Source: an uncultured virus (IMG/VR IMGVR_UViG_3300015607_004939) (lineage: Duplodnaviria; Heunggongvirae; Uroviricota; Caudoviricetes). From it: a stretch of DNA of 64,000 bases. The notes under the pieces are model-generated. The model did no database searches. It was not told where the DNA came from and worked only from the letters and a program-made list of their open reading frames with translations. The DNA lies in the IMG/VR virus record IMGVR_UViG_3300015607_004939; one strand, written 5' to 3'. The position numbers were made by a program, and so were the translations under genes. Shown piece after piece: positions 1 to 64,000 of the stretch (within the stretch, counting starts at the first letter, position 1; every line of letters starts with the position of its first letter).

Positions 1-67
1 CCCACCCCGCCAGGGGGTGTCGGCGGGCGCCGCACGCCTCCTTCTCCAGGTACGCCCCGAAGAGGTG
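1..67. repeat. Dispersed intergenic repeat, copy 1 (truncated by window start)
   Basis: 63/67 identical to 8909-8975; contains hairpin CACCCC-GCCAG-GGGGTG and CCTCCTTCTCC. Confidence 0.9.
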
Positions 68-197
68 CCTCTCCGGGGCGGTCATGGCGGCGTAGGCCCC
101 GAGGGCCGTGACCCCCGTGGAGAGGAGGGCTTCGGCGGCGACGATCACGAGGAGCATGGGGAGCTTCATACGGTCTTATACCCGTTCCCCAGCCCCC

Positions 198-203
198 TAC
201 CCT
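198..203 (+). promoter_or_regulatory. -10 element TACCCT, leaderless
   Basis: 6 nt before ATG 210. Confidence 0.6.
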
Positions 204-209
204 TGGGGC

Positions 210-644
210 ATGTGGAAGCACCTCGAACCCTGGCTGCCCTTCCTGATCCCCCTCTTCCTGGCCTACGTGTTCTGGCCCTTCATCAGCGCCATCATCACGC
301 TCGCCTTCAGGAAGCGCTCTCCCGAGGAGTGGGAGACCTGGGCTCTGTCCAAGCCCGGCCTCGCCCTCGTGGTCGAGATGTGTAAGGCCAACGGCTGGAA
401 CATCGGCAAGAACCTCCAGATCCTCCAGCGCTACGCCCAACGGCGCGCGGGCCAGCTCCCGGACGACATCTGGGGGCGCCTGCCGGTGAGCCCCAACCTG
501 CGCAAGGCCCTGGCCGACCCGCAGATGCGCGCCGCGCTGGAGGCGTTCACGGCCGGCGGGGTGCGGGGCGAGCTGACGATGCTGGTCGCCGAGGTGTCCG
601 CCGCCCCCGCCAACCCGCCCGCGCCGCCCGCCCCGAGCCCCTGA
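210..644 (+). CDS. Small membrane protein (possibly holin-like)
   Basis: ATG 210 lies 6 nt after TACCCT; N-terminal hydrophobic helix WLPFLIPLFLAYVFWPFISAIITLAF followed by RKR. Confidence 0.55.
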   Translation: MWKHLEPWLPFLIPLFLAYVFWPFISAIITLAFRKRSPEEWETWALSKPGLALVVEMCKANGWNIGKNLQILQRYAQRRAGQLPDDIWGRLPVSPNLRKALADPQMRAALEAFTAGGVRGELTMLVAEVSAAPANPPAPPAPSP

Positions 645-653
645 CGCCCCCTC

Positions 654-1955
654 CTACTGCCGCTTCCCGCGCAGGTACTCGAACACCTCGCACGACAGGA
701 TCTGGATCGCCTCGACGTGGCTGTGCTGCCCGTCGCTCCCCACGTCGTGGGCGAGCTCGTGGATCAGCACCGTCAGCGCCTGGGCGAAGGTCTTGAGCGG
801 CTTGCGCCCGAGGTAGATCTTGCCCTCCAGGTGCAGCCCCAGGATCTTCTCGTCGCCGAACCGCGCGACGATCGTCCGGGCGGCGACGTCGTGGCCCGTC
901 GAGCGCAGCACGGCCAGGGCCTCGGTGAGGTTGTCCCGCTCGGCCGCTTCGAGCTGGTCGAGCGAGTACTGCTCGACCACCGACCGGGCGAACTGGCGCT
1001 TGATCTCGGCCACGCCCGGCATGCCGCGCCGCAGGGTGTCGACCAGGGCGTCCGGCAGGAGGACGCCCTTGTAGCCCAGGTGCTCGACGCTCTCGATCTC
1101 GGAGGTCGACTTCACCGGCAGGGAGTTCTCGCCGTAGACCTCCTTGAAGTGGGCGACGAGGCGCGGGACGACGCCCGGCCGGTTGTACCAGGAGAAGCCC
1201 GCGAGGTCGTGGGCGCCCGAGCGCAGGGCCTCGAAGAGCTCCTTGGTGAGGTCGTACGTGTTGAGGGCGGACTCCCAGATGCGCGTCACGTCGCACTGGG
1301 CGCTGTCGACGTTGTAGCTGCGGCGGTCGCGGCCGATGTCGAGGTGCTTGAAGTTGTAGCCGAAGGCGGCGTTGGGCTGGTTCGCGACGAAGACGCCCTT
1401 CACGTAGTACTTGCCCACCCGCTCGGGGTCGACGAGGATCGCGCCGTGGTCGGTCTCGTACTGCTTGAGCGGGGGCAGGAGCCGCATGAACATCCCCTGG
1501 GCCTGCTCCCAGAGCTCGTCCGAGACGTTCCCGACCTCGATCTCCACACCGTTGATGGGCGTGCGCGCCTTGCGCGTGTAGACCGTGAGGACCGGGATCC
1601 CCCGGTCGTCGGGCTCGATCGCGGCGGTCCAGTCCTCGTCGCAGTTGCGCACCGTGACGGGGGTCTTGGTGCGGGCGAAGACCAGCAGGGCGAGCTTCAG
1701 GCCCTCGCCGTACTGCCCGATGAGGCGGCCGTCGCCCTCCTTGGAGGTGCCGCCCAGGTAGAGCGCCTTCACGTCGAGCTTGGTGCGGTCGTTCCTGACG
1801 TACAGGATCTTCTTCCTGCCCTCGTGCCGGACGTTGAGCGGGGCCTGCCGCTCGACCTCGGCGTCGATGCCGTTCGACAGCACCTCGCGCAGGGCGTCGA
1901 CCAGCGTCCAGTCGCGGACGTAATCCTCGGTCACCATGTATTGCATCTTGGCCAT
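654..1955 (-). CDS. GHKL (HATPase_c) ATPase fused to a C-terminal HExxH zinc-metallopeptidase-like domain
   Basis: REVLSNGIDA N-box, GGTSK, GQYGEGLK, C-terminal LIHELAH; RBS GAGGAAGG before ATG 1955. Confidence 0.75.
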   Translation of the reverse strand: MAKMQYMVTEDYVRDWTLVDALREVLSNGIDAEVERQAPLNVRHEGRKKILYVRNDRTKLDVKALYLGGTSKEGDGRLIGQYGEGLKLALLVFARTKTPVTVRNCDEDWTAAIEPDDRGIPVLTVYTRKARTPINGVEIEVGNVSDELWEQAQGMFMRLLPPLKQYETDHGAILVDPERVGKYYVKGVFVANQPNAAFGYNFKHLDIGRDRRSYNVDSAQCDVTRIWESALNTYDLTKELFEALRSGAHDLAGFSWYNRPGVVPRLVAHFKEVYGENSLPVKSTSEIESVEHLGYKGVLLPDALVDTLRRGMPGVAEIKRQFARSVVEQYSLDQLEAAERDNLTEALAVLRSTGHDVAARTIVARFGDEKILGLHLEGKIYLGRKPLKTFAQALTVLIHELAHDVGSDGQHSHVEAIQILSCEVFEYLRGKRQ

Positions 1956-2017
1956 GACGTGTCCTTCCTCCCGTACGCCGTACGGGGGTTTCTTGGGGAG
2001 TTGAACCTTCGGGAGAG

Positions 2018-2494
2018 TTAGAGGGCGGGGATGGGGCGGCGGGAGTTTCGGTCGAGCACGACCGCGAAGGCGGCCGTCGCCTGCCCGTAGGAGAGCGGGG
2101 TCGATCGGGCGTGGTTCGGGATGCGGGAGCTCACGCAGCGCCCGCTGAAGAAGTAGGCCGCGACGCGGTTCCAGTTGCCCCGACAGCGTCCGATACCGTC
2201 GCGGACGATGACGGCCGCCGTCTCGGCTTGGTCGTGCAGGAGGTTCCCGTTGCAGCGCGCGACGTCCCGCGCGCAGACGGCTCGCATGACGGGAAGCCAG
2301 ACGCCGCACGTGCGACCCCTCGCGCGAGGGTCCAGTCCCATGCGCGATTCGCGGGTGCAGATGGAGCCGAGCAAGGCGGGGGGGACGTGATGGCGTTCGG
2401 CCGCCATGACGATCTGTTCAACCGTCGCGATCGGAACCGCGCGGAACAGGCGCGACACGATCCACAACGCGTGGAGCAGTTGGAGTGGGGTCAT
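2018..2494 (-). CDS. Lytic transglycosylase (SLT-like) protein
   Basis: AAERHHVPPALLGSICTRES (catalytic Glu motif), GNWNRVAAYF; hydrophobic N-terminus. Confidence 0.65.
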   Translation of the reverse strand: MTPLQLLHALWIVSRLFRAVPIATVEQIVMAAERHHVPPALLGSICTRESRMGLDPRARGRTCGVWLPVMRAVCARDVARCNGNLLHDQAETAAVIVRDGIGRCRGNWNRVAAYFFSGRCVSSRIPNHARSTPLSYGQATAAFAVVLDRNSRRPIPAL

Positions 2495-2816
2495 CGGTGT
2501 CCTCGTAGGGGGCGTTGGCCTCCTCCACGACGTACCCGTCCTCGACCCTCGCGGGCTGTCGGTCGTGTCCGCCGGGGAAGAAGGCGTGGAAGGCCAGAAG
2601 GAACGTCCCTTCCAGCAGGGGCCTCAGGTCCTCGCGGCAGCGAAGCCTGAGCACGAGAGCGCCGTCGCGCGGGAACGCCACGGCCTCCAGGGTCGATTGC
2701 AGGGGCGTGTAGGGCGTCATCGGGTGGAAGGTCTCCCCTTCCGCTTCCGCAAGACGCATCGCCTCCCGCATGGCCCCCGCCCGGAAGCGGAGGAAGAGGT
2801 ACTCGGAGTGGATCAT
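2418..2816 (-). CDS. Hypothetical protein
   Basis: ORF within a tightly packed minus-strand operon; 3' end overlaps the next gene. Confidence 0.45.
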   Translation of the reverse strand: MIHSEYLFLRFRAGAMREAMRLAEAEGETFHPMTPYTPLQSTLEAVAFPRDGALVLRLRCREDLRPLLEGTFLLAFHAFFPGGHDRQPARVEDGYVVEEANAPYEDTDDPTPTAPRVVDRVAPVPRGSDRDG

Positions 2817-2829
2817 CGGCCCCGGGCGG

Positions 2830-3213
2830 TTACCCGCCGACGCCGCTCTTGTAGTAGGCGAACGCCTCGCGCCGCGCGAGCTCCACCTGGACGGGGGAGA
2901 TCGGTACGTCGTCGGCGTTGTTCACGTTCAACCAGAAGAGCTCGGCGGCGAAGAAGCGCTCCTGTGGGTTCAGCCGGTACTCGTCCGAGCACATGACGAA
3001 GAACGCCATCATGCGCTTGACCACCTCGCCCGAGCGCTCGACGCCGCTCCCCTTGACCTCCGCACCGAAGCCGAAGGGGTCCTTGGGATCGCGCTCGTCG
3101 TCGCGCTCGTCCGCCTGGAGCTGGCCCGTCGCCTCCAGCTCCTTGTACTTCTGGATCAGGGAGTCGAGCTTGGCGTCCTGACCCTTGACGTACTCGAACT
3201 TCTCGACGCTCAC
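2830..3213 (-). CDS. Hypothetical protein
   Basis: GTG 3213 overlaps the upstream stop (GTGA coupling); genome-typical codon usage. Confidence 0.65.
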   Translation of the reverse strand: MSVEKFEYVKGQDAKLDSLIQKYKELEATGQLQADERDDERDPKDPFGFGAEVKGSGVERSGEVVKRMMAFFVMCSDEYRLNPQERFFAAELFWLNVNNADDVPISPVQVELARREAFAYYKSGVGG

Positions 3214-3443
3214 GCGCGCACCGCCTTGACGCACTCGCGCACGAGCGACTCCTCGGCAACGATGTACGGCTTGGAGATCGCCGCCGTGGTCGTCGGCGCC
3301 CCCTCGGGCACGGCCATGCCCGTCGTGGGGTAGACCGACTGCGCCTTGCACCAGCCGAAGCGGGCGTCTCTGGGGCCTGTCGAGCTACCTGTCTTCTCGC
3401 GACCAAAGTGCTTGCAGCCGCCGCAGGGGATCGAGTTGTTCAT
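3210..3443 (-). CDS. Small Cys-rich protein (CxxCxxF...GWC)
   Basis: MNNSIPCGGCKHF...GWC...C; ATGA coupling to upstream gene. Confidence 0.6.
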   Translation of the reverse strand: MNNSIPCGGCKHFGREKTGSSTGPRDARFGWCKAQSVYPTTGMAVPEGAPTTTAAISKPYIVAEESLVRECVKAVRA

Positions 3444-3898
3444 CCGAGCTCTCGCATGAGGGTGACGTAGTGCCTGCCCAGGACCTCCCGGGCGGCGGGA
3501 GTCTGCACGAACAGGCGCGAGAGCGCCAGTGCGAGCCGGTCCACGAGCATCGCACTCGCCGCCACCACGTCGCCGCTGGACGCGGCCCCGACGAGCGTGT
3601 GGTCGCCCATCGCGAACTCCACGCAAGGGCCCAAGGGCCGCTCCGGCGCGAGGGATAGCTTCTGCCTCGCGAGCTCCTGCACGAGCTGCGGGTGCGCCTC
3701 GACGAGCGCCCCCACGGCCTCCCCGAGGAGCTTCACGGCCACCCCCTTGGCCCTCTCCTCGGGGAGCTGGATCGGCAGGCGCACGAGGAAGGTGTACTCG
3801 CGGCCCTTCACGCGCACGGGCGTCACGCCGGGTTTGGCGCGCTCCTCCTCGGGGGGCTGCTCGCGCGGGGCCCAGGGGCTGACGATCCCCTTCTTCAC
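3440..3898 (-). CDS. Hypothetical protein
   Basis: GTG 3898 coupled to upstream stop at 3895. Confidence 0.55.
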   Translation of the reverse strand: MKKGIVSPWAPREQPPEEERAKPGVTPVRVKGREYTFLVRLPIQLPEERAKGVAVKLLGEAVGALVEAHPQLVQELARQKLSLAPERPLGPCVEFAMGDHTLVGAASSGDVVAASAMLVDRLALALSRLFVQTPAAREVLGRHYVTLMRELG

Positions 3899-4335
3899 GT
3901 GAGCCCCGTCAAGATGAGCGGCCCCTCGCCCCGGGTGAGGTCCCGGTCCTCGCACTTCCGGTGCCCGTACTCGGTCTCCACCGAGCACTGAACGGCCGGC
4001 GCGCCGTTCGAGGGGTCCTTGCCCACGCCCTCCACCTGGAACACGGTGAGGATGCGGTCGTTCCTGCGGAAGAGCTCCCCGCAGAAGACGCACTGATGGC
4101 TCGGGCACTTGCCGGGGATGGGCATGACGATGGCCTCGGGCTTCAACCTGCTACGCGGCACCGCCGCGTGCGTGAAGGGCAGACGTGGGTTCGAGCAGCG
4201 GGCGTGGGCGGCCTCGGCGTCCTGGTCGACGTACGGCGTACCGTGCCGCACGTCGACCACGACCCAAAGCTGAACGATCTTGTCATTGGCCCCGATGGGG
4301 CCGCGACAATCCGCGCACGTGTCGAGAGGGATCAC
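3895..4335 (-). CDS. Protein with two tandem CxxC...HxxC zinc fingers
   Basis: CADC...HARC and CVFC...HRKC with similar spacer (NDKI/NDRI). Confidence 0.65.
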   Translation of the reverse strand: MIPLDTCADCRGPIGANDKIVQLWVVVDVRHGTPYVDQDAEAAHARCSNPRLPFTHAAVPRSRLKPEAIVMPIPGKCPSHQCVFCGELFRRNDRILTVFQVEGVGKDPSNGAPAVQCSVETEYGHRKCEDRDLTRGEGPLILTGLT

Positions 4336-4372
4336 AGAGAGCGAAGCTACCCGGCTCTCCCGTGTCCGTCCA

Positions 4373-7363
4373 TCAGGTGGGGTTCTTCAGGGCCTCGTCG
4401 GCCCAGAAGCGCAGCACCTTCAGGATCCCCACCTTGTCCTCGGTCTGCGGGTGCGGGATGAGCCCACGGATCTTGGGCGAGTACGCCTTCTCGCGACCCT
4501 TGGCCCGACGGTCGAGCACCGCCACGATGCCCTTGTCGGTTTCGGTGCGGATCACGCGGCCCGCGCCCTGCTTGAAGTGCATGGCCGCCTCCTGGAAGTC
4601 GAAGGCGTCCCAGGCGCGGACCTCGGCGCTCCGCTGGTCGGCGTCCGTGTTCTCCATCAGGTCCTCGACGTACTTGCGCTTGCGCGCCGTGAGGATCACG
4701 TCGCCCCGGTTGGGGAACGGGATGCGCGGGATGATGACGAGGCGCAGGTTGTTGCCCGGAATGTCGACGCCCTCCCAGTAACTCTGGAGCCCCATGAGCA
4801 CGCTCTTCTGGGACTCCCGGAACCACTTCACGGTGGACTCGACGCTGCCCGTCGACTGCATGCCGAGCCGGTAGGGGAGCGGCGCGAACTTGCGGTAGAT
4901 CCGGTTGTGCAGGGCCTCCATGTCGTCGCGCGAGGCGCACAGGACGAACGCACCCCCCTGCGACGCGGTGAGCAGCTCGTGGATCTCCTCGATCATGCGG
5001 TCGTAGTAGCCGTCGCCGCGCGTGGACGGGTCGGGCGAGGTCGAGGAGATGTAGAGCGCGCTCTGCTTGGGGTAGTTGAAGGGCGAGGGCAGGACCTTCT
5101 TGATGCGGATCTGGCGCTCGGACAGACCGAACTCGTAGGCCATGTAGCTCATGCCGTTGGGGGTGGAGAGCGTGGCGCTCGTGACGACCACCTTGCCGAT
5201 GCCGAGCAGCGCCGGGGCGATGAGGGGCCCGATCTCCAGGGGCGTGACGGTGAGGGACTTGTCGTTCCCGTCCCGCTTCTCGGAGTACTGGATCCACTCG
5301 CTCGCGTCGATGCCGACCTCCAGGACGACCTCGCAGAGCTGGCGCACCTTGCCCAGCATCGCGCCCGCCGACTGGAGCTTGGCGCGCTCGCTCGCGGCGA
5401 ACGAGCCCGCCCCGCCCTGCGGGCCGTCGTCTTCCGAGTCGAGCAGCCCCCTCGATTGCATCGCCTCGTGGACGCGCTTGCTCATCATGTAGAGCTCGGC
5501 GAAGTACTTGCGCATGTCGTCGTCCAGGCGCAGCTCGCCCCCTCGCGGCGGCAGCGCCGTGAAGATCATGTCGTACAGGCGCCCGAACTGCTCGCCCATC
5601 TCGAAGTCCGTGTCCTTCAAGATGCGGTTGATGTACTCGGGCTGCCTCGGCGAGAGGTTCAGCGAGAACGCGTCGCGGAAGAACTTCGGCGCCTTGTGGC
5701 CCTCGTCGAGGATCACGGCCTCGTAGGGCCCGAAGAGCTTGCCGCCGCCGAGGGCCAGATCGTGCGCGAGCAGCGCGTGGTTCACGATCAGGATCTGCGC
5801 CCCCTGCGCGCGGAGCTTGGCGTCGACGTAGGCGCACTCGCCCGCGTGCGGGCAGTGCTTCTTCACGCACTCGGCGACGCGGGCGTTGTGGACCCACGGG
5901 ATCGACCATCCGCCCAGGTCGCCGCCGCCGTCGAGCATCCACGCCTCGAAGTCGGCCCTCTCGTGCGGGGGGATCGAGGCGTACGCCGTACTGGACTGGT
6001 ACTCCTTCCAGCGCAGGGCGCACGAGTAGTTGCTCTTGCCCTTGAGCAGCGAGTGGCGCACGGGGCGCACGAGCGAGGCGAGGCGGGGCAGGTCGTTGGT
6101 CGCGAGCTGCTCCTGGAGCCCCTTGGTGGCCGTGGAGATCACGACCCGCTTGTTGCTCATCACGGCCGGGAGGCCGTAGGCGTAGGAGTTGTGCGTCACG
6201 GTGAAGTCGTCCAGCAGGTACCGCCCGTCTCCGTCGAGGGTGAATCCGTAGAAGTCTTCCGGCGCGGGCACCGGCACCACGGCGAATCCCGTCCGAAGGA
6301 CGCTCTTCTTCTGGAGTCGGCAGGCGGCCTGCTTTCGCGGGATGCGGCACGGGACGCGGTCCACGTCGCCCGAGATTGATACGCGGTAGTAGGTGCCTTC
6401 CGCGCCGGTCTGGCAGCTCTTCTTGCACGGCCTCACGTACGCGGCGAGGCCCACGCTGCGGGCGACGAAGGCGACGTCGTGCGCTAGGCGCGCGGACGCG
6501 GAGAGGTAGTCGAAGGTGCCCGAGTGGGTGAGCGATCCGTCCGTGTCGAGGAGGCCCGCGAGGAGGTGCATCCGCTCGTCCATGTCGGCCCGCTTGTAGC
6601 TCTCGGGAATGAACTTCGAGTGGGAGTTCACCCCCAAGAGGCCCAGGTCCGAGAGATCCGACGTCAGTCCGTTCTTACGCCACGGCGCACCGGACAGGCG
6701 GAACGTCATGCAGCCGTTCTTGATGTGTCGCAGGACCAACCGCATGCGGCGCAGACGCAAGTAGACGTGGAGTGCGTTCACCGTTTCCTGGTCGGCGCTG
6801 GTGAAGAGGACACCGCGCGCGGCGTCCCCGGACATGCAGCCGTCCCCGAGCAGTAGCCCCAGAACGTAGGGGTCGATCGGGAGCGCCCGCGCCTGTCGTG
6901 CGAAGTGAGCCGGGGCACGGAAGATCTTCGCGCGAGCCCGATCCTTCGCAGACCACCCGAGGTAGTCACGCACCGACACGTCGATCTCCTCATCCGTGTC
7001 GGTCATGACGACGGTGAGGACGTGGTCCTCGTTCACCCGCCACGAGGATCCCTTGACGGGGACGATGTCCACCATCGGGCCGTGGCCCGTGTTCGTGGAG
7101 ATCACGCGCCGGGGAGTCCCGTCGGGGCCCATCAGGAGCATGTTCACCACCACGGCCTCGACGGCGCACACCTCGCCGGAGTAGAGGAGGATGCCTTGGC
7201 CGCGCGCGTGGCACTTGCCCGTGCCGGTTCCCGCTTCGAGGAACCCGATGCCGCCGTTCTCCAAGATGTCGGCGATGTCTTCCGCCATCTCGGTCTGTGA
7301 GGGCCTGACCGAACGGATCAGGCCGAGTTGAGGGTTGGTGAGCCAGTCACGAAGAGTTGTCAC
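4373..7363 (-). CDS. dinG: DinG/YoaA-family SF2 helicase containing an intein
   Basis: RPSQ Q-motif, EAGTGTGK/S Walker A, Fe-S cysteines, ILDEGH, TSATL, SPF, YWEGVDIPG, KQGAGRVIR; RBS GGAGG before GTG 7363. Confidence 0.92.
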   Translation of the reverse strand: MTTLRDWLTNPQLGLIRSVRPSQTEMAEDIADILENGGIGFLEAGTGTGKCHARGQGILLYSGEVCAVEAVVVNMLLMGPDGTPRRVISTNTGHGPMVDIVPVKGSSWRVNEDHVLTVVMTDTDEEIDVSVRDYLGWSAKDRARAKIFRAPAHFARQARALPIDPYVLGLLLGDGCMSGDAARGVLFTSADQETVNALHVYLRLRRMRLVLRHIKNGCMTFRLSGAPWRKNGLTSDLSDLGLLGVNSHSKFIPESYKRADMDERMHLLAGLLDTDGSLTHSGTFDYLSASARLAHDVAFVARSVGLAAYVRPCKKSCQTGAEGTYYRVSISGDVDRVPCRIPRKQAACRLQKKSVLRTGFAVVPVPAPEDFYGFTLDGDGRYLLDDFTVTHNSYAYGLPAVMSNKRVVISTATKGLQEQLATNDLPRLASLVRPVRHSLLKGKSNYSCALRWKEYQSSTAYASIPPHERADFEAWMLDGGGDLGGWSIPWVHNARVAECVKKHCPHAGECAYVDAKLRAQGAQILIVNHALLAHDLALGGGKLFGPYEAVILDEGHKAPKFFRDAFSLNLSPRQPEYINRILKDTDFEMGEQFGRLYDMIFTALPPRGGELRLDDDMRKYFAELYMMSKRVHEAMQSRGLLDSEDDGPQGGAGSFAASERAKLQSAGAMLGKVRQLCEVVLEVGIDASEWIQYSEKRDGNDKSLTVTPLEIGPLIAPALLGIGKVVVTSATLSTPNGMSYMAYEFGLSERQIRIKKVLPSPFNYPKQSALYISSTSPDPSTRGDGYYDRMIEEIHELLTASQGGAFVLCASRDDMEALHNRIYRKFAPLPYRLGMQSTGSVESTVKWFRESQKSVLMGLQSYWEGVDIPGNNLRLVIIPRIPFPNRGDVILTARKRKYVEDLMENTDADQRSAEVRAWDAFDFQEAAMHFKQGAGRVIRTETDKGIVAVLDRRAKGREKAYSPKIRGLIPHPQTEDKVGILKVLRFWADEALKNPT
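6188..7213 (-). mobile_element. Intein with LAGLIDADG homing endonuclease in the DinG Walker A motif (342 aa)
   Basis: GTGK|CHARG...VTHN|S; motifs LGLLLGDG and LAGLLDTDG. Confidence 0.93.
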
Positions 7364-7417
7364 GGGAGACCTCCGGGGATAAAACCAAGCCCTCATACCA
7401 CGAGGGAAGGCGATTCC

Positions 7418-8020
7418 ATGACCGACAGCATCAAGACCCCGGGCGGCTACAAGAGCGACGAGGAGCTCCTCGCGATGATGGAGGAGGGCAAGAAGCCCGA
7501 GCCGACTCCGGGGCCCGCCCCGGCGCCGTCACCGGCCCAGCCCGGCGAGGCCCAGGCCGGCCCCGAGAAGCCGCTCACCTGGGAGGAGCGGATCAAGCTC
7601 GCGGGCCTCAACGAGGATCAGGCGTTCAAGATCCTCGACTCCATCCTCGCCAACGGCTATTACGAGCACTCCTTCTCGCTCTACGGCGGGCGCATGACCG
7701 TGAAGCTGCGCAGCCGCGACGGCGCCCACCGGCAGCGCGTGGCCGACGCCCTGGACCAGCTCCGCACCAACGACCCGCGCGTGCACGGGCAGACCATGAG
7801 CCGCCTCTTCTTGGCCGGCTCGCTCGTCTCCTACGGCCCAAAGACCATGCCCATGGCCGAAGGCGGGGACTCGCTCGCAGTGTCCAAGGCGTTCGAGGAG
7901 CGACTGAAGTTCATCGACTCACTACCCGACCCGATGATCGACACGCTCTATGGCCTGAGCGCGCAGTTCGACGGCTGGGTCTTCGCCGCGCTCTCCAACG
8001 GAGCCCCCTCCGGTTTTTGA
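7418..8020 (+). CDS. Putative tail assembly chaperone (G-like)
   Basis: Lies upstream of the tape measure gene; ends GGT TTT TGA with an open -1 frame beyond. Confidence 0.6.
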   Translation: MTDSIKTPGGYKSDEELLAMMEEGKKPEPTPGPAPAPSPAQPGEAQAGPEKPLTWEERIKLAGLNEDQAFKILDSILANGYYEHSFSLYGGRMTVKLRSRDGAHRQRVADALDQLRTNDPRVHGQTMSRLFLAGSLVSYGPKTMPMAEGGDSLAVSKAFEERLKFIDSLPDPMIDTLYGLSAQFDGWVFAALSNGAPSGF

Positions 8021-8433
8021 GTCGCCCGTCGGGTGGCGTGAGGGCGCGGGCGCTCGCGGCGGGCGTCCCACTCCCCCCGTCGGGCTCGTTCCGCGACGCC
8101 GTGATGCAGGAGGTGCTCTTCCGGGAGCGGAACCTCCGGCACGCCGAGATCTCCACGGTGGTCGAGCTCCTCTCGGGGATCGGCCACTACGTGATCGACC
8201 TTTTGCCCGTGACGGACGGGGCGGTGCTCCAGCGTCGCCACGACAAGTGGATGGCGCTCGTCGTGGACAAGCTCAAGGACTTCGAGTCCGAGCTCTACCA
8301 GGAGCGCTACCTGGAGAAGAACATCCGCGCCGAGGCCGAGCGCGAGCGGAAGAAGCGGCTGCACGACCTCGACATGAAGGGCCGCGACGAGCGGGCGATG
8401 CGCAAAGTGGCTCTGTTTTCCAAGGACGGTTGA
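8011..8433 (+). CDS. -1 frameshift extension of the tail assembly chaperone (GT-like)
   Basis: -1 frame reads FLSRPSGGVRARALAAGVPLPP...FSKDG with protein-like composition and no clear RBS of its own. Confidence 0.6.
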   Translation, partial: RFLSRPSGGVRARALAAGVPLPPSGSFRDAVMQEVLFRERNLRHAEISTVVELLSGIGHYVIDLLPVTDGAVLQRRHDKWMALVVDKLKDFESELYQERYLEKNIRAEAERERKKRLHDLDMKGRDERAMRKVALFSKDG

Positions 8434-8456
8434 GGGCCACACGAAGAGAGGCCGAT

Positions 8457-8494
8457 GCCCCGGACCTCCCTCTCGGGAGATCCGGGGCTCTGTT
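8457..8494 (+). terminator. Putative intrinsic terminator after the chaperone gene
   Basis: GCCCCGGA-C-CTCCC-TCTC-GGGAG-A-TCCGGGGC hairpin followed by TCTGTT. Confidence 0.45.
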
Positions 8495-8501
8495 CCGTTA
8501 C

Positions 8502-8736
8502 NNNNNNNNNNNNNNNNNNNNNNNNNNNNNNNNNNNNNNNNNNNNNNNNNNNNNNNNNNNNNNNNNNNNNNNNNNNNNNNNNNNNNNNNNNNNNNNNNNN
8601 NNNNNNNNNNNNNNNNNNNNNNNNNNNNNNNNNNNNNNNNNNNNNNNNNNNNNNNNNNNNNNNNNNNNNNNNNNNNNNNNNNNNNNNNNNNNNNNNNNNN
8701 NNNNNNNNNNNNNNNNNNNNNNNNNNNNNNNNNNNN
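8502..8736. other. Assembly gap (235 N)
   Basis: Run of N. Confidence 1.
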
Positions 8737-8816
8737 GAGGGCCGGTCTGCCCTACACATCCTTTTACCCGACCGGACCCCCTGTTTTGGACCCCCTCCCG
8801 GTACGCCGTACGGGGG

Positions 8817-8841
8817 AAAGAAAAGGCCCCCGCAGGGCCTT
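8817..8841 (-). terminator. Intrinsic terminator, minus strand
   Basis: Minus strand reads AAGGCCC-TGCGG-GGGCCTT-TTCTTT. Confidence 0.55.
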
Positions 8842-8908
8842 CCGCGCCCCCTTCCGGCGCGGTGGGTGGTGGGTAGGGACTACCGCTTGGGGCAGGAGGC
8901 CCCCGGGG

Positions 8909-8975
8909 CCCACCCCGCCAGGGGGTGGCGCCGGGCGCCGCACGCCTCCTTCTCCATGTACGCCCCGAAGAGATG
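8909..8975. repeat. Dispersed intergenic repeat, copy 2
   Basis: 63/67 identical to 1-67. Confidence 0.9.
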
Positions 8976-9010
8976 TATCGTCCTCCACATCCTTTCACCC
9001 GTTTCGGTAG

Positions 9011-9016
9011 TACCCT
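9011..9016 (+). promoter_or_regulatory. -10 element TACCCT, leaderless
   Basis: 6 nt before GTG 9023. Confidence 0.6.
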
Positions 9017-9022
9017 TTCCGC

Positions 9023-12000
9023 GTGCCCCCTCCGTACTACAACTCCATGCAGGCCCAGGCCGGCTTCCTCCCCGCCCCCCAGGTGACCTTCCCGGGGCAG
9101 GTCTCGGCCATGATCGCCTCCCAGGGAGGCGTGGGGGCCTTCGGCGGGATCTTCCCCTCGCAGGTCTACCAGACGGCCGTGGGGCAGGGGCCCGTCTTCC
9201 AAGGGCCCACGGGGCTCATGGCGCAGATGGGCGGGGCCTCGCCCGCCAACCCCTACGCCGCCCCGAACCCCTACGCGGGCATCCCCGCCTACTCGGGATT
9301 CCGGGGCAGCCCGGGGCCCTTCGCCCCGTACGCGCCGAACCCGCCCCCCGCTTACGGGGGCTTCCAGGGGACGGGCTTCGTGCCGTTCGCCCCCGCCCCC
9401 GCGCCCCCGGCCTTCGATACGGCGTACGGGGGCCAGCTCGCCCAAGCCCAGGCTTCGGCCGAGCGCGCGTGGTTCATGGGTCAGGGGGAGCAAGGCGTCA
9501 TGGCCCGGATGGGCGTGAACGCCGGCTTCGGCTTGGCGGGCGCCGCCATCGGGCGACGCTTCGGCGGGCGCCTGGGCGGCGTCATCGGCGGCATCGCCGG
9601 CTTCCTCGGCTCCGAGATCGGCGGCGCAGGCCAGGGGGCGCAGAACCTCTTCGGCAACTGGGTGAGCGCCCCGAGGCTCGCCGAGTTCGGCGCCGCCGGG
9701 GCCATCGAGCACATGAGCCAGGGGTTCGTCTCGGGCGGCCCCCACATGCACGCTCGCGGGCAGGGGTTCAGCCACCACGCCTCGATGGAGGCCGCCCAGG
9801 GGCTCACCCAGATGGCGGGCTCGGCCTCGTTCAGGCGCGAGACGCGCGACCGATTCGGCCAGCAGGACGTCTTCCGCGTCACGCAGCTCGCGAGCGAGGC
9901 CGGGATGATGACGGGCGTGGGGTCTCCCGAGGGGATGGTGGCGCGCGTGCGCGACGTGATGAAGAGCCTGTCGAGCTTCATGGAGCTCGCCAAGGAGCCC
10001 GACATCGTGCGGGCCGTTCAGAGCATGCAGAACTTGCGAGCCTCGGGCCTGAACCTCCAGGAGACCCTCTCGGCGGTCTCACAGGGGCGGGCCTTTGCGC
10101 GCATGGCCGGCACGACCTTCCAGTCGCTCTCGGAGATCGGCGGCGCCATCGGCTCGGCGACGTTCCAGTCCATGGGGATGACGCAGGGGACGGGCTTCGG
10201 CGTCGGAATGGGTGCCTACGGGCAGGCGGCGTCGAGCCTCAACCGTGGCACCATCGGCACGCAGCTCGGCAGCCTCGTGGGCGGCGCGCAGGGCTTGGCC
10301 CAGCTCAACGCCATGTACGCCGGGGCGGCGCTCCAGCACCCGATGACCGTCCCAGGTCTCATGTCGACGACGGGCGGGCTGAACGCGGGCGCGCTGCGCG
10401 GCTACTTGGGCGGTCAGGGCGACCTCTTCTCGCTCACGAGCCAGGGGTCCTCGGCCCTCTCGGGCATGGCCAACCGGATGGGCGTCGGGGGACTGGGGCT
10501 CGGCGTCGCGATGCAACCGCTCCTTCAGGACACAGTGGGCCGCGCGATGCAGTCGCAGGGCATGTTCGCCGGGCGCAACATCGAGGACCGGCAGGTGATG
10601 GCTCTCGCCCGCCAGATGGGCATGAGCGGTTCGGAGGGCTACATCACCGCCGGGCAGATGATGGGCATGGACCGATCGCAGGTCATCGCCCGCGCCACGG
10701 AGCTCGGCTCCTCGTCCTACTGGCAGGGGCAACGACAGCAGCTCGGCGTCGAGCGCGCCGAGGCGCACGCCGAGGAGCGCCGCCGCCGCGAGGCCAACGC
10801 CCCGGGTGCGGGCTCGGTGCTCATGCGCGACACGGCCCTCGGGGACGCGACGGCTGGTTTGGGGGAGGCGTACCACCACCTCGCCGTGGGGGTCTCGCGC
10901 GCTTTTCGCGGACGCGAGTCGGCCGAGCAGTTCCTGGCGCCGACGACGGAGAGCGCCCGGAGGCGCCTGGACCGCATGTACCGAGACGTCGGCTCCTTCG
11001 CCCGCAACTACCGAGGCCCGGTGAACGAGGACGACGTGTTCGACCGGGTGTCGACGGACTACAAGATCTCCCGCGCGGTCGGGGCGCGCGGGCTCATGGC
11101 GGGCGCCGGGGGGCTGTTCATGAGCCTCACGCCCGAGCAGCGCGCGAACGGTCGAAGGAATCTGCGCGAGGGAGGCGAGTTCGCCAACAGCGTCTTAGCC
11201 ACGAGCTCCACTCAACAACGCGCAGCCATGGGGGAGCTCGGCAACACGTTCGGTGGCATGGAGGGCTTGGCGGCCTTCAGCCAGAACCTGAACGATCTGA
11301 CGCGTCGTGCAGCCGGAGGCGGGGCCGGGGGGCAGGTCGGAGGCATGGTCCTGAATGGCCTCTTCCGAGGGGGTGTCGGGATGTTAGGCTTCGGCGCCGT
11401 CGACCCAGGCAACATCACGGGCTCACGCGCGATGACCGAGTCGGACTTCCGCGAGGCGTACATGAACTCGATGCGCGGCCGTGGGGTCGGACAGGAAGAG
11501 CTCAATCGCCGCTGGTCGCAGGACCGCGAAACCATCGGGCAACAGGCGGCGTTCATGCGCAACCTGGAGGTGCACACGGCGGCCGAGAACGAGGCGTGGG
11601 AGACCTCCGGGTCATTCGCCTCGCGATTCGGGCGCCGGGGCGGGGTGCTGGGCCGCGTGCGCGAGCGGGAGCAGGGCGCCTACCGGGCGCTCCTCGGGGA
11701 CGTGGGCCGCGAGGGTCAGCGAGGGTTCCAGTCCGTGATGGACCGCGTCGAGGGCCTGGGTCGCGAGGGCACGAGCCGGTACGAGCAGACCCGGCGGCTC
11801 ATGGCGGTGTTCGTCCAGGCCCGCCTCGCCGCGCAGACGGGCGGCCAGGGCGGGCGCGCACGCGCCAACCGGCTCATCACCGAGGCGGCCGTGGCGGCAG
11901 GCCAGCAGGGCATGAGCGCGACGGACATCACCGACGTGGGGCACCGGGCCGAGGGGCTCACGAGCGAGTTCGTCGGCAACGAGGAGGCCGTGATGGGCGC

Positions 12001-12634
12001 GAGCGGCTTCATCGAGCACGCCCGCTCGGGCGCGTCCGCCCTCACGGCCATCGGCGAGCAGGGCACGGCGCTCGACCAGGGCCGGGCGGTGCGCCGCGTG
12101 GGCTCGGGCTTCGCCTCCTACGCGACGGGCGGCGGCGTGCTTCAGGACGTGCTGAGGGGGACGACGGCGGGCTCGTACAACGAGGAGGAGGTGCGCGGCA
12201 AACTCATGAGCATGACGCGCCAGCAGCTCGAACGCCTCCGTCGCGAGGGCCGTGGGGGTGCGCGCATCGCCGACCTGATCCGACGGGGGGACTTCGCCGA
12301 GATCAGCCAGATGGCAGGTCGGCGCGGCGAGCGGGCCGAAGAACTTCGGAGCCGCTACGACCAGGAGGAGTCGAGCTGGTTCCGGCGCGTGATGGGCACC
12401 GACGCCTCGGCCCGCGAGGGCTACGTGAACGAGCACCTCCAGACGCTCTCCGGCCGCGAGCGCGACCTGGACCGGCAGTCCCGAGACTCCGAAGCCACCG
12501 AGAGCGAGATGCGCGGAGGGCGCCTGGGCACCGTGACCGACAACCTCGCCGAGGTCACGCGCAACTTGGCCGAGGTCACGCGTAACCTTAGCGACGTGGA
12601 AACCAACCGTCAGCTCGGAGGAATGGTCGGATGA
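9023..12634 (+). CDS. Tape-measure-like protein
   Basis: 1203 aa, Gly/Ala/Met/Gln-rich, hydrophobic Gly-rich stretches, between frameshifting chaperone and baseplate genes; C-terminal NLAEVTR heptad repeats. Confidence 0.65.
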   Translation: MPPPYYNSMQAQAGFLPAPQVTFPGQVSAMIASQGGVGAFGGIFPSQVYQTAVGQGPVFQGPTGLMAQMGGASPANPYAAPNPYAGIPAYSGFRGSPGPFAPYAPNPPPAYGGFQGTGFVPFAPAPAPPAFDTAYGGQLAQAQASAERAWFMGQGEQGVMARMGVNAGFGLAGAAIGRRFGGRLGGVIGGIAGFLGSEIGGAGQGAQNLFGNWVSAPRLAEFGAAGAIEHMSQGFVSGGPHMHARGQGFSHHASMEAAQGLTQMAGSASFRRETRDRFGQQDVFRVTQLASEAGMMTGVGSPEGMVARVRDVMKSLSSFMELAKEPDIVRAVQSMQNLRASGLNLQETLSAVSQGRAFARMAGTTFQSLSEIGGAIGSATFQSMGMTQGTGFGVGMGAYGQAASSLNRGTIGTQLGSLVGGAQGLAQLNAMYAGAALQHPMTVPGLMSTTGGLNAGALRGYLGGQGDLFSLTSQGSSALSGMANRMGVGGLGLGVAMQPLLQDTVGRAMQSQGMFAGRNIEDRQVMALARQMGMSGSEGYITAGQMMGMDRSQVIARATELGSSSYWQGQRQQLGVERAEAHAEERRRREANAPGAGSVLMRDTALGDATAGLGEAYHHLAVGVSRAFRGRESAEQFLAPTTESARRRLDRMYRDVGSFARNYRGPVNEDDVFDRVSTDYKISRAVGARGLMAGAGGLFMSLTPEQRANGRRNLREGGEFANSVLATSSTQQRAAMGELGNTFGGMEGLAAFSQNLNDLTRRAAGGGAGGQVGGMVLNGLFRGGVGMLGFGAVDPGNITGSRAMTESDFREAYMNSMRGRGVGQEELNRRWSQDRETIGQQAAFMRNLEVHTAAENEAWETSGSFASRFGRRGGVLGRVREREQGAYRALLGDVGREGQRGFQSVMDRVEGLGREGTSRYEQTRRLMAVFVQARLAAQTGGQGGRARANRLITEAAVAAGQQGMSATDITDVGHRAEGLTSEFVGNEEAVMGASGFIEHARSGASALTAIGEQGTALDQGRAVRRVGSGFASYATGGGVLQDVLRGTTAGSYNEEEVRGKLMSMTRQQLERLRREGRGGARIADLIRRGDFAEISQMAGRRGERAEELRSRYDQEESSWFRRVMGTDASAREGYVNEHLQTLSGRERDLDRQSRDSEATESEMRGGRLGTVTDNLAEVTRNLAEVTRNLSDVETNRQLGGMVG

Positions 12635-12825
12635 CGCCCGCAACGCCGCGCAAGCGCGTGCCCGCATCGACCCTGCATGTCCTCACCGAGCGCCACGAGG
12701 CGCTTTGTACGGCGTACCGGTCCGACCTCGCGCCCGAGGTGGGGATGCCCTCGGTGCGCTCGACCGCGCGCGCCCTGGTGAGGGACCGGTCCGTCCTCGA
12801 CATGTACAAGTCGGTGAGGCGTTGA
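12631..12825 (+). CDS. Small hypothetical protein
   Basis: ATGA coupling, RBS GGAGGA, stop 1 nt before next ATG. Confidence 0.55.
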   Translation: MTPATPRKRVPASTLHVLTERHEALCTAYRSDLAPEVGMPSVRSTARALVRDRSVLDMYKSVRR

Positions 12826-12826
12826 G

Positions 12827-14014
12827 ATGGCCCTGATCCCCGGCAGCGACAGCGCCCGTGGCGAGGGCTCGCCCCTCTTCGACCCAAGCCACGGCGTGGG
12901 CGGCACCTTCGCCCAGTGGATCCAGGGCGCGACGCCGAAGTACGCCAAGAACGACGGCGGCGGGCGGCAGGACATCTTCCGCGACTCGCTCGCCCGCCTG
13001 TTCGTGCGGGTCGATCAGGAGGAGTGGCCCCTGTTCGAGAGCTCGTTCGCCGACAGCCACACCCGCACCCAGCTCATCCCGCGAGCGGCCGGCGACCCTC
13101 GCGGCTCTCGCGGATACATCGACTTCCTGATCCAGGAGATGGCCCTCGACTTCAACGAGAAGTACGACGCGGCAGAGACGCTCGGGGACAACTACGTCCT
13201 CTACACCTTCGGTCAAGCGGCCCCGACGGCGTCGTTCCAGGGCGTGCTCATCAACACGGTGCAGGACGATCAGGCCACGAACTTCCTGCGCCTGTACCTG
13301 CAACTCTTCCGCGCGACCGAGCTCGCTCGCCGGCAGAAGGCGGCCCACGTCAAGATCGACTCGTACATCTTCACGGGCGTGATGGTGAACTTGCGCATGA
13401 ACTACCGCGCGGTGATGGAGGTGGCGGTCCCGTTCAGCTTCCAGTTCATCATCAAGAAGATCGCCTTCACGAACTACACGATCGGCTGGCGCCCGACGAG
13501 CGTGGGCACCCCCTTCGCCACGGACCTGAACGCCGTGCCGGCCGACGCCCGCATCGGGCCCGAGCGACCTGCGACGGCCGTGACGTTCGCGCTGACGCCG
13601 GACGTGCAGCGTCAGGACGAAGCCCCCCAGGTGAGTCTCCAGCCTCCTCCCGAGGCGCCGAGGCCCAACGAGCGCGCCGAGGCCCTCCGAAGGGACCTCA
13701 TCTCCAACGAGAACGCGCAGGCCGCCGTGCGACAGCGTGGGGAGGAGATCCGCCGCAACCACAGCATCTTCGACGACCCGTTGGAGTTCCAGCTCCGTGG
13801 TGTGCAGTCGGAGTCCCTGCGGCTCAACGAGCAGCGCGCCCAGCTCGAACGTGACCTCGCCGAGGCCGAGGCGCACCCCGCCGCGCCCGTCGTCTCCAAC
13901 GCCCCGCCCGTGCCGGCGGACGGCGCCACAACGCCCGCGCCGGACCCCGCGCCCACGGCGGCGGGTTCGCCCCAGACGAACCTGCCCTTCACTCCTCCCG
14001 GAAGCCGCCCGTGA
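12827..14014 (+). CDS. Putative tail-tube initiator / baseplate hub-associated protein
   Basis: Position after tape measure; beta-rich N-domain (EKYDAAETLGDNYVLYTFG...FSFQFII); assignment by context only. Confidence 0.45.
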   Translation: MALIPGSDSARGEGSPLFDPSHGVGGTFAQWIQGATPKYAKNDGGGRQDIFRDSLARLFVRVDQEEWPLFESSFADSHTRTQLIPRAAGDPRGSRGYIDFLIQEMALDFNEKYDAAETLGDNYVLYTFGQAAPTASFQGVLINTVQDDQATNFLRLYLQLFRATELARRQKAAHVKIDSYIFTGVMVNLRMNYRAVMEVAVPFSFQFIIKKIAFTNYTIGWRPTSVGTPFATDLNAVPADARIGPERPATAVTFALTPDVQRQDEAPQVSLQPPPEAPRPNERAEALRRDLISNENAQAAVRQRGEEIRRNHSIFDDPLEFQLRGVQSESLRLNEQRAQLERDLAEAEAHPAAPVVSNAPPVPADGATTPAPDPAPTAAGSPQTNLPFTPPGSRP

Positions 14015-15090
14015 CCGCGCGCCTCCAGTCCTTCACCCCGGAGTCCGGGTCCCTCGTCTCGCAGTACGAGCCGATCTTCGTGCTGCTCGCGCTCGACCCG
14101 GGCACGACCTCCCGATCGCTCACGATGTCCGTCAACGGATCGCCCATCCTCACGTGGACGGGCGGCTTCGTCTCGCTCGCCCCGGCCTACTTCGGGGACG
14201 TCTCGGCGAGCCCCACGCAGCTCTCGGCCACGCTCGTCCGCGACGGTGGGTGGGCCGTGGGGGTGAGCTACTCCTGGAGTACGGCGTACTCGGACTCGAA
14301 CGGGGCCTTGCCGACCGTCTCCGGGCGGCTCGCCCGCACCGCCTACACCCTGACGCGCACCCCAGCGTCCGACCAGTCGAACGTGCCCCCGAGGGCGCCC
14401 GTGTCGCTGCTCGTGGACTTCGAGGCGGGGTTGGCGCGGGCGCCAGCGCTCACGCTGAACGGGGACGAGACCGTCAACGAGGACGGCGAGCTCCTGACGC
14501 CCGCGTACTCGGGACGTTCCGGCTACGCTGGCCTGAAGGGCTGGTCGTTCGTGAACCACCGCCGATCCTTCCGTCGCGGTGCCCGGGTCCGGGTGGACGC
14601 CGGGCTCGTTGTCTCGATCGGGGGACTCATCTACAAGGCGCGCGAGTCGTGGCAGTTCGACGTGGCCGAGACGCCCGCATCGCCACGCTGGACGCCCCCG
14701 TCGCTCTCGCCGCCCGCCTACGCCCAGAGCCCCGTCGTGGCCGCGCTGCGTCAGGTGGCGGCCTCGTGCCTCCTCACGCGAGGCAGGTCCCCGGCGCTAC
14801 TCACGCTCCTGGTGGACCTCGCTCTGCACTCCGAGGTGGGTCAGCTCTTGAAGCCGTTCGTGACGGGCGCGGGGCCTCAGCTCCTGCCCGAGGACCTCCC
14901 GCCCGACGCGGCGATCGTCGATCTCGTGACCAAGGCCGACCCGTTCTGGCGTGCTGCGCTCCAGATCGCTGCGCCCGGCGAGGAGCGCGAAGCCCTTGAG
15001 CGGGCCTGGGCCTCGGAGCACCCGATCGAGCGGGCGGCTGCGCTCGCCGTGATCCTCTGCTACGCCGAGGGCCTGCGCAATGGCCATTGA
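14011..15090 (+). CDS. Hypothetical virion protein
   Basis: Coupled ORF in tail operon. Confidence 0.6.
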   Translation: MTARLQSFTPESGSLVSQYEPIFVLLALDPGTTSRSLTMSVNGSPILTWTGGFVSLAPAYFGDVSASPTQLSATLVRDGGWAVGVSYSWSTAYSDSNGALPTVSGRLARTAYTLTRTPASDQSNVPPRAPVSLLVDFEAGLARAPALTLNGDETVNEDGELLTPAYSGRSGYAGLKGWSFVNHRRSFRRGARVRVDAGLVVSIGGLIYKARESWQFDVAETPASPRWTPPSLSPPAYAQSPVVAALRQVAASCLLTRGRSPALLTLLVDLALHSEVGQLLKPFVTGAGPQLLPEDLPPDAAIVDLVTKADPFWRAALQIAAPGEEREALERAWASEHPIERAAALAVILCYAEGLRNGH

Positions 15091-18000
15091 CCCCACCGCC
15101 GCGAGGCCCGCCAGCACCCCGTCGGACAACCCGACCTACCAGGGCGCCTGGGTCTGCTACATCAACGGCCGCGCGGTCCCCATCTACGCCTTCGACACGA
15201 CCTCGCGCGTGTGGGAGCCGCCCACGGCGCGCATCCACCTCCTGCCGGACGTGCTCCTCATGCGCCTCGGGCACGAGGACCGGGTGCCGGTCGCCTTTTT
15301 TTACCTGGACCACTGGGTCGACCCGGCCAAGCCGGACTTCCGGCTCCTCTTCGACGGCGAGATCCTGGGGTGGAGCTACTCGCACGCCAAGGGCACGCGC
15401 ACGGTGAGCTTCACCGTCACCGCGCACATCCACATCTTCCAGCAGCTCTACTTCCAGTACATGACGAACATCGACGACGTCGTGGCGGCCCGGTCGCCCG
15501 AACTCGTCGCGAGCTCCATCGCCACGACGCCCGGCCCCATCTACCCGTACGCCCTCTACCACCAGGGGCTGAACCAGACGGCCGCGCAGATCGAGGCGGC
15601 GACCCCTCGCCCCGGGGTCACGGTGACGGACGTGAACCTCGACGCCGAGACGCCCGGCGCCACGCTGCCCATCCAGGCGCCTTACGAGCTGGTCTACAAC
15701 GCAGTCAAGGGTTGCATCGACGCGACGATCCCCAACGAGCGCCGCAGCCTGCCGATGATGAACTTCTTCGCTCGGCACATCAGGAAGACCCAGTTCCACA
15801 ACCGCTGGGTGCGCCTGCCGATCATGGAGGACCCGGCGGTGTTGGCCGGTGAGCTCGGCGTCTTCCCGATCTTCCGCGCGGCCCGCAGCGTCGAGGCCCT
15901 GAACGCGATGCAGCGCCACGTGGCCTCCCAGGTGGGGAACGCCGGCCCCGTGTGGAACGTGTTCCAGCAGACGCTGGGGCTCGTCTACATGGAGATCGGC
16001 ATGGTCCCGAACCCGTGCTCGGTGCTCGTGCAGTTGAACGACACCTCCGGCGTGGGCAACCCCGTCGACGGTCGGATCATCGGGCACCCGAGGTACGACA
16101 CGCCGCTGCGAGACCAACGGACCGTGGACGCCCAGCAGGGCCCCGCGCCTCAGGCCCCTGAGACCTTCCGCCGCGACCCGCCCTCCCCACTTCGCCGGAG
16201 CGAGGAGGAGCCGCTCTTCGTGCCCGAGGAGCCGACCCAGCGGATCGCCGTGGTCGACAACTCCGAACGCGTGGTCTCGACGGCCCCCGTGGGGAGCGGC
16301 GTGCGGTTCAACCGGGTGGGGGCCGGCGGCACCGAGTTCGGCGTCGACCCGCTCACGCCCATCCGGCTCGCGCAGTACTTCGTCAAGCCCGCGATGCACT
16401 TCGCCGAGCCCCCGGCCTGCAACGTGATCTTCCCGTCCATGGTCGACTCCTGGACCTACGACGAGAACTATCTGGCGCAGCCCACGCGCATCTACGTCAA
16501 CGACTCGGTGATGACGGGCCTGCTCCGGGCGGACGGCGCCAACCGCGAGTTCATGCTGCACGCGCTCACCGTCGCCTACCCCGAGGAGGCCGACGCGCTC
16601 CTGCACCACAAGGTGAACGCCGCCGTGGGCGGGGCGGGTTCCACCGCCCCGACCGAGTCGGGTAAGAACCTGCTCCTGTGGCCCGAGGAGTACTACAAGG
16701 GCCCGGTCACGGCCAAGAGCGCCCTGCCCGCGTGGTTCCAGTTCGCCCGCCAGTTCTCGAACGCCCAGGCGGCCACGCTCGGCGCGGCCGGGTCGGGAGG
16801 GCCCGCCGTGGGGGTCCCGCCGTCGGGCCTCGCCCGCGCCGAGAGCTTGATGGGGGGCCCGGCGGGGAGCGTTTCCGGGGGTTTGGCCTTCAGCGTCGCC
16901 CGCCGGAACTCCCAGGGGCAGAGCTACTTCCACGCCGGGAGCGACATCTCGGCCGCCATCGGCACCCCGGTGTACGCCGTACTGCCCGGTCAGGTCTCGG
17001 AGGTGGTCGCCAACTTCCAGCCCTCGGGCGACAAGTGCGGCAACATGGTGGTCGTCAACCACCCGCGCTCGGGCCCCAACGGCGAGACCGTCACCTGCAT
17101 CTACATGCACTTCCAGCGCTTCGGCGAGGGGATCTCCGAGGGCCGCCGCGTGAACCCGGGGGACGTCCTCGGGTACGTGGGCGTCACCAACGGCTCGGCG
17201 CCCGACCGCGACGCCGTGATCCGGGCGTTCAACATCCCGCCCGCCAAGGCGCTCGAAGCCTTCAACGCGGGGACCCAGGCGGGCGCCGAGCGCGTTCTGG
17301 CCCCGTTCCTGGAGAACCGCCCGATCCCGAGCGGCACGGACCTCTCGCGCAAGCCCTGGAGCTACACCGAGCGCGAGGCCAACCCCGATCAGGCCGCCCG
17401 CGCCCGCGTGCCCCACACCCCGGTGCCGCAGTGGAAGATCCTCGCCCGTTGCGTAGCGGGCCTCTTCCACCAGACGGGCGGGGCGCACTGCCACCTGGAG
17501 GTCATCTTCACGCCGCCCGGCCAGCGGATCGACCGTTCGCCCCCGCGATACGTGAACAACGTGCTCACGCCCAACAACCGCGTGGACGCCGTGGCGTGGC
17601 TGGCGAGCATCGGGGTCGCCCTCGGCACCAACCACTCGCGCGCCCCCGGCCCCTCCCGCCGTGGCCGCATCCCGCCCGCGACGGGCGCCCCGGCACCCAC
17701 GCCCGACATCAACACCGCGAACCTGACGGCCTCGGCGCCCGCGTCGGCCGCCCCGCTGCCTTCGGCGGGGGTGTCGCCTCAGATCACCACCGTGGCGCGG
17801 AACATCCCGCGCATCGCCCCCAACGCAGGCGCGGCGACCCCCGGCGCGGGGGGACCCGGCGCGCCGCACACGACCGCCCACGAGGCGCCAACGACCACGG
17901 CCCTCGCCCCCGGCGGCACGGCGGCCGAGGGGGACAGCTTTGCGTCCCTCTTCCGCCTCTACGCCCAGCAGGAGTACCTGCGCCAGCGCTACGCCCAGCG

Positions 18001-19195
18001 CGGGGCGGGCGTGAACATGCGCTTCAACCCGTACATCCTCGCGGGCTTCCCCGGGATGGTCTTCGACAACCTGTCGGTGGGGATGCACGCCGTGGGGCAC
18101 GTGCAGAGCGTGCAGCACTCCGGGATCGTGCGGGACAAGGGCGCGCGCATGGCCTCGCAGGCGCAGCTCTCCTACTGCCGGACGATCTACGAGTTCATCG
18201 CGGACGTGCGCGCCGATGCCGTGCGCTTCGGAGGGCGCGTCACGTCCGCCCCGGCCGAGCTCATCAGCGAGATTCGCGAGGTGGTGCAGGACGAGGGGCG
18301 CGCCGAGCAGTTCTACAAGAAGCTCCTCTACGGGGGACGGGAGAACCTCGCCGGGGCGTGCTTCCGCTGGACCGAGGCCATGGGCTACTCCGACGGCGGT
18401 CAGGTCATCCCCATCGAGATCGTGGGCGAATCCGTCGCCGTTCAGGAGGAGCGACTCCGGGCGGCCGAGGCGGCGGGGCGCGGCGAGGGCACGGCGTCTG
18501 GATCCGAGCAGGGGCAGCCCTCGCCCGCGACGGCCGCGCAGTCGGCGAGCGCCGGGGGCGTCTCCTCGCAGGGGCAGACCACGGTGCACACGAACCTGGA
18601 CCCCAACAAGGAGCTCTCGCCCAGGCAGAACATCTACTCCGACGCCTTCCGCAGCTACGACGTTGCCATGCGCCTCGCCGCACGCCCCGCCTGCACGCTC
18701 GACGAATACATCCGCTTCTGGCACGGTGGGAAAACCGTCGGACAGATGCAAGCCACGGGACAAGTTGGACCCATCCGCACCGATTATGCGTATCGGACGC
18801 AACTGATTCCTGAAGTAGTTGCAGAGGCCGCGACACCTACCAGTGTCCTGAGGCTGGTGTACGGAGTGACGGAACGACCTACGGCGCAGTTTTACGACTG
18901 GATCTTCAAGCTGGTTCCAGGACCGGGTCGTAACACGCAGAAGGACCGCGACGACGCGGCCGATGACGCACGAGAAGGCAACTCCAATCGTCCACGACGT
19001 GCTCAAACCGAAGAAGATCGCTTGAGGCCGCCGACGGATGAGGAACAGGGGTTCACCCGCCCACCCGCACAGATCCTTCCCACCGCACGATCTCAAGGCG
19101 TGCCGGAGACCTACCCTGACACGAGGGCCGACTGGGACACCGTGTTGGACCTCTACCGCGAGAAGGTCGTGCAGAGAGTGAGCCCGAGCCGATGA
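15080..19195 (+). CDS. Baseplate hub-like protein with internal M23 peptidase domain
   Basis: M23 motifs FHAGSDI, GTPVYAV..GQV, GNMVVVNH, YMH, GDVLGYVG, HCHLEV; hub-like N- and C-terminal parts (MRFNPYILAGFP). Confidence 0.75.
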   Translation: MAIDPTAARPASTPSDNPTYQGAWVCYINGRAVPIYAFDTTSRVWEPPTARIHLLPDVLLMRLGHEDRVPVAFFYLDHWVDPAKPDFRLLFDGEILGWSYSHAKGTRTVSFTVTAHIHIFQQLYFQYMTNIDDVVAARSPELVASSIATTPGPIYPYALYHQGLNQTAAQIEAATPRPGVTVTDVNLDAETPGATLPIQAPYELVYNAVKGCIDATIPNERRSLPMMNFFARHIRKTQFHNRWVRLPIMEDPAVLAGELGVFPIFRAARSVEALNAMQRHVASQVGNAGPVWNVFQQTLGLVYMEIGMVPNPCSVLVQLNDTSGVGNPVDGRIIGHPRYDTPLRDQRTVDAQQGPAPQAPETFRRDPPSPLRRSEEEPLFVPEEPTQRIAVVDNSERVVSTAPVGSGVRFNRVGAGGTEFGVDPLTPIRLAQYFVKPAMHFAEPPACNVIFPSMVDSWTYDENYLAQPTRIYVNDSVMTGLLRADGANREFMLHALTVAYPEEADALLHHKVNAAVGGAGSTAPTESGKNLLLWPEEYYKGPVTAKSALPAWFQFARQFSNAQAATLGAAGSGGPAVGVPPSGLARAESLMGGPAGSVSGGLAFSVARRNSQGQSYFHAGSDISAAIGTPVYAVLPGQVSEVVANFQPSGDKCGNMVVVNHPRSGPNGETVTCIYMHFQRFGEGISEGRRVNPGDVLGYVGVTNGSAPDRDAVIRAFNIPPAKALEAFNAGTQAGAERVLAPFLENRPIPSGTDLSRKPWSYTEREANPDQAARARVPHTPVPQWKILARCVAGLFHQTGGAHCHLEVIFTPPGQRIDRSPPRYVNNVLTPNNRVDAVAWLASIGVALGTNHSRAPGPSRRGRIPPATGAPAPTPDINTANLTASAPASAAPLPSAGVSPQITTVARNIPRIAPNAGAATPGAGGPGAPHTTAHEAPTTTALAPGGTAAEGDSFASLFRLYAQQEYLRQRYAQRGAGVNMRFNPYILAGFPGMVFDNLSVGMHAVGHVQSVQHSGIVRDKGARMASQAQLSYCRTIYEFIADVRADAVRFGGRVTSAPAELISEIREVVQDEGRAEQFYKKLLYGGRENLAGACFRWTEAMGYSDGGQVIPIEIVGESVAVQEERLRAAEAAGRGEGTASGSEQGQPSPATAAQSASAGGVSSQGQTTVHTNLDPNKELSPRQNIYSDAFRSYDVAMRLAARPACTLDEYIRFWHGGKTVGQMQATGQVGPIRTDYAYRTQLIPEVVAEAATPTSVLRLVYGVTERPTAQFYDWIFKLVPGPGRNTQKDRDDAADDAREGNSNRPRRAQTEEDRLRPPTDEEQGFTRPPAQILPTARSQGVPETYPDTRADWDTVLDLYREKVVQRVSPSR

Positions 19196-19896
19196 ACGAG
19201 ATCAAGAGCCAGGACCTCCTGCTGTGGGAGAAGTGGAAGAAGAGCCGCTCGCCCACGGACCTCGAAGCCCTCATGCGTCATGTGGCGCCGCTCCTTCGCA
19301 GCGAGGTAAACCGCTGGAGCCGCATCGCGCCGGAGTTCCTCTTGGAGAACGAGGCCAAGCGCCTCGCGATCAAGGCGTTCGAGGACTACAACCCCAACCA
19401 TGTGCCCCCCACGGCCCTCGGGACGCACGTGAAGAACCACCTCCTGAAGCTCTCCCGTACGGCGTACAGCCGCCAGTCCACGCTGACCGTGCCGGAGGCC
19501 AAGCGTCTCACCTTCAATCAGGTCCAGCGCCAGCGCACGCTCCTGGAGGACCAGACGGGCAGACCCCCGACGTTGGAGGAGCTCGCCGACCACATGCGCC
19601 TCTCGCCCGCGCGACTGCACGCGTTGCAGAACGAGGTGAGCAAGCGCGAGTACATGGAGTCCGGCGAGGGCCCCTCGTTCGTTCAGCACACCGACGACCC
19701 GGAGGTCGTGCACCTCGCGTGGCACGACATGACGCCCGTTCAGCGGCAGATCTTCGAGATGCGCACGGGTTACAACGGCGCCAAGATCCTGCCCGGCGCC
19801 AAGATCATGCAGGAGACCGGCCTCACGCAGGGCCAGCTCTCCCACCAGATCGGCAAGATCCGCGACACCCTCGTGCGCGCCCAGAACCTACGCTAA
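19192..19896 (+). CDS. Sigma-70 family factor (group 3, FliA/SigB-like)
   Basis: KAFEDYNP region 2, GRPPTLEELADHMRLS region 3, C-terminal region 4 HTH. Confidence 0.8.
   Translation: MNEIKSQDLLLWEKWKKSRSPTDLEALMRHVAPLLRSEVNRWSRIAPEFLLENEAKRLAIKAFEDYNPNHVPPTALGTHVKNHLLKLSRTAYSRQSTLTVPEAKRLTFNQVQRQRTLLEDQTGRPPTLEELADHMRLSPARLHALQNEVSKREYMESGEGPSFVQHTDDPEVVHLAWHDMTPVQRQIFEMRTGYNGAKILPGAKIMQETGLTQGQLSHQIGKIRDTLVRAQNLR
19889..19894 (+). promoter_or_regulatory. -10 element TACGCT, leaderless
   Basis: 6 nt before GTG 19901. Confidence 0.5.
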
Positions 19897-19900
19897 CCCC

Positions 19901-21049
19901 GTGACCGGACAGGCCGCCACCGTCGTCTCCCAGGCCGTCAACGCGGAGGCGCAGGAGCGCCGCACGCGGGCGCGGGTGTACCTGAACGCAGCCGCCCCGG
20001 ACACGCGCTCGCAAGGCCGTTGGCTCTCCGAGGTGGGCTTCCTCGACACCTCCCCGGTGAGCTACGCGGAGATGAGCCCCTCGAACTTCGTGCCCGCCGA
20101 CGACCCCGAGGGGCGTGAGATCAACCAGATCTACCTCGTGCCGTACGGGCTGGAGCGGGACGCCGCCCTGCTCTCGGGAGCACGCCCGACGCGCTACCGC
20201 TCCTCGCGACGACAGGGGACCAACGGCACGGCCCCCTTCCCGGGCGCGCAGGGGCTCACCGGGGCCTCGGACCTCGACGAAGCAGGCGCCTCGCAGGCCA
20301 AGACCCTGGCGGTGCTGGCGGCCTTGCGTCAGGCGGACGGCGGCCCCGGCTACCACGCCGTGGTCACGCGCGCCGGGGCTGTCTACCTGTGCGGCCCGGC
20401 CGACGTGTCGGTCTCCCCCGTCGAGGACGCGGACAACGCCTTCTGCGTAGCGGTGGAGTCGGCCGTGACGCGCGGCCCCGAAGGCCAGCTCGCCGAGGCC
20501 ACCTGGACGGGGGCGCAGTTGGACGCGCTGGCCGTGCTCGTCGCCAAGCTGCGCGCGGCCTACCCGTCGCTCCTGCTCGACGAGGAGACGGGTGTGCGCC
20601 TCGTGGACCGGGAGACCCGCCCCGACGGCCTCGCGGCGTGGTTCGCCGGGGACGCGCCGGCCACCTTCACCCAACGCGTCGCCGACCTGGGAGAGTTCGA
20701 TGCAGCGACCGAAGTATTTCGTCGTTCGCCTCCTCCGTCGGCGCGCCGAGCAGAGGCGCAGGTCGCCGTCGGTACCGCCGACACGGCCGGCGAGAGCTCG
20801 CGAGTCCTCGCCGCGTACGTGGGGCTCGCCGCCGCCGAGCGCAGCCACGGCGTCTCGGAGCTGTCGCGCGCCAACGTGTTCGTCCAGCGGGCGCGCGTAG
20901 CGCACGTGTCGGGCGACGAGGGGGCCGAGGAGGCGGCTCATGCGGGGGCGGCCGACCAGCTCGTGCCGACCTTCCCCGAGGTCGTGGGCTACGAGCCCCA
21001 CGTCTACAACTTCGCCACCGGCCGGTGGGGCGACGGGGAGACCGCGTGA
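19901..21049 (+). CDS. Degenerate Amidase_2 (N-acetylmuramoyl-L-Ala amidase fold) protein
   Basis: GYHAVVTRAGAVY, NAFCVAVE, WTGAQLDALAVLVAKLRAAYP; zinc ligands appear lost. Confidence 0.55.
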   Translation: MTGQAATVVSQAVNAEAQERRTRARVYLNAAAPDTRSQGRWLSEVGFLDTSPVSYAEMSPSNFVPADDPEGREINQIYLVPYGLERDAALLSGARPTRYRSSRRQGTNGTAPFPGAQGLTGASDLDEAGASQAKTLAVLAALRQADGGPGYHAVVTRAGAVYLCGPADVSVSPVEDADNAFCVAVESAVTRGPEGQLAEATWTGAQLDALAVLVAKLRAAYPSLLLDEETGVRLVDRETRPDGLAAWFAGDAPATFTQRVADLGEFDAATEVFRRSPPPSARRAEAQVAVGTADTAGESSRVLAAYVGLAAAERSHGVSELSRANVFVQRARVAHVSGDEGAEEAAHAGAADQLVPTFPEVVGYEPHVYNFATGRWGDGETA

Positions 21050-21486
21050 GCCCCGACGTGCACATCCAGCTCATCGACCCGAGCGAGCAGGGGTGGAGGT
21101 CGATCTTCACCTTCGGGCCCACGGGCCCACGGGCCGTCACGGGTTCGATCAAGCTGCTCAACCGCTGGATCAAGGTCTTCATGACCCCGGTGAACTCGCA
21201 CCCCGTGCGCCGGAACGAGGGCACGAAGTTCTCGTCGCTCATCCGCTCGAACGTGAACTTCTCGCTCGTCCAGCCGGACATCCTGGAGGCCGTCGACGAC
21301 GCGACCGAGCAGGTCCGGGCCGAGGACCGCCGCACGCCGAGCCGCCCGCCCGACGAGGCGATCCAGAGCGCCACGGTCGTCCGCTTCAACCTCGTCGGTG
21401 CCTCCGGCGTGGAGTTCTGGGTCGAAGTCATCAACATGCTGGGCGAGCGCGTCCGCGTGCTCTTCCCTTACGCCTCGCGGCGTTAG
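21046..21486 (+). CDS. Baseplate wedge subunit (gp25/gpW-like)
   Basis: VTGSIKLLNRWIKVFMTPVNSHP...EGT pattern; directly upstream of J-like gene; GTGA coupling. Confidence 0.7.
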   Translation: MSPDVHIQLIDPSEQGWRSIFTFGPTGPRAVTGSIKLLNRWIKVFMTPVNSHPVRRNEGTKFSSLIRSNVNFSLVQPDILEAVDDATEQVRAEDRRTPSRPPDEAIQSATVVRFNLVGASGVEFWVEVINMLGERVRVLFPYASRR

Positions 21487-21492
21487 TATCCT
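21487..21492 (+). promoter_or_regulatory. -10 element TATCCT, leaderless
   Basis: 6 nt before ATG 21499. Confidence 0.6.
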
Positions 21493-21498
21493 TGGCCG

Positions 21499-23514
21499 AT
21501 GGCCACTCCGACCCCCGAAGAGCTGGCGGCCATGGCCGCCCGGATGCGCAACGTCCTCGCGACGCGCGTGAACGGCGACTACGGCGCCCAGAGCGTCCTC
21601 GGTGACCTCGTGGTCGACGCGCACACGGTCGTTCTCGCCGACGTGCTCGGCGAGGTCCAGGGATTGCGCCAACGGCAGTCTCTCCGGTCGCTCCGGCAGG
21701 CGCCCACCGGTCCCGACACCGACGAGGCCGTGGACTCGATCCTGTCGAATCTCTTCGTCGACCGCGACCAGGGCTCGTTCGCGCGCGGCGCGGCGCAAGT
21801 CTACTTCACCCAGCGCGTGGACACGCTCCTGCCGCGTACGACGAGGTTCTTCAAGACCACGTCGCTCGTCTTCTACGCCCGCACCACCGTGGACCTACTG
21901 ATCCCGGCGGCCTCCATGCGGGCCGTCTACGACGCGCGCGGGAGCGTCGTCTACTGGACCTACTCCGTCCCGCTGATCGCCGCCCGCACGGGCGACGCCT
22001 ACAACGTGGCGCCCGGACGGTTCTCGTCCGTGGACCCGTTCAGCCCCTACCTCGCCTACGCCGAGAACCTGCGCAAGTACGCCGGGGGCCTCGGCGTCGA
22101 GACGAGCAACAACCTCGTCGTGCGCGCGGCGTCCGCCATGAGCGTGCGGTCGCTCGTGAACGAGCGGTCGAACGACGCGCGACTGCGGGCGACATTCCCC
22201 GAGGTGCAGTCGGTGCTCTCGGTCGGCGCGGGGGACCCCGAGATGATCCGCGACCAGGTGAATAGCTACGGCGAGGGCCTGCCGATGCACGTGCTCGGGC
22301 ACACGGACATCTACGTGCGACTGCCGCGAGAAACGGTGACCCAGACCGTCACGGTGGGGGCCCCCGCCGCCAGGGCGGACGGGAAGAACCTCTCCTTCAC
22401 GGACCCAGGGCTCGCGGGCTCCGGCTTCGAGCAGTACGCCGTACAGGCCGGGGACGTGATGGTGGTGTCTGCGGGCCTCACGGACGCCCCCGGCCACTAC
22501 CGGGTGGCGGGCGTGCGGGGCAAGAGCCTGTCGATCGACGCGGGCCTGCCCTTCCCCGAGGCGACCGACGAGCTCACGAGCCCGCCGTCCGTGACGTACT
22601 CGATCGGCGACAACTGGCCCGCCTTCGACAACAAGGTGTCGACCACGACCAGCTCCTCGGCCCGCACGAGCCGCCAGATCGTCCGCGAGGGCGCGGCGAT
22701 CCTCCCCGGGGGCCCCGTCTACGCGATCTCGCGCATCGAGGTCCCGTCGCCCCCGACGGCGATCGAGGACTTCACCGACCCTGTCACGGGCTCGGTCCTC
22801 TTCTCCAGGCGCCTGAACTCGGACCCCGGGGCTCCCTCTCGCGGGCAGCCGCTCGCCTACCGCCTCGCGGTAGAGAACCCTGAGTCGGGCCAGTCCGATC
22901 AGGCGATCACCGTGCTCACCCTCGGCTGGCCGGGCGAGGACCTGGAGGGCACCGAGGTGCTCGTCACCTACGAGACGCTCGTGGGGTTCGACTCGCTGTC
23001 CGAACTCGTCTCCTCGCGGTCGGAGCGCGTCTCGGCGGCCAATGTTCTCGCGCGCGCCGAGCACCCGGTCTACGTCTCCTGCACCGTCCCCTACCGGCCT
23101 CGCACGCTGCCCACGAGCTTCGGGACCCAGGTGGCCACCGTGGACGAGGAGGCTGTGATCGAGGCGATCTCCGAGCTCATCGAGCAGGCACCGAGCGGCT
23201 CCCTGGACGTCACGGCCGTCACGCAGGCGGCCACCAAGGCCGAGCCCGACAACATCGGCGGCTACTACCCCTTCTCGGTGACCTACGAGCTGCTCCTGCC
23301 GGACGGTCGCGTGGCCAAGTACCAGACGCCCGATCAGGTGACGCTGCTCCTCGGCGGGCGCAGCGCCGCGCAGATCACCAACTACGCCGACCTGGGCCTC
23401 GCGCAGGGGGACACGGCCGGTTACAACGCGCTCCTGCGCCGGCTCGGCGTGAGCGACCGCGTCGTTCGTTACTTCACCGGGCCCGGCTCGGTGGCCCTGG
23501 ACCGGAGGGCGTGA
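21499..23514 (+). CDS. Baseplate J-like wedge protein
   Basis: DSILSNLFVDRDQGSFARG..VYF, AARTGDAYNV, GGLGVET motifs. Confidence 0.75.
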   Translation: MATPTPEELAAMAARMRNVLATRVNGDYGAQSVLGDLVVDAHTVVLADVLGEVQGLRQRQSLRSLRQAPTGPDTDEAVDSILSNLFVDRDQGSFARGAAQVYFTQRVDTLLPRTTRFFKTTSLVFYARTTVDLLIPAASMRAVYDARGSVVYWTYSVPLIAARTGDAYNVAPGRFSSVDPFSPYLAYAENLRKYAGGLGVETSNNLVVRAASAMSVRSLVNERSNDARLRATFPEVQSVLSVGAGDPEMIRDQVNSYGEGLPMHVLGHTDIYVRLPRETVTQTVTVGAPAARADGKNLSFTDPGLAGSGFEQYAVQAGDVMVVSAGLTDAPGHYRVAGVRGKSLSIDAGLPFPEATDELTSPPSVTYSIGDNWPAFDNKVSTTTSSSARTSRQIVREGAAILPGGPVYAISRIEVPSPPTAIEDFTDPVTGSVLFSRRLNSDPGAPSRGQPLAYRLAVENPESGQSDQAITVLTLGWPGEDLEGTEVLVTYETLVGFDSLSELVSSRSERVSAANVLARAEHPVYVSCTVPYRPRTLPTSFGTQVATVDEEAVIEAISELIEQAPSGSLDVTAVTQAATKAEPDNIGGYYPFSVTYELLLPDGRVAKYQTPDQVTLLLGGRSAAQITNYADLGLAQGDTAGYNALLRRLGVSDRVVRYFTGPGSVALDRRA

Positions 23515-23515
23515 C

Positions 23516-26500
23516 GTGCCGATGACCCCGCAAGGCGCGCGGACCTTCCTGCACGCCCTCTCCGACTTCTGGGTGCTGTACTTCCAGGACATGAAGGTCC
23601 TGGACGCCTACGCCGAAGGCATCGCCCTCAACACGGCGCAGCTCTACCAGACCTTCCTCGAAACGGTGCTCGGGTCCTCCCTCGCGGACGCGCCCCTCTT
23701 TGACCGAACCTTCTACGCGCCCTACGCCCTGCGCGAAGACGCGATCCGCTACATCGAGGGGGAAGGGCCGGACCAGGACCGCTGGCGCGTGGCGACCGGC
23801 GACGCCCTGCGCGGCGCGGACTACCTCGTCAACCGGATCATCGCGCCCACCGCGTTCCTGCGCCAAGGGCGAGAGTTCGAGGTCACGCCTGGGGCCTTCG
23901 ACTTCCGAGGGGAACCCTTCGAGGCCCTCGCCAACTTCCCAGTACGCTTCATCACCGTCGTCTCCCCGGGCGCCTGGAGGGACCCCCTGGGGCGCGGCTG
24001 GGACGGTGTGCGACCCGGCGACGCCTTCGTCTTGCAGATCGGCGGCGCCCAGGCCGAGGCCGTCGTCACTGGGACCGACGGACCTGTGATCCATCTCGAC
24101 TCAGCCCCGGTGCTCCTCTCCCAGAGCCTCGTCCGGCGGGGCGGGCGCGTGACGATCCTGCGCACCCCGTGGGATCGACAGGTCGTGGGCCGACTGCTAC
24201 CGGATCACCCCGAGTACTCCGAACGCCTCTCCACGGGGGCCAACGACGGAATGACCGTCATCGGCGGGAACGAAGTCAGCATCCTCGGGCTCTCGGGCTA
24301 CCGGGGGTCGTGGACGATCTCGACGGCCTACGCCGTGGGGGACCTCGTCTTCCGATCGGGGCGCGCGTGGCGGTGCCTGGAGGCGCACACGAGCGGCGGC
24401 TCCTTCGACCCCGCGCCGTGGGACGACCTCTCGCTCGGCTACGTCTACATGACGCACGTGGACGACCCGTCGCGCGACGGCCTCTACCCGCTCGGAACGC
24501 CTTCGATGGCTGGGCGCGTCCGGCTCACGGGCGCCGCCGACTTCACGCAGACCGGCTCGGTGCTCCTCCAGCGCGTCCGATACCAGGGTATCACCTCCGG
24601 TCCGGTGAACCTCCGTCTCGGGCACGAGTTCATCGACCCCGGGCTCGTAATCTCCTCGCGGCGGGAGGTGGCCCGTCGTGTGCGACAGGACGACGGCAGC
24701 TACGTCACCCACCCTGCGGGGGAGGCTGTGGAGGAGGGCGTCGACTGGTCGCTCGACGCGGAAGCCGGGCACGTTCGCGTCCTCTCGGCGTGGTCGCCGG
24801 GGGTCCCGGCCCGCGCGAGCTACACGTGGCGCCTGCTCGTGGCCAAGACCGGCCTGCCCTGGAAGGGGGCGCTCGCGGCGGGGCCGTACTCGCGGGGCGA
24901 CCTCCTCTCCTACGCGGGCGAGCCGTACGTCGTACGGGAGGACCACACCTCGGGGGGCTCCTTCGACCCCGCGCTTTACGCGCCCTTCGTCCCGCCCGCC
25001 GCCCTCGACGCGGAGCGCGTCGTGCGCGAGGCCGCCGTGTGGGCGACGGACGCGCTCGTCGACACCGGGAGGCTCTACGCGAACTTCGGGGCGCTCCTGG
25101 CCCCGGAGCGGGACTCCTCGGAGGTCTACCGGGCGTTCCTGACGGCCGTCTCCCGCCTCTTCCTCTTCGGGCCCACGCTGGAGCGCTTCGAGAGCGCGCT
25201 CAACGCCGTGGCGGGCCTGCCCCTCGTGCGCGAGGACGGGGAGGTGCTCCTGTCCTACTCCAGCGGCGTGGACGAGAGCGAGGGAGACAGCGCCGTGTAC
25301 GGCACTGCGATGGGGCAGAACGGGTCGCTCGACGCGGCGTCGGGGACCTTCGAGAGCCCGACGGCGGGGCTGTTCCCGAACGACGTGGGGGCCGTGATCG
25401 AGGTGCGTGAGGGCGGGCGCCTGGAACGCTACACCGTGACGGGCGTGGTCTCGGCCACCACCGCCCTGGTCACCCCCGTCCCGACCGCCGACGCGGAGCA
25501 CCTCCCGTGGAGCTACGACCACGTCGCGATGAAGAACCGCCTGCGCCTCGCGGGCAACGGGTACCGCTTCACCGACGAGGACATCGGCGCCTGGGTTCGG
25601 GTCACATCGACCGGCAACCCCCGCAACGTGGGCACCTTCCGCGTGCTCTCGATCGACGACCCGCTCACAGCGGAACTGGAGAGCGAGTACGGCTTCGTCG
25701 ACGCCGCGCCCGTCGCGTGGGACCTCTCTCGCTCGGGAGAGCAGGTCGTCGGCACGAGCCGCCGCGAGTACCGAGTGCCCCTCAACGTCCCCCTGCGCCA
25801 GGACCTAAGCGTCGGGCAGAGCCTGCGAGCCTTCACGCCACTCTCGACGGCCTTCGTCGCCGTCGACTACCTGGAGGACCCCTCCTGGTGGCACCGCGTG
25901 ACCATCCCCCAGGAGCTCCTCGGGGACGGCGCGGGGCCCCGAACGGTGTCGCCCGAGCTCATCGAGAACGTCTACGGCGCGCTCGACGGCGCCTCGTTCG
26001 GGGACCCCGGCTTCTACTACGGCGCCGACGAGACGGGACGACCCGGCACCGAGAGGAAGGGCGAAGCCGTCTGGTACGGAGCGCACGAGGTAGTGCTTGG
26101 GTTCGGTCCCGGCGTCCCGGTCGCGCGCGGGAGGGACGTGGGCGAGTACTTGGTGGTCCACACCGAGGGCTTCCGTGGCTGCTTCGAGATCACGAGCGTC
26201 TCTCAGGACGGCAAGCGGCTCGGGCTCGACCGGTTCCCGCCGCCGGAGGCGCACGGCGCCGTGCCGCCGCAGTCGATCACGGTGGAACTCCCGCCGCTCG
26301 TCTACCGGCGCACCGTCGGGTTCGTGCTCATGGACCGGACGCTCAAGTACCACTCCGTGCGGATCGAGGTGGACCCGTCGGTCGGGCTCACGCGGACGTT
26401 CCTCGAAGACACGCTGCGGATCATCTCGACGTCCAAGCCCACGCACGTGTTCCTCTTCTTCGACGCGATCACGAGCTTCGTAGACAGGGCCGAAGTGGAG

Positions 26501-27010
26501 GAGGCTCTCACGATCGCCATCGACTACGCGCTCCTCGACCAGATCCAGGCAGGGGACGCGACGGCCCTCGCGGCGGTGGCCCCCCTGCGCGCGGGCGACG
26601 CCTACCGGTTCGTCGCACGAACGGCCTCCATCTCAAGTGCGCCCGGAACCTACGCGCTCCCCACGACCCTGCCGTCCGGCACCTCGCCGGAGCGCACGCT
26701 CGTGAAGGTGCGCTTCGACCCGGCCGCGCGCGTGGGCGCGCGCCTCCCGACCGAGGGCGTGGACTACGACGTCGACTACGCGGGAGGCACCGTGACGATC
26801 CGCGCCGGGGTGACCCTGACCCCCACCCCGGTCACGGTGAGCTACCTGGACTGCATCCGGCGCCAGCTCGCCCCGTCCGACCCCCACGACCCCGGCGAGG
26901 TCGACTGGCTGGCGGGGGGCGCGGACCCCACCTTCGTCCGTCCGCCCGGTGCGCCGGTTTCAGCCGCCGCTATCGTCGACCGTGCGATTCAGATTACCCT
27001 TGGCCCGTGA
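23516..27010 (+). CDS. Baseplate wedge (I-like) protein with two CBM5/12-like modules
   Basis: YRAFLTAVSRLFLFGPT..ESALN, KPTHV; repeated modules Y..GDLV...HTSGGSFDP. Confidence 0.65.
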   Translation: MPMTPQGARTFLHALSDFWVLYFQDMKVLDAYAEGIALNTAQLYQTFLETVLGSSLADAPLFDRTFYAPYALREDAIRYIEGEGPDQDRWRVATGDALRGADYLVNRIIAPTAFLRQGREFEVTPGAFDFRGEPFEALANFPVRFITVVSPGAWRDPLGRGWDGVRPGDAFVLQIGGAQAEAVVTGTDGPVIHLDSAPVLLSQSLVRRGGRVTILRTPWDRQVVGRLLPDHPEYSERLSTGANDGMTVIGGNEVSILGLSGYRGSWTISTAYAVGDLVFRSGRAWRCLEAHTSGGSFDPAPWDDLSLGYVYMTHVDDPSRDGLYPLGTPSMAGRVRLTGAADFTQTGSVLLQRVRYQGITSGPVNLRLGHEFIDPGLVISSRREVARRVRQDDGSYVTHPAGEAVEEGVDWSLDAEAGHVRVLSAWSPGVPARASYTWRLLVAKTGLPWKGALAAGPYSRGDLLSYAGEPYVVREDHTSGGSFDPALYAPFVPPAALDAERVVREAAVWATDALVDTGRLYANFGALLAPERDSSEVYRAFLTAVSRLFLFGPTLERFESALNAVAGLPLVREDGEVLLSYSSGVDESEGDSAVYGTAMGQNGSLDAASGTFESPTAGLFPNDVGAVIEVREGGRLERYTVTGVVSATTALVTPVPTADAEHLPWSYDHVAMKNRLRLAGNGYRFTDEDIGAWVRVTSTGNPRNVGTFRVLSIDDPLTAELESEYGFVDAAPVAWDLSRSGEQVVGTSRREYRVPLNVPLRQDLSVGQSLRAFTPLSTAFVAVDYLEDPSWWHRVTIPQELLGDGAGPRTVSPELIENVYGALDGASFGDPGFYYGADETGRPGTERKGEAVWYGAHEVVLGFGPGVPVARGRDVGEYLVVHTEGFRGCFEITSVSQDGKRLGLDRFPPPEAHGAVPPQSITVELPPLVYRRTVGFVLMDRTLKYHSVRIEVDPSVGLTRTFLEDTLRIISTSKPTHVFLFFDAITSFVDRAEVEEALTIAIDYALLDQIQAGDATALAAVAPLRAGDAYRFVARTASISSAPGTYALPTTLPSGTSPERTLVKVRFDPAARVGARLPTEGVDYDVDYAGGTVTIRAGVTLTPTPVTVSYLDCIRRQLAPSDPHDPGEVDWLAGGADPTFVRPPGAPVSAAAIVDRAIQITLGP
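26995..27000 (+). promoter_or_regulatory. -10 element TACCCT, leaderless
   Basis: 6 nt before GTG 27007. Confidence 0.6.
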
Positions 27011-27492
27011 GCGCTCGAAGAGTTTCCGTCCGGGAGCCGTTCACCCTCCGGGGTGAGATCCAGATCGTCGTGCGCGGGGGTCCGCGCGTACGGCGTATCG
27101 CCGTGCGCAACACGATCCTTTACACGGGCCGGAACGCCCTCCTGTACCTCCTGGCACAGAACACGGGCTCCCCCACCGACTGGAAGCTGTCGCGCCTCAT
27201 CCCCGGCACCAACGGGTCGCCCCCGACGGCAGGCGACCCTGGGGCCTTGGCCCCGGTGGGCCTCTCCGACCAGATCGTGCTCGGCCCATCGGACGTGGTC
27301 GTCTCCCCCGGCACCGGGGAGCTCATCGTCACGGGCACGCTCCTCTCCACGCAGGCCAACGGCGCGGACCTGCGGGAGATCGTCCTCGGCATGGGCAACG
27401 GCGAGGCGTTCGCCCGACAGGTGACGCCCATCATCCCCAAGAACGACCCCCTCACCGTCACGTACACGTGGCGCATCGCCGTCGCCACCTGA
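27007..27492 (+). CDS. Tail collar / fibre-attachment-like protein
   Basis: NTILYTGRNAL...ANG..LREI..FAR...IPK..LTVTYTWRI pattern; TACCCT 6 nt upstream of GTG. Confidence 0.6.
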   Translation: MSARRVSVREPFTLRGEIQIVVRGGPRVRRIAVRNTILYTGRNALLYLLAQNTGSPTDWKLSRLIPGTNGSPPTAGDPGALAPVGLSDQIVLGPSDVVVSPGTGELIVTGTLLSTQANGADLREIVLGMGNGEAFARQVTPIIPKNDPLTVTYTWRIAVAT

Positions 27493-27499
27493 GCCCACC

Positions 27500-30280
27500 A
27501 TGACCAAGATCTACGACGAGCTGGTCGACTTCGAGCGCGGCGCCGACACGGGCCAGAACACCCGCGACTCCATCCAGCCCATCAAGCAGGAGCAGGCGTG
27601 GCCGGGCGCGGCGAGCCGACCCGACGAGAACCTGCGCGTGCGCACGGAGGTGCTCAAGCTCCTCCTGGAGACGAGCAACTACTTCATCGACGCGGACCGT
27701 GGCCTCGTCCTGCGCTCGGGCGCACCCTTCACCTTCACGCAACCCGAAGACGGGCGGTACGTGCTGTCGATCGCCCCCGGAGGTCAGCTCTGGGTGAGCA
27801 GTGCGCTATCCCCCGGCCAGTCGAGCGGGGGGCGCGACGGTGGCGGCAAGGTCTTCTGCGAAAACCCATCGGAGGGTGGCGCCTGGACGCCCTACGCAGG
27901 CACGCTCGGCACCGACGAGCTCACGCTGACCGCCTCACGCGCCACCACGGGTCAACGTGGCTACGCCGACTGCGACGACTTCGCGCAATCTCCGTCGGGG
28001 CTCTCCATCGGGGCCAACCGTATCCGCTTCTCACTCTCGGCGGACCCAACGCTCGCGGGTGGTACCGCGAACGTGCGCGCGGTGATCTCGGGCTCGCCGC
28101 GATCGAGGATCCACGTCACCTACGGCACCCTCGGCACGCCGACGACGCTCGGCCAGCTCATCGCGTTCATCAACAACGACCGCACCTCCCAGGGCTCCTT
28201 CGGCGTCGCCGACTTCCTCTACGCCTCGACCACGGGCGCGCTCACCAACCCCCCGGTCCCCTTCACGGGTGGGCGGGTGCAGGGCGCCTACGACGCCGAG
28301 ATGCACGCCGTGACCGACGAGCAGTTCAGCGCCTTCTTCGAGGCCACCGTCTCGGGGGAGTACGTCAACCGGCTGCGGGAGGGCGAGGGTCTCGCGATCG
28401 GGTATCCCCTGGGGCCCGTGCAGCGCGGCGTCCCCGCTCCGCGCGGCGGTCGCCGTCAGGCCCTGTGGGATCTGCCCACGAGCCGCAGCGGCGTCAGCAC
28501 CCCGAACGTCACACCCACCAACGGCTGGTCCCTCTTCGTCACGGGGCGCGAGCCCGAGAAGATCCCGGGCGCCGTGCCGATCGGCAAGGTGATCGACGGG
28601 GAGTTCGTGTTCATCGACGGCACGCGCCTGGGCGTCGGCGAAACGCTCACCCTGGGCGAGAGCCGCTCGATGTGGGCGGCGCTGGCGCTCCTCGGGGGCG
28701 GCGGGACCACCTCCGGCGCCGCGCGCATCGGCTACGAGGGCGGCGAGAGCTGGAACGCCGACGCAGCCTCCACGCTTCACGCGGCGATGCTGTCGGGCAC
28801 CGTGCGCGACGCGATCGACCAGATCGTGGACGACCTCGCCAACGAGGTGGACACCCAGTCGGGCTCCCGGCGCGTGGGCAGCGAGAACCTCACCGGCACC
28901 CCGTCGGTGGGCAACGAGGTGCGCCAGCTCTCGCTGCCCGCCGGGTCGATCCGAGAGCAGCTCCTGTACCTCCTGAACGGCAGCACGACCGGGGTCCTCC
29001 TGGGGATCAACGGTCGCGTCAGTGAGGCGGGGCATCGCCTCGTGGGGGCCGCGCCGCTGCGCAAGGAGTTCGGCTTCTCCGGCATGCCCGCAGCGGGCGC
29101 GGTGATGCTCCAGGCCGAGCTCCACGCGCCGACCAACCTCATGGCCTCCGTGGCCTCCGGCGTTCAGGAGTTCGCGAGCCTGAACCTCCAGCCCATCGTG
29201 TACGCCAACGCCGTTGACGCGGACGACTTCCTCACGGCCTCGAACTTCGTCACCTTCAGCGCAGCGACGGCGCTCCTGCTCACGGGCATGAGCAGTGCGC
29301 AGTTCACCAAGGTCTTCGCCAAGCTGCCCATTGCCCAGGAGGCGTTCGGCGGCAACGTGCTGCCCCTGCTCTTCGTGAAGCTCACCGGGCTCGCCGAGTG
29401 CGCCGACGCGGCGGACGGGATCTACACGATCTTCAGCCGCGACACCAGCACCCGCACCGTCGTGCTGCGGCGCCTGGACGGCTCCAGCCCGAACTTCACC
29501 GGCCTCACGGGCACCCCGACGATGACGTTCATGTCCTCGCTCGCCGTGGGCAACGACGTGCGCGGGACGCGGCTGCACGGCTTCGTGCACACCGACCTCA
29601 CGCAGAACACCCTCGGCGCCCCGGTCGCGGCCCTGGGCCTCTCCACCGAGGAGTCCCGCCTGCTGGAGTTGTGGCTGCCCAACGGCAACGCGGGCACGAT
29701 CTTCTTCACCCAGTACGCCGGTCGCGCCGAGTATCGCTCGCCCCGTCGCACGGTCGGCGGCTACGTCACACGCTCGACCGTGAACCTGCTGACGACCTCC
29801 GACAAGCAGCTCCTGGACGGTCAGGAGACGGGCGCCCCAGTGGACGCCTCGGCGAGCCACCACCACGGCGCCCTCTACGCGAGCTGGACCCGTCGCTCGC
29901 CCAACAACATCTCCAACTCCGTGTCCTCGCTCTCGGACACCGCGCCCGGCACCTCCTTCCCCACCACGGCTCCCTCCGGGTCGACCAACGTCGCTGCACT
30001 GATCTACTACGTGTTCACGATCAAGCCCGCCGCCGCCGGGGACGTGACCGTAGCGTTTCTGTTCATCGAGCCGACCAACCGCACCGTGCACTTCATCAAC
30101 GTGCAGTTCACCGCCGCCAGTACGAGCGACGAGCGCATCTTCCGTGGGCAGGTCACCACGCCCCTCACCACGAACAACTACTACGTGCAGAAGTCGCCCG
30201 CGCTCTTCCTCATCAACGTCGATCAGGCTCAGTCGAGCTACTCCTTCGACGTGCTGGCCATCCAGTCGGTCAAGAACTGA
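27500..30280 (+). CDS. Putative tail fibre / receptor-binding virion protein
   Basis: 926 aa, Thr/Ser/Gly-rich, last gene of tail operon; SGAARIG...TVRDAID fibre-shaft-like motif. Confidence 0.55.
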   Translation: MTKIYDELVDFERGADTGQNTRDSIQPIKQEQAWPGAASRPDENLRVRTEVLKLLLETSNYFIDADRGLVLRSGAPFTFTQPEDGRYVLSIAPGGQLWVSSALSPGQSSGGRDGGGKVFCENPSEGGAWTPYAGTLGTDELTLTASRATTGQRGYADCDDFAQSPSGLSIGANRIRFSLSADPTLAGGTANVRAVISGSPRSRIHVTYGTLGTPTTLGQLIAFINNDRTSQGSFGVADFLYASTTGALTNPPVPFTGGRVQGAYDAEMHAVTDEQFSAFFEATVSGEYVNRLREGEGLAIGYPLGPVQRGVPAPRGGRRQALWDLPTSRSGVSTPNVTPTNGWSLFVTGREPEKIPGAVPIGKVIDGEFVFIDGTRLGVGETLTLGESRSMWAALALLGGGGTTSGAARIGYEGGESWNADAASTLHAAMLSGTVRDAIDQIVDDLANEVDTQSGSRRVGSENLTGTPSVGNEVRQLSLPAGSIREQLLYLLNGSTTGVLLGINGRVSEAGHRLVGAAPLRKEFGFSGMPAAGAVMLQAELHAPTNLMASVASGVQEFASLNLQPIVYANAVDADDFLTASNFVTFSAATALLLTGMSSAQFTKVFAKLPIAQEAFGGNVLPLLFVKLTGLAECADAADGIYTIFSRDTSTRTVVLRRLDGSSPNFTGLTGTPTMTFMSSLAVGNDVRGTRLHGFVHTDLTQNTLGAPVAALGLSTEESRLLELWLPNGNAGTIFFTQYAGRAEYRSPRRTVGGYVTRSTVNLLTTSDKQLLDGQETGAPVDASASHHHGALYASWTRRSPNNISNSVSSLSDTAPGTSFPTTAPSGSTNVAALIYYVFTIKPAAAGDVTVAFLFIEPTNRTVHFINVQFTAASTSDERIFRGQVTTPLTTNNYYVQKSPALFLINVDQAQSSYSFDVLAIQSVKN

Positions 30281-30285
30281 CGGCC

Positions 30286-30322
30286 AAAGAAAAGGGCCCG
30301 GCGCTCCCCCGCGCCGGGCCCT
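30286..30322 (-). terminator. Intrinsic terminator between convergent fibre and nrdJ genes
   Basis: 12-bp perfect stem AGGGCCCGGCGC/GCGCCGGGCCCT (30293-30322), U-rich tail on minus strand. Confidence 0.8.
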
Positions 30323-30344
30323 CCGCTTCCCCCTTCTTTCGCCC

Positions 30345-33152
30345 TCAGCTACATCCGAGAGACTCCCCGCACTGCGGGCAGCGGTGGCAGGCGCCGTTGC
30401 GCTGCGTCAGCGTCCCGCACTTGGGGCAGAGCGGGGCGTCCGTGGGGACGTGCGCCGGGGCGTGGGCGGCCTCGGCGTACGCCTTCGGGTCGAGGACGGG
30501 CGGCGGGATCTCGCTCTCCTCCATCGCCTCGGGCTGGACGTGCTGGAGGTCCGCCCGCTTCAGGTACTTCACGCCGATCACGCGCATGGCGAGGTCGACG
30601 AGGCTGGTCGCGCGCTTGATGGTCGGGTGGTTCAGCACTTGACCGTTCGGCTCGAACTTCGTGTGCACGAAGGTCTCGACGTACTCGGCGAGCGGTACGC
30701 CGTACTGCACGCCGATCGAGACCGCCTTGGCCCACATGCCGTACAGGCCCCCCAGGGCCGAGCCCTCCTTGGCGATGTCGACGAAGAGCTCGCCGAAGCT
30801 GCCGTCCTCGTACTCGCCCGTCCGCAGGTAGAGCTTGTGGCCGTCGAGCTTCAGGGCGAAGGTCGAGCCGCGCCGCTCCTTGGGGAGCTTCTTCTGGCCG
30901 CTCTTGAAGGCCGGCGAGACCTCCTGGGGAGCGGCGGGAGGCACCGTCTTCGACTTCGACTGGAGGGCCGTCACCGGCTGGCTCTCCTTGGACCCGTCGC
31001 GGTAGATCGCGACGGCCTTCAGGCCCAGCTTCCAGCCCTGGTAGTAGGTCTCCATCACGTCCTCCACGGTGGAGTTGCGCGGCATGTTCACGGTCTTCGA
31101 GATCGCCCCCGAGAGGAACGGCTGCACGGCCGCCATCATCCTGAGGTGCGACATCACGGACAGGCACCGCCCGTCGGTGCCCGAGGGCAGGGCCGTGTCG
31201 AAGATGCCGAGGTGGTCGGCGTTGAGCCCAGACCCCGTGAACCCGCCCGTCTCGGTGACGTGGCGGACGATGGGGCCGATCTCCGTGTCGTCGTAGCCCA
31301 GCGCCCGGAGCGCCGGCTCGACGAGGCGGTTCACGAGCGTGACCATGCCGCCGCCCGCGAGGGTCTTGTACTGCACGTGCGCGAGGAGCGGCTCCACGCC
31401 CGTGGTCTCGCAGTCCATGAGGAACCCGATGGTCCCCGTCGGCGCGAGCACCGTGACCTGCGCGTTGCGCACGCCGTATCGGGAGGCGAGTGCGAATGCC
31501 TCGTCCCACACGCGGACCGACTCCTCCATGATCCGCCGGGCGAGCTGGCGGTCGGTGCTGAGGGGCCGCCGAGCCTCGGCGCCGTGCAGGGAGATGACGC
31601 GCAGGACGCCCTCCCGGTCGGCCGCGAACCCGTCGAAGGGGCCCATCTCCTTGGCGAGCAGGGCGCTCGTCTTGTACGCCTCGGCCGCCATGAGCGAGGT
31701 CACGGCCGCCGCGAAGGCGCGACCGTCGTCCGAGTCGTACGGCATGCCGAGGAGCGTCAGAACCGCCCCCAGGTCCGCGTAGCCGAGGCCGAGCTGCCGG
31801 AAGCGGTGGGCGCCCTCGGCGATCGACTTGGTGGGGTAGCTCCCGAGGTCGACGAGCGCGTCCATCGCGACGATGAAGGTGCGCACGGCGTCCTTGAAGC
31901 CGCCGAGGTTGAAGCCGCCGCCCACCGGGTCGACGAACTTCGTCAGGCGCAGCGAGGCGAGGTTGCACGCCGAGTCGTCGAGGTGCATGTACTCCGAGCA
32001 CGGGTTACTCGCGCGGATGGGGCCCGCGTTGGGCGTGGTGTGCCAGTGGTTGATGGTCGTGTCGTACTGCACGGCGGGGCACCCGCACTCCCACGCGGCC
32101 TCGGCGGCCTTGCGCCACAGCTCGTGCGCCTTGATGGTCTTGACCGTGCGGCCGTCGATGCGGGAGGTGAGGTCCCACGGCGCGTGGGCCTCCACGGCGC
32201 GCATGAAGTCGTCCGTCACGCGGATCGAGTTGTTGGCGTTCTGGCCCGAGACGGTGGTGTACGCCTCGCCGTCCATGCCGCCCGTGTAACCAGCCGCGAT
32301 GAGCGCCTGGGCCTTGCGCTCCTCGCGGAGCTTCCAGCCGACGAACGCCTCGACCTCCGGGTGGTTCACGTCCAGGCACACCATGCGCGCCGCGCGCCGG
32401 GTGGTGCCGCCGGACTTCGTGCCGCCCGCCGCCGCGTCCCCGGTGGGCAGGAAGCTCATGAGGCCCGACGAGGTGCCGCCCGAGTTGAGCGGGGCGTCCT
32501 TCTCGCGGATGCGGGAGTAGTTGGCGCCGGAGCCCGAGCCCTTCTTGAAGAGGCGCGCCTCCTTGGTCCAGAGGTCGAAGATGCCGTCCTCCTCGACGAG
32601 GTTGTCCTCCACGGTGTTGATGAAGCAGGCCGAGACCTGGGGCCGCGTGTAGGCGTCCGTGGTGCGCCGGTACTCGCCCGTCGCGCGGTCCCACGCCCAG
32701 TTGCCGCCCGAGCCCTGGATGCCGTACACGGGCCCCAGACGCACGTTGAACCAGACGGGGGAGTTGAAGGCGCCGTACTGGTGGATGAGGAGGTAACCCA
32801 GGTCGTCCTCGAAGCGCTCGCTGGCCGAGAGGTCGGGGAAGTAGCGCTGGTCGCGGGCCGAGAAGGCGATCGTCTTGGCCACCCCGAAGACCATGTCGAA
32901 CACGGAGGTTTCGTACTTGCCCCCGTCGCTCTTGGCGCCCTTCTTCACGAAGTACTTGGAGGCGGCCACGCGCACCGCGCGCTCGCTCCACGTCGCCGGG
33001 GCGTCGATGTTGTTCAGGCGGAAGACCTCCGAGCCGTCGGGGTTCTTGATGACCGCGTCGAAGGTCTTGTGCTCGAAGGGGGCGCGAAGCCGCTCCTCGG
33101 TCGCGAAGAGGATCGGCCATTCCTGGAGCGTCTGGTTCTGGTCGTCGTTCAT
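30345..33152 (-). CDS. nrdJ: Class II (adenosylcobalamin-dependent) ribonucleotide reductase
   Basis: FNSPVWFN, PQVSACFI, KSGGTTRRAA, SNPCSEY, CNLAS, APTGTI, SGAISKTVN, YRDGSK, TSCPD-like domain, C-terminal Zn ribbon. Confidence 0.95.
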   Translation of the reverse strand: MNDDQNQTLQEWPILFATEERLRAPFEHKTFDAVIKNPDGSEVFRLNNIDAPATWSERAVRVAASKYFVKKGAKSDGGKYETSVFDMVFGVAKTIAFSARDQRYFPDLSASERFEDDLGYLLIHQYGAFNSPVWFNVRLGPVYGIQGSGGNWAWDRATGEYRRTTDAYTRPQVSACFINTVEDNLVEEDGIFDLWTKEARLFKKGSGSGANYSRIREKDAPLNSGGTSSGLMSFLPTGDAAAGGTKSGGTTRRAARMVCLDVNHPEVEAFVGWKLREERKAQALIAAGYTGGMDGEAYTTVSGQNANNSIRVTDDFMRAVEAHAPWDLTSRIDGRTVKTIKAHELWRKAAEAAWECGCPAVQYDTTINHWHTTPNAGPIRASNPCSEYMHLDDSACNLASLRLTKFVDPVGGGFNLGGFKDAVRTFIVAMDALVDLGSYPTKSIAEGAHRFRQLGLGYADLGAVLTLLGMPYDSDDGRAFAAAVTSLMAAEAYKTSALLAKEMGPFDGFAADREGVLRVISLHGAEARRPLSTDRQLARRIMEESVRVWDEAFALASRYGVRNAQVTVLAPTGTIGFLMDCETTGVEPLLAHVQYKTLAGGGMVTLVNRLVEPALRALGYDDTEIGPIVRHVTETGGFTGSGLNADHLGIFDTALPSGTDGRCLSVMSHLRMMAAVQPFLSGAISKTVNMPRNSTVEDVMETYYQGWKLGLKAVAIYRDGSKESQPVTALQSKSKTVPPAAPQEVSPAFKSGQKKLPKERRGSTFALKLDGHKLYLRTGEYEDGSFGELFVDIAKEGSALGGLYGMWAKAVSIGVQYGVPLAEYVETFVHTKFEPNGQVLNHPTIKRATSLVDLAMRVIGVKYLKRADLQHVQPEAMEESEIPPPVLDPKAYAEAAHAPAHVPTDAPLCPKCGTLTQRNGACHRCPQCGESLGCS

Positions 33153-33159
33153 GTCGGTC

Positions 33160-33738
33160 CTACAAGTTGATGGGTCTGTCCTTGGGTCGGCTCCGGCCCT
33201 TCTTGCGGGTCTTCTCGACCATCGCCTTCTGGACCTCGGCCTGCGTCCGCGTCCCGGGCCTCACGCCCGAGCGCAAGTCGTGCGCGAGGAGCGCCATCGC
33301 CGCCGCGTCGGAGGCGTCGAAGTCGTCCTCGCCGAAAACGAAGCCCGTACGGCGTACGACGTACGCCTGCACCTGGGCCTTGGTGGCCGCGCCGTTGCCG
33401 GTGGCCCACTTCTTCAGGCGCGACGGCTCTATCACCTGGGGCTCCTCGCCGCTCGCCTCGTAGAGCCACAGTTTCAGCACGCCCGACGCCTCGCCCAGGT
33501 CGTACTCGCGGTGCTCGGAGCCGAGGCTCGGGCCCTCGATCACCGACCCCACGGGGCGGCCGTGGCGCCCGACGAACTCGCCGAGCGCGCGCCGGATGAG
33601 GGAGAGGCGGGCGGCGCCTCGCACCTTCCCCCCTATCGTAAGGGGCGCGGCGGCGAGCAACTCGCCGTCGAGCGAAACCACCGCAACCCCTGGGCTTCGG
33701 AGCCCGGTGTCGACCCCGACGTAAACGCCTATGTCCAC
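33160..33738 (-). CDS. ruvC: RuvC-like Holliday junction resolvase
   Basis: YVGVDTG, VIEG, LKKWATGNGAATKAQV, DASDAAAMA; start codon uncertain. Confidence 0.85.
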   Translation of the reverse strand: MDIGVYVGVDTGLRSPGVAVVSLDGELLAAAPLTIGGKVRGAARLSLIRRALGEFVGRHGRPVGSVIEGPSLGSEHREYDLGEASGVLKLWLYEASGEEPQVIEPSRLKKWATGNGAATKAQVQAYVVRRTGFVFGEDDFDASDAAAMALLAHDLRSGVRPGTRTQAEVQKAMVEKTRKKGRSRPKDRPINL

Positions 33739-34657
33739 CGTCACGCTACGAATCCAGCAGCACGGATACGTGAGGGCCACGGGCTATCAGGCGACCCAAT
33801 GGGCCGTCACGGAGCCCGTCGCGGTGCCCGCCGGTTCGACGCCGCGCGCGACGGACCCGTCGAGCTACGCGCCGATGTTCGTCGTCGACACGACCGGGCC
33901 GGTGGAGCTCCTGCGCCGGCTCGCGCGGTTGATCGACTTCACGGCGCTGCCGCGCGCCGAGCTGGCCGTCTTCGACGTTCGCGGCGACAACGCCGCCAAC
34001 CTCTTCAACAACGCGCTGCCCGGCGACAAGCTCTGGGTCTCGCCGACCCCGGCGCACTGGGTGCAAGACGAGGCGCCGTACGACGACGGCGTGTTCGTCA
34101 TCGACGCGGTGTTCAACCGCGCCCAGGGCATCAACCCGCAGGTCCTCCCTGGGCGCCTGCTCACGCTGCCGGGCTACCACTTCACCCCCGAGGACGTGGG
34201 GCGCTGGGTGCAGTTGGACGGGTTCACCACGGGATCCTACAACGGTTTCGCCCAGATCGTCAGCTACACGGGGAACGTCGCCCGGATCTCCAAGGCCACC
34301 ACCACGACCGAGACGGGCTCCACCTGGAACTTCCCGGCGCTGCGCCTGCGGCCCTCGGTGGGCGCCGGGCTGGAGCCGAAGTTCTTCCCGACGCGGGAGG
34401 TGAACCTGCCCTGGAAGCTCTACCGGGGGAACCCCTTCGCCACCTTCCCGATCGCCACGGGCACGGGCGGCGCGTCGATGCGCGAGCTCGCGGGAGACCT
34501 CGTGCGCTCCGTGCGGTTCACCGAGCTATCACCCTCGCTGGAGGACGCCAACGCCCTCTTCGAGTACGTGCGCGCGGCGCTCGGTCCCCTGCAAGATGTG
34601 GCGGCCGTGGACGGCGCGGAGTTCCAGGGCCTCGTGACGGTGACGGAGGGTCCGTGA
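33731..34657 (+). CDS. Hypothetical (virion?) protein, paralogue 1
   Basis: Genome-typical codon usage; coupled to the next gene. Confidence 0.65.
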   Translation: MSTVTLRIQQHGYVRATGYQATQWAVTEPVAVPAGSTPRATDPSSYAPMFVVDTTGPVELLRRLARLIDFTALPRAELAVFDVRGDNAANLFNNALPGDKLWVSPTPAHWVQDEAPYDDGVFVIDAVFNRAQGINPQVLPGRLLTLPGYHFTPEDVGRWVQLDGFTTGSYNGFAQIVSYTGNVARISKATTTTETGSTWNFPALRLRPSVGAGLEPKFFPTREVNLPWKLYRGNPFATFPIATGTGGASMRELAGDLVRSVRFTELSPSLEDANALFEYVRAALGPLQDVAAVDGAEFQGLVTVTEGP

Positions 34658-35034
34658 GCGAGTCGTCGTGGGTCCGGGTGGAGGAGCGGCGCACCGAGGA
34701 GTCGGGCGGCTACGGCGTGTCCTTCGAGGTCACCGTGTCGTACGGTGTACCGAAGGCGCTCTTCGTCTTCCGCTACGAGGACGACGCGTTCTCGCACGTG
34801 GCCACCGTCGACGACGTCGAGCGTTGGCCCGACAGCCGGGAGGCGGCCAGGGCTGGGGCGATGCGCTTCTACCGTGGCACCCTCGCCCGTCGCGTGCTCT
34901 CCACGCGCGAACGACTCGCGGCCCTCGTCGACCACGTGCGCCAGCGGCTGACGGAGGTGACCAACGCGTGGGACGGCACCTCCGTCCTGGCGGTGCCGGG
35001 CGAATCCGTGTACGTCCTGGGTGGAGACCCATGA
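34654..35034 (+). CDS. Hypothetical (virion?) protein, paralogue 2
   Basis: GTGA coupling, RBS GGAGG; VSESSWVRVEE...VLGGDP. Confidence 0.65.
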   Translation: MSESSWVRVEERRTEESGGYGVSFEVTVSYGVPKALFVFRYEDDAFSHVATVDDVERWPDSREAARAGAMRFYRGTLARRVLSTRERLAALVDHVRQRLTEVTNAWDGTSVLAVPGESVYVLGGDP

Positions 35035-36032
35035 GCACGACCCCACAGGTGTCGCAGTCCCGGCGGGGCGTCACGCTCGCCTCGGGCGCGCTCGCCTACG
35101 AGGTCACCACGACGGTGGTCGACCGGGGGGACCTGCCCACCAAGAACCTCTTCGTCCGCCGGATCGTGGACCCCGGGGACCCGAAGCGCGACGTGCTCGC
35201 GCGCGTGGTCGAGCCCTACGACCTGCGCCGGCTGTCCACAGCGCTCTACGTGAGGGTGCGGGAGGACTCGCTCGTCTACCTGGACGCGGACCCCTTCGCG
35301 CGCGTGGCCTCGACCGACGAACTGACGGAGCTGCCACAGGACCGCGCCGACGCGGTGCGCCGGAACCTCACGACGTACCTGAGCTCGTCGGTCGCCCTCA
35401 CCTACCCCTCGCTCGCCTCGGCCGACGCGGCCTACAAGCAGCTCCTCGGGCGCCTGTCCCAGCTCGTCACCGACTGGCGGTCGTTCAACGCGGCTTTCGA
35501 GACCCGACCGACGCAGCTCTACACCCTGCCGGTCTCGCCGCAGACCGTGGAGGACGAGCGGCGCGCCCTTTACGCAGCGGCGCTTGCCGCCCGCAAACGC
35601 GTCGAGGCCGACTTCGACGAGGCGAACCGAGCCGCCCTCGATTGCGAGGCCGACTGCGAGTCGGACCGAACGATCCACCAGATGCTGCTGGAGGACGTGA
35701 CGTTCCTCGAAGCCGCGCGGGCTCGCGTCCTCACGATCGGCGAGACCATCACGGGGGGCAGCGGCGGGACGCCGAGCCACAACGCGCAGGACTTCTGCGT
35801 ACAGGCGGGCTCCTACTCCACGGACGCGCTCTCCTACGAGGCGCTCCTTTCCGCCAAGCGCGCCAAGCTCGCCGACTACACCGCGCGTGTGCGCGCCTGC
35901 GAGACGCGCTGCGTCCAGCTCGGGCGCGCCCGGGACGCGGCGCAAGTCGTGCTATCACGGGCCCAGGACGCCGAGCGCAGGGCCGTCGCAGGCGTGCGCG
36001 ACGTCTGCCCGACCTTCACGCCTACGGAGTGA
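35031..36032 (+). CDS. Hypothetical (virion?) protein, paralogue 3, with C-terminal coiled coil
   Basis: ATGA coupling; MSTTPQVSQSRR... Confidence 0.65.
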   Translation: MSTTPQVSQSRRGVTLASGALAYEVTTTVVDRGDLPTKNLFVRRIVDPGDPKRDVLARVVEPYDLRRLSTALYVRVREDSLVYLDADPFARVASTDELTELPQDRADAVRRNLTTYLSSSVALTYPSLASADAAYKQLLGRLSQLVTDWRSFNAAFETRPTQLYTLPVSPQTVEDERRALYAAALAARKRVEADFDEANRAALDCEADCESDRTIHQMLLEDVTFLEAARARVLTIGETITGGSGGTPSHNAQDFCVQAGSYSTDALSYEALLSAKRAKLADYTARVRACETRCVQLGRARDAAQVVLSRAQDAERRAVAGVRDVCPTFTPTE

Positions 36033-36034
36033 CC

Positions 36035-37054
36035 ATGACCGACAACGCCATCGACCTCTACCACGACACCGCCCACGCCACCCTCGGCCGCCTGATTCAG
36101 TCCCACCCCGGCAGCACCGAGATGCTGAAGACGGCCGAGTTCGAGGACGACCCGTCCGCCATCCCCGACGGGGCTTTCGCCTGGGGGGCCGAGCGGATGT
36201 TCCCGGTGCACACCCCCGAGCACGCGATCGTGAGCGCGCTCTACGTGCGCGAGCAGCCCCAGGTCCCCTCGCACGTCCGGGCCAAGATCGCCGAGGCGCT
36301 GGAGGCGTACGGCGTACCCGAGGAGGTCATGCGGCCCCACGAAGTGAAGGTCGCGGCCGACCCGCAGGACTTCCTCTTCCCCGAGACGGGGACTTACCCC
36401 GTGCGCAGCCCCGAGGAGGTCAAGACCGCCGAGCAGCGTATGATGGAGGAGGCGTGGAAGCTCCCGCTGGAGGAGCGGGTCAAGGTGTTCAACAAGCTCG
36501 CGTCGGCCGCCGAGCGGCACGGCGTGACGCTCAAGCCGGTGGCGCAAGGGTGGGGCCTCGCGGCCTACTCGGCGCCCGAGAAGGTGTTGGAGGCCGTGAT
36601 CGGCCGCACGCAGATCGTGAAGTCGGCCGAGGACCGCGTGCCTTACGAGACGATCTCCGAGGTGATCCGCAAGGACCCCTTCTCGCTCAGGGACTACAAC
36701 GCGCGCGTGAAGCTCGCTTCGACCCTCATGACCCTCGACAAGAAGGCCGGGATCGAGGGCACCTGGAACCGGAAGGTACCCGACCCGATCCTCTCGGTCT
36801 TCAACCGCCCGGCCAAGGTGGGCGCGCGCATGGTGGTGCTGGGCTCCGAGAGCTACGCCATCGAGCAGCTCGCGGGCCTGCCGGCGAGCTTCTGGGCCGA
36901 CGCCGTGGGCCCGGAGATGGTGTCGGAGATCGCCCCCGGCGGTCAGGTGAACCCCGACACCCTCTCCGACATTCTGCCGACGCTGCCCGCGCCGATGTTG
37001 CAGAGCGTGGTGCGCAGCCTGCACGCGGCCGGGATCAAGCCGAGCGGAGTCTGA
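36035..37054 (+). CDS. Hypothetical protein rich in K-x-A motifs, with an internal duplication
   Basis: RBS GGAG; repeats FAW..ERMFPVHTPEH / FLF..TGTYPVRSPEE. Confidence 0.7.
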   Translation: MTDNAIDLYHDTAHATLGRLIQSHPGSTEMLKTAEFEDDPSAIPDGAFAWGAERMFPVHTPEHAIVSALYVREQPQVPSHVRAKIAEALEAYGVPEEVMRPHEVKVAADPQDFLFPETGTYPVRSPEEVKTAEQRMMEEAWKLPLEERVKVFNKLASAAERHGVTLKPVAQGWGLAAYSAPEKVLEAVIGRTQIVKSAEDRVPYETISEVIRKDPFSLRDYNARVKLASTLMTLDKKAGIEGTWNRKVPDPILSVFNRPAKVGARMVVLGSESYAIEQLAGLPASFWADAVGPEMVSEIAPGGQVNPDTLSDILPTLPAPMLQSVVRSLHAAGIKPSGV

Positions 37055-37725
37055 TGACCCCCAAGGACGTTCTCCTCGACCCCGGGGCGCCCCCGTCGGC
37101 CGTCTGGGCGGCCCTGGGGGCTCTCCTGGGGCTCGGGATCGAGGTCTGGGAGCCCGAGACCCTCCAGCTCGAAGTAGGGCGCCTGGGGGGCTCCTGGGAG
37201 GCCCTGGCGCCCAAGGTCCTGGCAGCTCAGACCGCGATCGTTTCGCGGGTCTGGACTTACGACTGGGACGCCCTCTTCGCCTTCGCCCTGGCCTGCGAGG
37301 GCCAGCCCGCCGCCGCCGACGCCTTCCACCACCCCACGGTGCTTCAGCTCGCCTGGGCCGTGCTCGAACTCCAGGAGCTGTGCGGTGCCGAGATCGACGA
37401 GCACCACGGCTTCGACCCCGACACGATCGACCCGGGGGTCGCGGCCCTGCTGCACGACGATGGGTGGGTGCTGGCGCCCGACCCCCTGGGGTTCTGCCAG
37501 GGGCACCTGGACCGGATGAACCGCACCAGCGAAACGCTCCGCGAGCACGTCCGCGCCGCCTGGACGAAGGTCCGGGACGGCGAGGACGACTCGATACGGC
37601 GTATCGCCGAGGCCGCCCCCGAGAACGAGGTGGGCGTGCAGATCTGCCACTTGGCGGACGCGTGGCTGGAGCTGCGCGCGAGGGCCCGCCGGAGAGCCGT
37701 GCTCCTGAATGCTTGCGGTCGATAG
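37054..37725 (+). CDS. Hypothetical protein upstream of terminase
   Basis: TGATG coupling; MTPKDVLLDP... Confidence 0.65.
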   Translation: MTPKDVLLDPGAPPSAVWAALGALLGLGIEVWEPETLQLEVGRLGGSWEALAPKVLAAQTAIVSRVWTYDWDALFAFALACEGQPAAADAFHHPTVLQLAWAVLELQELCGAEIDEHHGFDPDTIDPGVAALLHDDGWVLAPDPLGFCQGHLDRMNRTSETLREHVRAAWTKVRDGEDDSIRRIAEAAPENEVGVQICHLADAWLELRARARRRAVLLNACGR

Positions 37726-39379
37726 TCAAAAAGTAACCCTCACCCGATCGGCCTACGCGCAGGCCATCATTCAGTGGGAGGGGAGACCTTTGTCGCTGGA
37801 CATGTACCCCATGTTCAAGGCGACGTACGACGGGGACTACCAGCTCACGGTCTTGAAGACCAGCCGACAGGTCGGCAAGTCCATCCGGCTGATGGTCTAC
37901 CTGCTGACGGACTCGATCGCCCGCGCGCACTACAAGTCCCTCTTCGTCACGCCGAGCGAGGGGCAGACCGACAAGTTCTCCAACCTTCGACTCGCGCAGG
38001 CCATCCGGTTCTCGCCGCACATCCGGGACAACTTCATCGACCCGTCGATGCCGAACGGCGTGCGCATCCGCTCGTTCAACAACGGCTCGTCCATCGTCTG
38101 CACCTTCGCCTCGGACAACGCCGACCGCGTGCGCGGCAACTCGGCCGACCACATCATGATCGACGAGACGCAGGACGTGCTCCTCGACGCCGTGGTGCCC
38201 GAGATCCGGGAGGTGCTCTCCGAGAGCAACTACAAGTACCAGAGCTTCTGCGGCACCCCGAAGACGCTTGAGAACGGCCTGGAGCACCTCTGGAAGAACT
38301 CCACCCAGACCGAGTGGGCCATGAAGTGCACCGGGTGCGGCAAGTACTCGGTGATCGTCTCGGAGAAGCAGCTCGGCAAGCTAGGTCCAATCTGCGGTCA
38401 CTGCTCGACCTACCTGAACCCGCGCACCGGGATCTGGGTCGACATGAACCGCAACCCTAACGCCCTCTTCAAGGGGTTCCACGTCTCGCGCCCAATCATG
38501 CTGCGTGGCGTGCCTGCCGCCTGGGAGCCCGGGTCCGACCGGCACCAGAAGGCCATCGTCGAGTGGAAGAACGAGATCCTCGGCAAGCTCGAAGGCCCCC
38601 TGTGCTACTCGCTGCCGAAGTTCCGCAATGAGGTGCTCGGCATCTCGGACTCCGTCGGCACGCGGCTCATCACCGAGGAGATGCTCTGGAACGCGGCCAC
38701 CGGGCCCGTCATGAGCGACAAGCCCACGCCCGAGCTCATGCAGGGGATCGTGCGCGTGGCCGCCGGCATCGACTGGTCGGGCGGCGGCGGGGACGGACAC
38801 TCCTCGACCGTGCTCGTGATCCTGGGCCGCATGCCCTCCGGCAAGAATCGCGTCCTCTACTTCAAGATCTTCTCCGGTATCCACGCGGCCCAGGAGAACG
38901 CCGAGATCCGCGCCATCCTGCGCAACTACGACGTGAACCAGAACCTCATCGTCGGCGGCGACGCGGGCGAGGGCAACATGAACATGGACATGCTGCGCAC
39001 GAGCATGCCCAACCCCGCGCGCGTCGCGAAGTTCCGCTACGTCGGCCCCAACGCCAAGCACTACTGCATGTGGGACAAGGCGCGGAACACGTACATGGTC
39101 AACCGCACCAACGCGATCGACTCGTGCATGTCCGCGTTCCTTCGCAAGGACGTCGAGTTCCCCCGCGAGCCGCGCGCGTACTTGCAGATCGCCTTCAAGC
39201 ACATCCTCGCGGAGTACGAGGAGGTGACCAGCAAGGACGGCGGCGGCCGGAAGGTGTGGAGGCACACGCCCGTGGACCCGGACGACTTCCTCCACGCGGT
39301 GGTGTTCGCGCGACTGGCGCTCCAGATCGCGAGCGGCGAGATCAACCTGGGGAGCGCCGTGCCCGGCGAGGACGACTAA
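37709..39379 (+). CDS. terL: Terminase large subunit (GpA-like)
   Basis: KTSRQVGKS Walker A, RGNSADHIMIDETQD Walker B, GTPK, CxxC..CxxC finger, GIDW and PDDFLHA nuclease motifs. Confidence 0.88.
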   Translation: MLAVDSQKVTLTRSAYAQAIIQWEGRPLSLDMYPMFKATYDGDYQLTVLKTSRQVGKSIRLMVYLLTDSIARAHYKSLFVTPSEGQTDKFSNLRLAQAIRFSPHIRDNFIDPSMPNGVRIRSFNNGSSIVCTFASDNADRVRGNSADHIMIDETQDVLLDAVVPEIREVLSESNYKYQSFCGTPKTLENGLEHLWKNSTQTEWAMKCTGCGKYSVIVSEKQLGKLGPICGHCSTYLNPRTGIWVDMNRNPNALFKGFHVSRPIMLRGVPAAWEPGSDRHQKAIVEWKNEILGKLEGPLCYSLPKFRNEVLGISDSVGTRLITEEMLWNAATGPVMSDKPTPELMQGIVRVAAGIDWSGGGGDGHSSTVLVILGRMPSGKNRVLYFKIFSGIHAAQENAEIRAILRNYDVNQNLIVGGDAGEGNMNMDMLRTSMPNPARVAKFRYVGPNAKHYCMWDKARNTYMVNRTNAIDSCMSAFLRKDVEFPREPRAYLQIAFKHILAEYEEVTSKDGGGRKVWRHTPVDPDDFLHAVVFARLALQIASGEINLGSAVPGEDD

Positions 39380-40167
39380 GGGAGGAGGATGCGGGGGGCG
39401 TGGAACGGCTCGGCCGGCGCCGAGGGGCCGTTGTCCACGTGCTGGAGGAGGGGCGCGGCGAGGGCGGCCTCCTCGGGGACGAGGCTGACGGTCTCGGAGG
39501 CCCTCGCGCGGCTGATCCAGCCGATGACGGCCTTGCGGATCGCCTCGGCGCGCGCGGGCTGGTGCGGCTCAATGCCCCAGGCGTAGACCCACAGGGCGCG
39601 CAGCACGTCGGCCTCGGCGCGGTGCGGCGGCAGGGGGCGGCCCTGGAGGGACTCGTAGCCCACGGCGAGGTTGTACTTCTTGCGGCCGTCACGGTCGGCG
39701 AGCAGCCGCGAGTAGGCCATCACCTCGTCGTGGTGGCGCTCCCAGATGCCGCAGTCGTCGGGCATGGTGTCGTGCGAGTAGGGGAGGTCGCCGTGGGGCT
39801 GCACGCGGTGGCGGACGATCTCGTGCCAGATGAAGCCCTTGTCGAAGGGGATGTTCTGGTTGCACATCACGGCCCCGCGCAGGTCGTCGCGGATGGCGGC
39901 CCACGCCTCGGCGGCCTCGGGCGAGCCGCACATCGGGGCGCCCTGCCAGTCTGGGTGGCCGGGGCGGTAGCCGTTGACCTCCAGGGCCTTGGGGGAGGCC
40001 GCGCGCAGGTCCTCGGCACCTGGGGTGAAGCGGTAGGTGCGGATCTCGAACTTCGACCAGTCGTCGTTCTGGATGACGACGTAGGCGATCTCGATCACGC
40101 GGAAGAGCAGGGCCTGGAGGCCCGTCGTCTCGACGTCGGCGACGACGAACTTTTCGGGGAACGACAT
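39376..40167 (-). CDS. DEDDh 3'-5' exonuclease (DnaQ-like)
   Basis: ADVETTGL, NIPFD, HRAEADV; RBS GAGAGGAA. Confidence 0.88.
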   Translation of the reverse strand: MSFPEKFVVADVETTGLQALLFRVIEIAYVVIQNDDWSKFEIRTYRFTPGAEDLRAASPKALEVNGYRPGHPDWQGAPMCGSPEAAEAWAAIRDDLRGAVMCNQNIPFDKGFIWHEIVRHRVQPHGDLPYSHDTMPDDCGIWERHHDEVMAYSRLLADRDGRKKYNLAVGYESLQGRPLPPHRAEADVLRALWVYAWGIEPHQPARAEAIRKAVIGWISRARASETVSLVPEEAALAAPLLQHVDNGPSAPAEPFHAPRILLP

Positions 40168-40343
40168 GTTCGGGATTCCTCTCGGGGCAAAAAAACAGCC
40201 GTGGGAACGCGCCAGCTTCAAGCACTCCCCGGGCGCTGGCGCACCGCACGGGGCAGGAGACCGACCGAGCGTCTCGAACGGGTCGACCGGTGGAGGAGGA
40301 GAGCACGCGTCGGCCGCGCGTGCCAGGACATGCACTTCTACCG

Positions 40344-43300
40344 CTATGCGGCCTTCTTCTTCGACTTCGGCTTCGAGTCCTCCCAGTCGTCCGGGTCGCG
40401 CAGGTCGACGAACTTGTCACCCTCGGTGTAACCGTCCAGCTCCGGCGCAGGAAGCGGAGGAGGCAGCTTCGAGAGGTACTTGGCGGCCGAGGAGAGCGTG
40501 CCGTAGCTCGACCCCATCTCCAGGTCCCACCGGTAGGGGGCCTTGAGCCAGGGGTTGTCGCGGCCGACCTTCTTGGTGCCGTACTCGTGGATGAGGTCCG
40601 GCATCTGGTGGGCGTACTTCTTGGCCACCTGACCGCCGATGGAGTCGTGCACCGTGAGGAGCAGGTGCCCGCCCATGTCGCGCTCGATGATGGGCGCGAT
40701 CTCGCACATGGTTGTCAGCACGATCTGGGAGCTCGTGCGCTGGATCTTCACGTTGACCCCCTGGCGCTCGGCGCGCGCCAGGAGCGACTTCGGCGCGTTG
40801 GCCGCGTCGATCGGGAAGCGGCGCCGGCCGCCGTGGTAGGTCTCGACCAGACCGAAGGTCCGAAGCTCCCACTTGGTCTGCTCCATGTAGAGCGGGATCG
40901 AGGGGAACTTCGAGAAGAGCAGGTCCTTCACCACCTGGGCCAGGGCCAGCGGGATGCCCGCGATCTCGGCGATCTTCCTGACGCCCGCGCCGAAGAGCAT
41001 CCCGAAGACCAGACGCTTGATGTTGGTGCGCAGCTCCTTCAGGCGTACGACGTACGACTTCTCCAGGATCTGGTCCTTGTCCTCCAGGGTGTGGGCCGCG
41101 AAGAAGTCCTCGTAGCTCCAGGCGTGGTCGTCGTCCACGCCCGCGCGCTCCAAGGCCAACTGCCGGTCGCGGCCGGTCTTGCCCGCCCCGACCTGGGCGG
41201 GGTTCAGCGCCGCCGAGGCGAAGAAGCAGTGGGCGTCCAGACCGTCGCAGAGTGCTGCGTTCAGGGCGTCGTCCTCCGAGTAGGAGCCGAAGATCGTGAC
41301 TTCGGCCCCCTTGGCGTCGGCGTTGAAGAAGCACTGATCGTCCGAGTCGGGGATGAAGAGCTTCTTGCACTTCACCCCCTCGAAGACGGGCGTCTTCCCG
41401 TCGTCCATCAGCACCATCTTGCCGCGCGTGTCGCGCAGGGCCCCGAGGAAGCCGCGCGGCATGTTCTGGAAGTTGAAGCCGACGCCTGTGACACCCGATG
41501 AGGACGATAGGCGGTCGGTCACGGTGCCTGTCTGGTTGTAGCCGCCGTGCACGTGGTCGTCGCCGAACATCTCGGCGAGCTTGCCCGCGTTCTCGAAGAA
41601 CGTGTGTCGGGCCTTGTCCGCCTTCTTCCTCGCGAGCAGCAGGTTCGCGAGCGGGCACTCGAAGCGGCTGACCAAGCCCTTGAGCACGTGCTCGCTCGTC
41701 TGGATCTGCTTGCCGGCGGTGAAGTGGTGGGGCGTGTAGTACATCCGCCCGTTCGCGTAGCGGGCCTCCCCGGGGTTCTTCCGGGCGATCTCCTCGGCGT
41801 GCTCGGGGTTGGGGTGGATAAAGCCCGCCCCGCCCTCGAAGAGGAACGAGGCGATCTTGCGCGCGGCGCCCAGCTTGAAGTTCTCCCCGCAGACCTCGTA
41901 GATCTGCTGGTCGGTGACGGCCAGCACCTGATCGAGCTTCTCGATGCCGTAGGTGAGGTACGCCTTGTCGATCTTGACGCCACGCAGCTCGATCTTGGCC
42001 AGCTCTCGCTGGAGCGGCAGCTTGAAGGCCCGCACGGTGGTGTGTGAGGGGTGCGGATCGGGGCAGAGCTCCTTGACGACAAAGACCTGCTTGCCCTGCT
42101 GGGCGGGGGGCTGGTTCGCGAGGCTCTCCTTCTCGACAGCACGCTTACGCGCGATGATCTTGTCCTCCTCCAGCATTCGTCGGTTCTGGATGAGCGCGAG
42201 GCGGCGCGTCACGTCCGCGTCCACGGCCGCGTAGAAGCTGAGCTCCGGCAGGGAGACGTGCTCGTAGCCCCCCTTCTTCTTGCGCTCCTTGGCCTCGGCC
42301 TCCTTCTGCTGATAGGAGAACTCGCCCGCCGCCTTGGCCGCGAGCACGATGCGCAGGTCCGCGAGGTGCTCGGCCGAGATGGGCTGCTTCTTGTGCAGCC
42401 CCGTGGCGAGCATCTTCTCCACCGTCGGAACCTTGAACGCGACGGTGACGAGCTTCGCCTCCGTCACCCGCTTGAGGGCCTGGGCGACCCCCTCGGGCAC
42501 CCGGACGGTCTTGGTCCTGGTGACCTGGACGGCCTCCCCCTCGCCCTCCTCGTCCTGCTCCAACTGGTCCTTCAGCCGGTCCTCGTAGCCTGAGAACTGG
42601 GGGAAGAACCGCTTGGTGAGGGCCTTCAGGCTGTACTCTCCCTTCTTGTCCTCCTCCAGGGTGTGCTCGGCGAGCATGGCGTCCCACCACGGCCTCCCGA
42701 TGTCGGTCATCGGCAGCCCGAGGCGCCACAGGACCTTCCAGTCGTACTTGCCGTGGTGCCACATGAGCTTCTTGCCCGAGCGCAAGAGCTCCTTGACCAT
42801 CTCCCAAGCCGCCGCCCCGTCGTACGGCGTACTGTCGTGCCAGAGGGGAACGAAGGCGGCCTTGCCCTCGTCCCAGGCGAACGACACCCCGAGGCACTTC
42901 AGGCCCGACCACTGGGGGTGCAAGGTGTTCGTCTCGGTGTCGAACGAGATCGCCCAGTCCAGGGGGTCGGTCCCCGGCCTGGAGTAGCGGATCACCTCGT
43001 CGATCAGCTCCCGCACCTCGGGGAGCGTCTGAGGGAAGCGGTAGCCCGAGGCCGCCTGCTCGCGGGACAGGCGCGCCACGGGCTGGTCTCGGACGATCCG
43101 CAGGGCGCGCTCCACGTCGGCCAGGAGGGTCTGGTAGGTGCCGACGTGGCCCGCGTAGCTCTTGAGCGACCGGGTGGCGACGACCGACACCTCGACGCCC
43201 CCGACGCGCACGTTCTCGAACGCCCGCCCGAGGGCCTCGGCCTCCGAGCGGACGTTCACGCCGAGGGCGTGCAGGGCGGGCAGGCCGCACGCCAGGACCA

Positions 43301-43763
43301 CCACGCGCTTGTTGAAGCCGAGGGTGACCCGGTTGGACACCACGCGCGCGATGTCCGCGAGGAGGTACGGGTTGCACATCGAGGCGGCCTTCTTATCGAC
43401 CTTCTCGGACGCGCACTTCACCGCGTAGGCGTACCGTACCTGGAGATTCGGGAAGCCGTTGTCGGCTACCTCCTTGACGGCCTGACGGACGACCTTGGCG
43501 CCGTCGTCCGCCCACACGCGGTGGTGCTGACGCTCCATCTGCACCGCCTGCCCCCCGATCAGGGCGAGGCGTGGCACGGGCGGGGCGTCGGCCAGGACGA
43601 TCAGCTCGGCGGTGTCGGGGCCGTCGGGGTGGGGGTAGTAGTGGGCGTCCTTGAACGAGGGGCACCCCTCGCACGATGGGCCCGCCTTGACGTTGTAGGG
43701 GGGCTGCTGGCAGAGCGGGCAGGCGGACGGTTCGATCTGGAGGACTGGCAGTTGGGTGGCCAC
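40344..43763 (-). CDS. polA: Family A DNA polymerase with N-terminal UDG-like domain and 3'-5' exonuclease
   Basis: Exo motifs FDTET, GKYD, YAAVDA; pol motifs T.TDRLSS, NFQN, DAKGAE, RTNIKRLVFGMLFG, TVHDS. Confidence 0.92.
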   Translation of the reverse strand: MATQLPVLQIEPSACPLCQQPPYNVKAGPSCEGCPSFKDAHYYPHPDGPDTAELIVLADAPPVPRLALIGGQAVQMERQHHRVWADDGAKVVRQAVKEVADNGFPNLQVRYAYAVKCASEKVDKKAASMCNPYLLADIARVVSNRVTLGFNKRVVVLACGLPALHALGVNVRSEAEALGRAFENVRVGGVEVSVVATRSLKSYAGHVGTYQTLLADVERALRIVRDQPVARLSREQAASGYRFPQTLPEVRELIDEVIRYSRPGTDPLDWAISFDTETNTLHPQWSGLKCLGVSFAWDEGKAAFVPLWHDSTPYDGAAAWEMVKELLRSGKKLMWHHGKYDWKVLWRLGLPMTDIGRPWWDAMLAEHTLEEDKKGEYSLKALTKRFFPQFSGYEDRLKDQLEQDEEGEGEAVQVTRTKTVRVPEGVAQALKRVTEAKLVTVAFKVPTVEKMLATGLHKKQPISAEHLADLRIVLAAKAAGEFSYQQKEAEAKERKKKGGYEHVSLPELSFYAAVDADVTRRLALIQNRRMLEEDKIIARKRAVEKESLANQPPAQQGKQVFVVKELCPDPHPSHTTVRAFKLPLQRELAKIELRGVKIDKAYLTYGIEKLDQVLAVTDQQIYEVCGENFKLGAARKIASFLFEGGAGFIHPNPEHAEEIARKNPGEARYANGRMYYTPHHFTAGKQIQTSEHVLKGLVSRFECPLANLLLARKKADKARHTFFENAGKLAEMFGDDHVHGGYNQTGTVTDRLSSSSGVTGVGFNFQNMPRGFLGALRDTRGKMVLMDDGKTPVFEGVKCKKLFIPDSDDQCFFNADAKGAEVTIFGSYSEDDALNAALCDGLDAHCFFASAALNPAQVGAGKTGRDRQLALERAGVDDDHAWSYEDFFAAHTLEDKDQILEKSYVVRLKELRTNIKRLVFGMLFGAGVRKIAEIAGIPLALAQVVKDLLFSKFPSIPLYMEQTKWELRTFGLVETYHGGRRRFPIDAANAPKSLLARAERQGVNVKIQRTSSQIVLTTMCEIAPIIERDMGGHLLLTVHDSIGGQVAKKYAHQMPDLIHEYGTKKVGRDNPWLKAPYRWDLEMGSSYGTLSSAAKYLSKLPPPLPAPELDGYTEGDKFVDLRDPDDWEDSKPKSKKKAA

Positions 43764-43770
43764 GTCTACC

Positions 43771-46700
43771 TCACATGTTGAAGCTGTTGTCGTCGGGCGG
43801 GATGGCGCCGCCCTTGCCGCCCGCGAGGGCGGTCAGGTTCGCCGGGGGGCCGCTGTGGGCGACCCCGGGCGTCTTCTGCTCTCCGAAGGAGGTGCGCCGC
43901 TTGCTCACGTCCCGGACCTTGGCCACGAAGGAGCCCAGTCGCAGGACCGTGATCGTGTGCGCGTCGGCCGACAGGCCGCACGCCTGGATGAAGTTCATCA
44001 CGCCGAGCTTGTCGAAGTCCGCTTGCGGGACGGCCGTGGCGTGCTGGTCGAGGAGGTGCTTCAGGCGGTGGTACTCCTGCTTGCACCAGGGCTCGGTGCG
44101 GAAGAGGGCCCCGCCGTTGGACATGGCGGCGATCCAGTCGATCACGAGGTAGCCCTGCTCGTTGTGGTAGAGCGCCCCGCACATCATGGTGTTGAGCACG
44201 GGCCACTTGTCGGGCTCCGCGAGGAGCGCCATCACGGAGGTGTAGTTCGAGCCCATGCGCACCCCGTTGGTGCGCAGGAACGTGTCGAAGAGGATGTTCG
44301 TGGGGGTGGCGTGGGCGTAGGCGTTGAGCGACGTCTCCCGGGCGAGGGTGCAGTCGACGACGAAGTCGCGCCACTTGCCGCCGAGCAGGGCGAGCATGGT
44401 GGCGGGGCCCGCGAAGTTGCGCAGGAAGCGGGTCTCGACCTTGAAGGGCAGGTTCATGTCCGAGGTGGCCAGCTCCCGAGAGATCGACTCGAAGAGCTTC
44501 TTGTAGGCGGCGTGGAAGTGGAAGAGCCCCAGGTTCAGGGTGCGCCGTAGCTTCGCGTACTCCTCCGGCGTGACGATCTCGTGGATGGCGACGGCCGGGT
44601 CCTTGTGTCCGACCACCTTCACGAGGTCGATCTCCAGACGCCGGTTGATGTCCTGCATGTCGCGCGGCGGGTGCGTCGAGGTGGTCATGGAGTTGGTGTG
44701 GACGACGCGGACCTCGGCGACGCCGCCGACCATCCGTCGGACCTGCGCGCCGCCGGGGAAGATCGACTGCCGCAGGATCTCGATCACGTCCTCGACCTGA
44801 CGGCTCTTCATCATGTGCACGCCGTCCGCCGTGAACTCGTCGAGCGCGATCAGGCAGGTCGAGCCGTCGTAGAAGTTGTAGATGGAGGCGGCCGAGTAGT
44901 TGGACTGGTAGCTCGACCAGTCCACGAGCTTGAGCTCCGGGTGCTGGCCGCCGCTCAGGACGGACATGAGCTTGGACTTGCCGGCGCTCGTCGGGGCGGT
45001 GATCCCCGAGTTGATCTTCTCGTCGCAGAAGTGAGGCGCGCAGAGGTGGAGTGTGAGCAGGGCCATGAGCAGGGAGTCCTTGCGCCCGTGCTTGAGCCCC
45101 CAGCAGCCGTAGATCTTGACGAGCGTCTGGAGCGCCTCCTGGAGATCCTGGAGGGTCACGGAGTTGCCCCACTCCAGGTCCTCCACGCTGTGCACGACCG
45201 TGTCCAAGCCCTTGGGGTGGACCGAGAAGAGGAACCTCCCGTCGGAGGCCCCCGTGAGCTGCTCCCACTTCACGGGCCCCTCGCCCGTGCTCACCCCCTT
45301 GAAGACGCGCCGGCCGGTGTTGACGTACTGCACCGTGTGGCCGTCGAGTTCGACCACGTGGGGCCCGAGCCCCTTGGTGTCGCACTCTGACTTGGACGGC
45401 AGGTTGTGGAAGACGCGCTGCATGGCCATGCGCGTGTAGTCGGCGAACGGCTTCTGGAGCTCGCGCATGAGCGGCGCCGCCCGGTCGGCCTTCTCGTCGT
45501 AGAGGAACGGCGGCACCCCCACCCGCTGTGTGAAGAACTGGTGCATGTCCCCGACCACGTTGGACAGGGCGCTCATGGCGGTGAAGCCGTCGTCGGCCGG
45601 GAAGCGCACGGCCCGCTCGGTCTCCTTGTGCTGGGCGTAGACCATGCTCCCCTTCACGGTCTCCTCCTTGTAGAGGAAGTGCAGGTCGTGGGCGAGCGTG
45701 TCGGCGATGCGGCTGACGAAGCCCTCCTCGTCGTCCTGGCCCTGGACGATCTGCGCCCGCACGGCGCCGGGGGCCACCCCCAGGCGCGCGGCGGCCTTGT
45801 CCAGGTAGCTCGCGAGCTGCGCCGGGTTGAGCAGGCACTCGCCGTACTTCACGGCGACGGCCGTCTTCTCGCGCGTCTCGGTGAGGTCGGCCGAGTCCTC
45901 GACGGCCCGCTCCAGGGCCCAATCGTCGCAGGCCACGAAGGCAGCCTCGGGCTCGTCCATCGCCACCCGGCGGAAGTGGTCGAAGCCCTTCTCCCGTATC
46001 ACCTCGTCGGCGTCCTTCAGGAACCCGTTGCCGTCGCGCAGGGCCCCCCAGCGGGCGAACACCCGGCACTCGATCTGTCGCGCGGTGAGGAGGCGGCTGC
46101 GCAGCCACAGCTCCCCGCGCCCCTGGTCGGGGTCGGGGTGGTCGTGTAGCAGGTACGCCGTGTCGACGCCCGCCTCCGCGAGGGCGTCCGTCGTGTTCTC
46201 CGTGCCGCAGGTGCTCACCACCCACCAGCCCGTGAGGTTCTCGCGGATGATGCCCTCGGCGATCGAGGTCATGTCGTTCTCGCCCTCGACGGCGATGAGC
46301 CGGACGCTGCGCACGTCCCGCTCGACCCCGGCCGCGTCGGGGGCGTAGAGCCCGAAGAAGCCGTGCCCCTCGTCCGGGTGGTAGGGCGCGAGCATCTTGA
46401 AGTTGCCCTGCTTGGTATTGTCGGCGTCGGGCCGACGCAGGCGAATGCGAGCCGGGGTGGTGAAGTCGTGACCCGTCACGTACGCGACGGCCCCCACCCA
46501 CTCCGGCCCCGCCGACTCGGCGAGCTTCTTCACGCGTTCGAGGATCTTGCCGCGTCTCTCCGGGGAGAAGCGCGTCGAGACGCTCTTGGCGTAGTCGTCC
46601 GTCGCCGACTTCTCCATGTGGTTCTTGCACATCTCCAGGAGGTGATCCTGGGGCGGCCATACGCCGTACGGGAGGTTCGAGACCATGTCCGGCGAGTGGC

Positions 46701-47241
46701 CCCGCTGCTTGAAGATCCACTCCATGGCAGGGCGGGCGATCTGCTGGGCCAGCGCGTCGTACGCCGTATGGTCCCATCGGTCGGCCTCCGGCGGGGAGAT
46801 CATCTTGACGAGGTAGTCGTTGACGGCCCATGCCATCACGCGCAGCGCCTCCCGGTGCTGGTCGAGGGCCTCGTAGGCCGTGCCCTGCTTCTCGGTGACG
46901 GGGCGAAACCCCGTGATCGAGTGGATGCGCGCGAGCCCCTCGGCGTAGCTCCAGCCGAGGCAGTCCTGGAGGAGCTGGAGGAGGTTGCGCGTGGTGTAGT
47001 TGCAGCTCTTGCACTGGACACGCCCCCGGAGCAGGTCCACGTAGCACGACGGGTTGTGGTCCGGGTGCGACGGGGTGGGGCAGCGCATGAGCAGGGTCTT
47101 GGCCGACACGGCCCGGACCTGGGAGTCGGGGAACGCCTGTTCGAGGAACAGGCGCATGCGCCCCGTATCCATCCGCTTGATGAGTTCGATCGCGTCGCTC
47201 TGACGCAAAGGGGTGGTGTTGGAGCCCTTCCCTCGTGCCAT
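43771..47241 (-). CDS. DnaG-type primase (CHC2 finger + TOPRIM) fused to a P-loop helicase-like domain
   Basis: CPTPSHPDHNPS...CKSC, VEGENDM, HDHPD, KDADE; APTSAGKS, IALDE. Confidence 0.82.
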   Translation of the reverse strand: MARGKGSNTTPLRQSDAIELIKRMDTGRMRLFLEQAFPDSQVRAVSAKTLLMRCPTPSHPDHNPSCYVDLLRGRVQCKSCNYTTRNLLQLLQDCLGWSYAEGLARIHSITGFRPVTEKQGTAYEALDQHREALRVMAWAVNDYLVKMISPPEADRWDHTAYDALAQQIARPAMEWIFKQRGHSPDMVSNLPYGVWPPQDHLLEMCKNHMEKSATDDYAKSVSTRFSPERRGKILERVKKLAESAGPEWVGAVAYVTGHDFTTPARIRLRRPDADNTKQGNFKMLAPYHPDEGHGFFGLYAPDAAGVERDVRSVRLIAVEGENDMTSIAEGIIRENLTGWWVVSTCGTENTTDALAEAGVDTAYLLHDHPDPDQGRGELWLRSRLLTARQIECRVFARWGALRDGNGFLKDADEVIREKGFDHFRRVAMDEPEAAFVACDDWALERAVEDSADLTETREKTAVAVKYGECLLNPAQLASYLDKAAARLGVAPGAVRAQIVQGQDDEEGFVSRIADTLAHDLHFLYKEETVKGSMVYAQHKETERAVRFPADDGFTAMSALSNVVGDMHQFFTQRVGVPPFLYDEKADRAAPLMRELQKPFADYTRMAMQRVFHNLPSKSECDTKGLGPHVVELDGHTVQYVNTGRRVFKGVSTGEGPVKWEQLTGASDGRFLFSVHPKGLDTVVHSVEDLEWGNSVTLQDLQEALQTLVKIYGCWGLKHGRKDSLLMALLTLHLCAPHFCDEKINSGITAPTSAGKSKLMSVLSGGQHPELKLVDWSSYQSNYSAASIYNFYDGSTCLIALDEFTADGVHMMKSRQVEDVIEILRQSIFPGGAQVRRMVGGVAEVRVVHTNSMTTSTHPPRDMQDINRRLEIDLVKVVGHKDPAVAIHEIVTPEEYAKLRRTLNLGLFHFHAAYKKLFESISRELATSDMNLPFKVETRFLRNFAGPATMLALLGGKWRDFVVDCTLARETSLNAYAHATPTNILFDTFLRTNGVRMGSNYTSVMALLAEPDKWPVLNTMMCGALYHNEQGYLVIDWIAAMSNGGALFRTEPWCKQEYHRLKHLLDQHATAVPQADFDKLGVMNFIQACGLSADAHTITVLRLGSFVAKVRDVSKRRTSFGEQKTPGVAHSGPPANLTALAGGKGGAIPPDDNSFNM

Positions 47242-47267
47242 GCGCCCTCCTTTCTCGGGTCAATCTG

Positions 47268-48131
47268 TCAGGTGTTCTTGCGCCCACCCAAGCGCTTGGC
47301 CTTGCGCGCTTCGACCTCGGCGGCGCCGACCTCGCACCGGTCCGAGTAGCCGCAGTACTCGCACTGCCAGCCGGTGGTCGCCTCGGTCTTGCCCTCCTCG
47401 ATGAGGGTGAGGCTGCGTGTGAGCTTGTTGAGGTAGCCCTCCAGCCAGGGCAGCACGTGGCCCTTGATCTCGTCGCGCGTCCACGGACCCGGCTGCCCGT
47501 TCAGGCGCGGGAACCAGTCGAGGCGCGGCTCGCCGAAGTAGTTGATGGCCGACTGCACGCCCGCGACCTCCGGGAAGTTCCCGACGGCCAGGGCCATGTA
47601 GGCGTAGAACTGCGTCGCGTGCTCCTTGATGGGCTTCTTGCGGCCGGACTTGTGGTCCACCACCAGGAGCACCTTGTCTCGCGTGAGCGCCGCGTAGTCG
47701 AAGACGCCGCGAAGGATCGCGCGGCGGTTGTCGAAGAAGTCGACCCCATCGCCGTTCACGTCGATGGCGACCTTGTGTTCGATCAGCTCCATGGAGACGC
47801 CCTGCTCCTCCTTGAAGCGCTGGATGCGCGCGGTGAAGTCGAGCACCGCCGGCACCTTCGCCGTGAGCTCCCCGGCCTCCGCGTGCGTGAGCCCGTCCGC
47901 CTCGATGATCTTGGCGGCCTCGCGCCGCAGGTCGTCGGCCGAAGGCGGCATGCGGAGCGCGAGCTCCTGGAGCGTGTGCGCCGACACGCCGCCGCGCGCC
48001 TGCGTGCTCTTGCCCGCCTCGGGCAGCTTCTTCTCGTACTTGTTGTCGTATTGCTGGGCGCACAGCCCCAGCATGTTGGCCTTGGAGATCGACCACGGCC
48101 CGTGCTTGATGACCAACTCGTTGAACGCCAT
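47268..48131 (-). CDS. PD-(D/E)xK RecB/Cas4-like exonuclease
   Basis: WSISK...C, RGVFD, VVDHKSG, QFYAY, CEYCGYSDRC. Confidence 0.85.
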   Translation of the reverse strand: MAFNELVIKHGPWSISKANMLGLCAQQYDNKYEKKLPEAGKSTQARGGVSAHTLQELALRMPPSADDLRREAAKIIEADGLTHAEAGELTAKVPAVLDFTARIQRFKEEQGVSMELIEHKVAIDVNGDGVDFFDNRRAILRGVFDYAALTRDKVLLVVDHKSGRKKPIKEHATQFYAYMALAVGNFPEVAGVQSAINYFGEPRLDWFPRLNGQPGPWTRDEIKGHVLPWLEGYLNKLTRSLTLIEEGKTEATTGWQCEYCGYSDRCEVGAAEVEARKAKRLGGRKNT

Positions 48132-48221
48132 GTTTTGCCTCGCAAACGAAGAGACGCCGAAGGGCGCCGGGGGCCCCGTAGCGCAAGCGCCACAAGGTCC
48201 CCGACGCCCTCCGTCGGTCGA

Positions 48222-49511
48222 TCACATGTTCTGGTTGGCGAGGTTGGTGAGGTTCGCGGGGGGCTCGCCGCCCGACCCACCCATGAGCGCCCCGAAGTCC
48301 GCCTCGCCCGAGGGCTTCTCCGCACCGCCCGTGAGGATCTTCAGGTGGATGCGGCGCTTCTCGAGCCAGTAGTACTCGGTGTCGATCTTGCGGCAGATCA
48401 GCGAGAGGAACTTGGCCTCGGCCTCGGTCGGCGCCGCACTCCGCATCACGTCGTGGGTCACGAGGAACCAGCGGCGCGAGGCGTCCTTCGGATCGGTCTC
48501 CTTCTTCGTGGAGATCGCGAAGGCGTAGTCCCAGAGGTACCGCCAGCCCGCCGAGTACGCCTTGCGGATCGCGCGGCCGGGCTTGGTGTTGGTGCCCGAG
48601 AGCACCATGCGGTAGATGCCGCTGAAGTCGCGCGGCACGAAGTACAGGTGCACCTCGTTGCGGCACGCGTTCTTGTTCGGCCGGTTGTCCTTGAACGGAC
48701 GCTCGGGGCAGGCCGCGCACGCGCCGAACTTGTCGCCCATGATCTGGTCGATCGAGCGGCAGATGGGCGCCTTGCTCTTGGGCTCGTCACCGTCGGACGC
48801 CTTCGCGTCCTTCGCGTCACCGTCCTCGCCGCGCGGCGGCCAGAACGTGTTGACCTCGTAGCCCGCGATCACGAAGCCCTCGAAGCGCTCGGGCACGCGC
48901 ACGTCGCCGCGCGAGAGCGCCTCGGCTGAGTCACGGTCGCAGGCCGCGAGGATGGTGCCGTCGGTGCCGTAGATGCCGCCCGTGGGGGTCATCTTGGGGC
49001 GCGACGAGTCGTCGCCCGTGCCGTGGTAGATGCGGGCCTCGAACATCTGGAGGCCCTGGCGCTTCTTGCCATGGTCGCCGGGCTTGATCGGGTTCATGCG
49101 CTCCAGCGCCAGCGCGAAGTTCTTCGCCTTCGCGGGGTCGAGGTCCTTCAGGACCTCGCGGATCTCCTCGTCGAGCACCGGCTTGTAGACCTGCCGGAGG
49201 TAGCGCTCGTCGTCGGGGAACAGCGCCACCAGCCGGTCGCAGGCGTCCGGGTCGGTGGGGCTGAAAGGGGTGTCGAGGGTCTCGCCCTTGGGCTTGTCGA
49301 GACCCGCCTCCTGCACCGTGGCGAGGGCCACAGGGGCGGCAGGCTCGGCCGGGGCGGCCGTCGGTTCGGCGGCCGGAGCCGTCGCAGGGGTCGAGTCCTC
49401 CATCGCGGACTCGGTAGCGGTGGTGGCCTCGGCCTCGGCGACCGGCGGGTCGGCGGGGGTGTTGGCGGTGGTGGGGGTGGTGTTGCTGGTGTTCTTGTTC
49501 GGCTTGGACAT
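48222..49511 (-). CDS. Putative ssDNA-binding/annealing protein
   Basis: First gene of replication operon, adjacent to exonuclease; strong RBS AAGGAG; C..CAACP..C motif; function inferred from context. Confidence 0.45.
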   Translation of the reverse strand: MSKPNKNTSNTTPTTANTPADPPVAEAEATTATESAMEDSTPATAPAAEPTAAPAEPAAPVALATVQEAGLDKPKGETLDTPFSPTDPDACDRLVALFPDDERYLRQVYKPVLDEEIREVLKDLDPAKAKNFALALERMNPIKPGDHGKKRQGLQMFEARIYHGTGDDSSRPKMTPTGGIYGTDGTILAACDRDSAEALSRGDVRVPERFEGFVIAGYEVNTFWPPRGEDGDAKDAKASDGDEPKSKAPICRSIDQIMGDKFGACAACPERPFKDNRPNKNACRNEVHLYFVPRDFSGIYRMVLSGTNTKPGRAIRKAYSAGWRYLWDYAFAISTKKETDPKDASRRWFLVTHDVMRSAAPTEAEAKFLSLICRKIDTEYYWLEKRRIHLKILTGGAEKPSGEADFGALMGGSGGEPPANLTNLANQNM

Positions 49512-49577
49512 GTTTGGTGTTGCTCCTTAGGGGAGTCCGCACGACGCGGAAGGGAGAAGAGTGTATATCTCAGCCAT

Positions 49578-50345
49578 ATGAGGGATACAACGTCGCGATA
49601 CTTCGATGAAGTCAGTCGATTGGAGCTGCCAACGCAGGCCCAGGAGCGGGCCGGGCTCCTCGACTACTGGCAACTTACGCAGGCCCACGAGCGTGAGACT
49701 GACCCCTCCAAGCGCGAGCAGATCGCCCGGCAGCGCGCCCGGAGGGGCCAGAAGATCGCGGAGGGCTACTTGCGGTTCGTCATCGGGAAGGCACGCGACC
49801 GGACACGTGACGAGGACCTCCTTCTGGACTTCATCGGAGCCGGGAACGAGGGCTTGATGATCGCGATCACCAAGTTCGACCCGGCGTACGACGTACGCTT
49901 CCTCACCTACGCCGCCCCGTGGGTGAGGGTGAAGATGGACGAGGTGGCTCACCGCCTCGGGACGGTGCACGTCTCGGTCCACCAAAGAAAGCAGTGCATC
50001 CAGCGGGGCGAGGAGCCCCCCACGGCCACCCTGACGCACGTCGATGACGTGCAACTGGTGTCCCCCTCGGACGTCGAGAGGGAGGCCGTGCCCGAGGGCC
50101 GGACGGCGCTCAAGTACCTGAAGCTGACGGGGCTCTCGCGGCGCGAGCGCGTGATCCTGGTCCTGTCGCTGGGCCTGCGGGGTGACCCGCAGGGCGACGA
50201 GGACCTCGCCCTCACGCTCTACTCGCTCGACGGGTCGATCTTCTGCGCCCCCGAGCTGCGCCGGATCCGCGAGGAGGCGCTGGGGAAAATGCGGCGCTGG
50301 GCCGGCGAACACCCCGACGAGGAGATGTTCGCCGAGCTCAGCTAG
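49578..50345 (+). CDS. Sigma-70 family factor (RpoD/RpoH-like, short)
   Basis: YFDEVSRLEL region 1.2, YLRFVI, DFIGAGNEGLMIAITKFDP..RFLTYAAPWVR region 2, LSRRER..LGL and RRIREEALGKMR region 4. Confidence 0.88.
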   Translation: MRDTTSRYFDEVSRLELPTQAQERAGLLDYWQLTQAHERETDPSKREQIARQRARRGQKIAEGYLRFVIGKARDRTRDEDLLLDFIGAGNEGLMIAITKFDPAYDVRFLTYAAPWVRVKMDEVAHRLGTVHVSVHQRKQCIQRGEEPPTATLTHVDDVQLVSPSDVEREAVPEGRTALKYLKLTGLSRRERVILVLSLGLRGDPQGDEDLALTLYSLDGSIFCAPELRRIREEALGKMRRWAGEHPDEEMFAELS

Positions 50346-50348
50346 GGG

Positions 50349-51455
50349 TCAGTCGGCTGACGAGTCCTCGTCGTCGAGGAGCGCCGCCTTCGGCAGCTCC
50401 TTGATGCCGGCGGCCTCCTCGTGGCCCCGGAGGCGGCCCTTCTCGAAGGCGATCTTCTCGGGGTCGGCGTCGCGGGCGCGCAGGTTCTTCACCCGGGTGT
50501 CGATCCAGTTGAGGACCTTGCGCTGGTTGATGACGCCGACGTGCTTCACCTCGACCTTGTCGTAGCCGTGCTGCTTGGGCACCCGCTTGACCGGCTCGCC
50601 GCCCTCGCCCGCCCCCGCCTCGGCCTTGGCCGCCTGCTTGGCCTGCCACGCCTTGACGGCCTCCTTGAGCTGGTCCTCGTCCCAGCCCTTCTCGACGGCG
50701 CGGTTGGCGATGGCCGTCTGCGCGTCGTGGTCCTTGATCGGGCGCAGGGCGCGCGCCGCCGTGACGGTGAGCAGCCCGTCGCGCACGAGCTTCAGGACCG
50801 GCTCGGCGAGGTCGAAGATGCCGAGGTACTGGCTCACCTTGCCGGGCGACCAGCCGACGCGGCTGGCGATCTGGTCCTGGAGCAGCCCCGAGTCCTTGAG
50901 GTTCTTCACTACGACGGCGCTGTCGTAGTGGGTCATGCCGGCGCGCGCCTCGTTCTCGAAGTAGGCGTCCTGCACCATCTCGGACCAGTGAGTGTAGTTC
51001 TTCACCTTGGCGTTGATGGTCGAGAACTTGTTGATGAGCGCGGCGCGCGTGCGGCGGCGGCCGAAGACCAGGACGTAGTAGTCCTCGCCCTTCTTGACGT
51101 TCACCCGCAGCTTCGGGTCGGCCGACACCGGCAGCGACGCGGTCTCGCCCACGTAGCGCATCTTGGTGACGAGCACCGGGGAGGTGATGCCGCCCTTGGT
51201 CTGCTCGACGAACTCGTCGATGCTCTGCGAGGTGCTGCGCACGTCGAAGATCACCAGGAGCTGCTGGGGCTTCACGTCGATCGGCCCCTCCTCGTCAGGC
51301 ACCGGCTCCCAGTCCTTGAAGACGGCGGCGTAGCCCGCCTTCTCCTCAGACGCGGCGGACCCGGACGCGGCGGACTTCTTGGCCCGCTTGGACGGCGTCT
51401 CCACCGTCTCGTCCTTCTTCTTGCCCTTCTTCTCGGTCGTATCTTCGGTCGTCAT
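50349..51455 (-). CDS. parB: ParB/Spo0J/KorB-family protein (ParB-N CTPase + HTH)
   Basis: GITSPVLV, LVFGRRRTRAA, ENEAR, HTH LQDQIASRVGWSPGKVSQYL, GLLTVTAARAL. Confidence 0.82.
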   Translation of the reverse strand: MTTEDTTEKKGKKKDETVETPSKRAKKSAASGSAASEEKAGYAAVFKDWEPVPDEEGPIDVKPQQLLVIFDVRSTSQSIDEFVEQTKGGITSPVLVTKMRYVGETASLPVSADPKLRVNVKKGEDYYVLVFGRRRTRAALINKFSTINAKVKNYTHWSEMVQDAYFENEARAGMTHYDSAVVVKNLKDSGLLQDQIASRVGWSPGKVSQYLGIFDLAEPVLKLVRDGLLTVTAARALRPIKDHDAQTAIANRAVEKGWDEDQLKEAVKAWQAKQAAKAEAGAGEGGEPVKRVPKQHGYDKVEVKHVGVINQRKVLNWIDTRVKNLRARDADPEKIAFEKGRLRGHEEAAGIKELPKAALLDDEDSSAD

Positions 51456-51690
51456 GATCGACTCCTTCCCGCTCCGCGCAGGACAGTTGGTTCAGCTCGC
51501 CGCGCAGAATCCGGCGGACCTCGCGCGCGAACTGGATGGGGGACACGGACTTCAGGGGCACCGCTTCGAGCGGGCCCCCGACCACGAGGTGCCGGAAAGC
51601 CTCGTAGAACTCCTTGGCCACGAGCGCCTCGCTCTGGGGCGCCACGTAGAGATCCAAAAACAACGAAACGACGATGGCCCTGAACTTCAC
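51346..51690 (-). CDS. Hypothetical protein
   Basis: GTG 51690 coupled (GTGA) to upstream stop; overlaps parB start. Confidence 0.4.
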   Translation of the reverse strand: MKFRAIVVSLFLDLYVAPQSEALVAKEFYEAFRHLVVGGPLEAVPLKSVSPIQFAREVRRILRGELNQLSCAEREGVDHDDRRYDREEGQEEGRDGGDAVQAGQEVRRVRVRRV

Positions 51691-51914
51691 CGGGTCGGCG
51701 AAGAGGTGCTGCTCCCTGGCGGCGCCTCGAAAGGCGCGGTCCCGCAGTTCGCGCAGCGAACCGATGAGCACTGAGACGTCGGCGGAAGGATCGGACCTCG
51801 ACACCTTGGGCATGTCGGCGGTTCTGCCACGCCCTCCGTACGCCGTAAAGCGGACGAAGCGGAGGCTTCTACCCGCTTGTCCTCGATATTCGTGACGACG
51901 CCGTACTTCTCCAC
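51687..51914 (-). CDS. Small zinc-ribbon protein
   Basis: MEKYGV...CPRC...CANCGTAPFE; starts 1 nt after upstream stop, RBS GGAG. Confidence 0.6.
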   Translation of the reverse strand: MEKYGVVTNIEDKRVEASASSALRRTEGVAEPPTCPRCRGPILPPTSQCSSVRCANCGTAPFEAPPGSSTSSPTR

Positions 51915-51915
51915 G

Positions 51916-52446
51916 TCACTCTCCCGTCAGGTACTTGTCGAGGAAGCTCTTCTCCTCGGACGCTGCCGTGCCCGCCTCGCCCCGCCGGGCGGCCTCGGCC
52001 TCGGCGTAGCCGGGGTCGACGCGGCCGAACTCCCGCTCGACCAGACCCGTGCGGGTGCCGATCTCGCGGATGGCGACCTGACGGGGCTTCTCCAGGTCGG
52101 AGATCTCGATCGGATCGGTCAAGGGGTTCCCGCGCGCGTTCCCGCTCGACCACTTGGTGACGATGGCGCGCCCCGTGGGGCGGTCGGCGGGCGCCGGGGG
52201 CGCGGGAGGGGCCGGCGCGGGGGCCGGGGCGAAGGCCGTCGCAGACGGCGCCGGGGCGGGGGGCGCGGACGGGGCGGGAGGGGGCGGGGCAGGCCGCGCC
52301 GCCGGCCTCGGGTCGTCCACCCAGAGGTAGATCGTGCAGTTGTCGGGGACCTCGAAGTCCAGCAATACGCCGTACCCCCTCTGCTGGAGGTCCTGCTGGA
52401 TCAGGGCCTTGACGTCCTCGGGACCGTACTGAACTTGCAGCTTCAT
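51916..52446 (-). CDS. Hypothetical protein with Pro/Ala linker
   Basis: Coupled to SNF2 stop. Confidence 0.65.
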   Translation of the reverse strand: MKLQVQYGPEDVKALIQQDLQQRGYGVLLDFEVPDNCTIYLWVDDPRPAARPAPPPPAPSAPPAPAPSATAFAPAPAPAPPAPPAPADRPTGRAIVTKWSSGNARGNPLTDPIEISDLEKPRQVAIREIGTRTGLVEREFGRVDPGYAEAEAARRGEAGTAASEEKSFLDKYLTGE

Positions 52447-54446
52447 AGCAGGCTCGGCTTTGCTACGGGGCGGTTCACTGCCGCCGCGTAGGTGCAGTTC
52501 TCCCGGAAGGGGACCGTGCCGTCAAGGGCGCACGCTTCCATGCGCGGGCAGGAGGCGCATCGGATCTTCTCGGTCATCGTGAAGGCGACCCGGTCCTTGA
52601 ACCGGAGCACGCCGGCCACCATCCGGTCGAGCCCCCCGAGCCCCTCGGCGGTCAGGAGCCGGTAGCAGGTCATCTTGCGCTTCTGGCCGGGCCGGTTGTT
52701 CCTCTCGATGGCCTGCTGGTAGTCGAGCGGTGCCCACGGCAGCGAGTAGAACACCGAGTAGTTGGCGGCGGGCAGGTTGATGCCGATCCCGGCGCTCACC
52801 ATCCCGACGAGCACGCGCGTCTTGGGGTCCTCTTGCACCGCGAGCTCGATCCGCTCGACGTCCTTGGTCGTGTCCCCGTCCAGGCGCTCGACCTTGACCC
52901 CGAGCTCGGCGCACACGCCCATCATGTCGTCCAGCTCGTCGTCGAAGACCCCCCAGCACAGGACCTTGTTGGTGTCGTCCTCCTCCAGGATCTGTTCGAG
53001 GAGGTCCTTGAACACCTCCCGCTTGGGGTTCTCGAAGTCGCGCAGGACCTTGCGCGGGGGCTTCTGCTGCACGACGAGGCACTTCTTGGTGTAGGGCTTG
53101 ATCCGCTCCTCCACGCACACCTCCATGCGCGGGCAGGCGTCGCAGATGGTCCGGTCGGGCGCCTCGATGAGGAAGCCGGAGATCACCTGGAGGAGCTTGT
53201 TCACCAGGGCGGCCCCGTGGGGCAGGTTGAAGAGGACCTGCGCCGGGGGCGGCGCGAGGCCCGGCTCGGGGTTGTCGTCGAAGTGCGCGGCGTACGCCTC
53301 CAGCGCGGGGTCGAGCGTAGCCTGCATGGTTGATACGAGCTCGTTGTAGCGGTGCTTCTGCCGGGTCCCGAGCTCGAAGGGCACGTCCACCACGGTCATG
53401 GCCGGCAGGTCCAGGCAGTCCTTCTTCTTCATCCGCAGCGCAACCGAGTCGACGATCGCGTTCATCTCGTTCAGGTTCTTGTAGCCCGTGCGGATCACGG
53501 CGTTGTACGGGGAGCGCGTGACGTACTTGTCGACGAACTTCTCGTAGTCCATCGGGACGAGGGCGGGCGAGAGGAAGTAGAGCTGTCCGTAGAGCTTCTC
53601 GGGCGTGTCGCCCGGCGTGCCGGTTAGCGCGATGCGGCGCGGCGCGGGCACCGACAGGGCCACCACGGCCTGCGTCTGTTCGCTCTTCCAGTTGCCCAGG
53701 CGGTGCGACTCGTCGGCCACGATCACGTCGTAGCCGAGCTCCAGGAGGCGGCTCCGCTCGGGGGCGAAGATCGCCATCTTGCCGAACTGCGGGTGCTCGA
53801 TCTCGGTGTTCGCCATGAGGCGCGCGCGGGCGTAGCTCACCCCCACGACCTGGGCCGACTTGGCGGCCTCCCAGGACTCCTCGGTCCCGTCGAAGTAGAC
53901 GCCCTTCCACTCCCCGCGCGACACGCGCCCCGTCTCGCGCGCCCAGCCGGGGAGCACGACCGGGGGCCCGACGACGAGGGCCTTCTTGAAGGGGGCCTCG
54001 CGGGCGATCACGCGGAGGGCGTCGAGCGTCGTGCGCGTCTTGCCCGTGCCCATGTCCCACAGGAGGAACGTCCGGGCCCAGTGCCGGATGCGCGATACGC
54101 CGTACCGCTGGTACTTGAAAGGCTGGAAGGTGTCGGGGAAGAACTCGCCCGGCACGTCCGCGAGGCACGGCTCCCCCCTCGCCCAGGCGGCCTCCTCCGA
54201 TTCCCAGGCGCGGTCCTTAGCCTCGATATCGGCCGCAAGCGCCAGGGCGTCCGGCGTCCAGCGCGCGCCCACGGCCAGCTTGCGCAGGTCCCGCATTGCC
54301 CACAGGCCGAATGGGTAGTACCCGGGGAAGATCCAGGTGCCGCTGACGTACTGGGCGCCCCACGCGCGGGCGAGCGGGGACTTCTCGGGGCCGGGCGACG
54401 CGAACGCGCGTGCCGTATTGTTGAGCGTGAACGACCTGATCTCCAT
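52443..54446 (-). CDS. SNF2-family helicase/ATPase
   Basis: YQ..G, DMGTGKT, VADESH, LTGTP, GIGINL, QAIERNNRPGQ; RBS GGAGGAG. Confidence 0.92.
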   Translation of the reverse strand: MEIRSFTLNNTARAFASPGPEKSPLARAWGAQYVSGTWIFPGYYPFGLWAMRDLRKLAVGARWTPDALALAADIEAKDRAWESEEAAWARGEPCLADVPGEFFPDTFQPFKYQRYGVSRIRHWARTFLLWDMGTGKTRTTLDALRVIAREAPFKKALVVGPPVVLPGWARETGRVSRGEWKGVYFDGTEESWEAAKSAQVVGVSYARARLMANTEIEHPQFGKMAIFAPERSRLLELGYDVIVADESHRLGNWKSEQTQAVVALSVPAPRRIALTGTPGDTPEKLYGQLYFLSPALVPMDYEKFVDKYVTRSPYNAVIRTGYKNLNEMNAIVDSVALRMKKKDCLDLPAMTVVDVPFELGTRQKHRYNELVSTMQATLDPALEAYAAHFDDNPEPGLAPPPAQVLFNLPHGAALVNKLLQVISGFLIEAPDRTICDACPRMEVCVEERIKPYTKKCLVVQQKPPRKVLRDFENPKREVFKDLLEQILEEDDTNKVLCWGVFDDELDDMMGVCAELGVKVERLDGDTTKDVERIELAVQEDPKTRVLVGMVSAGIGINLPAANYSVFYSLPWAPLDYQQAIERNNRPGQKRKMTCYRLLTAEGLGGLDRMVAGVLRFKDRVAFTMTEKIRCASCPRMEACALDGTVPFRENCTYAAAVNRPVAKPSLL

Positions 54447-54466
54447 GGGCTCCTCCGAAGGGTGAC

Positions 54467-56185
54467 ATGTACGAACTAGACGCGATGGGGCCGTACCAGA
54501 ACGGCGGCGGCGCCTACGGGCACCCGAACCCCCAGTACGACTACCTGAGCGGGTTCACGCCCAGGAAGCTCAAGGACCTGATCCGGCAAGCCGAGTACAT
54601 CGGCTTCAACTCGGCGCACATCTACGGCGTCGTCCGCAAGTTCGGCGAGTACCCCATCACGGAGCTGGAGTACGAGACGGCCTCGGACTCCGAGCGCGAG
54701 CGGCACGAGAAGCTCTTCGACAACGAGCTGCGCTTCAAGGGGTTCCTCACGCTGGTCTCCTTCGATGTGTGGCTCACGGGCAACAGCTTCGTGAGCATGT
54801 ACGAGCCGATCAAGCGGGACCTGCGGTGTCCGTCCTGCAAGATCCCCGAGGACGTCGCGGCGGCGGACTACACCTTCCACCTGGACCGCCTGGAGTTCCG
54901 GTTCAACTGCCGCAACTGCGGTCTGCGCAACCAGATCGCCGAGGTCGTCGACCAGCCACTGCGCGAGCCGAGCCGCATCAAGCTCCGACGCTGGGACCCG
55001 AAGCTCATCGACATCGACTCGAACCTCATCACCGGGGAGGACGAGTACTACTACACGATCCCGCGCGCCTTCGTCGCCGAGGTTCGCGCGGGCAACAAGC
55101 TGAAGATCAACCACACGCCGATGGAGTTCCTCGCGGCGATGAGGGACCGGAAGATCTTCAAGTTCGCCCCCGACGCCATCTACCACATGCGTATGCCGGG
55201 CCCGGCCGGGGAGCAGGGCCAGTGGGGCTTCCCTCCCATCACGGCGGCCATCAAGCTCTTCCTCTTCGCGGCCGTGCTCAGGCGCGCCAACGAGGCGATC
55301 GCCATGGAGCACATCACGCCCTTCCGCGTGATGCACCCCACGCAAGCGAGCAGCCAGGGCGACCCGCTCACGACCATCAACCTCGGGCGCTGGCGGCAGG
55401 AGCTGGAAGGGAACCTCCGCGCCTTCCGCAAGGACCCCCTGCGCGTCATGTTCTCCCCGATCCCCATCGGCGTGCAGAACATCGGCGGCGAGGGACGCAC
55501 CCTCCTGACGCTCGGCGAGCTGGAGCAGGCCGAGAAGAACATCGTCTTCTCGCTCGGCGTCCCGATGGAGTTCCTCACCGGGGGCCTCGGGCAGACGCGC
55601 GGCGACGTGACGCTCCGCATGATCGAGAACCAGCTCCGTACCCACATCGAGAACCTGAACGGGCTCGCGCAGTGGACCGAGCGGCGCGCGGCGGGGTTCC
55701 TCAAGTGGGCCTCGATCCCCGTGCGCCTCCAAGACTTCAAGATGACGGACGACGTGGACGCCAAGCAGTTCCGTCTCCAGATGTGGACGCAAGGGAGGGT
55801 GAGCGACACGACGATGGCGCAGTCGCTCAACATGGACCTCAAGAACGAGATGAAGCTCATCAAGCAGGAGCAGCTCGACCGCCAGCGCAACGAGAGCGAG
55901 ACCCAGCTCGCCCTCCAGCGCCAACAGCAGGCCCTGTCGCTCACCTCGCAGCAGCGCGCCATGCAGGCGCAGGGCGGCGTGGCCTACGACCCGCAGCAGG
56001 TGCTGGCCGCCAACGCCCCCATCGCCCAGGAGCTCGGCGAGATGGACGAGGGCACCCGCCGGAGCCGCCTCGACGCCTTGCAGGGCGAGGACCCGGTCGC
56101 GTACGCTGTTGTCAAGATGCTCCTCGAACAGAAGCAACAGAACGACACGGCGCAGGCCAAGCAGCAGTCGCGAGGGGGTGGGTGA
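54467..56185 (+). CDS. Portal protein with zinc-ribbon insertion
   Basis: FDVWLTGNSF, IYHMR...WGFPPI, IVFSLGVP.EFL.G portal-type motifs; CPSC...CRNC insert; Gln-rich tail. Confidence 0.7.
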   Translation: MYELDAMGPYQNGGGAYGHPNPQYDYLSGFTPRKLKDLIRQAEYIGFNSAHIYGVVRKFGEYPITELEYETASDSERERHEKLFDNELRFKGFLTLVSFDVWLTGNSFVSMYEPIKRDLRCPSCKIPEDVAAADYTFHLDRLEFRFNCRNCGLRNQIAEVVDQPLREPSRIKLRRWDPKLIDIDSNLITGEDEYYYTIPRAFVAEVRAGNKLKINHTPMEFLAAMRDRKIFKFAPDAIYHMRMPGPAGEQGQWGFPPITAAIKLFLFAAVLRRANEAIAMEHITPFRVMHPTQASSQGDPLTTINLGRWRQELEGNLRAFRKDPLRVMFSPIPIGVQNIGGEGRTLLTLGELEQAEKNIVFSLGVPMEFLTGGLGQTRGDVTLRMIENQLRTHIENLNGLAQWTERRAAGFLKWASIPVRLQDFKMTDDVDAKQFRLQMWTQGRVSDTTMAQSLNMDLKNEMKLIKQEQLDRQRNESETQLALQRQQQALSLTSQQRAMQAQGGVAYDPQQVLAANAPIAQELGEMDEGTRRSRLDALQGEDPVAYAVVKMLLEQKQQNDTAQAKQQSRGGG

Positions 56186-56544
56186 TGGCCGACCCGTGGG
56201 CAGAGCACGAGGGCTTCCGGGGCCCCAACGTCAACACCGTCAAGCCCGGCCGGGTGCACTACGACACGTTCGTCGTCTTCCGCCCCTACTACCTGTGCCC
56301 CGCCTGCAAGAAGGTGATGGCGCAGGACGACTTCCAGTACCCCGAGGACGACGACTACGTCTGTCCGCACGTCCGCCGGAGCGCGCTGGAGAAGATCATG
56401 GACAAGGTGATCGCCGGCACCGCGCAGAAGTTCTCGATGGACCAGCTCGTCATGGAGAGCGGCGTCGTCCAGGTCACGCTCGTCTGGGCGGACGTCGATC
56501 GGCCAAAGGAGGAAGGAGGGTGGTCGAGGCCCAGCCACATGTGA
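56185..56544 (+). CDS. Hypothetical protein (CxxC...CxH)
   Basis: TGATG coupling to portal. Confidence 0.65.
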   Translation: MADPWAEHEGFRGPNVNTVKPGRVHYDTFVVFRPYYLCPACKKVMAQDDFQYPEDDDYVCPHVRRSALEKIMDKVIAGTAQKFSMDQLVMESGVVQVTLVWADVDRPKEEGGWSRPSHM

Positions 56545-56648
56545 TGGCTGGGCCCCGGTCACCGGTTGGTGTCGTCGTCAGAGGATGACGACGATGACGA
56601 ACTTGAGCACGCTGGTCAGTACCATGCGCACCTCCTTCCGCATCCTTG

Positions 56649-56654
56649 TACCCT
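56649..56654 (+). promoter_or_regulatory. -10 element TACCCT upstream of RNAP gene
   Basis: 14 nt before ATG 56669. Confidence 0.45.
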
Positions 56655-56668
56655 AACGAGAGCCCATT

Positions 56669-59600
56669 ATGAGCGAGCCGACGCCCATCCTCACCGACGC
56701 CTCCCACATCCGCGAGCGGATTCGGGAGAAAGCGATCCAGACCGCGTACGCCGTATTCCCCCTGGAGGCCCAGGGGCGGAAGCTGGAGATCGAGGATGTC
56801 CACGTCCGCAACGAGCGTTACAGCCCGGTGCGAGAGGCGCGCGCGCTCATGACCGACGGGACGCTGTCCGAGGCGATGCGCGGGACGCTCGTTCTGCGCG
56901 ACAAGGACGGCACGGTGCTCGACCGGGCCAAGAACTTCACCATCGCGCACCTGCCGTACTTCACCGACCGCCACACGGTGATCGCGAACGGCAACGAGTA
57001 CCAGATCGCGAACCAGCTCCGCAGGAAGCCCGGGGTCTACACGGCGCGCGCGGACAACGGGGAGCTCCGGGCCATCTTCAACCTGGGCCGTGGGAAGAAC
57101 TTCGACCTCGGGTTCGAGCCCAACAAGGGCACCTTCCACCTCGCCTACGGCACGAGCAACATCCCGCTTTACCCAGTGCTGCGGGCGCTGGGCGTCTCAC
57201 ACCAGACGATCGCCGACCAGTGGGGAAAGGGTGTCGCGGACGCGAACCACACCGCCCACGGCCATCAGACCGAGAAGGCCGTGGCGAGTCTCTACGCCAA
57301 GGTCGAGCACCCGGTGGTGATGAACCCGAACCTGCCGCACGCCGAGAAGGTGACGGCGCTCCAGAGGAAGTACGACCAATCGACGCTCGACCCGCGCGTG
57401 ACCGAGGCGACGCTCGGGGTGGCCTGGGATAAGGTGACGCCGCAGGCGCTCATCGGTGCGGCCAAGAAGGTGCTGGCCGTCCACAACGACAAGGCGCAGG
57501 TCGACGACACCGACTCGCTCACCTTCAAGACTTTCCACTCGATCGACGACTTCATCGCCGAGCGCATGCGCCTGACGGCCCGCGCGTGGGTCCCCGCCGC
57601 CAAGCGCGCCTTGAACGGCAAGACCAACATCCGCGAAGCCCTGCGCCCGGCGCCCTTTTCGGACGGGCTGCGCAAGTGGGTCACGACCTCGTCGCTCTCG
57701 GCCGTGCCAACGGGCATCAACCCGCTGGAGATGCTCGACCACGCCGTCAAGGTGACCTCGCTCGGCGAGGGCGGGATCCCCAGCGATCGCGCGATCCCGC
57801 TGGACGCGCGCATGATCCACAACACACACATCGGCGCGCTCGACCCGATTCGCACGCCGGAGTCGAACCATTCCGGGGTCGACATCCGGGCGACCCTGGC
57901 CGCGCACCGCGACAAGGAGGGCAACCTCTACACCGTCGTCAAGAACGTCAAGACCGGCAAGGAGGAGTTCCTCCGGTCGGGCGAGCTGCGCAAGCACGTC
58001 CTGGCCTTCCCCGGCGAGGACCTGCGCGGGCACGTGGACGCCTTCGTCGGCGGCAAGGTCGAGCGGGTGCCCGGTGATAAGGTCACCCACCAGCTCCTGC
58101 ACACCGCCCACACCTACTCGCCCGCGACGACGCTGATCCCCATGATCCACTCGATCCAAGGCAACCGCGCCATCATGGGGTCCAAGATGGGCACCCAGGC
58201 GCTGCCGCTGCTGGAGCGCGAGGCGCCGTACGTCCAGGTCCGCTCGCACCTGCCGGGCGGAGAGAGCTTCGAGACCGTCTACGGCCACATGTTCGTGCCG
58301 CGCGCGACGGTGAGCGGGACGGTGAAGAAGATCGAGGACGGCTGGATCTACATCAAGCCGGACAAGGAGCACGAGAAGAAGTCCGAAGTTCGCCGTGAGG
58401 ATGACGACGTCGACGCGGACGGGGTGAAGGTCGCCGCCGAGGACGACGGGCTCGTCAAGGTGCCCTACCAGACGCTCTTCCCGTTCCCCTCCAAGACCTA
58501 CCTGCACCACGAGCTCTCGGTGAAGCCGGGCGACAAGGTGCAGGAGGGTCAGCGCCTGGGCGAGTCGAACTACACCCGCAAAGGCACCCTCGCCCTCGGC
58601 AAGAATCTGCTCGTGGCCTACATGCCGTACTACGGCCTGAACTCCAACGACGCCGTCGTGATCTCGGAGGGTTGCGCGAAGAAGCTGACCTCTGAGCACA
58701 TGTACCGCGAGGTCTACGCGCTGAACCCGCAGATCGAGCTCTCGCGCGAGAAGCACCGGATGTACTTCGGCAACAAGTACACCCGCGAGCAGTACGGCGT
58801 ACTCGACGAGACGGGCGTCGTGAAGAAGGGCTCGCGAGTCCACCCGAAGGACCTCCTGGTCGCCGGGCTCACCAAGACCCAGGTGCTGGGCACGGACGCG
58901 CTCCTCGGGCGCATCTCCAAGAGCCTCGCCAAGCCCTACCAGGAGGTGACGCTCTCCTGGACCCACGGCACCCCGGGCGAGGTCGTGGACGTGGTGCGCA
59001 CGGCCACGCAGATCGCCATCCTCGTGCGCACCCACGAGCAGATGCAGGTCGGCGACAAGCTCTGCTACGACGAGCAGACGGAGGTTCTAACCGACCACGG
59101 GTGGAAGCACTTCGACTTGCTGGACCCCTTGACGGATCGTGTGGCGAGCCTTGAAGGCGGGGCCCTCCGTTACGTGGAACCCGAAGCGTACCATCGGTAC
59201 GCGCGCGGGGGTCGCATGTACGCCGTCTCGTCGCAACAGCTCGACCTGTTCGTAACGGACCACCACGGGATGTACGTTCAGCGGCGCGGCGAGACCGAGT
59301 TCGCCTTGCGGCCGGCGGAAGACATCGCCGGCCAGCGGGTTCGATACAAGAAGGACGCGGACTGGCAGGGCGAGACGCCCGACCACGTGGTCTTCCCTTC
59401 GCTCACCGTCGCCGCAGGGCAGGGGGGGCGTGGGTCTCGCGTGCTGACCCCGCTGCGCATGCGAACGGACGCCTACGCCATGCTGCTGGGCGCGTACCTG
59501 TCGGAGGGGAACCTCGTCGATCAACCCGAGAGCGGCAGCTACGGGATCGACATCACGCAGATCAAGGAGCCCAACCGGGCGCGACTGCTCACGGAGCTCC

Positions 59601-62245
59601 GCCGCCTGGGGCTCAAGTTCAACGAGCACGGGCGCGGAACGAAGGTACGCCTCTACTCGAAGCAGATCCTGGAACACTTCCGCCAGTTCGGGCACAGCCA
59701 CGAGAAGTTCATCCCCCCGTACGTTTTCGATTGGGACCGGAACACGCTGCGGATCCTTTTCGACTGGCTGGTGTGGGGAGACGGGAGCGTGGCCAACGGC
59801 CGTCCCGTCTCGTACACGACGACGTCACCGCGTCTCGCCGACGACGTACAGCGGCTGTGCCTTCACGTCGGATTCGCGGGCAACGTGAAGCGGAAGAAGC
59901 ACCACCCGCGTCAAACGATCAAGGGCGAAGAGTACGATTGCCGCCCATGCTTCGACGTCCGAATCGTGACGACCAAGCTGCATCCCCAGGTCAACCACGG
60001 ACACGCAACGTCGCAGAAGGCTCAACGCGAAGGGTTCGTTCCCGATTACGAATCCCCAGTCTTCTGCGTAACGGTACCTTCGGGGGTGATCTACGTCCGG
60101 CGCAACGGAAAGGGGGTGTGGTCCGGCAACTCGGGTCGCTACGGGAACAAGGGCGTCGTCGCCAAGATCCTGCCGGACCACGAGATGGTTCAGGACTCGA
60201 AGGGCCGCCCCATCGACCTCCTGCTCACCTCGGCGGGCGTCGTCTCCCGCATCAACCCCGCGCAGGTCATCGAGACGGCCGTGGGCAAGGTCGTCGAGAA
60301 GACGGGCAAGCCCATCGTCTTCGACAACAACGCGCGCGTCAACGCCGTCGAGTGGGCCAAGGGGCTACTGCGCGAGCACGGCGTCTCGGACAAGGAGCAC
60401 GTCTACGACCCGCTCCAGAAGCGACGCATCGAAGGCCCGGACGGCAAGGGCGTGCTCGTCGGCCGGCAGTTCATCTACAAGCTCTTCAAGTCGACGGACA
60501 CGAACTTCGCCGCCCACGGCGTGGGCCCCTACGACTTGAACCAGCAGCCGCTCAAGACCGGCGGCGACGACTCGGCCAAGGGCCTCGGCAAGATGGAGTT
60601 CGACGCGCTCATCGCCCACAACGCGCGCAACTTCCTGCGCGAGGCGGCGACGGTGAAGGGTCAGAAGAACGACGAGTTCTGGAAGGCCCTCCAGCTCGGC
60701 ATGCCGCTGCCCGCACCGAAGAGCCCCTTCGCGTTCCAGAAGTTCGTCGGGATGCTCGAAGGGGCAGGGCTCCGCGTGGACAAGCGCGGCTCGAAGATGA
60801 AGCTCCTGCCCATGACGGACCGGGACGTCCTCGCCCGGTCGCGCGGGCCCATCGAGAACTCCAAGACCCTCATCGCCAAGAACCTGAAGCCCGAGACCGG
60901 GGGGCTGTTCGACCCGCGCCTGACGGGCGGCCCCCAAGGCACGCTCTACGCGCACATCGACCTGCACGAGCCGATCCCGAGCCCCGTCTTCCAGGAGCCC
61001 GTGCGGCGCCTGCTGGGCCTGACGGGCAAGGAGTTCGACCGGAAGCTCGCCGAGCACGGCGGGCAATGGTTCCACGCCGAGCTCAAGGCCATGGACGTGG
61101 GGGCCAAGATGCGCGCGCTCCAGGGCCAGCTCGCGAAGGCCAAGGGCGCCGAGCTCAACGACGTCGTCAAGCAGATCAAGTACCTGAAGGCCCTCCAGGC
61201 CGAGAAGATGGCACCCCACGAGGCGTACATGATCTCCAAGGTGCCGGTGATCCCGCCCGTGTTCCGCCCGATCGTGACCCAGCCGGGCGACAGCTCGCAG
61301 GTCTCGATCGGGGACGCGAACAAGCTCTACGGGCACCTCATGGACTCCAACGACACCCTGAAGGCGACGGCCCTGGAGAGCGACCGGGGTAAGCACCGCC
61401 AGCAGGTCTTCAACGCCGTGGCCGCGCTCTACGGCACCGAGGACGTGGCGAACGACGAGCTGCGCGGGCAGTCCGTCAAGGGGTTCCTCTCGAACATCGC
61501 CGGAGTGGGCACGCCGAAGGGCGGGTTCTTCCAGCGCAAGCTCATGCGGCGCACGCAGGACGTGTCGGGTCGCGGCACGGCCGTCCCGGACGCCAACCTC
61601 GGCATGGACCACGTCGGCATGCCCGAGCCGATGCTCTGGGGCATGTACGACAAGATGATCGTCGCGCGGCTCGTGCGGCAGGGCTACCCGGCGCTGGAGG
61701 CGCGCGAGCGCGTGACCAAGCGGGACCACGTGGCGCGCGAAGCGATGCTGGCCGAGACGCGCGAGCGCCCGGTGCTCATCAACCGGGCGCCGACGCTCCA
61801 CCGATGGTCGATCGTGGCGGCCTACCCAGTGCCCGTCCAGGGGAAGACCATCCGCGTGAACCCCTTCATCGAGAAGGGCATGAACCTCGACTACGACGGC
61901 GACACCTTGCAGGTCCACGCGCCCATCACGCACGACGCGATCGAGGACGCCCGCAAGATGACCCTGTCGCAGATGCTCCTGGCCGACCAGACGCACTCAC
62001 GCCTCATGGCCTTCCCGCAGCACGAGGCGATCATCGGCTTCACCCACGCCTCCAAGGCCGTGGCCTCGGGCGCGAAGCCCCGCGAGTTCGCCTCGGCCGA
62101 CGAGGCGGTGAAGGCGTGGCGCCGGGGAGAGATCAAGCTGAACGATCCCGTGACGCTCAAAGGGACCAAGACCGCCTCCGAGCAGGACCCAGACACGAAC
62201 CTCACCCGCCTGCTATCCTGGCTGGAGAGCCAACCCGATGGATGA
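56669..62245 (+). CDS. Phage RNA polymerase: beta subunit fused to N-terminal (catalytic) half of beta', with intein
   Basis: Beta motifs NGNEY, GALDPIRTPE, NRAIMGSKM, LALGKNLLVAYMPYYG.N, GDKL/SGRYGNKG; beta' motifs KPE.GGLF, PVIPP.FRP, KGGFFQRKLM, SGR, NRAPTLHR, NLDYDGD. Confidence 0.93.
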   Translation: MSEPTPILTDASHIRERIREKAIQTAYAVFPLEAQGRKLEIEDVHVRNERYSPVREARALMTDGTLSEAMRGTLVLRDKDGTVLDRAKNFTIAHLPYFTDRHTVIANGNEYQIANQLRRKPGVYTARADNGELRAIFNLGRGKNFDLGFEPNKGTFHLAYGTSNIPLYPVLRALGVSHQTIADQWGKGVADANHTAHGHQTEKAVASLYAKVEHPVVMNPNLPHAEKVTALQRKYDQSTLDPRVTEATLGVAWDKVTPQALIGAAKKVLAVHNDKAQVDDTDSLTFKTFHSIDDFIAERMRLTARAWVPAAKRALNGKTNIREALRPAPFSDGLRKWVTTSSLSAVPTGINPLEMLDHAVKVTSLGEGGIPSDRAIPLDARMIHNTHIGALDPIRTPESNHSGVDIRATLAAHRDKEGNLYTVVKNVKTGKEEFLRSGELRKHVLAFPGEDLRGHVDAFVGGKVERVPGDKVTHQLLHTAHTYSPATTLIPMIHSIQGNRAIMGSKMGTQALPLLEREAPYVQVRSHLPGGESFETVYGHMFVPRATVSGTVKKIEDGWIYIKPDKEHEKKSEVRREDDDVDADGVKVAAEDDGLVKVPYQTLFPFPSKTYLHHELSVKPGDKVQEGQRLGESNYTRKGTLALGKNLLVAYMPYYGLNSNDAVVISEGCAKKLTSEHMYREVYALNPQIELSREKHRMYFGNKYTREQYGVLDETGVVKKGSRVHPKDLLVAGLTKTQVLGTDALLGRISKSLAKPYQEVTLSWTHGTPGEVVDVVRTATQIAILVRTHEQMQVGDKLCYDEQTEVLTDHGWKHFDLLDPLTDRVASLEGGALRYVEPEAYHRYARGGRMYAVSSQQLDLFVTDHHGMYVQRRGETEFALRPAEDIAGQRVRYKKDADWQGETPDHVVFPSLTVAAGQGGRGSRVLTPLRMRTDAYAMLLGAYLSEGNLVDQPESGSYGIDITQIKEPNRARLLTELRRLGLKFNEHGRGTKVRLYSKQILEHFRQFGHSHEKFIPPYVFDWDRNTLRILFDWLVWGDGSVANGRPVSYTTTSPRLADDVQRLCLHVGFAGNVKRKKHHPRQTIKGEEYDCRPCFDVRIVTTKLHPQVNHGHATSQKAQREGFVPDYESPVFCVTVPSGVIYVRRNGKGVWSGNSGRYGNKGVVAKILPDHEMVQDSKGRPIDLLLTSAGVVSRINPAQVIETAVGKVVEKTGKPIVFDNNARVNAVEWAKGLLREHGVSDKEHVYDPLQKRRIEGPDGKGVLVGRQFIYKLFKSTDTNFAAHGVGPYDLNQQPLKTGGDDSAKGLGKMEFDALIAHNARNFLREAATVKGQKNDEFWKALQLGMPLPAPKSPFAFQKFVGMLEGAGLRVDKRGSKMKLLPMTDRDVLARSRGPIENSKTLIAKNLKPETGGLFDPRLTGGPQGTLYAHIDLHEPIPSPVFQEPVRRLLGLTGKEFDRKLAEHGGQWFHAELKAMDVGAKMRALQGQLAKAKGAELNDVVKQIKYLKALQAEKMAPHEAYMISKVPVIPPVFRPIVTQPGDSSQVSIGDANKLYGHLMDSNDTLKATALESDRGKHRQQVFNAVAALYGTEDVANDELRGQSVKGFLSNIAGVGTPKGGFFQRKLMRRTQDVSGRGTAVPDANLGMDHVGMPEPMLWGMYDKMIVARLVRQGYPALEARERVTKRDHVAREAMLAETRERPVLINRAPTLHRWSIVAAYPVPVQGKTIRVNPFIEKGMNLDYDGDTLQVHAPITHDAIEDARKMTLSQMLLADQTHSRLMAFPQHEAIIGFTHASKAVASGAKPREFASADEAVKAWRRGEIKLNDPVTLKGTKTASEQDPDTNLTRLLSWLESQPDG
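59063..60130 (+). mobile_element. Intein with LAGLIDADG endonuclease in RNAP beta (356 aa)
   Basis: GDKL|CYDEQTEVLT...WSGN|SGRYGNKG; LLGAYLSEG and LVWGDGS motifs. Confidence 0.93.
62211..62219 (+). promoter_or_regulatory. Extended -10 TGCTATCCT upstream of ferritin-like / beta'-C genes
   Basis: Followed by GGAGAG RBS and ATG 62238. Confidence 0.45.
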
Positions 62246-62720
62246 CTTCCCTGCCGACATCGACGGAATGCTGAAGGCCGCCGAGGACCCGGAGCCGGAG
62301 CCCGACCCCGTGCCGGGCCTCGTGCGCAAGCTCCTCTCCGTCAAGTACGCCGTACTGCTGGCGTACGTGAGCTACGGCGACCAGCTCCGGGGCGCGAACC
62401 GCGACGGGCTCTACGAGCACTTCCAGGAGCACGTGAAGGACGAGCGCCGCTCGATCTACGAGTTGAACCGTCACCTCGCCTCGCGGGGGGAGGTGCACGT
62501 GCCGCACAACGTCACCATCCCCGAGGTCGAGCTCGGGGGCCCGGTGCCGCTCCTCGGCGTGCTCCTCCAGTTCGAGGAGGCCGCCCTCGAAGCGTGGCGC
62601 GAGCTCTTCCGCGCGATCCCGCCGAACAAGAACGTGGGGCTCTCGGGCTTCGCGCAGAACGGCGCGCAAGCCCAGCTCGCCCACGTCGAGGACCTGCGTC
62701 GCTGGGGGGCCCGGTCGTGA
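62238..62720 (+). CDS. Ferritin/bacterioferritin-like four-helix protein (degenerate)
   Basis: LYEHFQEHVKDE..SIYEL, QFEEAALEAWREL, QLAHVEDL. Confidence 0.55.
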   Translation: MDDFPADIDGMLKAAEDPEPEPDPVPGLVRKLLSVKYAVLLAYVSYGDQLRGANRDGLYEHFQEHVKDERRSIYELNRHLASRGEVHVPHNVTIPEVELGGPVPLLGVLLQFEEAALEAWRELFRAIPPNKNVGLSGFAQNGAQAQLAHVEDLRRWGARS

Positions 62721-62935
62721 AGCGTGTCGAGGTGTCCATGGGCCCGATCGTCCGGGGCGACGCGGGGAAGTTCTCCGGCACGCGCCACGCGTTCACGCAG
62801 GCCGAGGAGGTGCTCAAGAAGTACGCGCTCCTGGCGGACAAGGGCAACCCGGCGGACTTCCTCGCCAAGCTCTTCCGCTCGAACCACTTCGGCTACGACG
62901 CGAAGACGAACCCCCTCAACCGGCGATACCCGTGA
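62717..62935 (+). CDS. Small hypothetical protein
   Basis: GTGA coupling on both sides. Confidence 0.6.
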   Translation: MKRVEVSMGPIVRGDAGKFSGTRHAFTQAEEVLKKYALLADKGNPADFLAKLFRSNHFGYDAKTNPLNRRYP

Positions 62936-64000
62936 CAACCACCGTCGGTCACCTCCTCATCAACGCGGCCCTCCCTGACACGCACCAGATCTCGGGGCCC
63001 GTGACCAACAAGTTCCTCCACGACCACGTGGTGGACTTGGCCCGCTCGGACCCGCAGAAGTACGTGCGCACCGTCACGGACCTGAAGCGGCGCGGGGACG
63101 AGATCGCCACGCTCGAAGGGATCTCGGTGGGCCTGGACGACATCCGGCCCGACTACGCCGCGCGCGACGCGATCGTGAAGCCCGCCGTCGCCGCCCTGCG
63201 CAAGGCCACCTCGACGGGCGAGAAGGAGCGGGTCATCACCGAGGCGCAGAGCCGGATGCTGGCGTACACCAAGACCCACCCGGGCTCGATGACGCACATG
63301 GCCCTCTCGGGCGCGCGCGGCAACCCAGCGCAGCTCATGAAGATCGTGGGGACGCCGCTCGCGACTACGCACCCGCGCGAGGGCCTCGTGCCGCGCGTCC
63401 TGGAGCGGTCGTACTCCGAGGGGCTCTCCCCGGCCGACTACTGGCTCACCGGGCCCGAGGTCCGGGCCAACGAGGTCGCGGCACGCATCTCGGTGAGCGA
63501 GCCCGGCGAGATGGCCAAGGTGCTCGTGGCGAACATGATCTCGAACGTGGTGACGACGCACGACTGCGGCACGCACGCGGGCGTGCGCCTATCGCTCTCA
63601 GACACGCACGTGCTCGACCGCTACGCCCAGGACAACAAGGGCGTCCCGCGCAACACCCTGGTGACCCCGAGACTCGTCCAGTCGCTCAAGGCCCAAGGGA
63701 CGACGGACCTCTACGTGCGGTCGCCCATGACGTGCGGGGCGAGCAGAGGCGTCTGCCAGATGTGCCAGGGTCACAACGAGAAGGGTCAGCCCCAGCCCAT
63801 CGGGATGACCGTCGGCGTGCGGGCGGCCCAGGCGATGGCCGAGCCCCTCACCCAGATGGCGCTCTCCAGCCGACACGGAACGCTCACCGTCAAGATGACG
63901 ACCAAGAGCCCAACGGGGCTGAAGGGCGTTCGTCAGTTCCTGGAGATCCCCAAGGCGTTCCGCCACGAGGCGGCCCTGGCGCCGGTCACGGGTCAGGTCA
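62932..64000 (+). CDS. RNA polymerase beta' C-terminal half (runs off window; not in ORF track)
   Basis: Hand translation from GTG 62932: TTVGHLLIN, GISVGLDD, MALSGARGNPAQL, SYSEGLSPADY, HDCGT, VRSPMTC....GVCQMCQG, VGVRAAQAMAEPLTQMALSSRH. Confidence 0.92.
   Translation, partial: MTTTVGHLLINAALPDTHQISGPVTNKFLHDHVVDLARSDPQKYVRTVTDLKRRGDEIATLEGISVGLDDIRPDYAARDAIVKPAVAALRKATSTGEKERVITEAQSRMLAYTKTHPGSMTHMALSGARGNPAQLMKIVGTPLATTHPREGLVPRVLERSYSEGLSPADYWLTGPEVRANEVAARISVSEPGEMAKVLVANMISNVVTTHDCGTHAGVRLSLSDTHVLDRYAQDNKGVPRNTLVTPRLVQSLKAQGTTDLYVRSPMTCGASRGVCQMCQGHNEKGQPQPIGMTVGVRAAQAMAEPLTQMALSSRHGTLTVKMTTKSPTGLKGVRQFLEIPKAFRHEAALAPVTGQV

Follow-up and report, generated by a model that had tools for sequence, protein, structure and literature searches.

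CTP-binding clamps of the ParB family have, to our knowledge, been described in the segregation of chromosomes and plasmids, in nucleoid occlusion and in the silencing of plasmid genes, and in each case with between a few and a dozen sites. The sites of ParB, Noc and KorB are 13–16 bp long, so that the 11-bp core described here is shorter. Noc binds many sites scattered over the chromosome without ParA, and the KorB operator OB, of which plasmid RK2 carries 12, is an odd palindrome with a central C/G. KorB, acting as a sliding CTP clamp, is reported to reach promoters at distances of up to 1.5 kb (PMC11790492). Among phages, PMC4351075 describes a near-invariant 17-bp dyad repeat, TGTTCGGNNNCCGAACA, in the Cluster O mycobacteriophages, with 34 copies in a non-temperate phage of ~70 kb. 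These repeats are not tied to promoters and have no assigned function, a dimeric binder is predicted by the authors, and a protein with a ParB-like domain is encoded; of the 34 repeats of Corndog, 14 are intergenic by the paper's count and 10 others are close to gene 5' ends (PMC4351075). The Cluster A stoperators are asymmetric and oriented with transcription (see also PMC4351075). No published description of a lattice such as the one presented below was found in the literature searched.

The window analysed here is a 64,000-nucleotide stretch of an uncultured virus (IMG/VR record IMGVR_UViG_3300015607_004939), of which a preliminary description had reported a palindrome recurring through the coding sequence. 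The sites are real. All 19 of the perfect copies of the 11-letter palindrome GTACGNCGTAC that had been listed were recovered, compared with a mean of 0.04 in dinucleotide shuffles, none of 100 of which reached 19, and the nine additional copies of the core TACGNCGTA were found as well (Table 1), giving 28 core copies against a shuffle mean of 0.10 and a shuffle maximum of 2. Eight of these nine are symmetric R...Y variants, as had been noted, and the exception at 51838 ends in A. In 24 of the 28 copies the centre is C or G, and the motif can be summarised as RTACG-S-CGTAY, occurring about once per 2 kb along the chromosome, also inside genes. Twenty-four copies lie inside the 46 called genes and a 25th in a small conserved ORF outside the gene calls, which places 25 of 28 within genes, at relative positions of 0.01–0.87 of the gene. 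The 24 copies in called genes occupy all three frames (14, 8 and 2) and genes of both strands (13 plus, 11 minus), and the longest gap within the window, previously given as about 3.8 kb, measures 3,837 bp (42822 to 46659). The two inteins (about 6223–7201 and 59066–60131) are free of copies, as had been observed, but this absence carries no significance, since only ~0.9 copies would be expected over their 2.07 kb.

Table 1. Copies of the palindrome and genes of the ParB operon in the window. "Kept" names the related records that retain the site; gene strands are given in parentheses.
Feature	Coordinates	Strand	Context
Perfect copy GTACGCCGTAC	1973..1983		Intergenic; the start codon of gene 654-1955(-) is 18 nt downstream; C-run and G-run flank
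Perfect copy GTACGGCGTAC	4231..4241		Gene 3895-4260(-), codons G-T-P-Y-V; kept in 0/2 covered relatives
Perfect copy GTACGCCGTAC	5981..5991		Helicase gene 4373-7288(-), just outside its intein
Perfect copy GTACGCCGTAC	8801..8811		Intergenic, within 235-bp element 8737-8972
Core copy ATACGGCGTAC	9417..9427		Gene 9023-12634(+); same codons kept in G006, G004, G160
Perfect copy GTACGGCGTAC	12707..12717		Gene 12631-12825(+)
Perfect copy GTACGGCGTAC	14279..14289		Gene 14011-15090(+)
Perfect copy GTACGCCGTAC	16972..16982		Gene 15080-19195(+), with M23 peptidase domain
Perfect copy GTACGGCGTAC	19457..19467		Sigma-like gene 19192-19896(+); kept in G006, G004, G163
Perfect copy GTACGCCGTAC	22434..22444		Gene 21499-23514(+)
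Perfect copy GTACGTCGTAC	24925..24935		Gene 23516-27010(+)
Core copy GTACGGCGTAT	27088..27098		Intergenic; previous gene ends 27010, next starts 27103
Perfect copy GTACGCCGTAC	30695..30705		Class II ribonucleotide reductase gene 30345-33152(-); kept in G004
Perfect copy GTACGGCGTAC	33347..33357		RuvC-like gene 33160-33681(-); overlaps site 33354 with a 7-bp step
Perfect copy GTACGACGTAC	33354..33364		Overlapping partner of site 33347; kept in G002, G006, G004
Perfect copy GTACGGCGTAC	36307..36317		Gene 36035-37054(+); kept in G002, G006
Core copy ATACGGCGTAT	37594..37604		Gene 37054-37725(+), codons I-R-R-I; kept in G002
Perfect copy GTACGACGTAC	41045..41055		DNA polymerase A gene 40344-43763(-); kept in G002
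Perfect copy GTACGGCGTAC	42822..42832		DNA polymerase A gene 40344-43763(-); kept in G002, G004, G163
Core copy ATACGCCGTAC	46659..46669		Gene 43771-47241(-); kept in G004
Core copy GTACGCCGTAT	46759..46769		Gene 43771-47241(-); kept in G002
Perfect copy GTACGACGTAC	49886..49896		Sigma-like gene 49620-50345(+), tail-to-tail with the ParB-like gene; kept in G002
Core copy GTACGCCGTAA (TTACGGCGTAC on minus strand)	51838..51848		Zinc-ribbon ORF; codes L-R-R-T with rare TTA codon
Core copy ATACGCCGTAC	52365..52375		Gene 51916-52446(-); kept in G002, G006
Core copy ATACGCCGTAC	54095..54105		SNF2 helicase gene 52443-54446(-)
Core copy GTACGCCGTAT	56746..56756		Fused RNA polymerase beta/beta' gene 56669-62245(+)
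Perfect copy GTACGGCGTAC	58792..58802		RNA polymerase gene 56669-62245(+), just before its intein; kept in G002, G006, G004
Perfect copy GTACGCCGTAC	62345..62355		Ferritin-like gene 62238-62720(+); kept in G006, G004
ParB/Noc/KorB-family gene, candidate reader	50349..51455	-	368 aa, orphan; Pfam HTH_ParB (PF17762) E 6.1e-14
Zinc-ribbon ORF	51690..51914	-	74 aa, CPxC...CxxCGTAPFE, conserved; first gene of the ParB operon; holds site 51838
~120-aa conserved ORF in open frame	51346..51813	-	Between zinc-ribbon ORF and ParB gene, overlapping both; start/end uncertain

The 99.9-kb record G001, near-identical to the window, carries 44 sites; the exact core, with 44 against 0.35 expected, far exceeds the one-mismatch forms, with 29 against 17.7 expected. 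Per genome there are ~90–100 sites. One intergenic stretch of the window reads N and was outside scoring, and its G001 counterpart, between the counterparts of the flanking sites, holds no core copy. The 235-bp element around site 8801 has a 92%-identical second copy just left of the window, likewise carrying a site. No word is more over-represented than the palindrome in G001, G004 and G006. Four of the five G001 copies of a promoter-like word, CACATCCTTTYACCC, are less than 200 bp from a site, but neither G002 nor G004 contains this word and in G006 it is far from the sites, so that there is no general link.

Selection for the sites acts on the DNA and runs counter to codon and amino-acid preference. 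Synonymous-codon shuffles of three records left 1.7, 4.1 and 5.0 coding copies compared with 37, 78 and 65 observed, and the codon-preserving shuffle that had been proposed as a check therefore did not reproduce the counts (1.7 against 37 in G001). Codon contexts able to spell the motif do spell it in 36 of 51, 70 of 85 and 64 of 83 cases, a measure of occupancy only, since 71–82% of these encodable positions are the sites themselves and do not form an independent null for spacing. The reported use of rare codons was borne out by GTA, which makes up 59 of the 2,437 valine codons in G001, with 24 of the 59 located inside motif copies. At orthologous sites, the free central base alters the amino acid and the motif is retained.

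The sites are also evenly spaced. Their spacing had a CV of 0.44 against 0.97 by chance, with a largest gap of 3,874 bp, and across six records the CV ranged from 0.44 to 0.58, compared with about 0.93–0.99 for random placement (P ≤0.0029 in all six). For the maximum gap, P was ≤0.0008 in each of the four largest records, compared with 0.014 and 0.020 for the two 35-kb records, and when gaps were pooled, six exceeded twice the mean where 31 were expected. In the comparison with random placement called for by the preliminary description, the sites are thus under-dispersed and much more regular than randomly placed ones.

The search for relatives yielded ten uncultured phage records, and in all eight in which the motif was counted it was the top palindrome or heavily over-represented, at GC contents of 49–69%; it still ranks first among palindromes in relatives with a GC of 0.49–0.68, and the same core is shared by every relative examined. 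At orthologous codons, sites were retained at 13 of 33 positions in G006 (53% amino-acid identity) and 12 of 29 in G004 (46%). Synonymous-site conservation, another check suggested earlier, gave a positive result, with sites persisting at saturated synonymous positions in the relatives. The sites are inherited within the phage lineage. Of the 38 coding sites of G001 that were mapped, site 51838, at the head of the ParB operon, alone persists in every one of the five covered relatives; it is retained down to 29–30% ParB identity, and the odds of the universal site being this particular one are about 1 in 38. Because it lies in coding sequence (L-R-R-T), constraint on the protein also contributes to its being conserved. 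The element is apparently a phage of the lytic type that encodes its own RNA polymerase. A megablast of window positions 20000–30000 against cultured phages gave no match and the best cultured terminase relative was 31% identical, leaving no cultured proxy, and the best bacterial relatives of the ribonucleotide reductase were ≤53% identical and came from several phyla, thereby indicating no host.

By its sequence and predicted fold, one phage-encoded protein belongs to the ParB family; its nucleotide-binding motifs are intact and it carries an HTH. The HTH_ParB match given in Table 1 exceeds the curated cut-off, the PHROGs label of the protein is ParB-like partition protein, and its PDB sequence matches are Spo0J, Noc and ParB at E 1e-9 to 1e-7. 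The predicted layout comprises a disordered K/E/T-rich N tail, an N domain, a ParB-type HTH and two C-terminal helices (308–327 and 332–348), which are confident in the model and bear a conserved G-x-L-E-G...G-L-K-x-L-P-K, with no Pfam match in this candidate dimerisation region. An AF2 model built from 29 sequences (pLDDT 86), which replaced a poorer four-sequence model (pLDDT 63), returned ParB, Noc and KorB as top folds, including ParB-CDP and ParB-CTPgS structures, with a Foldseek E of 5e-10 for the chromosomal ParB/Noc fold, and the predicted HTH domain fits that of the Noc-DNA complex 6y93 with a TM of 0.82 and an rmsd of 2.5. The GxxRxxA nucleotide motif is present, FGRRRTRAA aligning with AGERRYRAA of Spo0J (G132, R133 and R135 invariant in 13 close relatives, G132 and R135 in 29 sequences), as is the ENxxR motif, FENEAR aligning with VENLQR (N168 and R171 invariant in 29 sequences, E167 in 13).

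G001, G002, G004 and G006, among them the two complete genomes, each have a single HTH_ParB gene, and the gene was also found in G160, G162, G163 and G164, that is, wherever sequence covers the locus. In the distant relatives carrying ParB, the sites are sparser, at one per 3.8–5.2 kb, and their evenness is not convincing (CV 0.61–0.80, P 0.04–0.15), from which it follows that ParB alone does not entail an even lattice. ParA (PF01656) was found in none of five records, both complete genomes included, with 14 of 14 control genomes positive, and none was seen among the Pfam-scanned proteins; on inspection, the translation of the ParB-like protein also lacks the ParA-binding motif (L|F|I)G[K|R]G(L|F|I) (PMC12704722). 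With no ParA, the locus is not a partition cassette. The wider ParB family comprised 1,533 matches at E ≤1e-10. A tblastn search of the ParB protein against cultured phages gave 13 weak partial matches, mostly unannotated fragments, and the ParB-motif covariation query (P0021) gave only weak matches in the phage collection. The record "Aphanizomenon phage Yong-DA" proved plasmid-like, with Rep, ParA and ParB, and was dropped. In six genomes the region upstream of the ParB gene, rather than being the noncoding operator that it resembles, holds two small conserved ORFs; the zinc-ribbon ORF and the ~120-aa ORF had no significant Pfam match.

We propose, with a probability of roughly 0.45, that the sites are loading sites allowing a phage ParB clamp to cover the whole chromosome. 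The RTACG-S-CGTAY copies would be the places where a protein of two-fold symmetry docks on the double-stranded phage DNA, and the most likely reader would be the partner-less ParB/Noc/KorB-type protein, whose dimer, if it acted as ParB, Noc and KorB do, would recognise the palindrome and then, with CTP bound, form a closed clamp that slides off. With one site per ~2 kb and the farthest G001 base about 1.9 kb from any site, such clamps could reach the entire chromosome. Candidate purposes include marking or compaction of the phage DNA, shielding, or provision of a mobile cofactor for phage transcription. The preliminary description had read the palindromes as binding sites for a dimeric protein that coats or marks the phage chromosome; the chromosome-wide features of the lattice, namely its spacing, conservation, confinement to the lineage and accompanying ParB gene, fit that reading, which they support in part, and from these we infer that a protein binds the sites, that it is ParB, that it slides and that its coat has a purpose of the kind listed above.

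A different dimeric phage protein may instead bind the sites, ParB being unrelated or a mere partner, which we consider unlikely. Another reader is possible because 56 of the 88 G001 proteins are common to all four larger relatives and most of them have no recognisable domain or Pfam family, with the zinc-ribbon protein, the ~120-aa protein upstream of ParB and unannotated core proteins as candidates. The most deeply conserved site sits inside the zinc-ribbon ORF, and the 11-bp core, in which the half-sites are spaced by 6 bp, is more compact than is usual for ParB sites. The motif, moreover, stays constant while ParB diverges strongly: the putative recognition helix varies among the ParB relatives (SPGKVSQYLGIF versus SEGNVSQVLAIG), with the core unchanged at 29–30% ParB identity. 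Against a different reader, the only other conserved proteins found to have a discernible fold for sequence-specific binding of dsDNA were sigma-like factors, whose targets are not palindromes, and the ParB family comprises known readers of near-invariant, replicon-dispersed palindromes, as PMC11790492 describes for KorB.

It is less probable again that the palindrome is the target of a modifying or nicking enzyme of an unrecognised family, acting as a self-mark against a phage or host nuclease, with ParB possibly as its activator. The all-or-none specificity is like that of restriction-modification enzymes, the motif offers four T:A and two CpG positions per strand, and most genes are unannotated. 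Phage ParB homologues can activate T-dioxygenases according to PMC13229309, although the ParBs described there have no DNA-binding domain and the ParB-like protein here has an HTH. Neither N6/N4 (PF01555) nor C5 (PF00145) DNA methyltransferases nor a TET/JBP domain were found in five records, both complete genomes included, in a genome-wide search limited to these families. No DNA methyltransferase was present among 236 Pfam-scanned proteins, the only methyltransferase seen being a Hen1-type RNA-repair enzyme. One-mismatch relics show no CpG-to-TpG decay, and a self-mark alone needs no even spacing.

We regard as very improbable the idea that the sites are replication or recombination signals (lagging-strand priming, topoisomerase or Chi-like). 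The ~2 kb spacing resembles the length of bacterial Okazaki fragments, a palindrome can be used in either orientation, and the phage encodes its own polymerase, helicases, RecB-like nuclease and RuvC; the known primase, Chi and gyrase signals are nevertheless short or asymmetric, none of these being a palindrome of 10 specified bases, and none of the tests run supports this role.

Among 398 bacterial genomes searched, none was enriched in the motif. Of these, 393 span three phyla with ≤30 copies per genome (≤26 in 151 genomes, ≤30 in 121 and ≤7 in 121), and five were at chance level; the unpublished genomes G165, G182, G246 and G284, belonging to the ≤30-copy set of 121, had 2–3 copies each. 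A density like that of the phage, which the preliminary description had named as a refuting condition if seen in the host chromosome, was thus absent from the sampled bacterial genomes. That the palindrome is a functionless by-product, either a host-derived HIP1-like word or the outcome of biased repair, is scarcely credible: HIP1, an 8-bp palindrome, can reach one copy per gene in a genome (PMC5861425), but the present word tracks the phage lineage over GC 0.49–0.69, which implies different hosts, and mutational bias yields neither even spacing nor positional conservation at 46–53% protein identity.

As a wider and more doubtful extension of the loading-site reading, a large lytic-type phage family may have turned a partner-less ParB-CTP clamp into a whole-chromosome system, with the even lattice derived in one subclade. 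Such a system would consist of ~90–100 in-gene loading sites with a spacing matched to the sliding range of the clamp, while in older relatives copies of the same word would be sparser, with a single ancestral site heading the ParB operon as their anchor. By coating phage DNA, ParB would label it as self; the coat could be either a protective or compacting phage chromatin or a mobile cofactor licensing transcription by the phage RNA polymerase and sigma-like factors, in a manner likened to the sliding-clamp activator gp45 of T4. If true, this would be the first virus to tile its whole genome with ParB-type sites, at the cost of rare codons and changed amino acids. It would also mean that selection can act on the kilobase-scale spacing of DNA sites, provide a natural gauge of the distance a clamp must travel, and point to a hitherto unrecognised way for large phages without a nucleus to organise, protect or transcribe their DNA. 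The motif itself is a simple sequence marker of this phage family in metagenomes.

When compared to known systems, the palindrome resembles HIP1 of cyanobacteria in being a short palindrome that is hyper-abundant inside genes, but HIP1 (PMC5861425) is a property of cell genomes, whereas the phage word is evenly spaced and confined to the phage lineage in everything searched. The mycobacteriophage stoperators, one of the analogues offered earlier, are a poor fit, being asymmetric and oriented, in contrast to the palindromic sites found here on genes of both strands. The ParB-dependent phage thymine dioxygenases provide another case of a phage ParB homologue without ParA acting on phage DNA; these ParBs lack a DNA-binding domain and adjoin a 5mYOX gene (PMC13229309), whereas the present protein has an HTH and no TET/JBP domain was found in five records. 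The Cluster O dyad repeats (PMC4351075) share with our phage the presence of many invariant palindromes across a non-temperate phage, about one per 2 kb, and our recount in Corndog also gave 34. Their motif differs, however, and they are not evenly spaced (CV 1.06, P 0.76); 25 of the 28 window sites lie within genes, unlike the Cluster O repeats, and Corndog encodes DNA methyltransferases and a protein, gp90, with the ParB N domain only and no HTH_ParB.

The chromosomal ParB-parS and Noc-NBS systems contain the best sequence (E 1e-9) and fold (Foldseek E 5e-10) matches of the phage protein, and differ in their motif, in the absence here of ParA and of a ParA-binding motif, in the far higher density and even spacing of the phage sites, and in the predicted N terminus of the phage protein, a disordered Lys/Glu/Thr-rich tail. 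Unlike canonical ParABS, with few parS at one centromere, the phage has 28 sites per 64 kb and 44 per 99.9 kb, evenly spread. Among the analogues named in the preliminary description, the KorB operators of the IncP plasmid RK2 are the nearest. The phage protein is not a KorB orthologue, having no KorB domain (PF08535) at E ≤0.01, only HTH_ParB, and a sequence E-value of 0.41 to KorB chains. Neither ParA/IncC nor a recognisable KorA was found, the two small ORFs ahead of the ParB gene having no significant family match, and the phage departs from the plasmid in the number (~90–100 per genome), largely in-gene position and even spacing of its sites. The predicted fold is nevertheless similar (8qa9, target-normalised TM 0.65), and both systems combine a ParB-family protein bearing an HTH and a CTP-type N domain with many identical palindromes dispersed over the whole replicon (for KorB, PMC11790492; see also PMC13768133); the 1.5-kb sliding range reported for KorB (PMC11790492) is on the same scale as half the spacing of the phage sites.

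The 11-letter palindrome RTACGNCGTAY was recovered in the window at all 19 positions for which the preliminary description had reported its perfect form, GTACGNCGTAC, compared with a mean of 0.04 and a maximum of 1 in 100 dinucleotide-preserving shuffles of the window, and the core form, TACGNCGTA, reached 28 copies against a shuffle mean of 0.10. The GC content was 0.66–0.71 along the full length, and the N-filled part of the intergenic region between the gene end at 8433 and the gene start at 9023 was unscorable for the motif. In eight of the nine additional copies, the variation was symmetric, as had been proposed, and confined to A replacing G on the left or T replacing C on the right; the remaining copy, at 51838, ended in A. 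The middle base was C or G in 24 of the 28 copies. Outside the core, positions ±5 were Y/R, with C commoner than T, and positions ±6 and ±7 showed a weak bias. The near-identical virus record G001 contained 44 core and 29 perfect copies in total. Places with 0, 1, and 2 mismatches in this record numbered 44, 29, and 343, compared with 0.35, 17.7, and 276 in shuffles, and the exact core was sharply distinct from its near-misses. According to an order-2 Markov model, the motif was the top over-represented 9- and 10-mer in G001 and in the complete relative G006, and the top words of G004, the other complete relative, corresponded to the motif lengthened outward to AATACGSCGTATT. A small class of copies overlapped in tandem with a 7-bp step and had one GTAC in common, and GTAC-GNC-GTAC units are another way to describe the motif. 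Among other short words, CTAG, TTAA, and AATT were near-absent in G001 (8, 1, and 0 copies versus dinucleotide expectations of 151, 23, and 42) and almost missing from the whole records of G004 and G006; GTAC, TACG, and CGTA were not avoided outside the motif in any of the three.

Gene calling with a codon-bias finder assigned 96% of the window to 46 genes, which contained 24 of the 28 copies, and a 25th genic copy was situated inside a small conserved ORF omitted by the gene caller. The 24 copies used all codon frames (14, 8, and 2 in frames 2, 1, and 0) and both gene strands (13 plus, 11 minus), in agreement with the original observation, at relative positions of 0.01–0.87 within their genes. 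When synonymous codons were shuffled within each gene, preserving proteins and codon usage (200 shuffles per genome), the counts fell short of those observed, with a mean of 1.74 (sd 1.21, maximum 5) versus 37 coding copies in G001, 4.08 versus 78 in G004, and 5.00 versus 65 in G006. The reported use of rare codons also held: GTA accounted for 59 of the 2,437 valine codons of G001, and 24 of these 59 were within sites. Places at which RTACGNCGTAY could be encoded under the present proteins were occupied in 36 of 51 cases in G001, 70 of 85 in G004, and 64 of 83 in G006, and are therefore near saturation. The peptide contexts Y-[AGVD]-V, T-[AP]-Y, and [VIL]-R-R-[TI] look moulded by the DNA word.

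The copies were spaced far more evenly than under random placement. The coefficient of variation (CV) of the gaps was 0.44, 0.46, 0.58, 0.54, 0.58, and 0.53 in G001 to G006, respectively, compared with 0.93–0.99 for random placement, and the observed values were reached in at most 0.3% of 20,000 simulations. The widest gap was 3,874 bp in G001, 5,014 bp in G004, and 5,994 bp in G006, versus simulated means of 9,649, 8,788, and 10,405 bp; for this gap, P was 0.014 and 0.020 in the two 35-kb records and ≤0.0008 in the other four, which are the largest. Pooling G001, G004, and G006, 153 gaps measured 0.5–1.5 times the mean (exponential expectation 89), 27 measured 0.1–0.5 times (69 expected), and 6 exceeded twice the mean (31 expected). 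The nearest copy was at most about 1.9 kb from every base of G001. The largest site-free gap of G006 overlaps approximately 4 kb without called genes.

The window was 99.97–99.995% identical to G001 (99,906 bp, estimated 58% complete), and the stretch was present in four sequencing runs of one study labelled as wastewater metagenome, from which it may originate. A megablast search against cultured phages gave no match and their best terminase match was 31% identical; by these sequence comparisons, no cultured phage is close to the window. Ten related virus records were retrieved with the terminase, ParB-like, and SNF2 helicase proteins as queries, and the core was shared by all eight in which it was counted. 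These include G002 (35 kb, 19 core copies), G003 (74 kb, 42), G004 (172.9 kb, complete, 101), G005 (35 kb, 24), and G006 (186.8 kb, complete with terminal repeats, 90), in which the reversed control word occurred 0–2 times. Retention at orthologous codons was found in G002 for 10 of 13 sites (mean protein identity 69%), in G006 for 13 of 33 (53%), and in G004 for 12 of 29 (46%). At several retained sites, the central base was flipped and the residue altered (G to A, A to P) with the motif intact, and the remaining sites were shifted between relatives with density and evenness preserved. In the distant relatives G160 (GC 0.635), G163 (GC 0.49), and G161 (GC 0.68), TACGNCGTA was still the top palindrome, with 31, 24, and 15 copies versus 2.3, 3.4, and 0.9 expected, but it was sparser (one copy per 3.8–5.2 kb), its flanks were not R/Y, and its evenness was unconvincing (CV 0.61–0.80, P 0.04–0.15). 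Within the phage family, the word is therefore ancient; its dense and even arrangement is a derived state of one subclade. Overall, the observation was confirmed and proved stronger than first stated, and good support exists for the DNA-level parts of its reading as a chromosome-wide lattice for putative protein docking.

The best candidate reader of the sites is a predicted ParB clamp encoded in the window, an assignment that we hold tentatively, at a probability of about 0.45. PHROGs labelled it 'ParB-like partition protein', and its residues 118–290 matched T. thermophilus Spo0J, B. subtilis Noc, and other ParBs in the PDB (E 1e-9 to 1e-4). The ParB GERRxRA box aligned to FGRRRTRAA and ENLQR to FENEAR, and the aligned residues showed little or no variation across 13 close homologues and a wider set of 29. 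A structure model built from 29 sequences (pLDDT 86) had ParB-CDP/CTPgS, Noc, and KorB as its best PDB fold matches, with a TM score of 0.82 to the site-bound Noc DNA-binding domain. In a profile search of 1.84 billion representatives, 17 proteins were found at E ≤1e-30 and 1,533 at ≤1e-10, the nearest homologues having the same architecture of a Lys/Glu/Thr-rich tail, N domain, HTH, and C-terminal G-x-L-E-G...G-L-K-x-L-P-K. One gene copy each was present in G001, G002, G004, and G006, and the gene was also found in G160, G162, G163, and G164; it was not found in the available parts of G003 and G161, the latter contig stopping just beyond the helicase gene that adjoins the ParB locus. A ParA-type ATPase was detected in none of five records (14 of 14 control genomes were positive), and the ParA-binding motif, as defined in PMC12704722, was missing from the translation; this is thus an orphan ParB rather than part of a partition cassette.

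Cognate sites within or near their own operon are common for ParB-family genes. Autoregulation by P1 ParB is mentioned in PMC11790492. The approximately 460 bp upstream of the ParB-like gene were rejected as an operator region, as they hold a 74-aa zinc-ribbon ORF (CPxC...CxxCGTAPFE) and an ORF of about 120 aa, conserved in six of six genomes (G001/window, G002, G004, G006, G160, and G163) and without significant match in a family search. About 100 nt of the second open frame lie within the ParB gene. The conservation of both frames through this overlap points to overlapping genes or to a fusion by frameshift, and the two proteins could be ParB partners. The zinc-ribbon ORF carries a copy (TTACGSCGTAY, encoding L-R-R-T/M) that uses the leucine codon TTA, found in 3 of 2,763 leucine codons in called genes of G001. 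When the 38 coding sites of G001 were mapped on six relatives by tblastn, it was the sole site retained in all five genomes covering it, including G160 and G163, where 2 of 21 and 3 of 22 sites were retained overall; every other site was retained in at most three relatives. Given exactly one universal site, the zinc-ribbon copy would be that site by chance with a probability of about 1 in 38. This gives genuine though modest support for a link between the ParB gene and the sites, as constraint on the encoded L-R-R-T is a further contributor.

It is possible that another phage protein reads the sites, since 56 of the 88 G001 proteins are common to G004, G006, G160, and G163 and most have no recognisable domain; however, ParB is the sole shared protein with a recognisable dimeric, sequence-specific dsDNA-binding fold. 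The motif may also be the modification or nicking target of an enzyme of an unrecognised family, given that most phage genes are without annotation. Against this, the N6/N4 and C5 methyltransferase and TET/JBP domains searched for were absent from five records, including both complete genomes, none of 236 proteins scanned was a DNA methyltransferase, and the sole methyltransferase was of the Hen1 RNA-repair type, in a fusion with a PNKP ligase. Moreover, the phage ParBs reported to activate thymine dioxygenases are without a DNA-binding domain (PMC13229309), unlike the ParB described here. With low probability, the sites may instead be replication or recombination signals. The even spacing, the positional conservation, and the bacterial counts all speak against a host-derived or mutational by-product. 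The bacterial ribonucleotide reductases nearest to that of the phage were at most 53% identical and came from several phyla; in five genomes of such bacteria, the core occurred 14–81 times per 3–5.5 Mb, the same as the reversed control (12–87). The 11-mer reached at most 26, 30, and 7 copies per genome in phylum-wide samples of 151, 121, and another 121, with 2–3 copies in each of four unpublished genomes of the second (G165, G182, G246, and G284). Enrichment was not found in the bacteria searched, which are samples only. Independently of this sampling, the word tracks the phage family over GC 0.49–0.69, which is hard to square with one host's composition.

Other features of the phage are listed in the table. 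The RNA polymerase gene is split by a LAGLIDADG intein at aa 800–1154; relatives carry inteins at different points, this one being free of an intein in G160 and G163. Both copies of a 235-bp intergenic element (92% identity) contain one motif copy between a C-run and a G-run. The word CACATCCTTTYACCC occurred three times with up to two mismatches (0.08 expected), two copies being about 20–30 nt upstream of gene starts, so a role in promoters or leaders is possible; G002 and G004 yielded no copy. The only tRNA of G006 has anticodon CUA, from which part of the phage family may read through TAG; none was present in the 99.9 kb of G001. Near the Hen1/PNKP fusion gene of G006 are genes for Thg1, ADP-ribosylglycohydrolase, ThyX, dCMP deaminase, and dNMP kinase.

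Coordinates of features in the window and in related virus records
Feature	Record	Coordinates	Strand	Remarks
ParB-like protein	window	50349-51455	minus	368 aa; Pfam HTH_ParB, E 6.1e-14
Zinc-ribbon and ~120-aa ORFs, overlapping	window	51346-51914	minus	upstream of ParB-like gene
Fused RNA polymerase beta/beta'	window	56669-62245		1,858 aa; bacterial-type multisubunit; Pfam
RNA polymerase and sigma-like factors (two or three)	window	56669-62245; 62932-63999+		two sigma-like factors by Pfam
Large terminase	window			Pfam
DNA polymerase A	window			Pfam
Class II ribonucleotide reductase	window			Pfam
RuvC	window			Pfam
PD-(D/E)XK nuclease	window			Pfam
SNF2 and DinG-type helicases	window			Pfam
Inteins, two	window			Pfam
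Tandem copies	window	33347-33364		starts 33347/33354
Tandem copies	G006	104,996-105,018; 112,950-112,965
235-bp element	window	8737-8972
235-bp element	G001	271-505		just left of window
CACATCCTTTYACCC	window	8755-8769; 8986-9000; 56639-56653
Largest site-free gap	G006	154,358-160,352
tRNA, amber suppressor	G006	L029:7089-7163		tRNA-Pyl by ARAGORN
Hen1/PNKP fusion	G006	L028:8415-11345		976 aa; RNA-repair system

When compared to known systems, an evenly spaced, genome-wide lattice of ParB-type sites in a phage was not described in the full-text literature searched, and such a lattice is unmentioned in 12 of the 23 phage-related passages of a ParB-CTPase fold survey that includes phages (PMC12704722). 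Among published phage patterns, the 17-bp dyad repeat of Cluster O mycobacteriophages comes nearest, with 34 copies in Corndog and no assigned function (PMC4351075); in contrast to the sites described here, the Corndog copies are unevenly spaced (CV 1.06, P 0.76 in our recount), and its ParB-like protein consists of the N domain alone. The closest working analogue is KorB on RK2, a ParB-family CTP clamp that has dispersed palindromic operators as its loading points, reaches targets at distances of up to 1.5 kb by sliding, and is locked in place by KorA (PMC11790492). The phage protein is not a KorB orthologue, and the phage has neither ParA nor a recognisable KorA; its sites are about ten times as numerous as those of RK2, mainly intragenic, and evenly spaced.

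What the first reader, a model, noticed from the sequence alone, without database searches (positions are those of the whole stretch)
56669..64000. Phage multisubunit RNA polymerase re-cut as beta::beta'(N) fusion plus separate beta'(C)
Seen: one ORF runs from beta motifs through the beta C-terminus (GKMEFDALIAH...GMLEGAGLRV) directly into beta' at about 60780-60800 and includes the catalytic loop. It stops just before the TTVG motif, which begins a separate gene at 62932 carrying the bridge helix, Zn site and trigger loop. Both double-psi barrels are therefore in one polypeptide. Established: beta-beta' fusions occur in Helicobacter and Wolbachia, beta' is split in cyanobacteria and plastids near this region, and some large phages encode cell-like RNAPs. 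The combination of fusion and split is unusual. No alpha or omega gene was recognised in the window.
Basis: partly seen in the sequence, partly recalled or inferred. Interest (0 to 1): 0.75.

Follow-up and report, generated by a model that had tools for sequence, protein, structure and literature searches.

The report
Two-chain fused phage RNA polymerase
An uncultured phage encodes its own slimmed-down bacterial-type RNA polymerase as two chains (all of beta joined to the front of beta-prime, plus the back of beta-prime), a real layout shared with the cultured Salmonella phage Arash and probably packed into the phage head.

Summary
Confirmed. ORF 56669-62245 runs without a break from beta into beta' and holds the catalytic NLDYDGD; beta'C is a separate 599-aa gene.

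The layout is a lineage trait. It is in 15 of 15 related viral loci and in cultured phage Arash, where gp206 was the most-detected protein of a virion preparation (PMC10585845). Of the 150 closest cluster representatives, 149 carry the beta/beta' junction: 109 are two-chain and 37 single-chain. Trees nest the two-chain forms inside single-chain ones, so the fusion came first and the split later.

No alpha or omega was found in five complete relatives, the beta' zinc finger is deleted, and two phage sigma factors are conserved. A K-x-A motif, strongly enriched in head proteins, marks the enzyme's dispensable loop and tail, which suggests trimming by the maturation protease (inferred).

Ten literature searches found no description of this architecture, but this scan noted it before on at least four other genomes. 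New variant of a known kind.

The parts
56669..62245 (+). beta::beta'N fusion gene, 1858 aa (1502 aa once the intein is spliced out)
   Evidence: same ORF layout in 15 of 15 viral loci and in Arash gp206
56669..60790 (+). beta part (RpoB 48-1341) with catalytic K797 and K1161; lacks most of RpoB 230-415 inserts, 944-1050 and parts of 1130-1194; rifampicin-pocket positions changed (Q513A, D516T, S531T, I572D, R687T equivalents)
   Evidence: hhalign probability 100, E 1e-56; residue map
58355..58444 (+). variable acidic loop in beta (aa 563-592) with K-V-A at aa 587-589; in relatives it carries K-x-A-flanked inserts, some with an inorganic pyrophosphatase domain
   Evidence: the equivalent loop is the only stretch under pLDDT 50 in the model
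59063..60130 (+). LAGLIDADG intein (Cys1 ... Asn, +1 Ser) between GDKL and SGRYGNKG in the beta barrel
   Evidence: PF14528 E 1e-7; same site occupied in L017 (58%) and by a shorter element in L006, empty in the other 13 of 15 loci; intein-less joint 59059 to 60131 in run X1
60788..60799 (+). beta/beta' junction (G-S-K-M), a short turn joining the last strand of beta to the first strand of beta'
   Evidence: gap-free in 15 aligned proteins; hairpin E492-497/E500-505 at pLDDT 88-93 in the model of relative L015
60899..60955 (+). site of the deleted beta' N-terminal zinc-binding domain (RpoC 67-98 has no partner)
   Evidence: short and without two cysteines in 186 of 186 parsed phage-type rows, 2 rows unparsed
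61883..61903 (+). catalytic Mg-binding motif NLDYDGD (RpoC 458-464)
62168..62245 (+). acidic C-terminal tail that starts with K-T-A, after the folded end of beta'N (about RpoC 553)
62238..62720 (+). ferritin-like gene between the halves; not polymerase
   Evidence: PF00210 E 4e-6; at this place in 9 of 15 loci, absent from L003
62717..62935 (+). 72-aa ORF of unknown function just before beta'C
   Evidence: coding signal; homologues in 8 related loci of the 15 other loci screened
62932..64000 (+). beta'C gene (GTG start; RpoC 571 to about 1360; 599 aa in G001) with bridge helix, zinc site C212/C268/C275/C278 and trigger loop with H315; no beta' i6 insert and no long C-terminal tail
54467..56185 (+). 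portal gene (label taken from Arash gp204), start of the head module
   Evidence: 30% identity, E 7e-88
56182..56544 (+). small CxxC...CPH protein between portal and polymerase; role open
   Evidence: present in 13 of 13 IMG/VR loci screened; four ligands invariant in 38 rows
56645..56670 (+). promoter-like element: TACC-N11/12-TAnnnT lies 6-9 nt before the ATG in relatives; the window has TACC in place and a degenerate second box
   Evidence: exact match at this position in 8 of 16 related loci; not enriched genome-wide
19192..19896 (+). phage sigma factor 1, in the baseplate block; orthologue of Arash gp10, which is in the virion preparation
   Evidence: 27% over 223 aa, E 2e-24; 5 of 5 genomes; Table 2 of PMC10585845
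49527..50345 (+). phage sigma factor 2 (start uncertain); similar to Arash gp196, which is not listed in the virion table

Best explanation
The two genes encode the whole core of a phage-owned, bacterial-type DNA-dependent RNA polymerase. Shown by sequence, alignment or tree: after intein splicing the large chain (about 1500 aa) holds beta, the clamp and both catalytic barrels; the 599-aa chain supplies the bridge helix, trigger loop and zinc site; the family ancestor was a single chain of about 2,030-2,100 aa that later split in a surface loop (RpoC 554-570). Inferred: the covalent beta-beta' join helps the core assemble without alpha or omega; the core is made late with the head genes, packed into the prohead with sigma 1, injected, and transcribes early genes without the host enzyme; the same core with sigma 2 probably serves later promoters; K-x-A sites let the head maturation protease trim the loop and tail where these exist. 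Odds: correct identity and two-chain layout 0.97; fusion before split 0.8; virion-packaged 0.75; independent of host alpha 0.65; cleavage at K-x-A 0.5.
For: Catalytic residues are intact. The junction lies in one protein in 149 of the 150 best representatives and in 15 of 15 loci. All 111 two-chain rows plus one single-chain row form a clade inside 76 single-chain rows (FastTree 1.0; SH-aLRT 99 on 43 rows); an AU test rejects single-chain monophyly at p 0.0175. Alpha (PF01000, PF01193) and omega (PF01192) were found in 0 of 5 complete relatives, with controls 14 of 14. The genes lie between portal, maturation protease (phrog_18299, E 4e-7) and major capsid gene (39% to Arash gp226). Arash gp206 has 128 peptides and 3516 spectra (rank 1), gp216 1210 spectra, gp10 467. 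K-x-A occurs 69 times against 24.4 expected in 13 head ORFs, the best of 1456 pair motifs; 43 against 36.7 in replication ORFs and 11 against 11 in tail ORFs. Arash heads give 37 against 18 and D181 47 against 18.6; 10 of 13 polymerase tails of 20 aa or more start with it against a 5.7% background. An AlphaFold model of relative L015 (958 aa) has pLDDT 88.6 and pTM 0.80, and its best Foldseek matches are bacterial beta chains.
Against: No activity, assembly or RNA data exist for this enzyme. The Arash preparation was purified on sucrose only and also lists ribonucleotide reductase, ligase and primase; its authors allow carry-over. Most two-chain proteins have no long tail (13 do among 111 rows) and 144 of 170 parsed beta loops are short; Arash gp206 has neither and no K-x-A excess (10 against 9.8), and the window's own chain has 7 against 10.4. 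So K-x-A is not needed for packaging. The AU group was named after seeing the tree, the root rests on distant bacterial rows, and sampling favours the window's neighbours. One single-chain row (P0170) lies inside the two-chain clade. Use of host alpha is not excluded by absence from the phage, and G001 is only 58% complete and was not scanned for alpha or omega as a whole.
Confidence: 0.68

Rival explanations
1. Same enzyme, but non-virion only: it is made during infection after the host polymerase starts transcription, and its presence in the Arash preparation is carry-over.
For: The Arash table holds many metabolic enzymes and the authors raise this reading. A sigma-70-like TAnnnT box precedes the gene in 8 of 16 related loci, which fits host or phage sigma.
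Against: gp206 has the most peptides and spectra of 116 proteins, and gp196 sigma is absent while gp10 is present. The genes lie in the head module and carry head-type K-x-A sites at their dispensable ends.
Confidence: 0.15
2. The two chains borrow the host's alpha dimer (and perhaps omega) to assemble, so the enzyme is a hybrid.
For: The enzyme stays close to bacterial beta and beta' in sequence and fold, and it keeps the RpoC 515-553 element that, from memory, touches alpha.
Against: Parts of RpoB 1130-1194 are lost and G1215 is proline (their role in alpha binding is recalled). Several single-chain relatives delete the RpoC 515-570 element altogether. phiKZ and AR9 enzymes work without alpha (PMC7598289, passages).
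Confidence: 0.2
3. Independent events on a two-subunit ancestor: a beta' that was already split had its N half fused to beta, and the single-chain forms are later re-fusions.
For: Beta' is split near here in YerA41, RP13, phiKZ/AR9 and cyanobacteria. P0170 suggests that re-fusion can happen.
Against: Single-chain rows are paraphyletic to the two-chain clade. The other splits fall at different places: RP13 just after the RpoC 510-515 motif, YerA41 some 40-60 residues past the TTxGR equivalent, and cyanobacterial gamma runs about 60 residues past the point where this chain ends.
Confidence: 0.12
4. Assembly artefact: a lost stop at the junction or a false break before beta'C.
For: The only runs that span the junction may be the source of the window.
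Against: The junction is gap-free in relatives down to about 35% identity, including a cultured phage with 100% reported peptide coverage of gp206. Whole genes lie between the halves, over 0.6-4.8 kb.
Confidence: 0.01

Closest known systems
Salmonella phage Arash gp206 (1525 aa) + gp216 (606 aa), OQ632216.1; Vibrio phages D181, D148, D69
   Same: Same fusion, same cut, same order (portal, small gene, fusion ... beta'C ... capsid) and both sigma factors; 32-44% identity.
   Different: PMC10585845 (section 16 read in full) calls them beta and beta' and says nothing of a fusion or split there. Arash lacks the intein, the loop and the tail; D181 beta is interrupted by a homing endonuclease gene.
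[quoted passage not shown]
   Same: No alpha or omega; beta' split after the catalytic barrel; AR9 nvRNAP also lacks the beta' zinc domain; virion packaging.
   Different: They have four or five core chains, beta is split and not fused, there are two enzyme sets, and no recognisable sigma. Here there is one set, two chains and two sigma-70-like factors, much closer to bacterial sequences.
mReC phages (Weinheimer and Aylward 2020, PMC7481178; parts 1-2 of 6, passages, partial supplement search)
   Same: Tailed phages with recognisable bacterial-like beta and beta'.
   Different: mReC were selected on NADxDGD and 800-aa matches and have PF07068 capsids. This enzyme has NLDYDGD and a 307-aa capsid with no Pfam hit. 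The paper's only use of 'fused' concerns crAss phages.
Natural bacterial beta-beta' fusions (Helicobacter, Wolbachia: recalled; P0074 and P0082)
   Same: Beta C-terminus joined to beta' N-terminus in one frame.
   Different: They are full-length cellular enzymes with alpha; P0074 and P0082 fall outside the phage clade.
Cyanobacterial and plastid gamma (RpoC1) + beta'' (RpoC2)
   Same: Beta' cut in the same neighbourhood, after the catalytic barrel.
   Different: Gamma continues about 60 residues past the equivalent of this chain's end, and beta is not fused.
Single-chain two-barrel phage polymerases (crAss gp66, YonO, P23-45; bioRxiv 2022.12.01.518664, passages)
   Same: Both barrels in one polypeptide; some are virion-borne.
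   Different: Those are highly diverged and belong to a separate clade in that paper; this enzyme aligns with RpoB/RpoC over nearly its whole length.

Membership tests
Two-barrel multisubunit-type RNA polymerase | DxDGD motif in the beta' barrel | tested here: met
   NLDYDGD, D1741/D1743/D1745
Two-barrel multisubunit-type RNA polymerase | Two conserved lysines in the beta barrel | tested here: met
   K797 and K1161 align with RpoB K1065 and K1073
Two-barrel multisubunit-type RNA polymerase | Bridge helix, trigger-loop histidine, beta' C-terminal zinc site | tested here: met
   H315 aligns with RpoC H936 and four cysteines are kept; R933 is serine
Two-barrel multisubunit-type RNA polymerase | RNA synthesis activity | not testable with these tools
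   needs biochemistry
Canonical bacterial core (alpha2, beta, beta', omega) | Alpha and omega encoded with the enzyme | tested here: not met
   0 of 5 complete relatives, controls 14 of 14; G001 itself not searched whole
Canonical bacterial core (alpha2, beta, beta', omega) | Beta' N-terminal zinc-binding domain | tested here: not met
   absent in 186 of 186 parsed phage-type rows
Arash-type two-chain phage RNA polymerase | Beta::beta'N in one gene ending near RpoC 553, separate beta'C of about 600 aa, placed between portal and capsid genes | tested here: met
Arash-type two-chain phage RNA polymerase | Same clade as Arash gp206 | tested here: met
   one branch of 104 two-chain rows, support 0.988; SH-aLRT 92 on the subsample
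phiKZ/AR9-type RNA polymerase | Beta split into separate genes, two paralogous enzyme sets, no sigma | tested here: not met
   beta is whole and fused; two sigma-like genes in 5 of 5 genomes; tblastn shows one place per record
mReC | NADxDGD motif (the paper's selection filter) | tested here: not met
   NLDYDGD in the window; NAD(F/Y/H)DGD in 26 of 111 two-chain and 42 of 77 single-chain rows
mReC | PF07068 major capsid protein | tested here: inconclusive
   no Pfam hit for the 307-aa capsid; 0 of 5 genomes, but no control rang
mReC | Placement in the mReC clade | not tested
   mReC sequences were not obtained
Class 1 LAGLIDADG intein | Cys1, terminal Asn, +1 Ser/Thr/Cys, conserved host site, empty alleles | tested here: met
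   splicing itself not tested

The most novel reading that the evidence does not exclude
A widespread, uncharacterised family of minimal bacterial-type polymerases (about 2,050-2,100 residues, no alpha, omega or beta' zinc finger) that work as one chain or two, use one core for both virion and late transcription by swapping two phage sigma factors, and are finished inside the prohead by the maturation protease at K-x-A sites. In one single-chain subgroup the loop at the split position carries such sites (7 of 12 long linkers), so protease and gene fission would give the same two-chain enzyme. In some two-chain relatives the cut would also open beta and free a pyrophosphatase passenger domain.
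Probability: 0.3. Interest if true: 0.8.

Novelty: new variant of a known kind. Interest (0 to 1): 0.57.

Why it matters
Cellular polymerases need an alpha dimer to assemble, and the alpha-free phage enzymes solved so far are too diverged to compare residue by residue. This family aligns with RpoB/RpoC almost end to end, yet appears to lack alpha, omega and the beta' zinc finger, and it has a cultured member (Arash) on a laboratory strain. That makes it a direct test of what alpha is for, how sigma binds without the zinc finger, and whether one core can act as both virion and late enzyme. A one- or two-gene, probably rifampicin-insensitive polymerase with its own sigma factors could also be an orthogonal transcription tool. 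The layout itself is common in the clade, so this window is one more member and not a unique case.

Tried and rejected
Complex prediction of the small CxxC...CPH protein with part of the fusion chain (L015 versions; beta N-terminal part and beta'C left out) returned no verdict, so it is not evidence either way.

The small protein's fold stayed unidentified: model pLDDT 78.6, best Z 5.6 among 48,161 chains, no viral match at E 0.001 or better, ESM Atlas top score 0.88. It cannot be called an alpha or omega stand-in.

No RNA holder was listed among sequencing runs. The two runs of a second study covered only small pieces and not the junction.

The sigma-70 consensus scan found 0 sites in 48500-64000. 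The TACC-N11/12-TAnnnT pattern is not enriched genome-wide against its reversed control and has 0 exact matches in G001, so it is kept only as a positional lead.

A regex parse of the zinc domain left about half the rows unparsed and was replaced by an alignment-based count. Two attempts to see the cyanobacterial cut directly gave no gamma or beta'' rows; one search gave ranges only.

In the mReC supplement, 1 of 6 IMG/VR sample ids occurred (4 places, the 2 shown being capsid reference rows); file 1 was not searched.

Rejected readings: frameshift or lost stop; window-specific oddity; phiKZ-type enzyme.
Full report
OBSERVATION. The ORF at 56669-62245 is 1858 aa without a stop, has high third-position GC in frame throughout and lies far from the only N run. 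Pfam places beta domains before beta' domains in this one protein and the later beta' domains in the ORF from 62932. A profile of 15 family proteins aligns with Salmonella RpoB 48-1341 and then RpoC 20-553, with two residues between them, at nt 60788-60799. Beta'C aligns from RpoC 571. The nearest virus record G001 is identical over 56000-64000 and gives beta'C as 599 aa. Contigs from two runs span the junction without differences, but these may be the source samples.

CONTEXT. The window is a tailed phage of about 68% GC with terminase, DNA polymerase, ribonucleotide reductase and helicases. The polymerase genes follow the portal and precede inner-head genes, a maturation protease and the capsid gene. 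Two sigma-like genes are present, at 19192 and near 49527; each has a match in 5 of 5 genomes searched, one of them G001 itself. The host is unknown.

HOW COMMON. tblastn of the last 704 aa matched 48 of 50,697 phage records; four (Arash and Vibrio D181, D148, D69) match in one piece over 96% of the query. All 15 IMG/VR loci have beta C-terminus and beta'N in one ORF, and 14 of 15 show a separate beta'C, the last being cut short; L008 and L016 look like duplicates. Among the 150 best of the 50%-identity representatives, 149 span the junction: 109 end after beta'N (one of them the fragment that lacks the junction), 37 continue into beta'C and 4 are unclear. A search for longer relatives of beta'C listed 120 of 745 hits; 42 are single-chain beta::beta' proteins, two of them bacterial-type. 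I have no genome context for these proteins, so their phage origin is inferred from the tree and the shared zinc-finger loss.

ORDER OF EVENTS. On 663 shared columns and 192 rows, all 111 two-chain rows plus P0170 form one branch (support 1.0) nested in single-chain rows. IQ-TREE on a 43-row subsample agrees (SH-aLRT 99). Forcing the other 21 single-chain rows together is rejected (p-AU 0.0175), though I named that group after seeing the tree and the root is distant. In single chains the cut site is a short hairpin or a longer loop before TTxGR. Other phages cut beta' elsewhere in this region: RP13 earlier and YerA41 later. Cyanobacterial gamma extends about 60 residues further. The region is therefore a hot spot for splits, and this split is probably independent of the others.

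ANATOMY. Catalytic aspartates, lysines, the C-terminal zinc site and the trigger-loop histidine are kept. Lost are the beta' N-terminal zinc finger (186 of 186 parsed rows), large lineage inserts and the beta' tail. PMC7618050 (passages) notes that this zinc domain is general in multisubunit enzymes but missing in AR9 nvRNAP, so the loss has a precedent. Rifampicin-pocket positions are changed, and so are clamp-helix positions R275 and E295 (the roles of these residues are recalled). No alpha or omega profile matched in 5 complete relatives, with 14 of 14 controls ringing. A model of L015 residues 521-1478 is confident (pLDDT 88.6), shows the junction as a hairpin turn and the beta loop as the only disordered stretch; its best structural matches are bacterial beta chains.

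VIRION EVIDENCE. In PMC10585845 (passages, part 2 of 5, section 16 in full; supplements not read) gp206 is the most detected of 116 proteins, with 128 peptides; gp216 and sigma gp10 are listed and sigma gp196 is not. The preparation also holds metabolic enzymes, so this is suggestive only. Independently, K-x-A is the top pair motif of 1456 in the 13 head ORFs of G001 (69 against 24.4), but is not enriched in 9 replication or 12 tail ORFs; Arash and D181 head genes show it too. In the polymerase, 10 of 13 long C-terminal tails start with it against a 5.7% background. Of 26 long beta loops among 170 parsed, 8 are inteins; 16 of the other 18 contain it, mostly at their ends. These rows are related, so the counts are not independent. 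Four relatives tested carry an InPase domain in that loop, one above the Pfam cut-off. Against this, most members have neither tail nor loop and the whole chains show no excess. That K-x-A is the protease site is my inference; one search found no paper on it. The precedent for prohead cleavage motifs and a packaged polymerase is SPN3US (PMC10052503, passages).

MECHANISM. Most likely a two-chain, alpha-free core is made with the head proteins, packed with sigma 1, trimmed where K-x-A loops exist, and injected to start transcription; sigma 2 then redirects the same core. Identity, layout and conservation are shown. Packaging, alpha independence, sigma roles and cleavage are inferred. Rivals are a non-virion enzyme, a hybrid with host alpha, and re-fusion from a split ancestor.

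COMPARISON AND NOVELTY. It works like bacterial RNA polymerase and belongs to the Arash-type clade. It is not phiKZ-type, and it fails the mReC motif filter; tree placement against mReC was not tested. Ten searches of an open-access library found no description of the beta::beta'N plus beta'C layout or of the single-chain family. Subscription papers and unread supplements could hold one, and bioRxiv 2022.12.01.518664 (passages) mentions unnamed derivatives with fused barrels. PMC7824862 and PMC7598289 were seen as passages only. Earlier notes of this scan report the same architecture on at least four other genomes; one of them gave me the single-chain lead, which I then tested.

VERDICT. Real, new variant of a known kind, common within its clade, testable in a cultured phage. 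Interest 0.57.

Noticed in passing
L007:7169-12034, L013:6164-12154, L005:1409-6292, L014:6884-12037 (loop at window aa 563-592): An inorganic pyrophosphatase domain (PF18823; E 7e-31 in L007, below cut-off in the other three) is inserted in beta and flanked by K-x-A motifs.
   Followed up: partly
window about 56578-56625, minus strand: A 15-codon hydrophobic ORF with a strong ribosome-binding site lies opposite the polymerase promoter region; similar ORFs are in L003, L004 and L017.
   Followed up: no
window 56645-56670 and upstream of the fusion gene in L004, L006, L007, L008, L013, L014, L015, L017: TACC-N11/12-TAnnnT lies 6-9 nt before the ATG with no ribosome-binding site, which suggests a leaderless transcript.
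   Followed up: partly
window 56182-56544: A small protein with invariant CxxC...CPH sits between portal and polymerase; Arash and D181 have a cysteine-less small gene at the same place. Fold and partner are unresolved.
   Followed up: partly
L012:7625-13516 and L017:5792-12952: Inteins sit directly after the catalytic DYDGD; other relatives carry inteins after TPES in beta.
   Followed up: no
L003 about 9050-9342: The closest relative (88% over the last 704 aa) changes frame inside the beta loop insert: a real split, a programmed shift or an assembly error. It also lacks the ferritin-like gene.
   Followed up: partly
P0002, P0003, P0005-P0010, P0188, P0196, P0224 and others: A subgroup of single-chain enzymes has deleted the element equivalent to about RpoC 515-570.
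   Followed up: no
window 36029-37054: An unannotated ORF before the terminase has 8 K-x-A motifs against 2.1 expected, so it may be a head protein.
   Followed up: no
window 4373-7288: A helicase with an apparent intein near its N-terminus.
   Followed up: no
window 8502-8736: A run of 235 N (assembly gap) before the 9023 ORF.
   Followed up: no
runs X1 and X2 on window 56000-64000: Several related phages with this polymerase co-occur in the same wastewater samples (many contigs under 95% alike), one lacking the intein.
   Followed up: no
L010:9049-10524 and L011:12025-13500: A 491-aa gene that looks like a primase or ligase-type protein by eye lies between the polymerase halves in place of the ferritin-like gene.
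   Followed up: no
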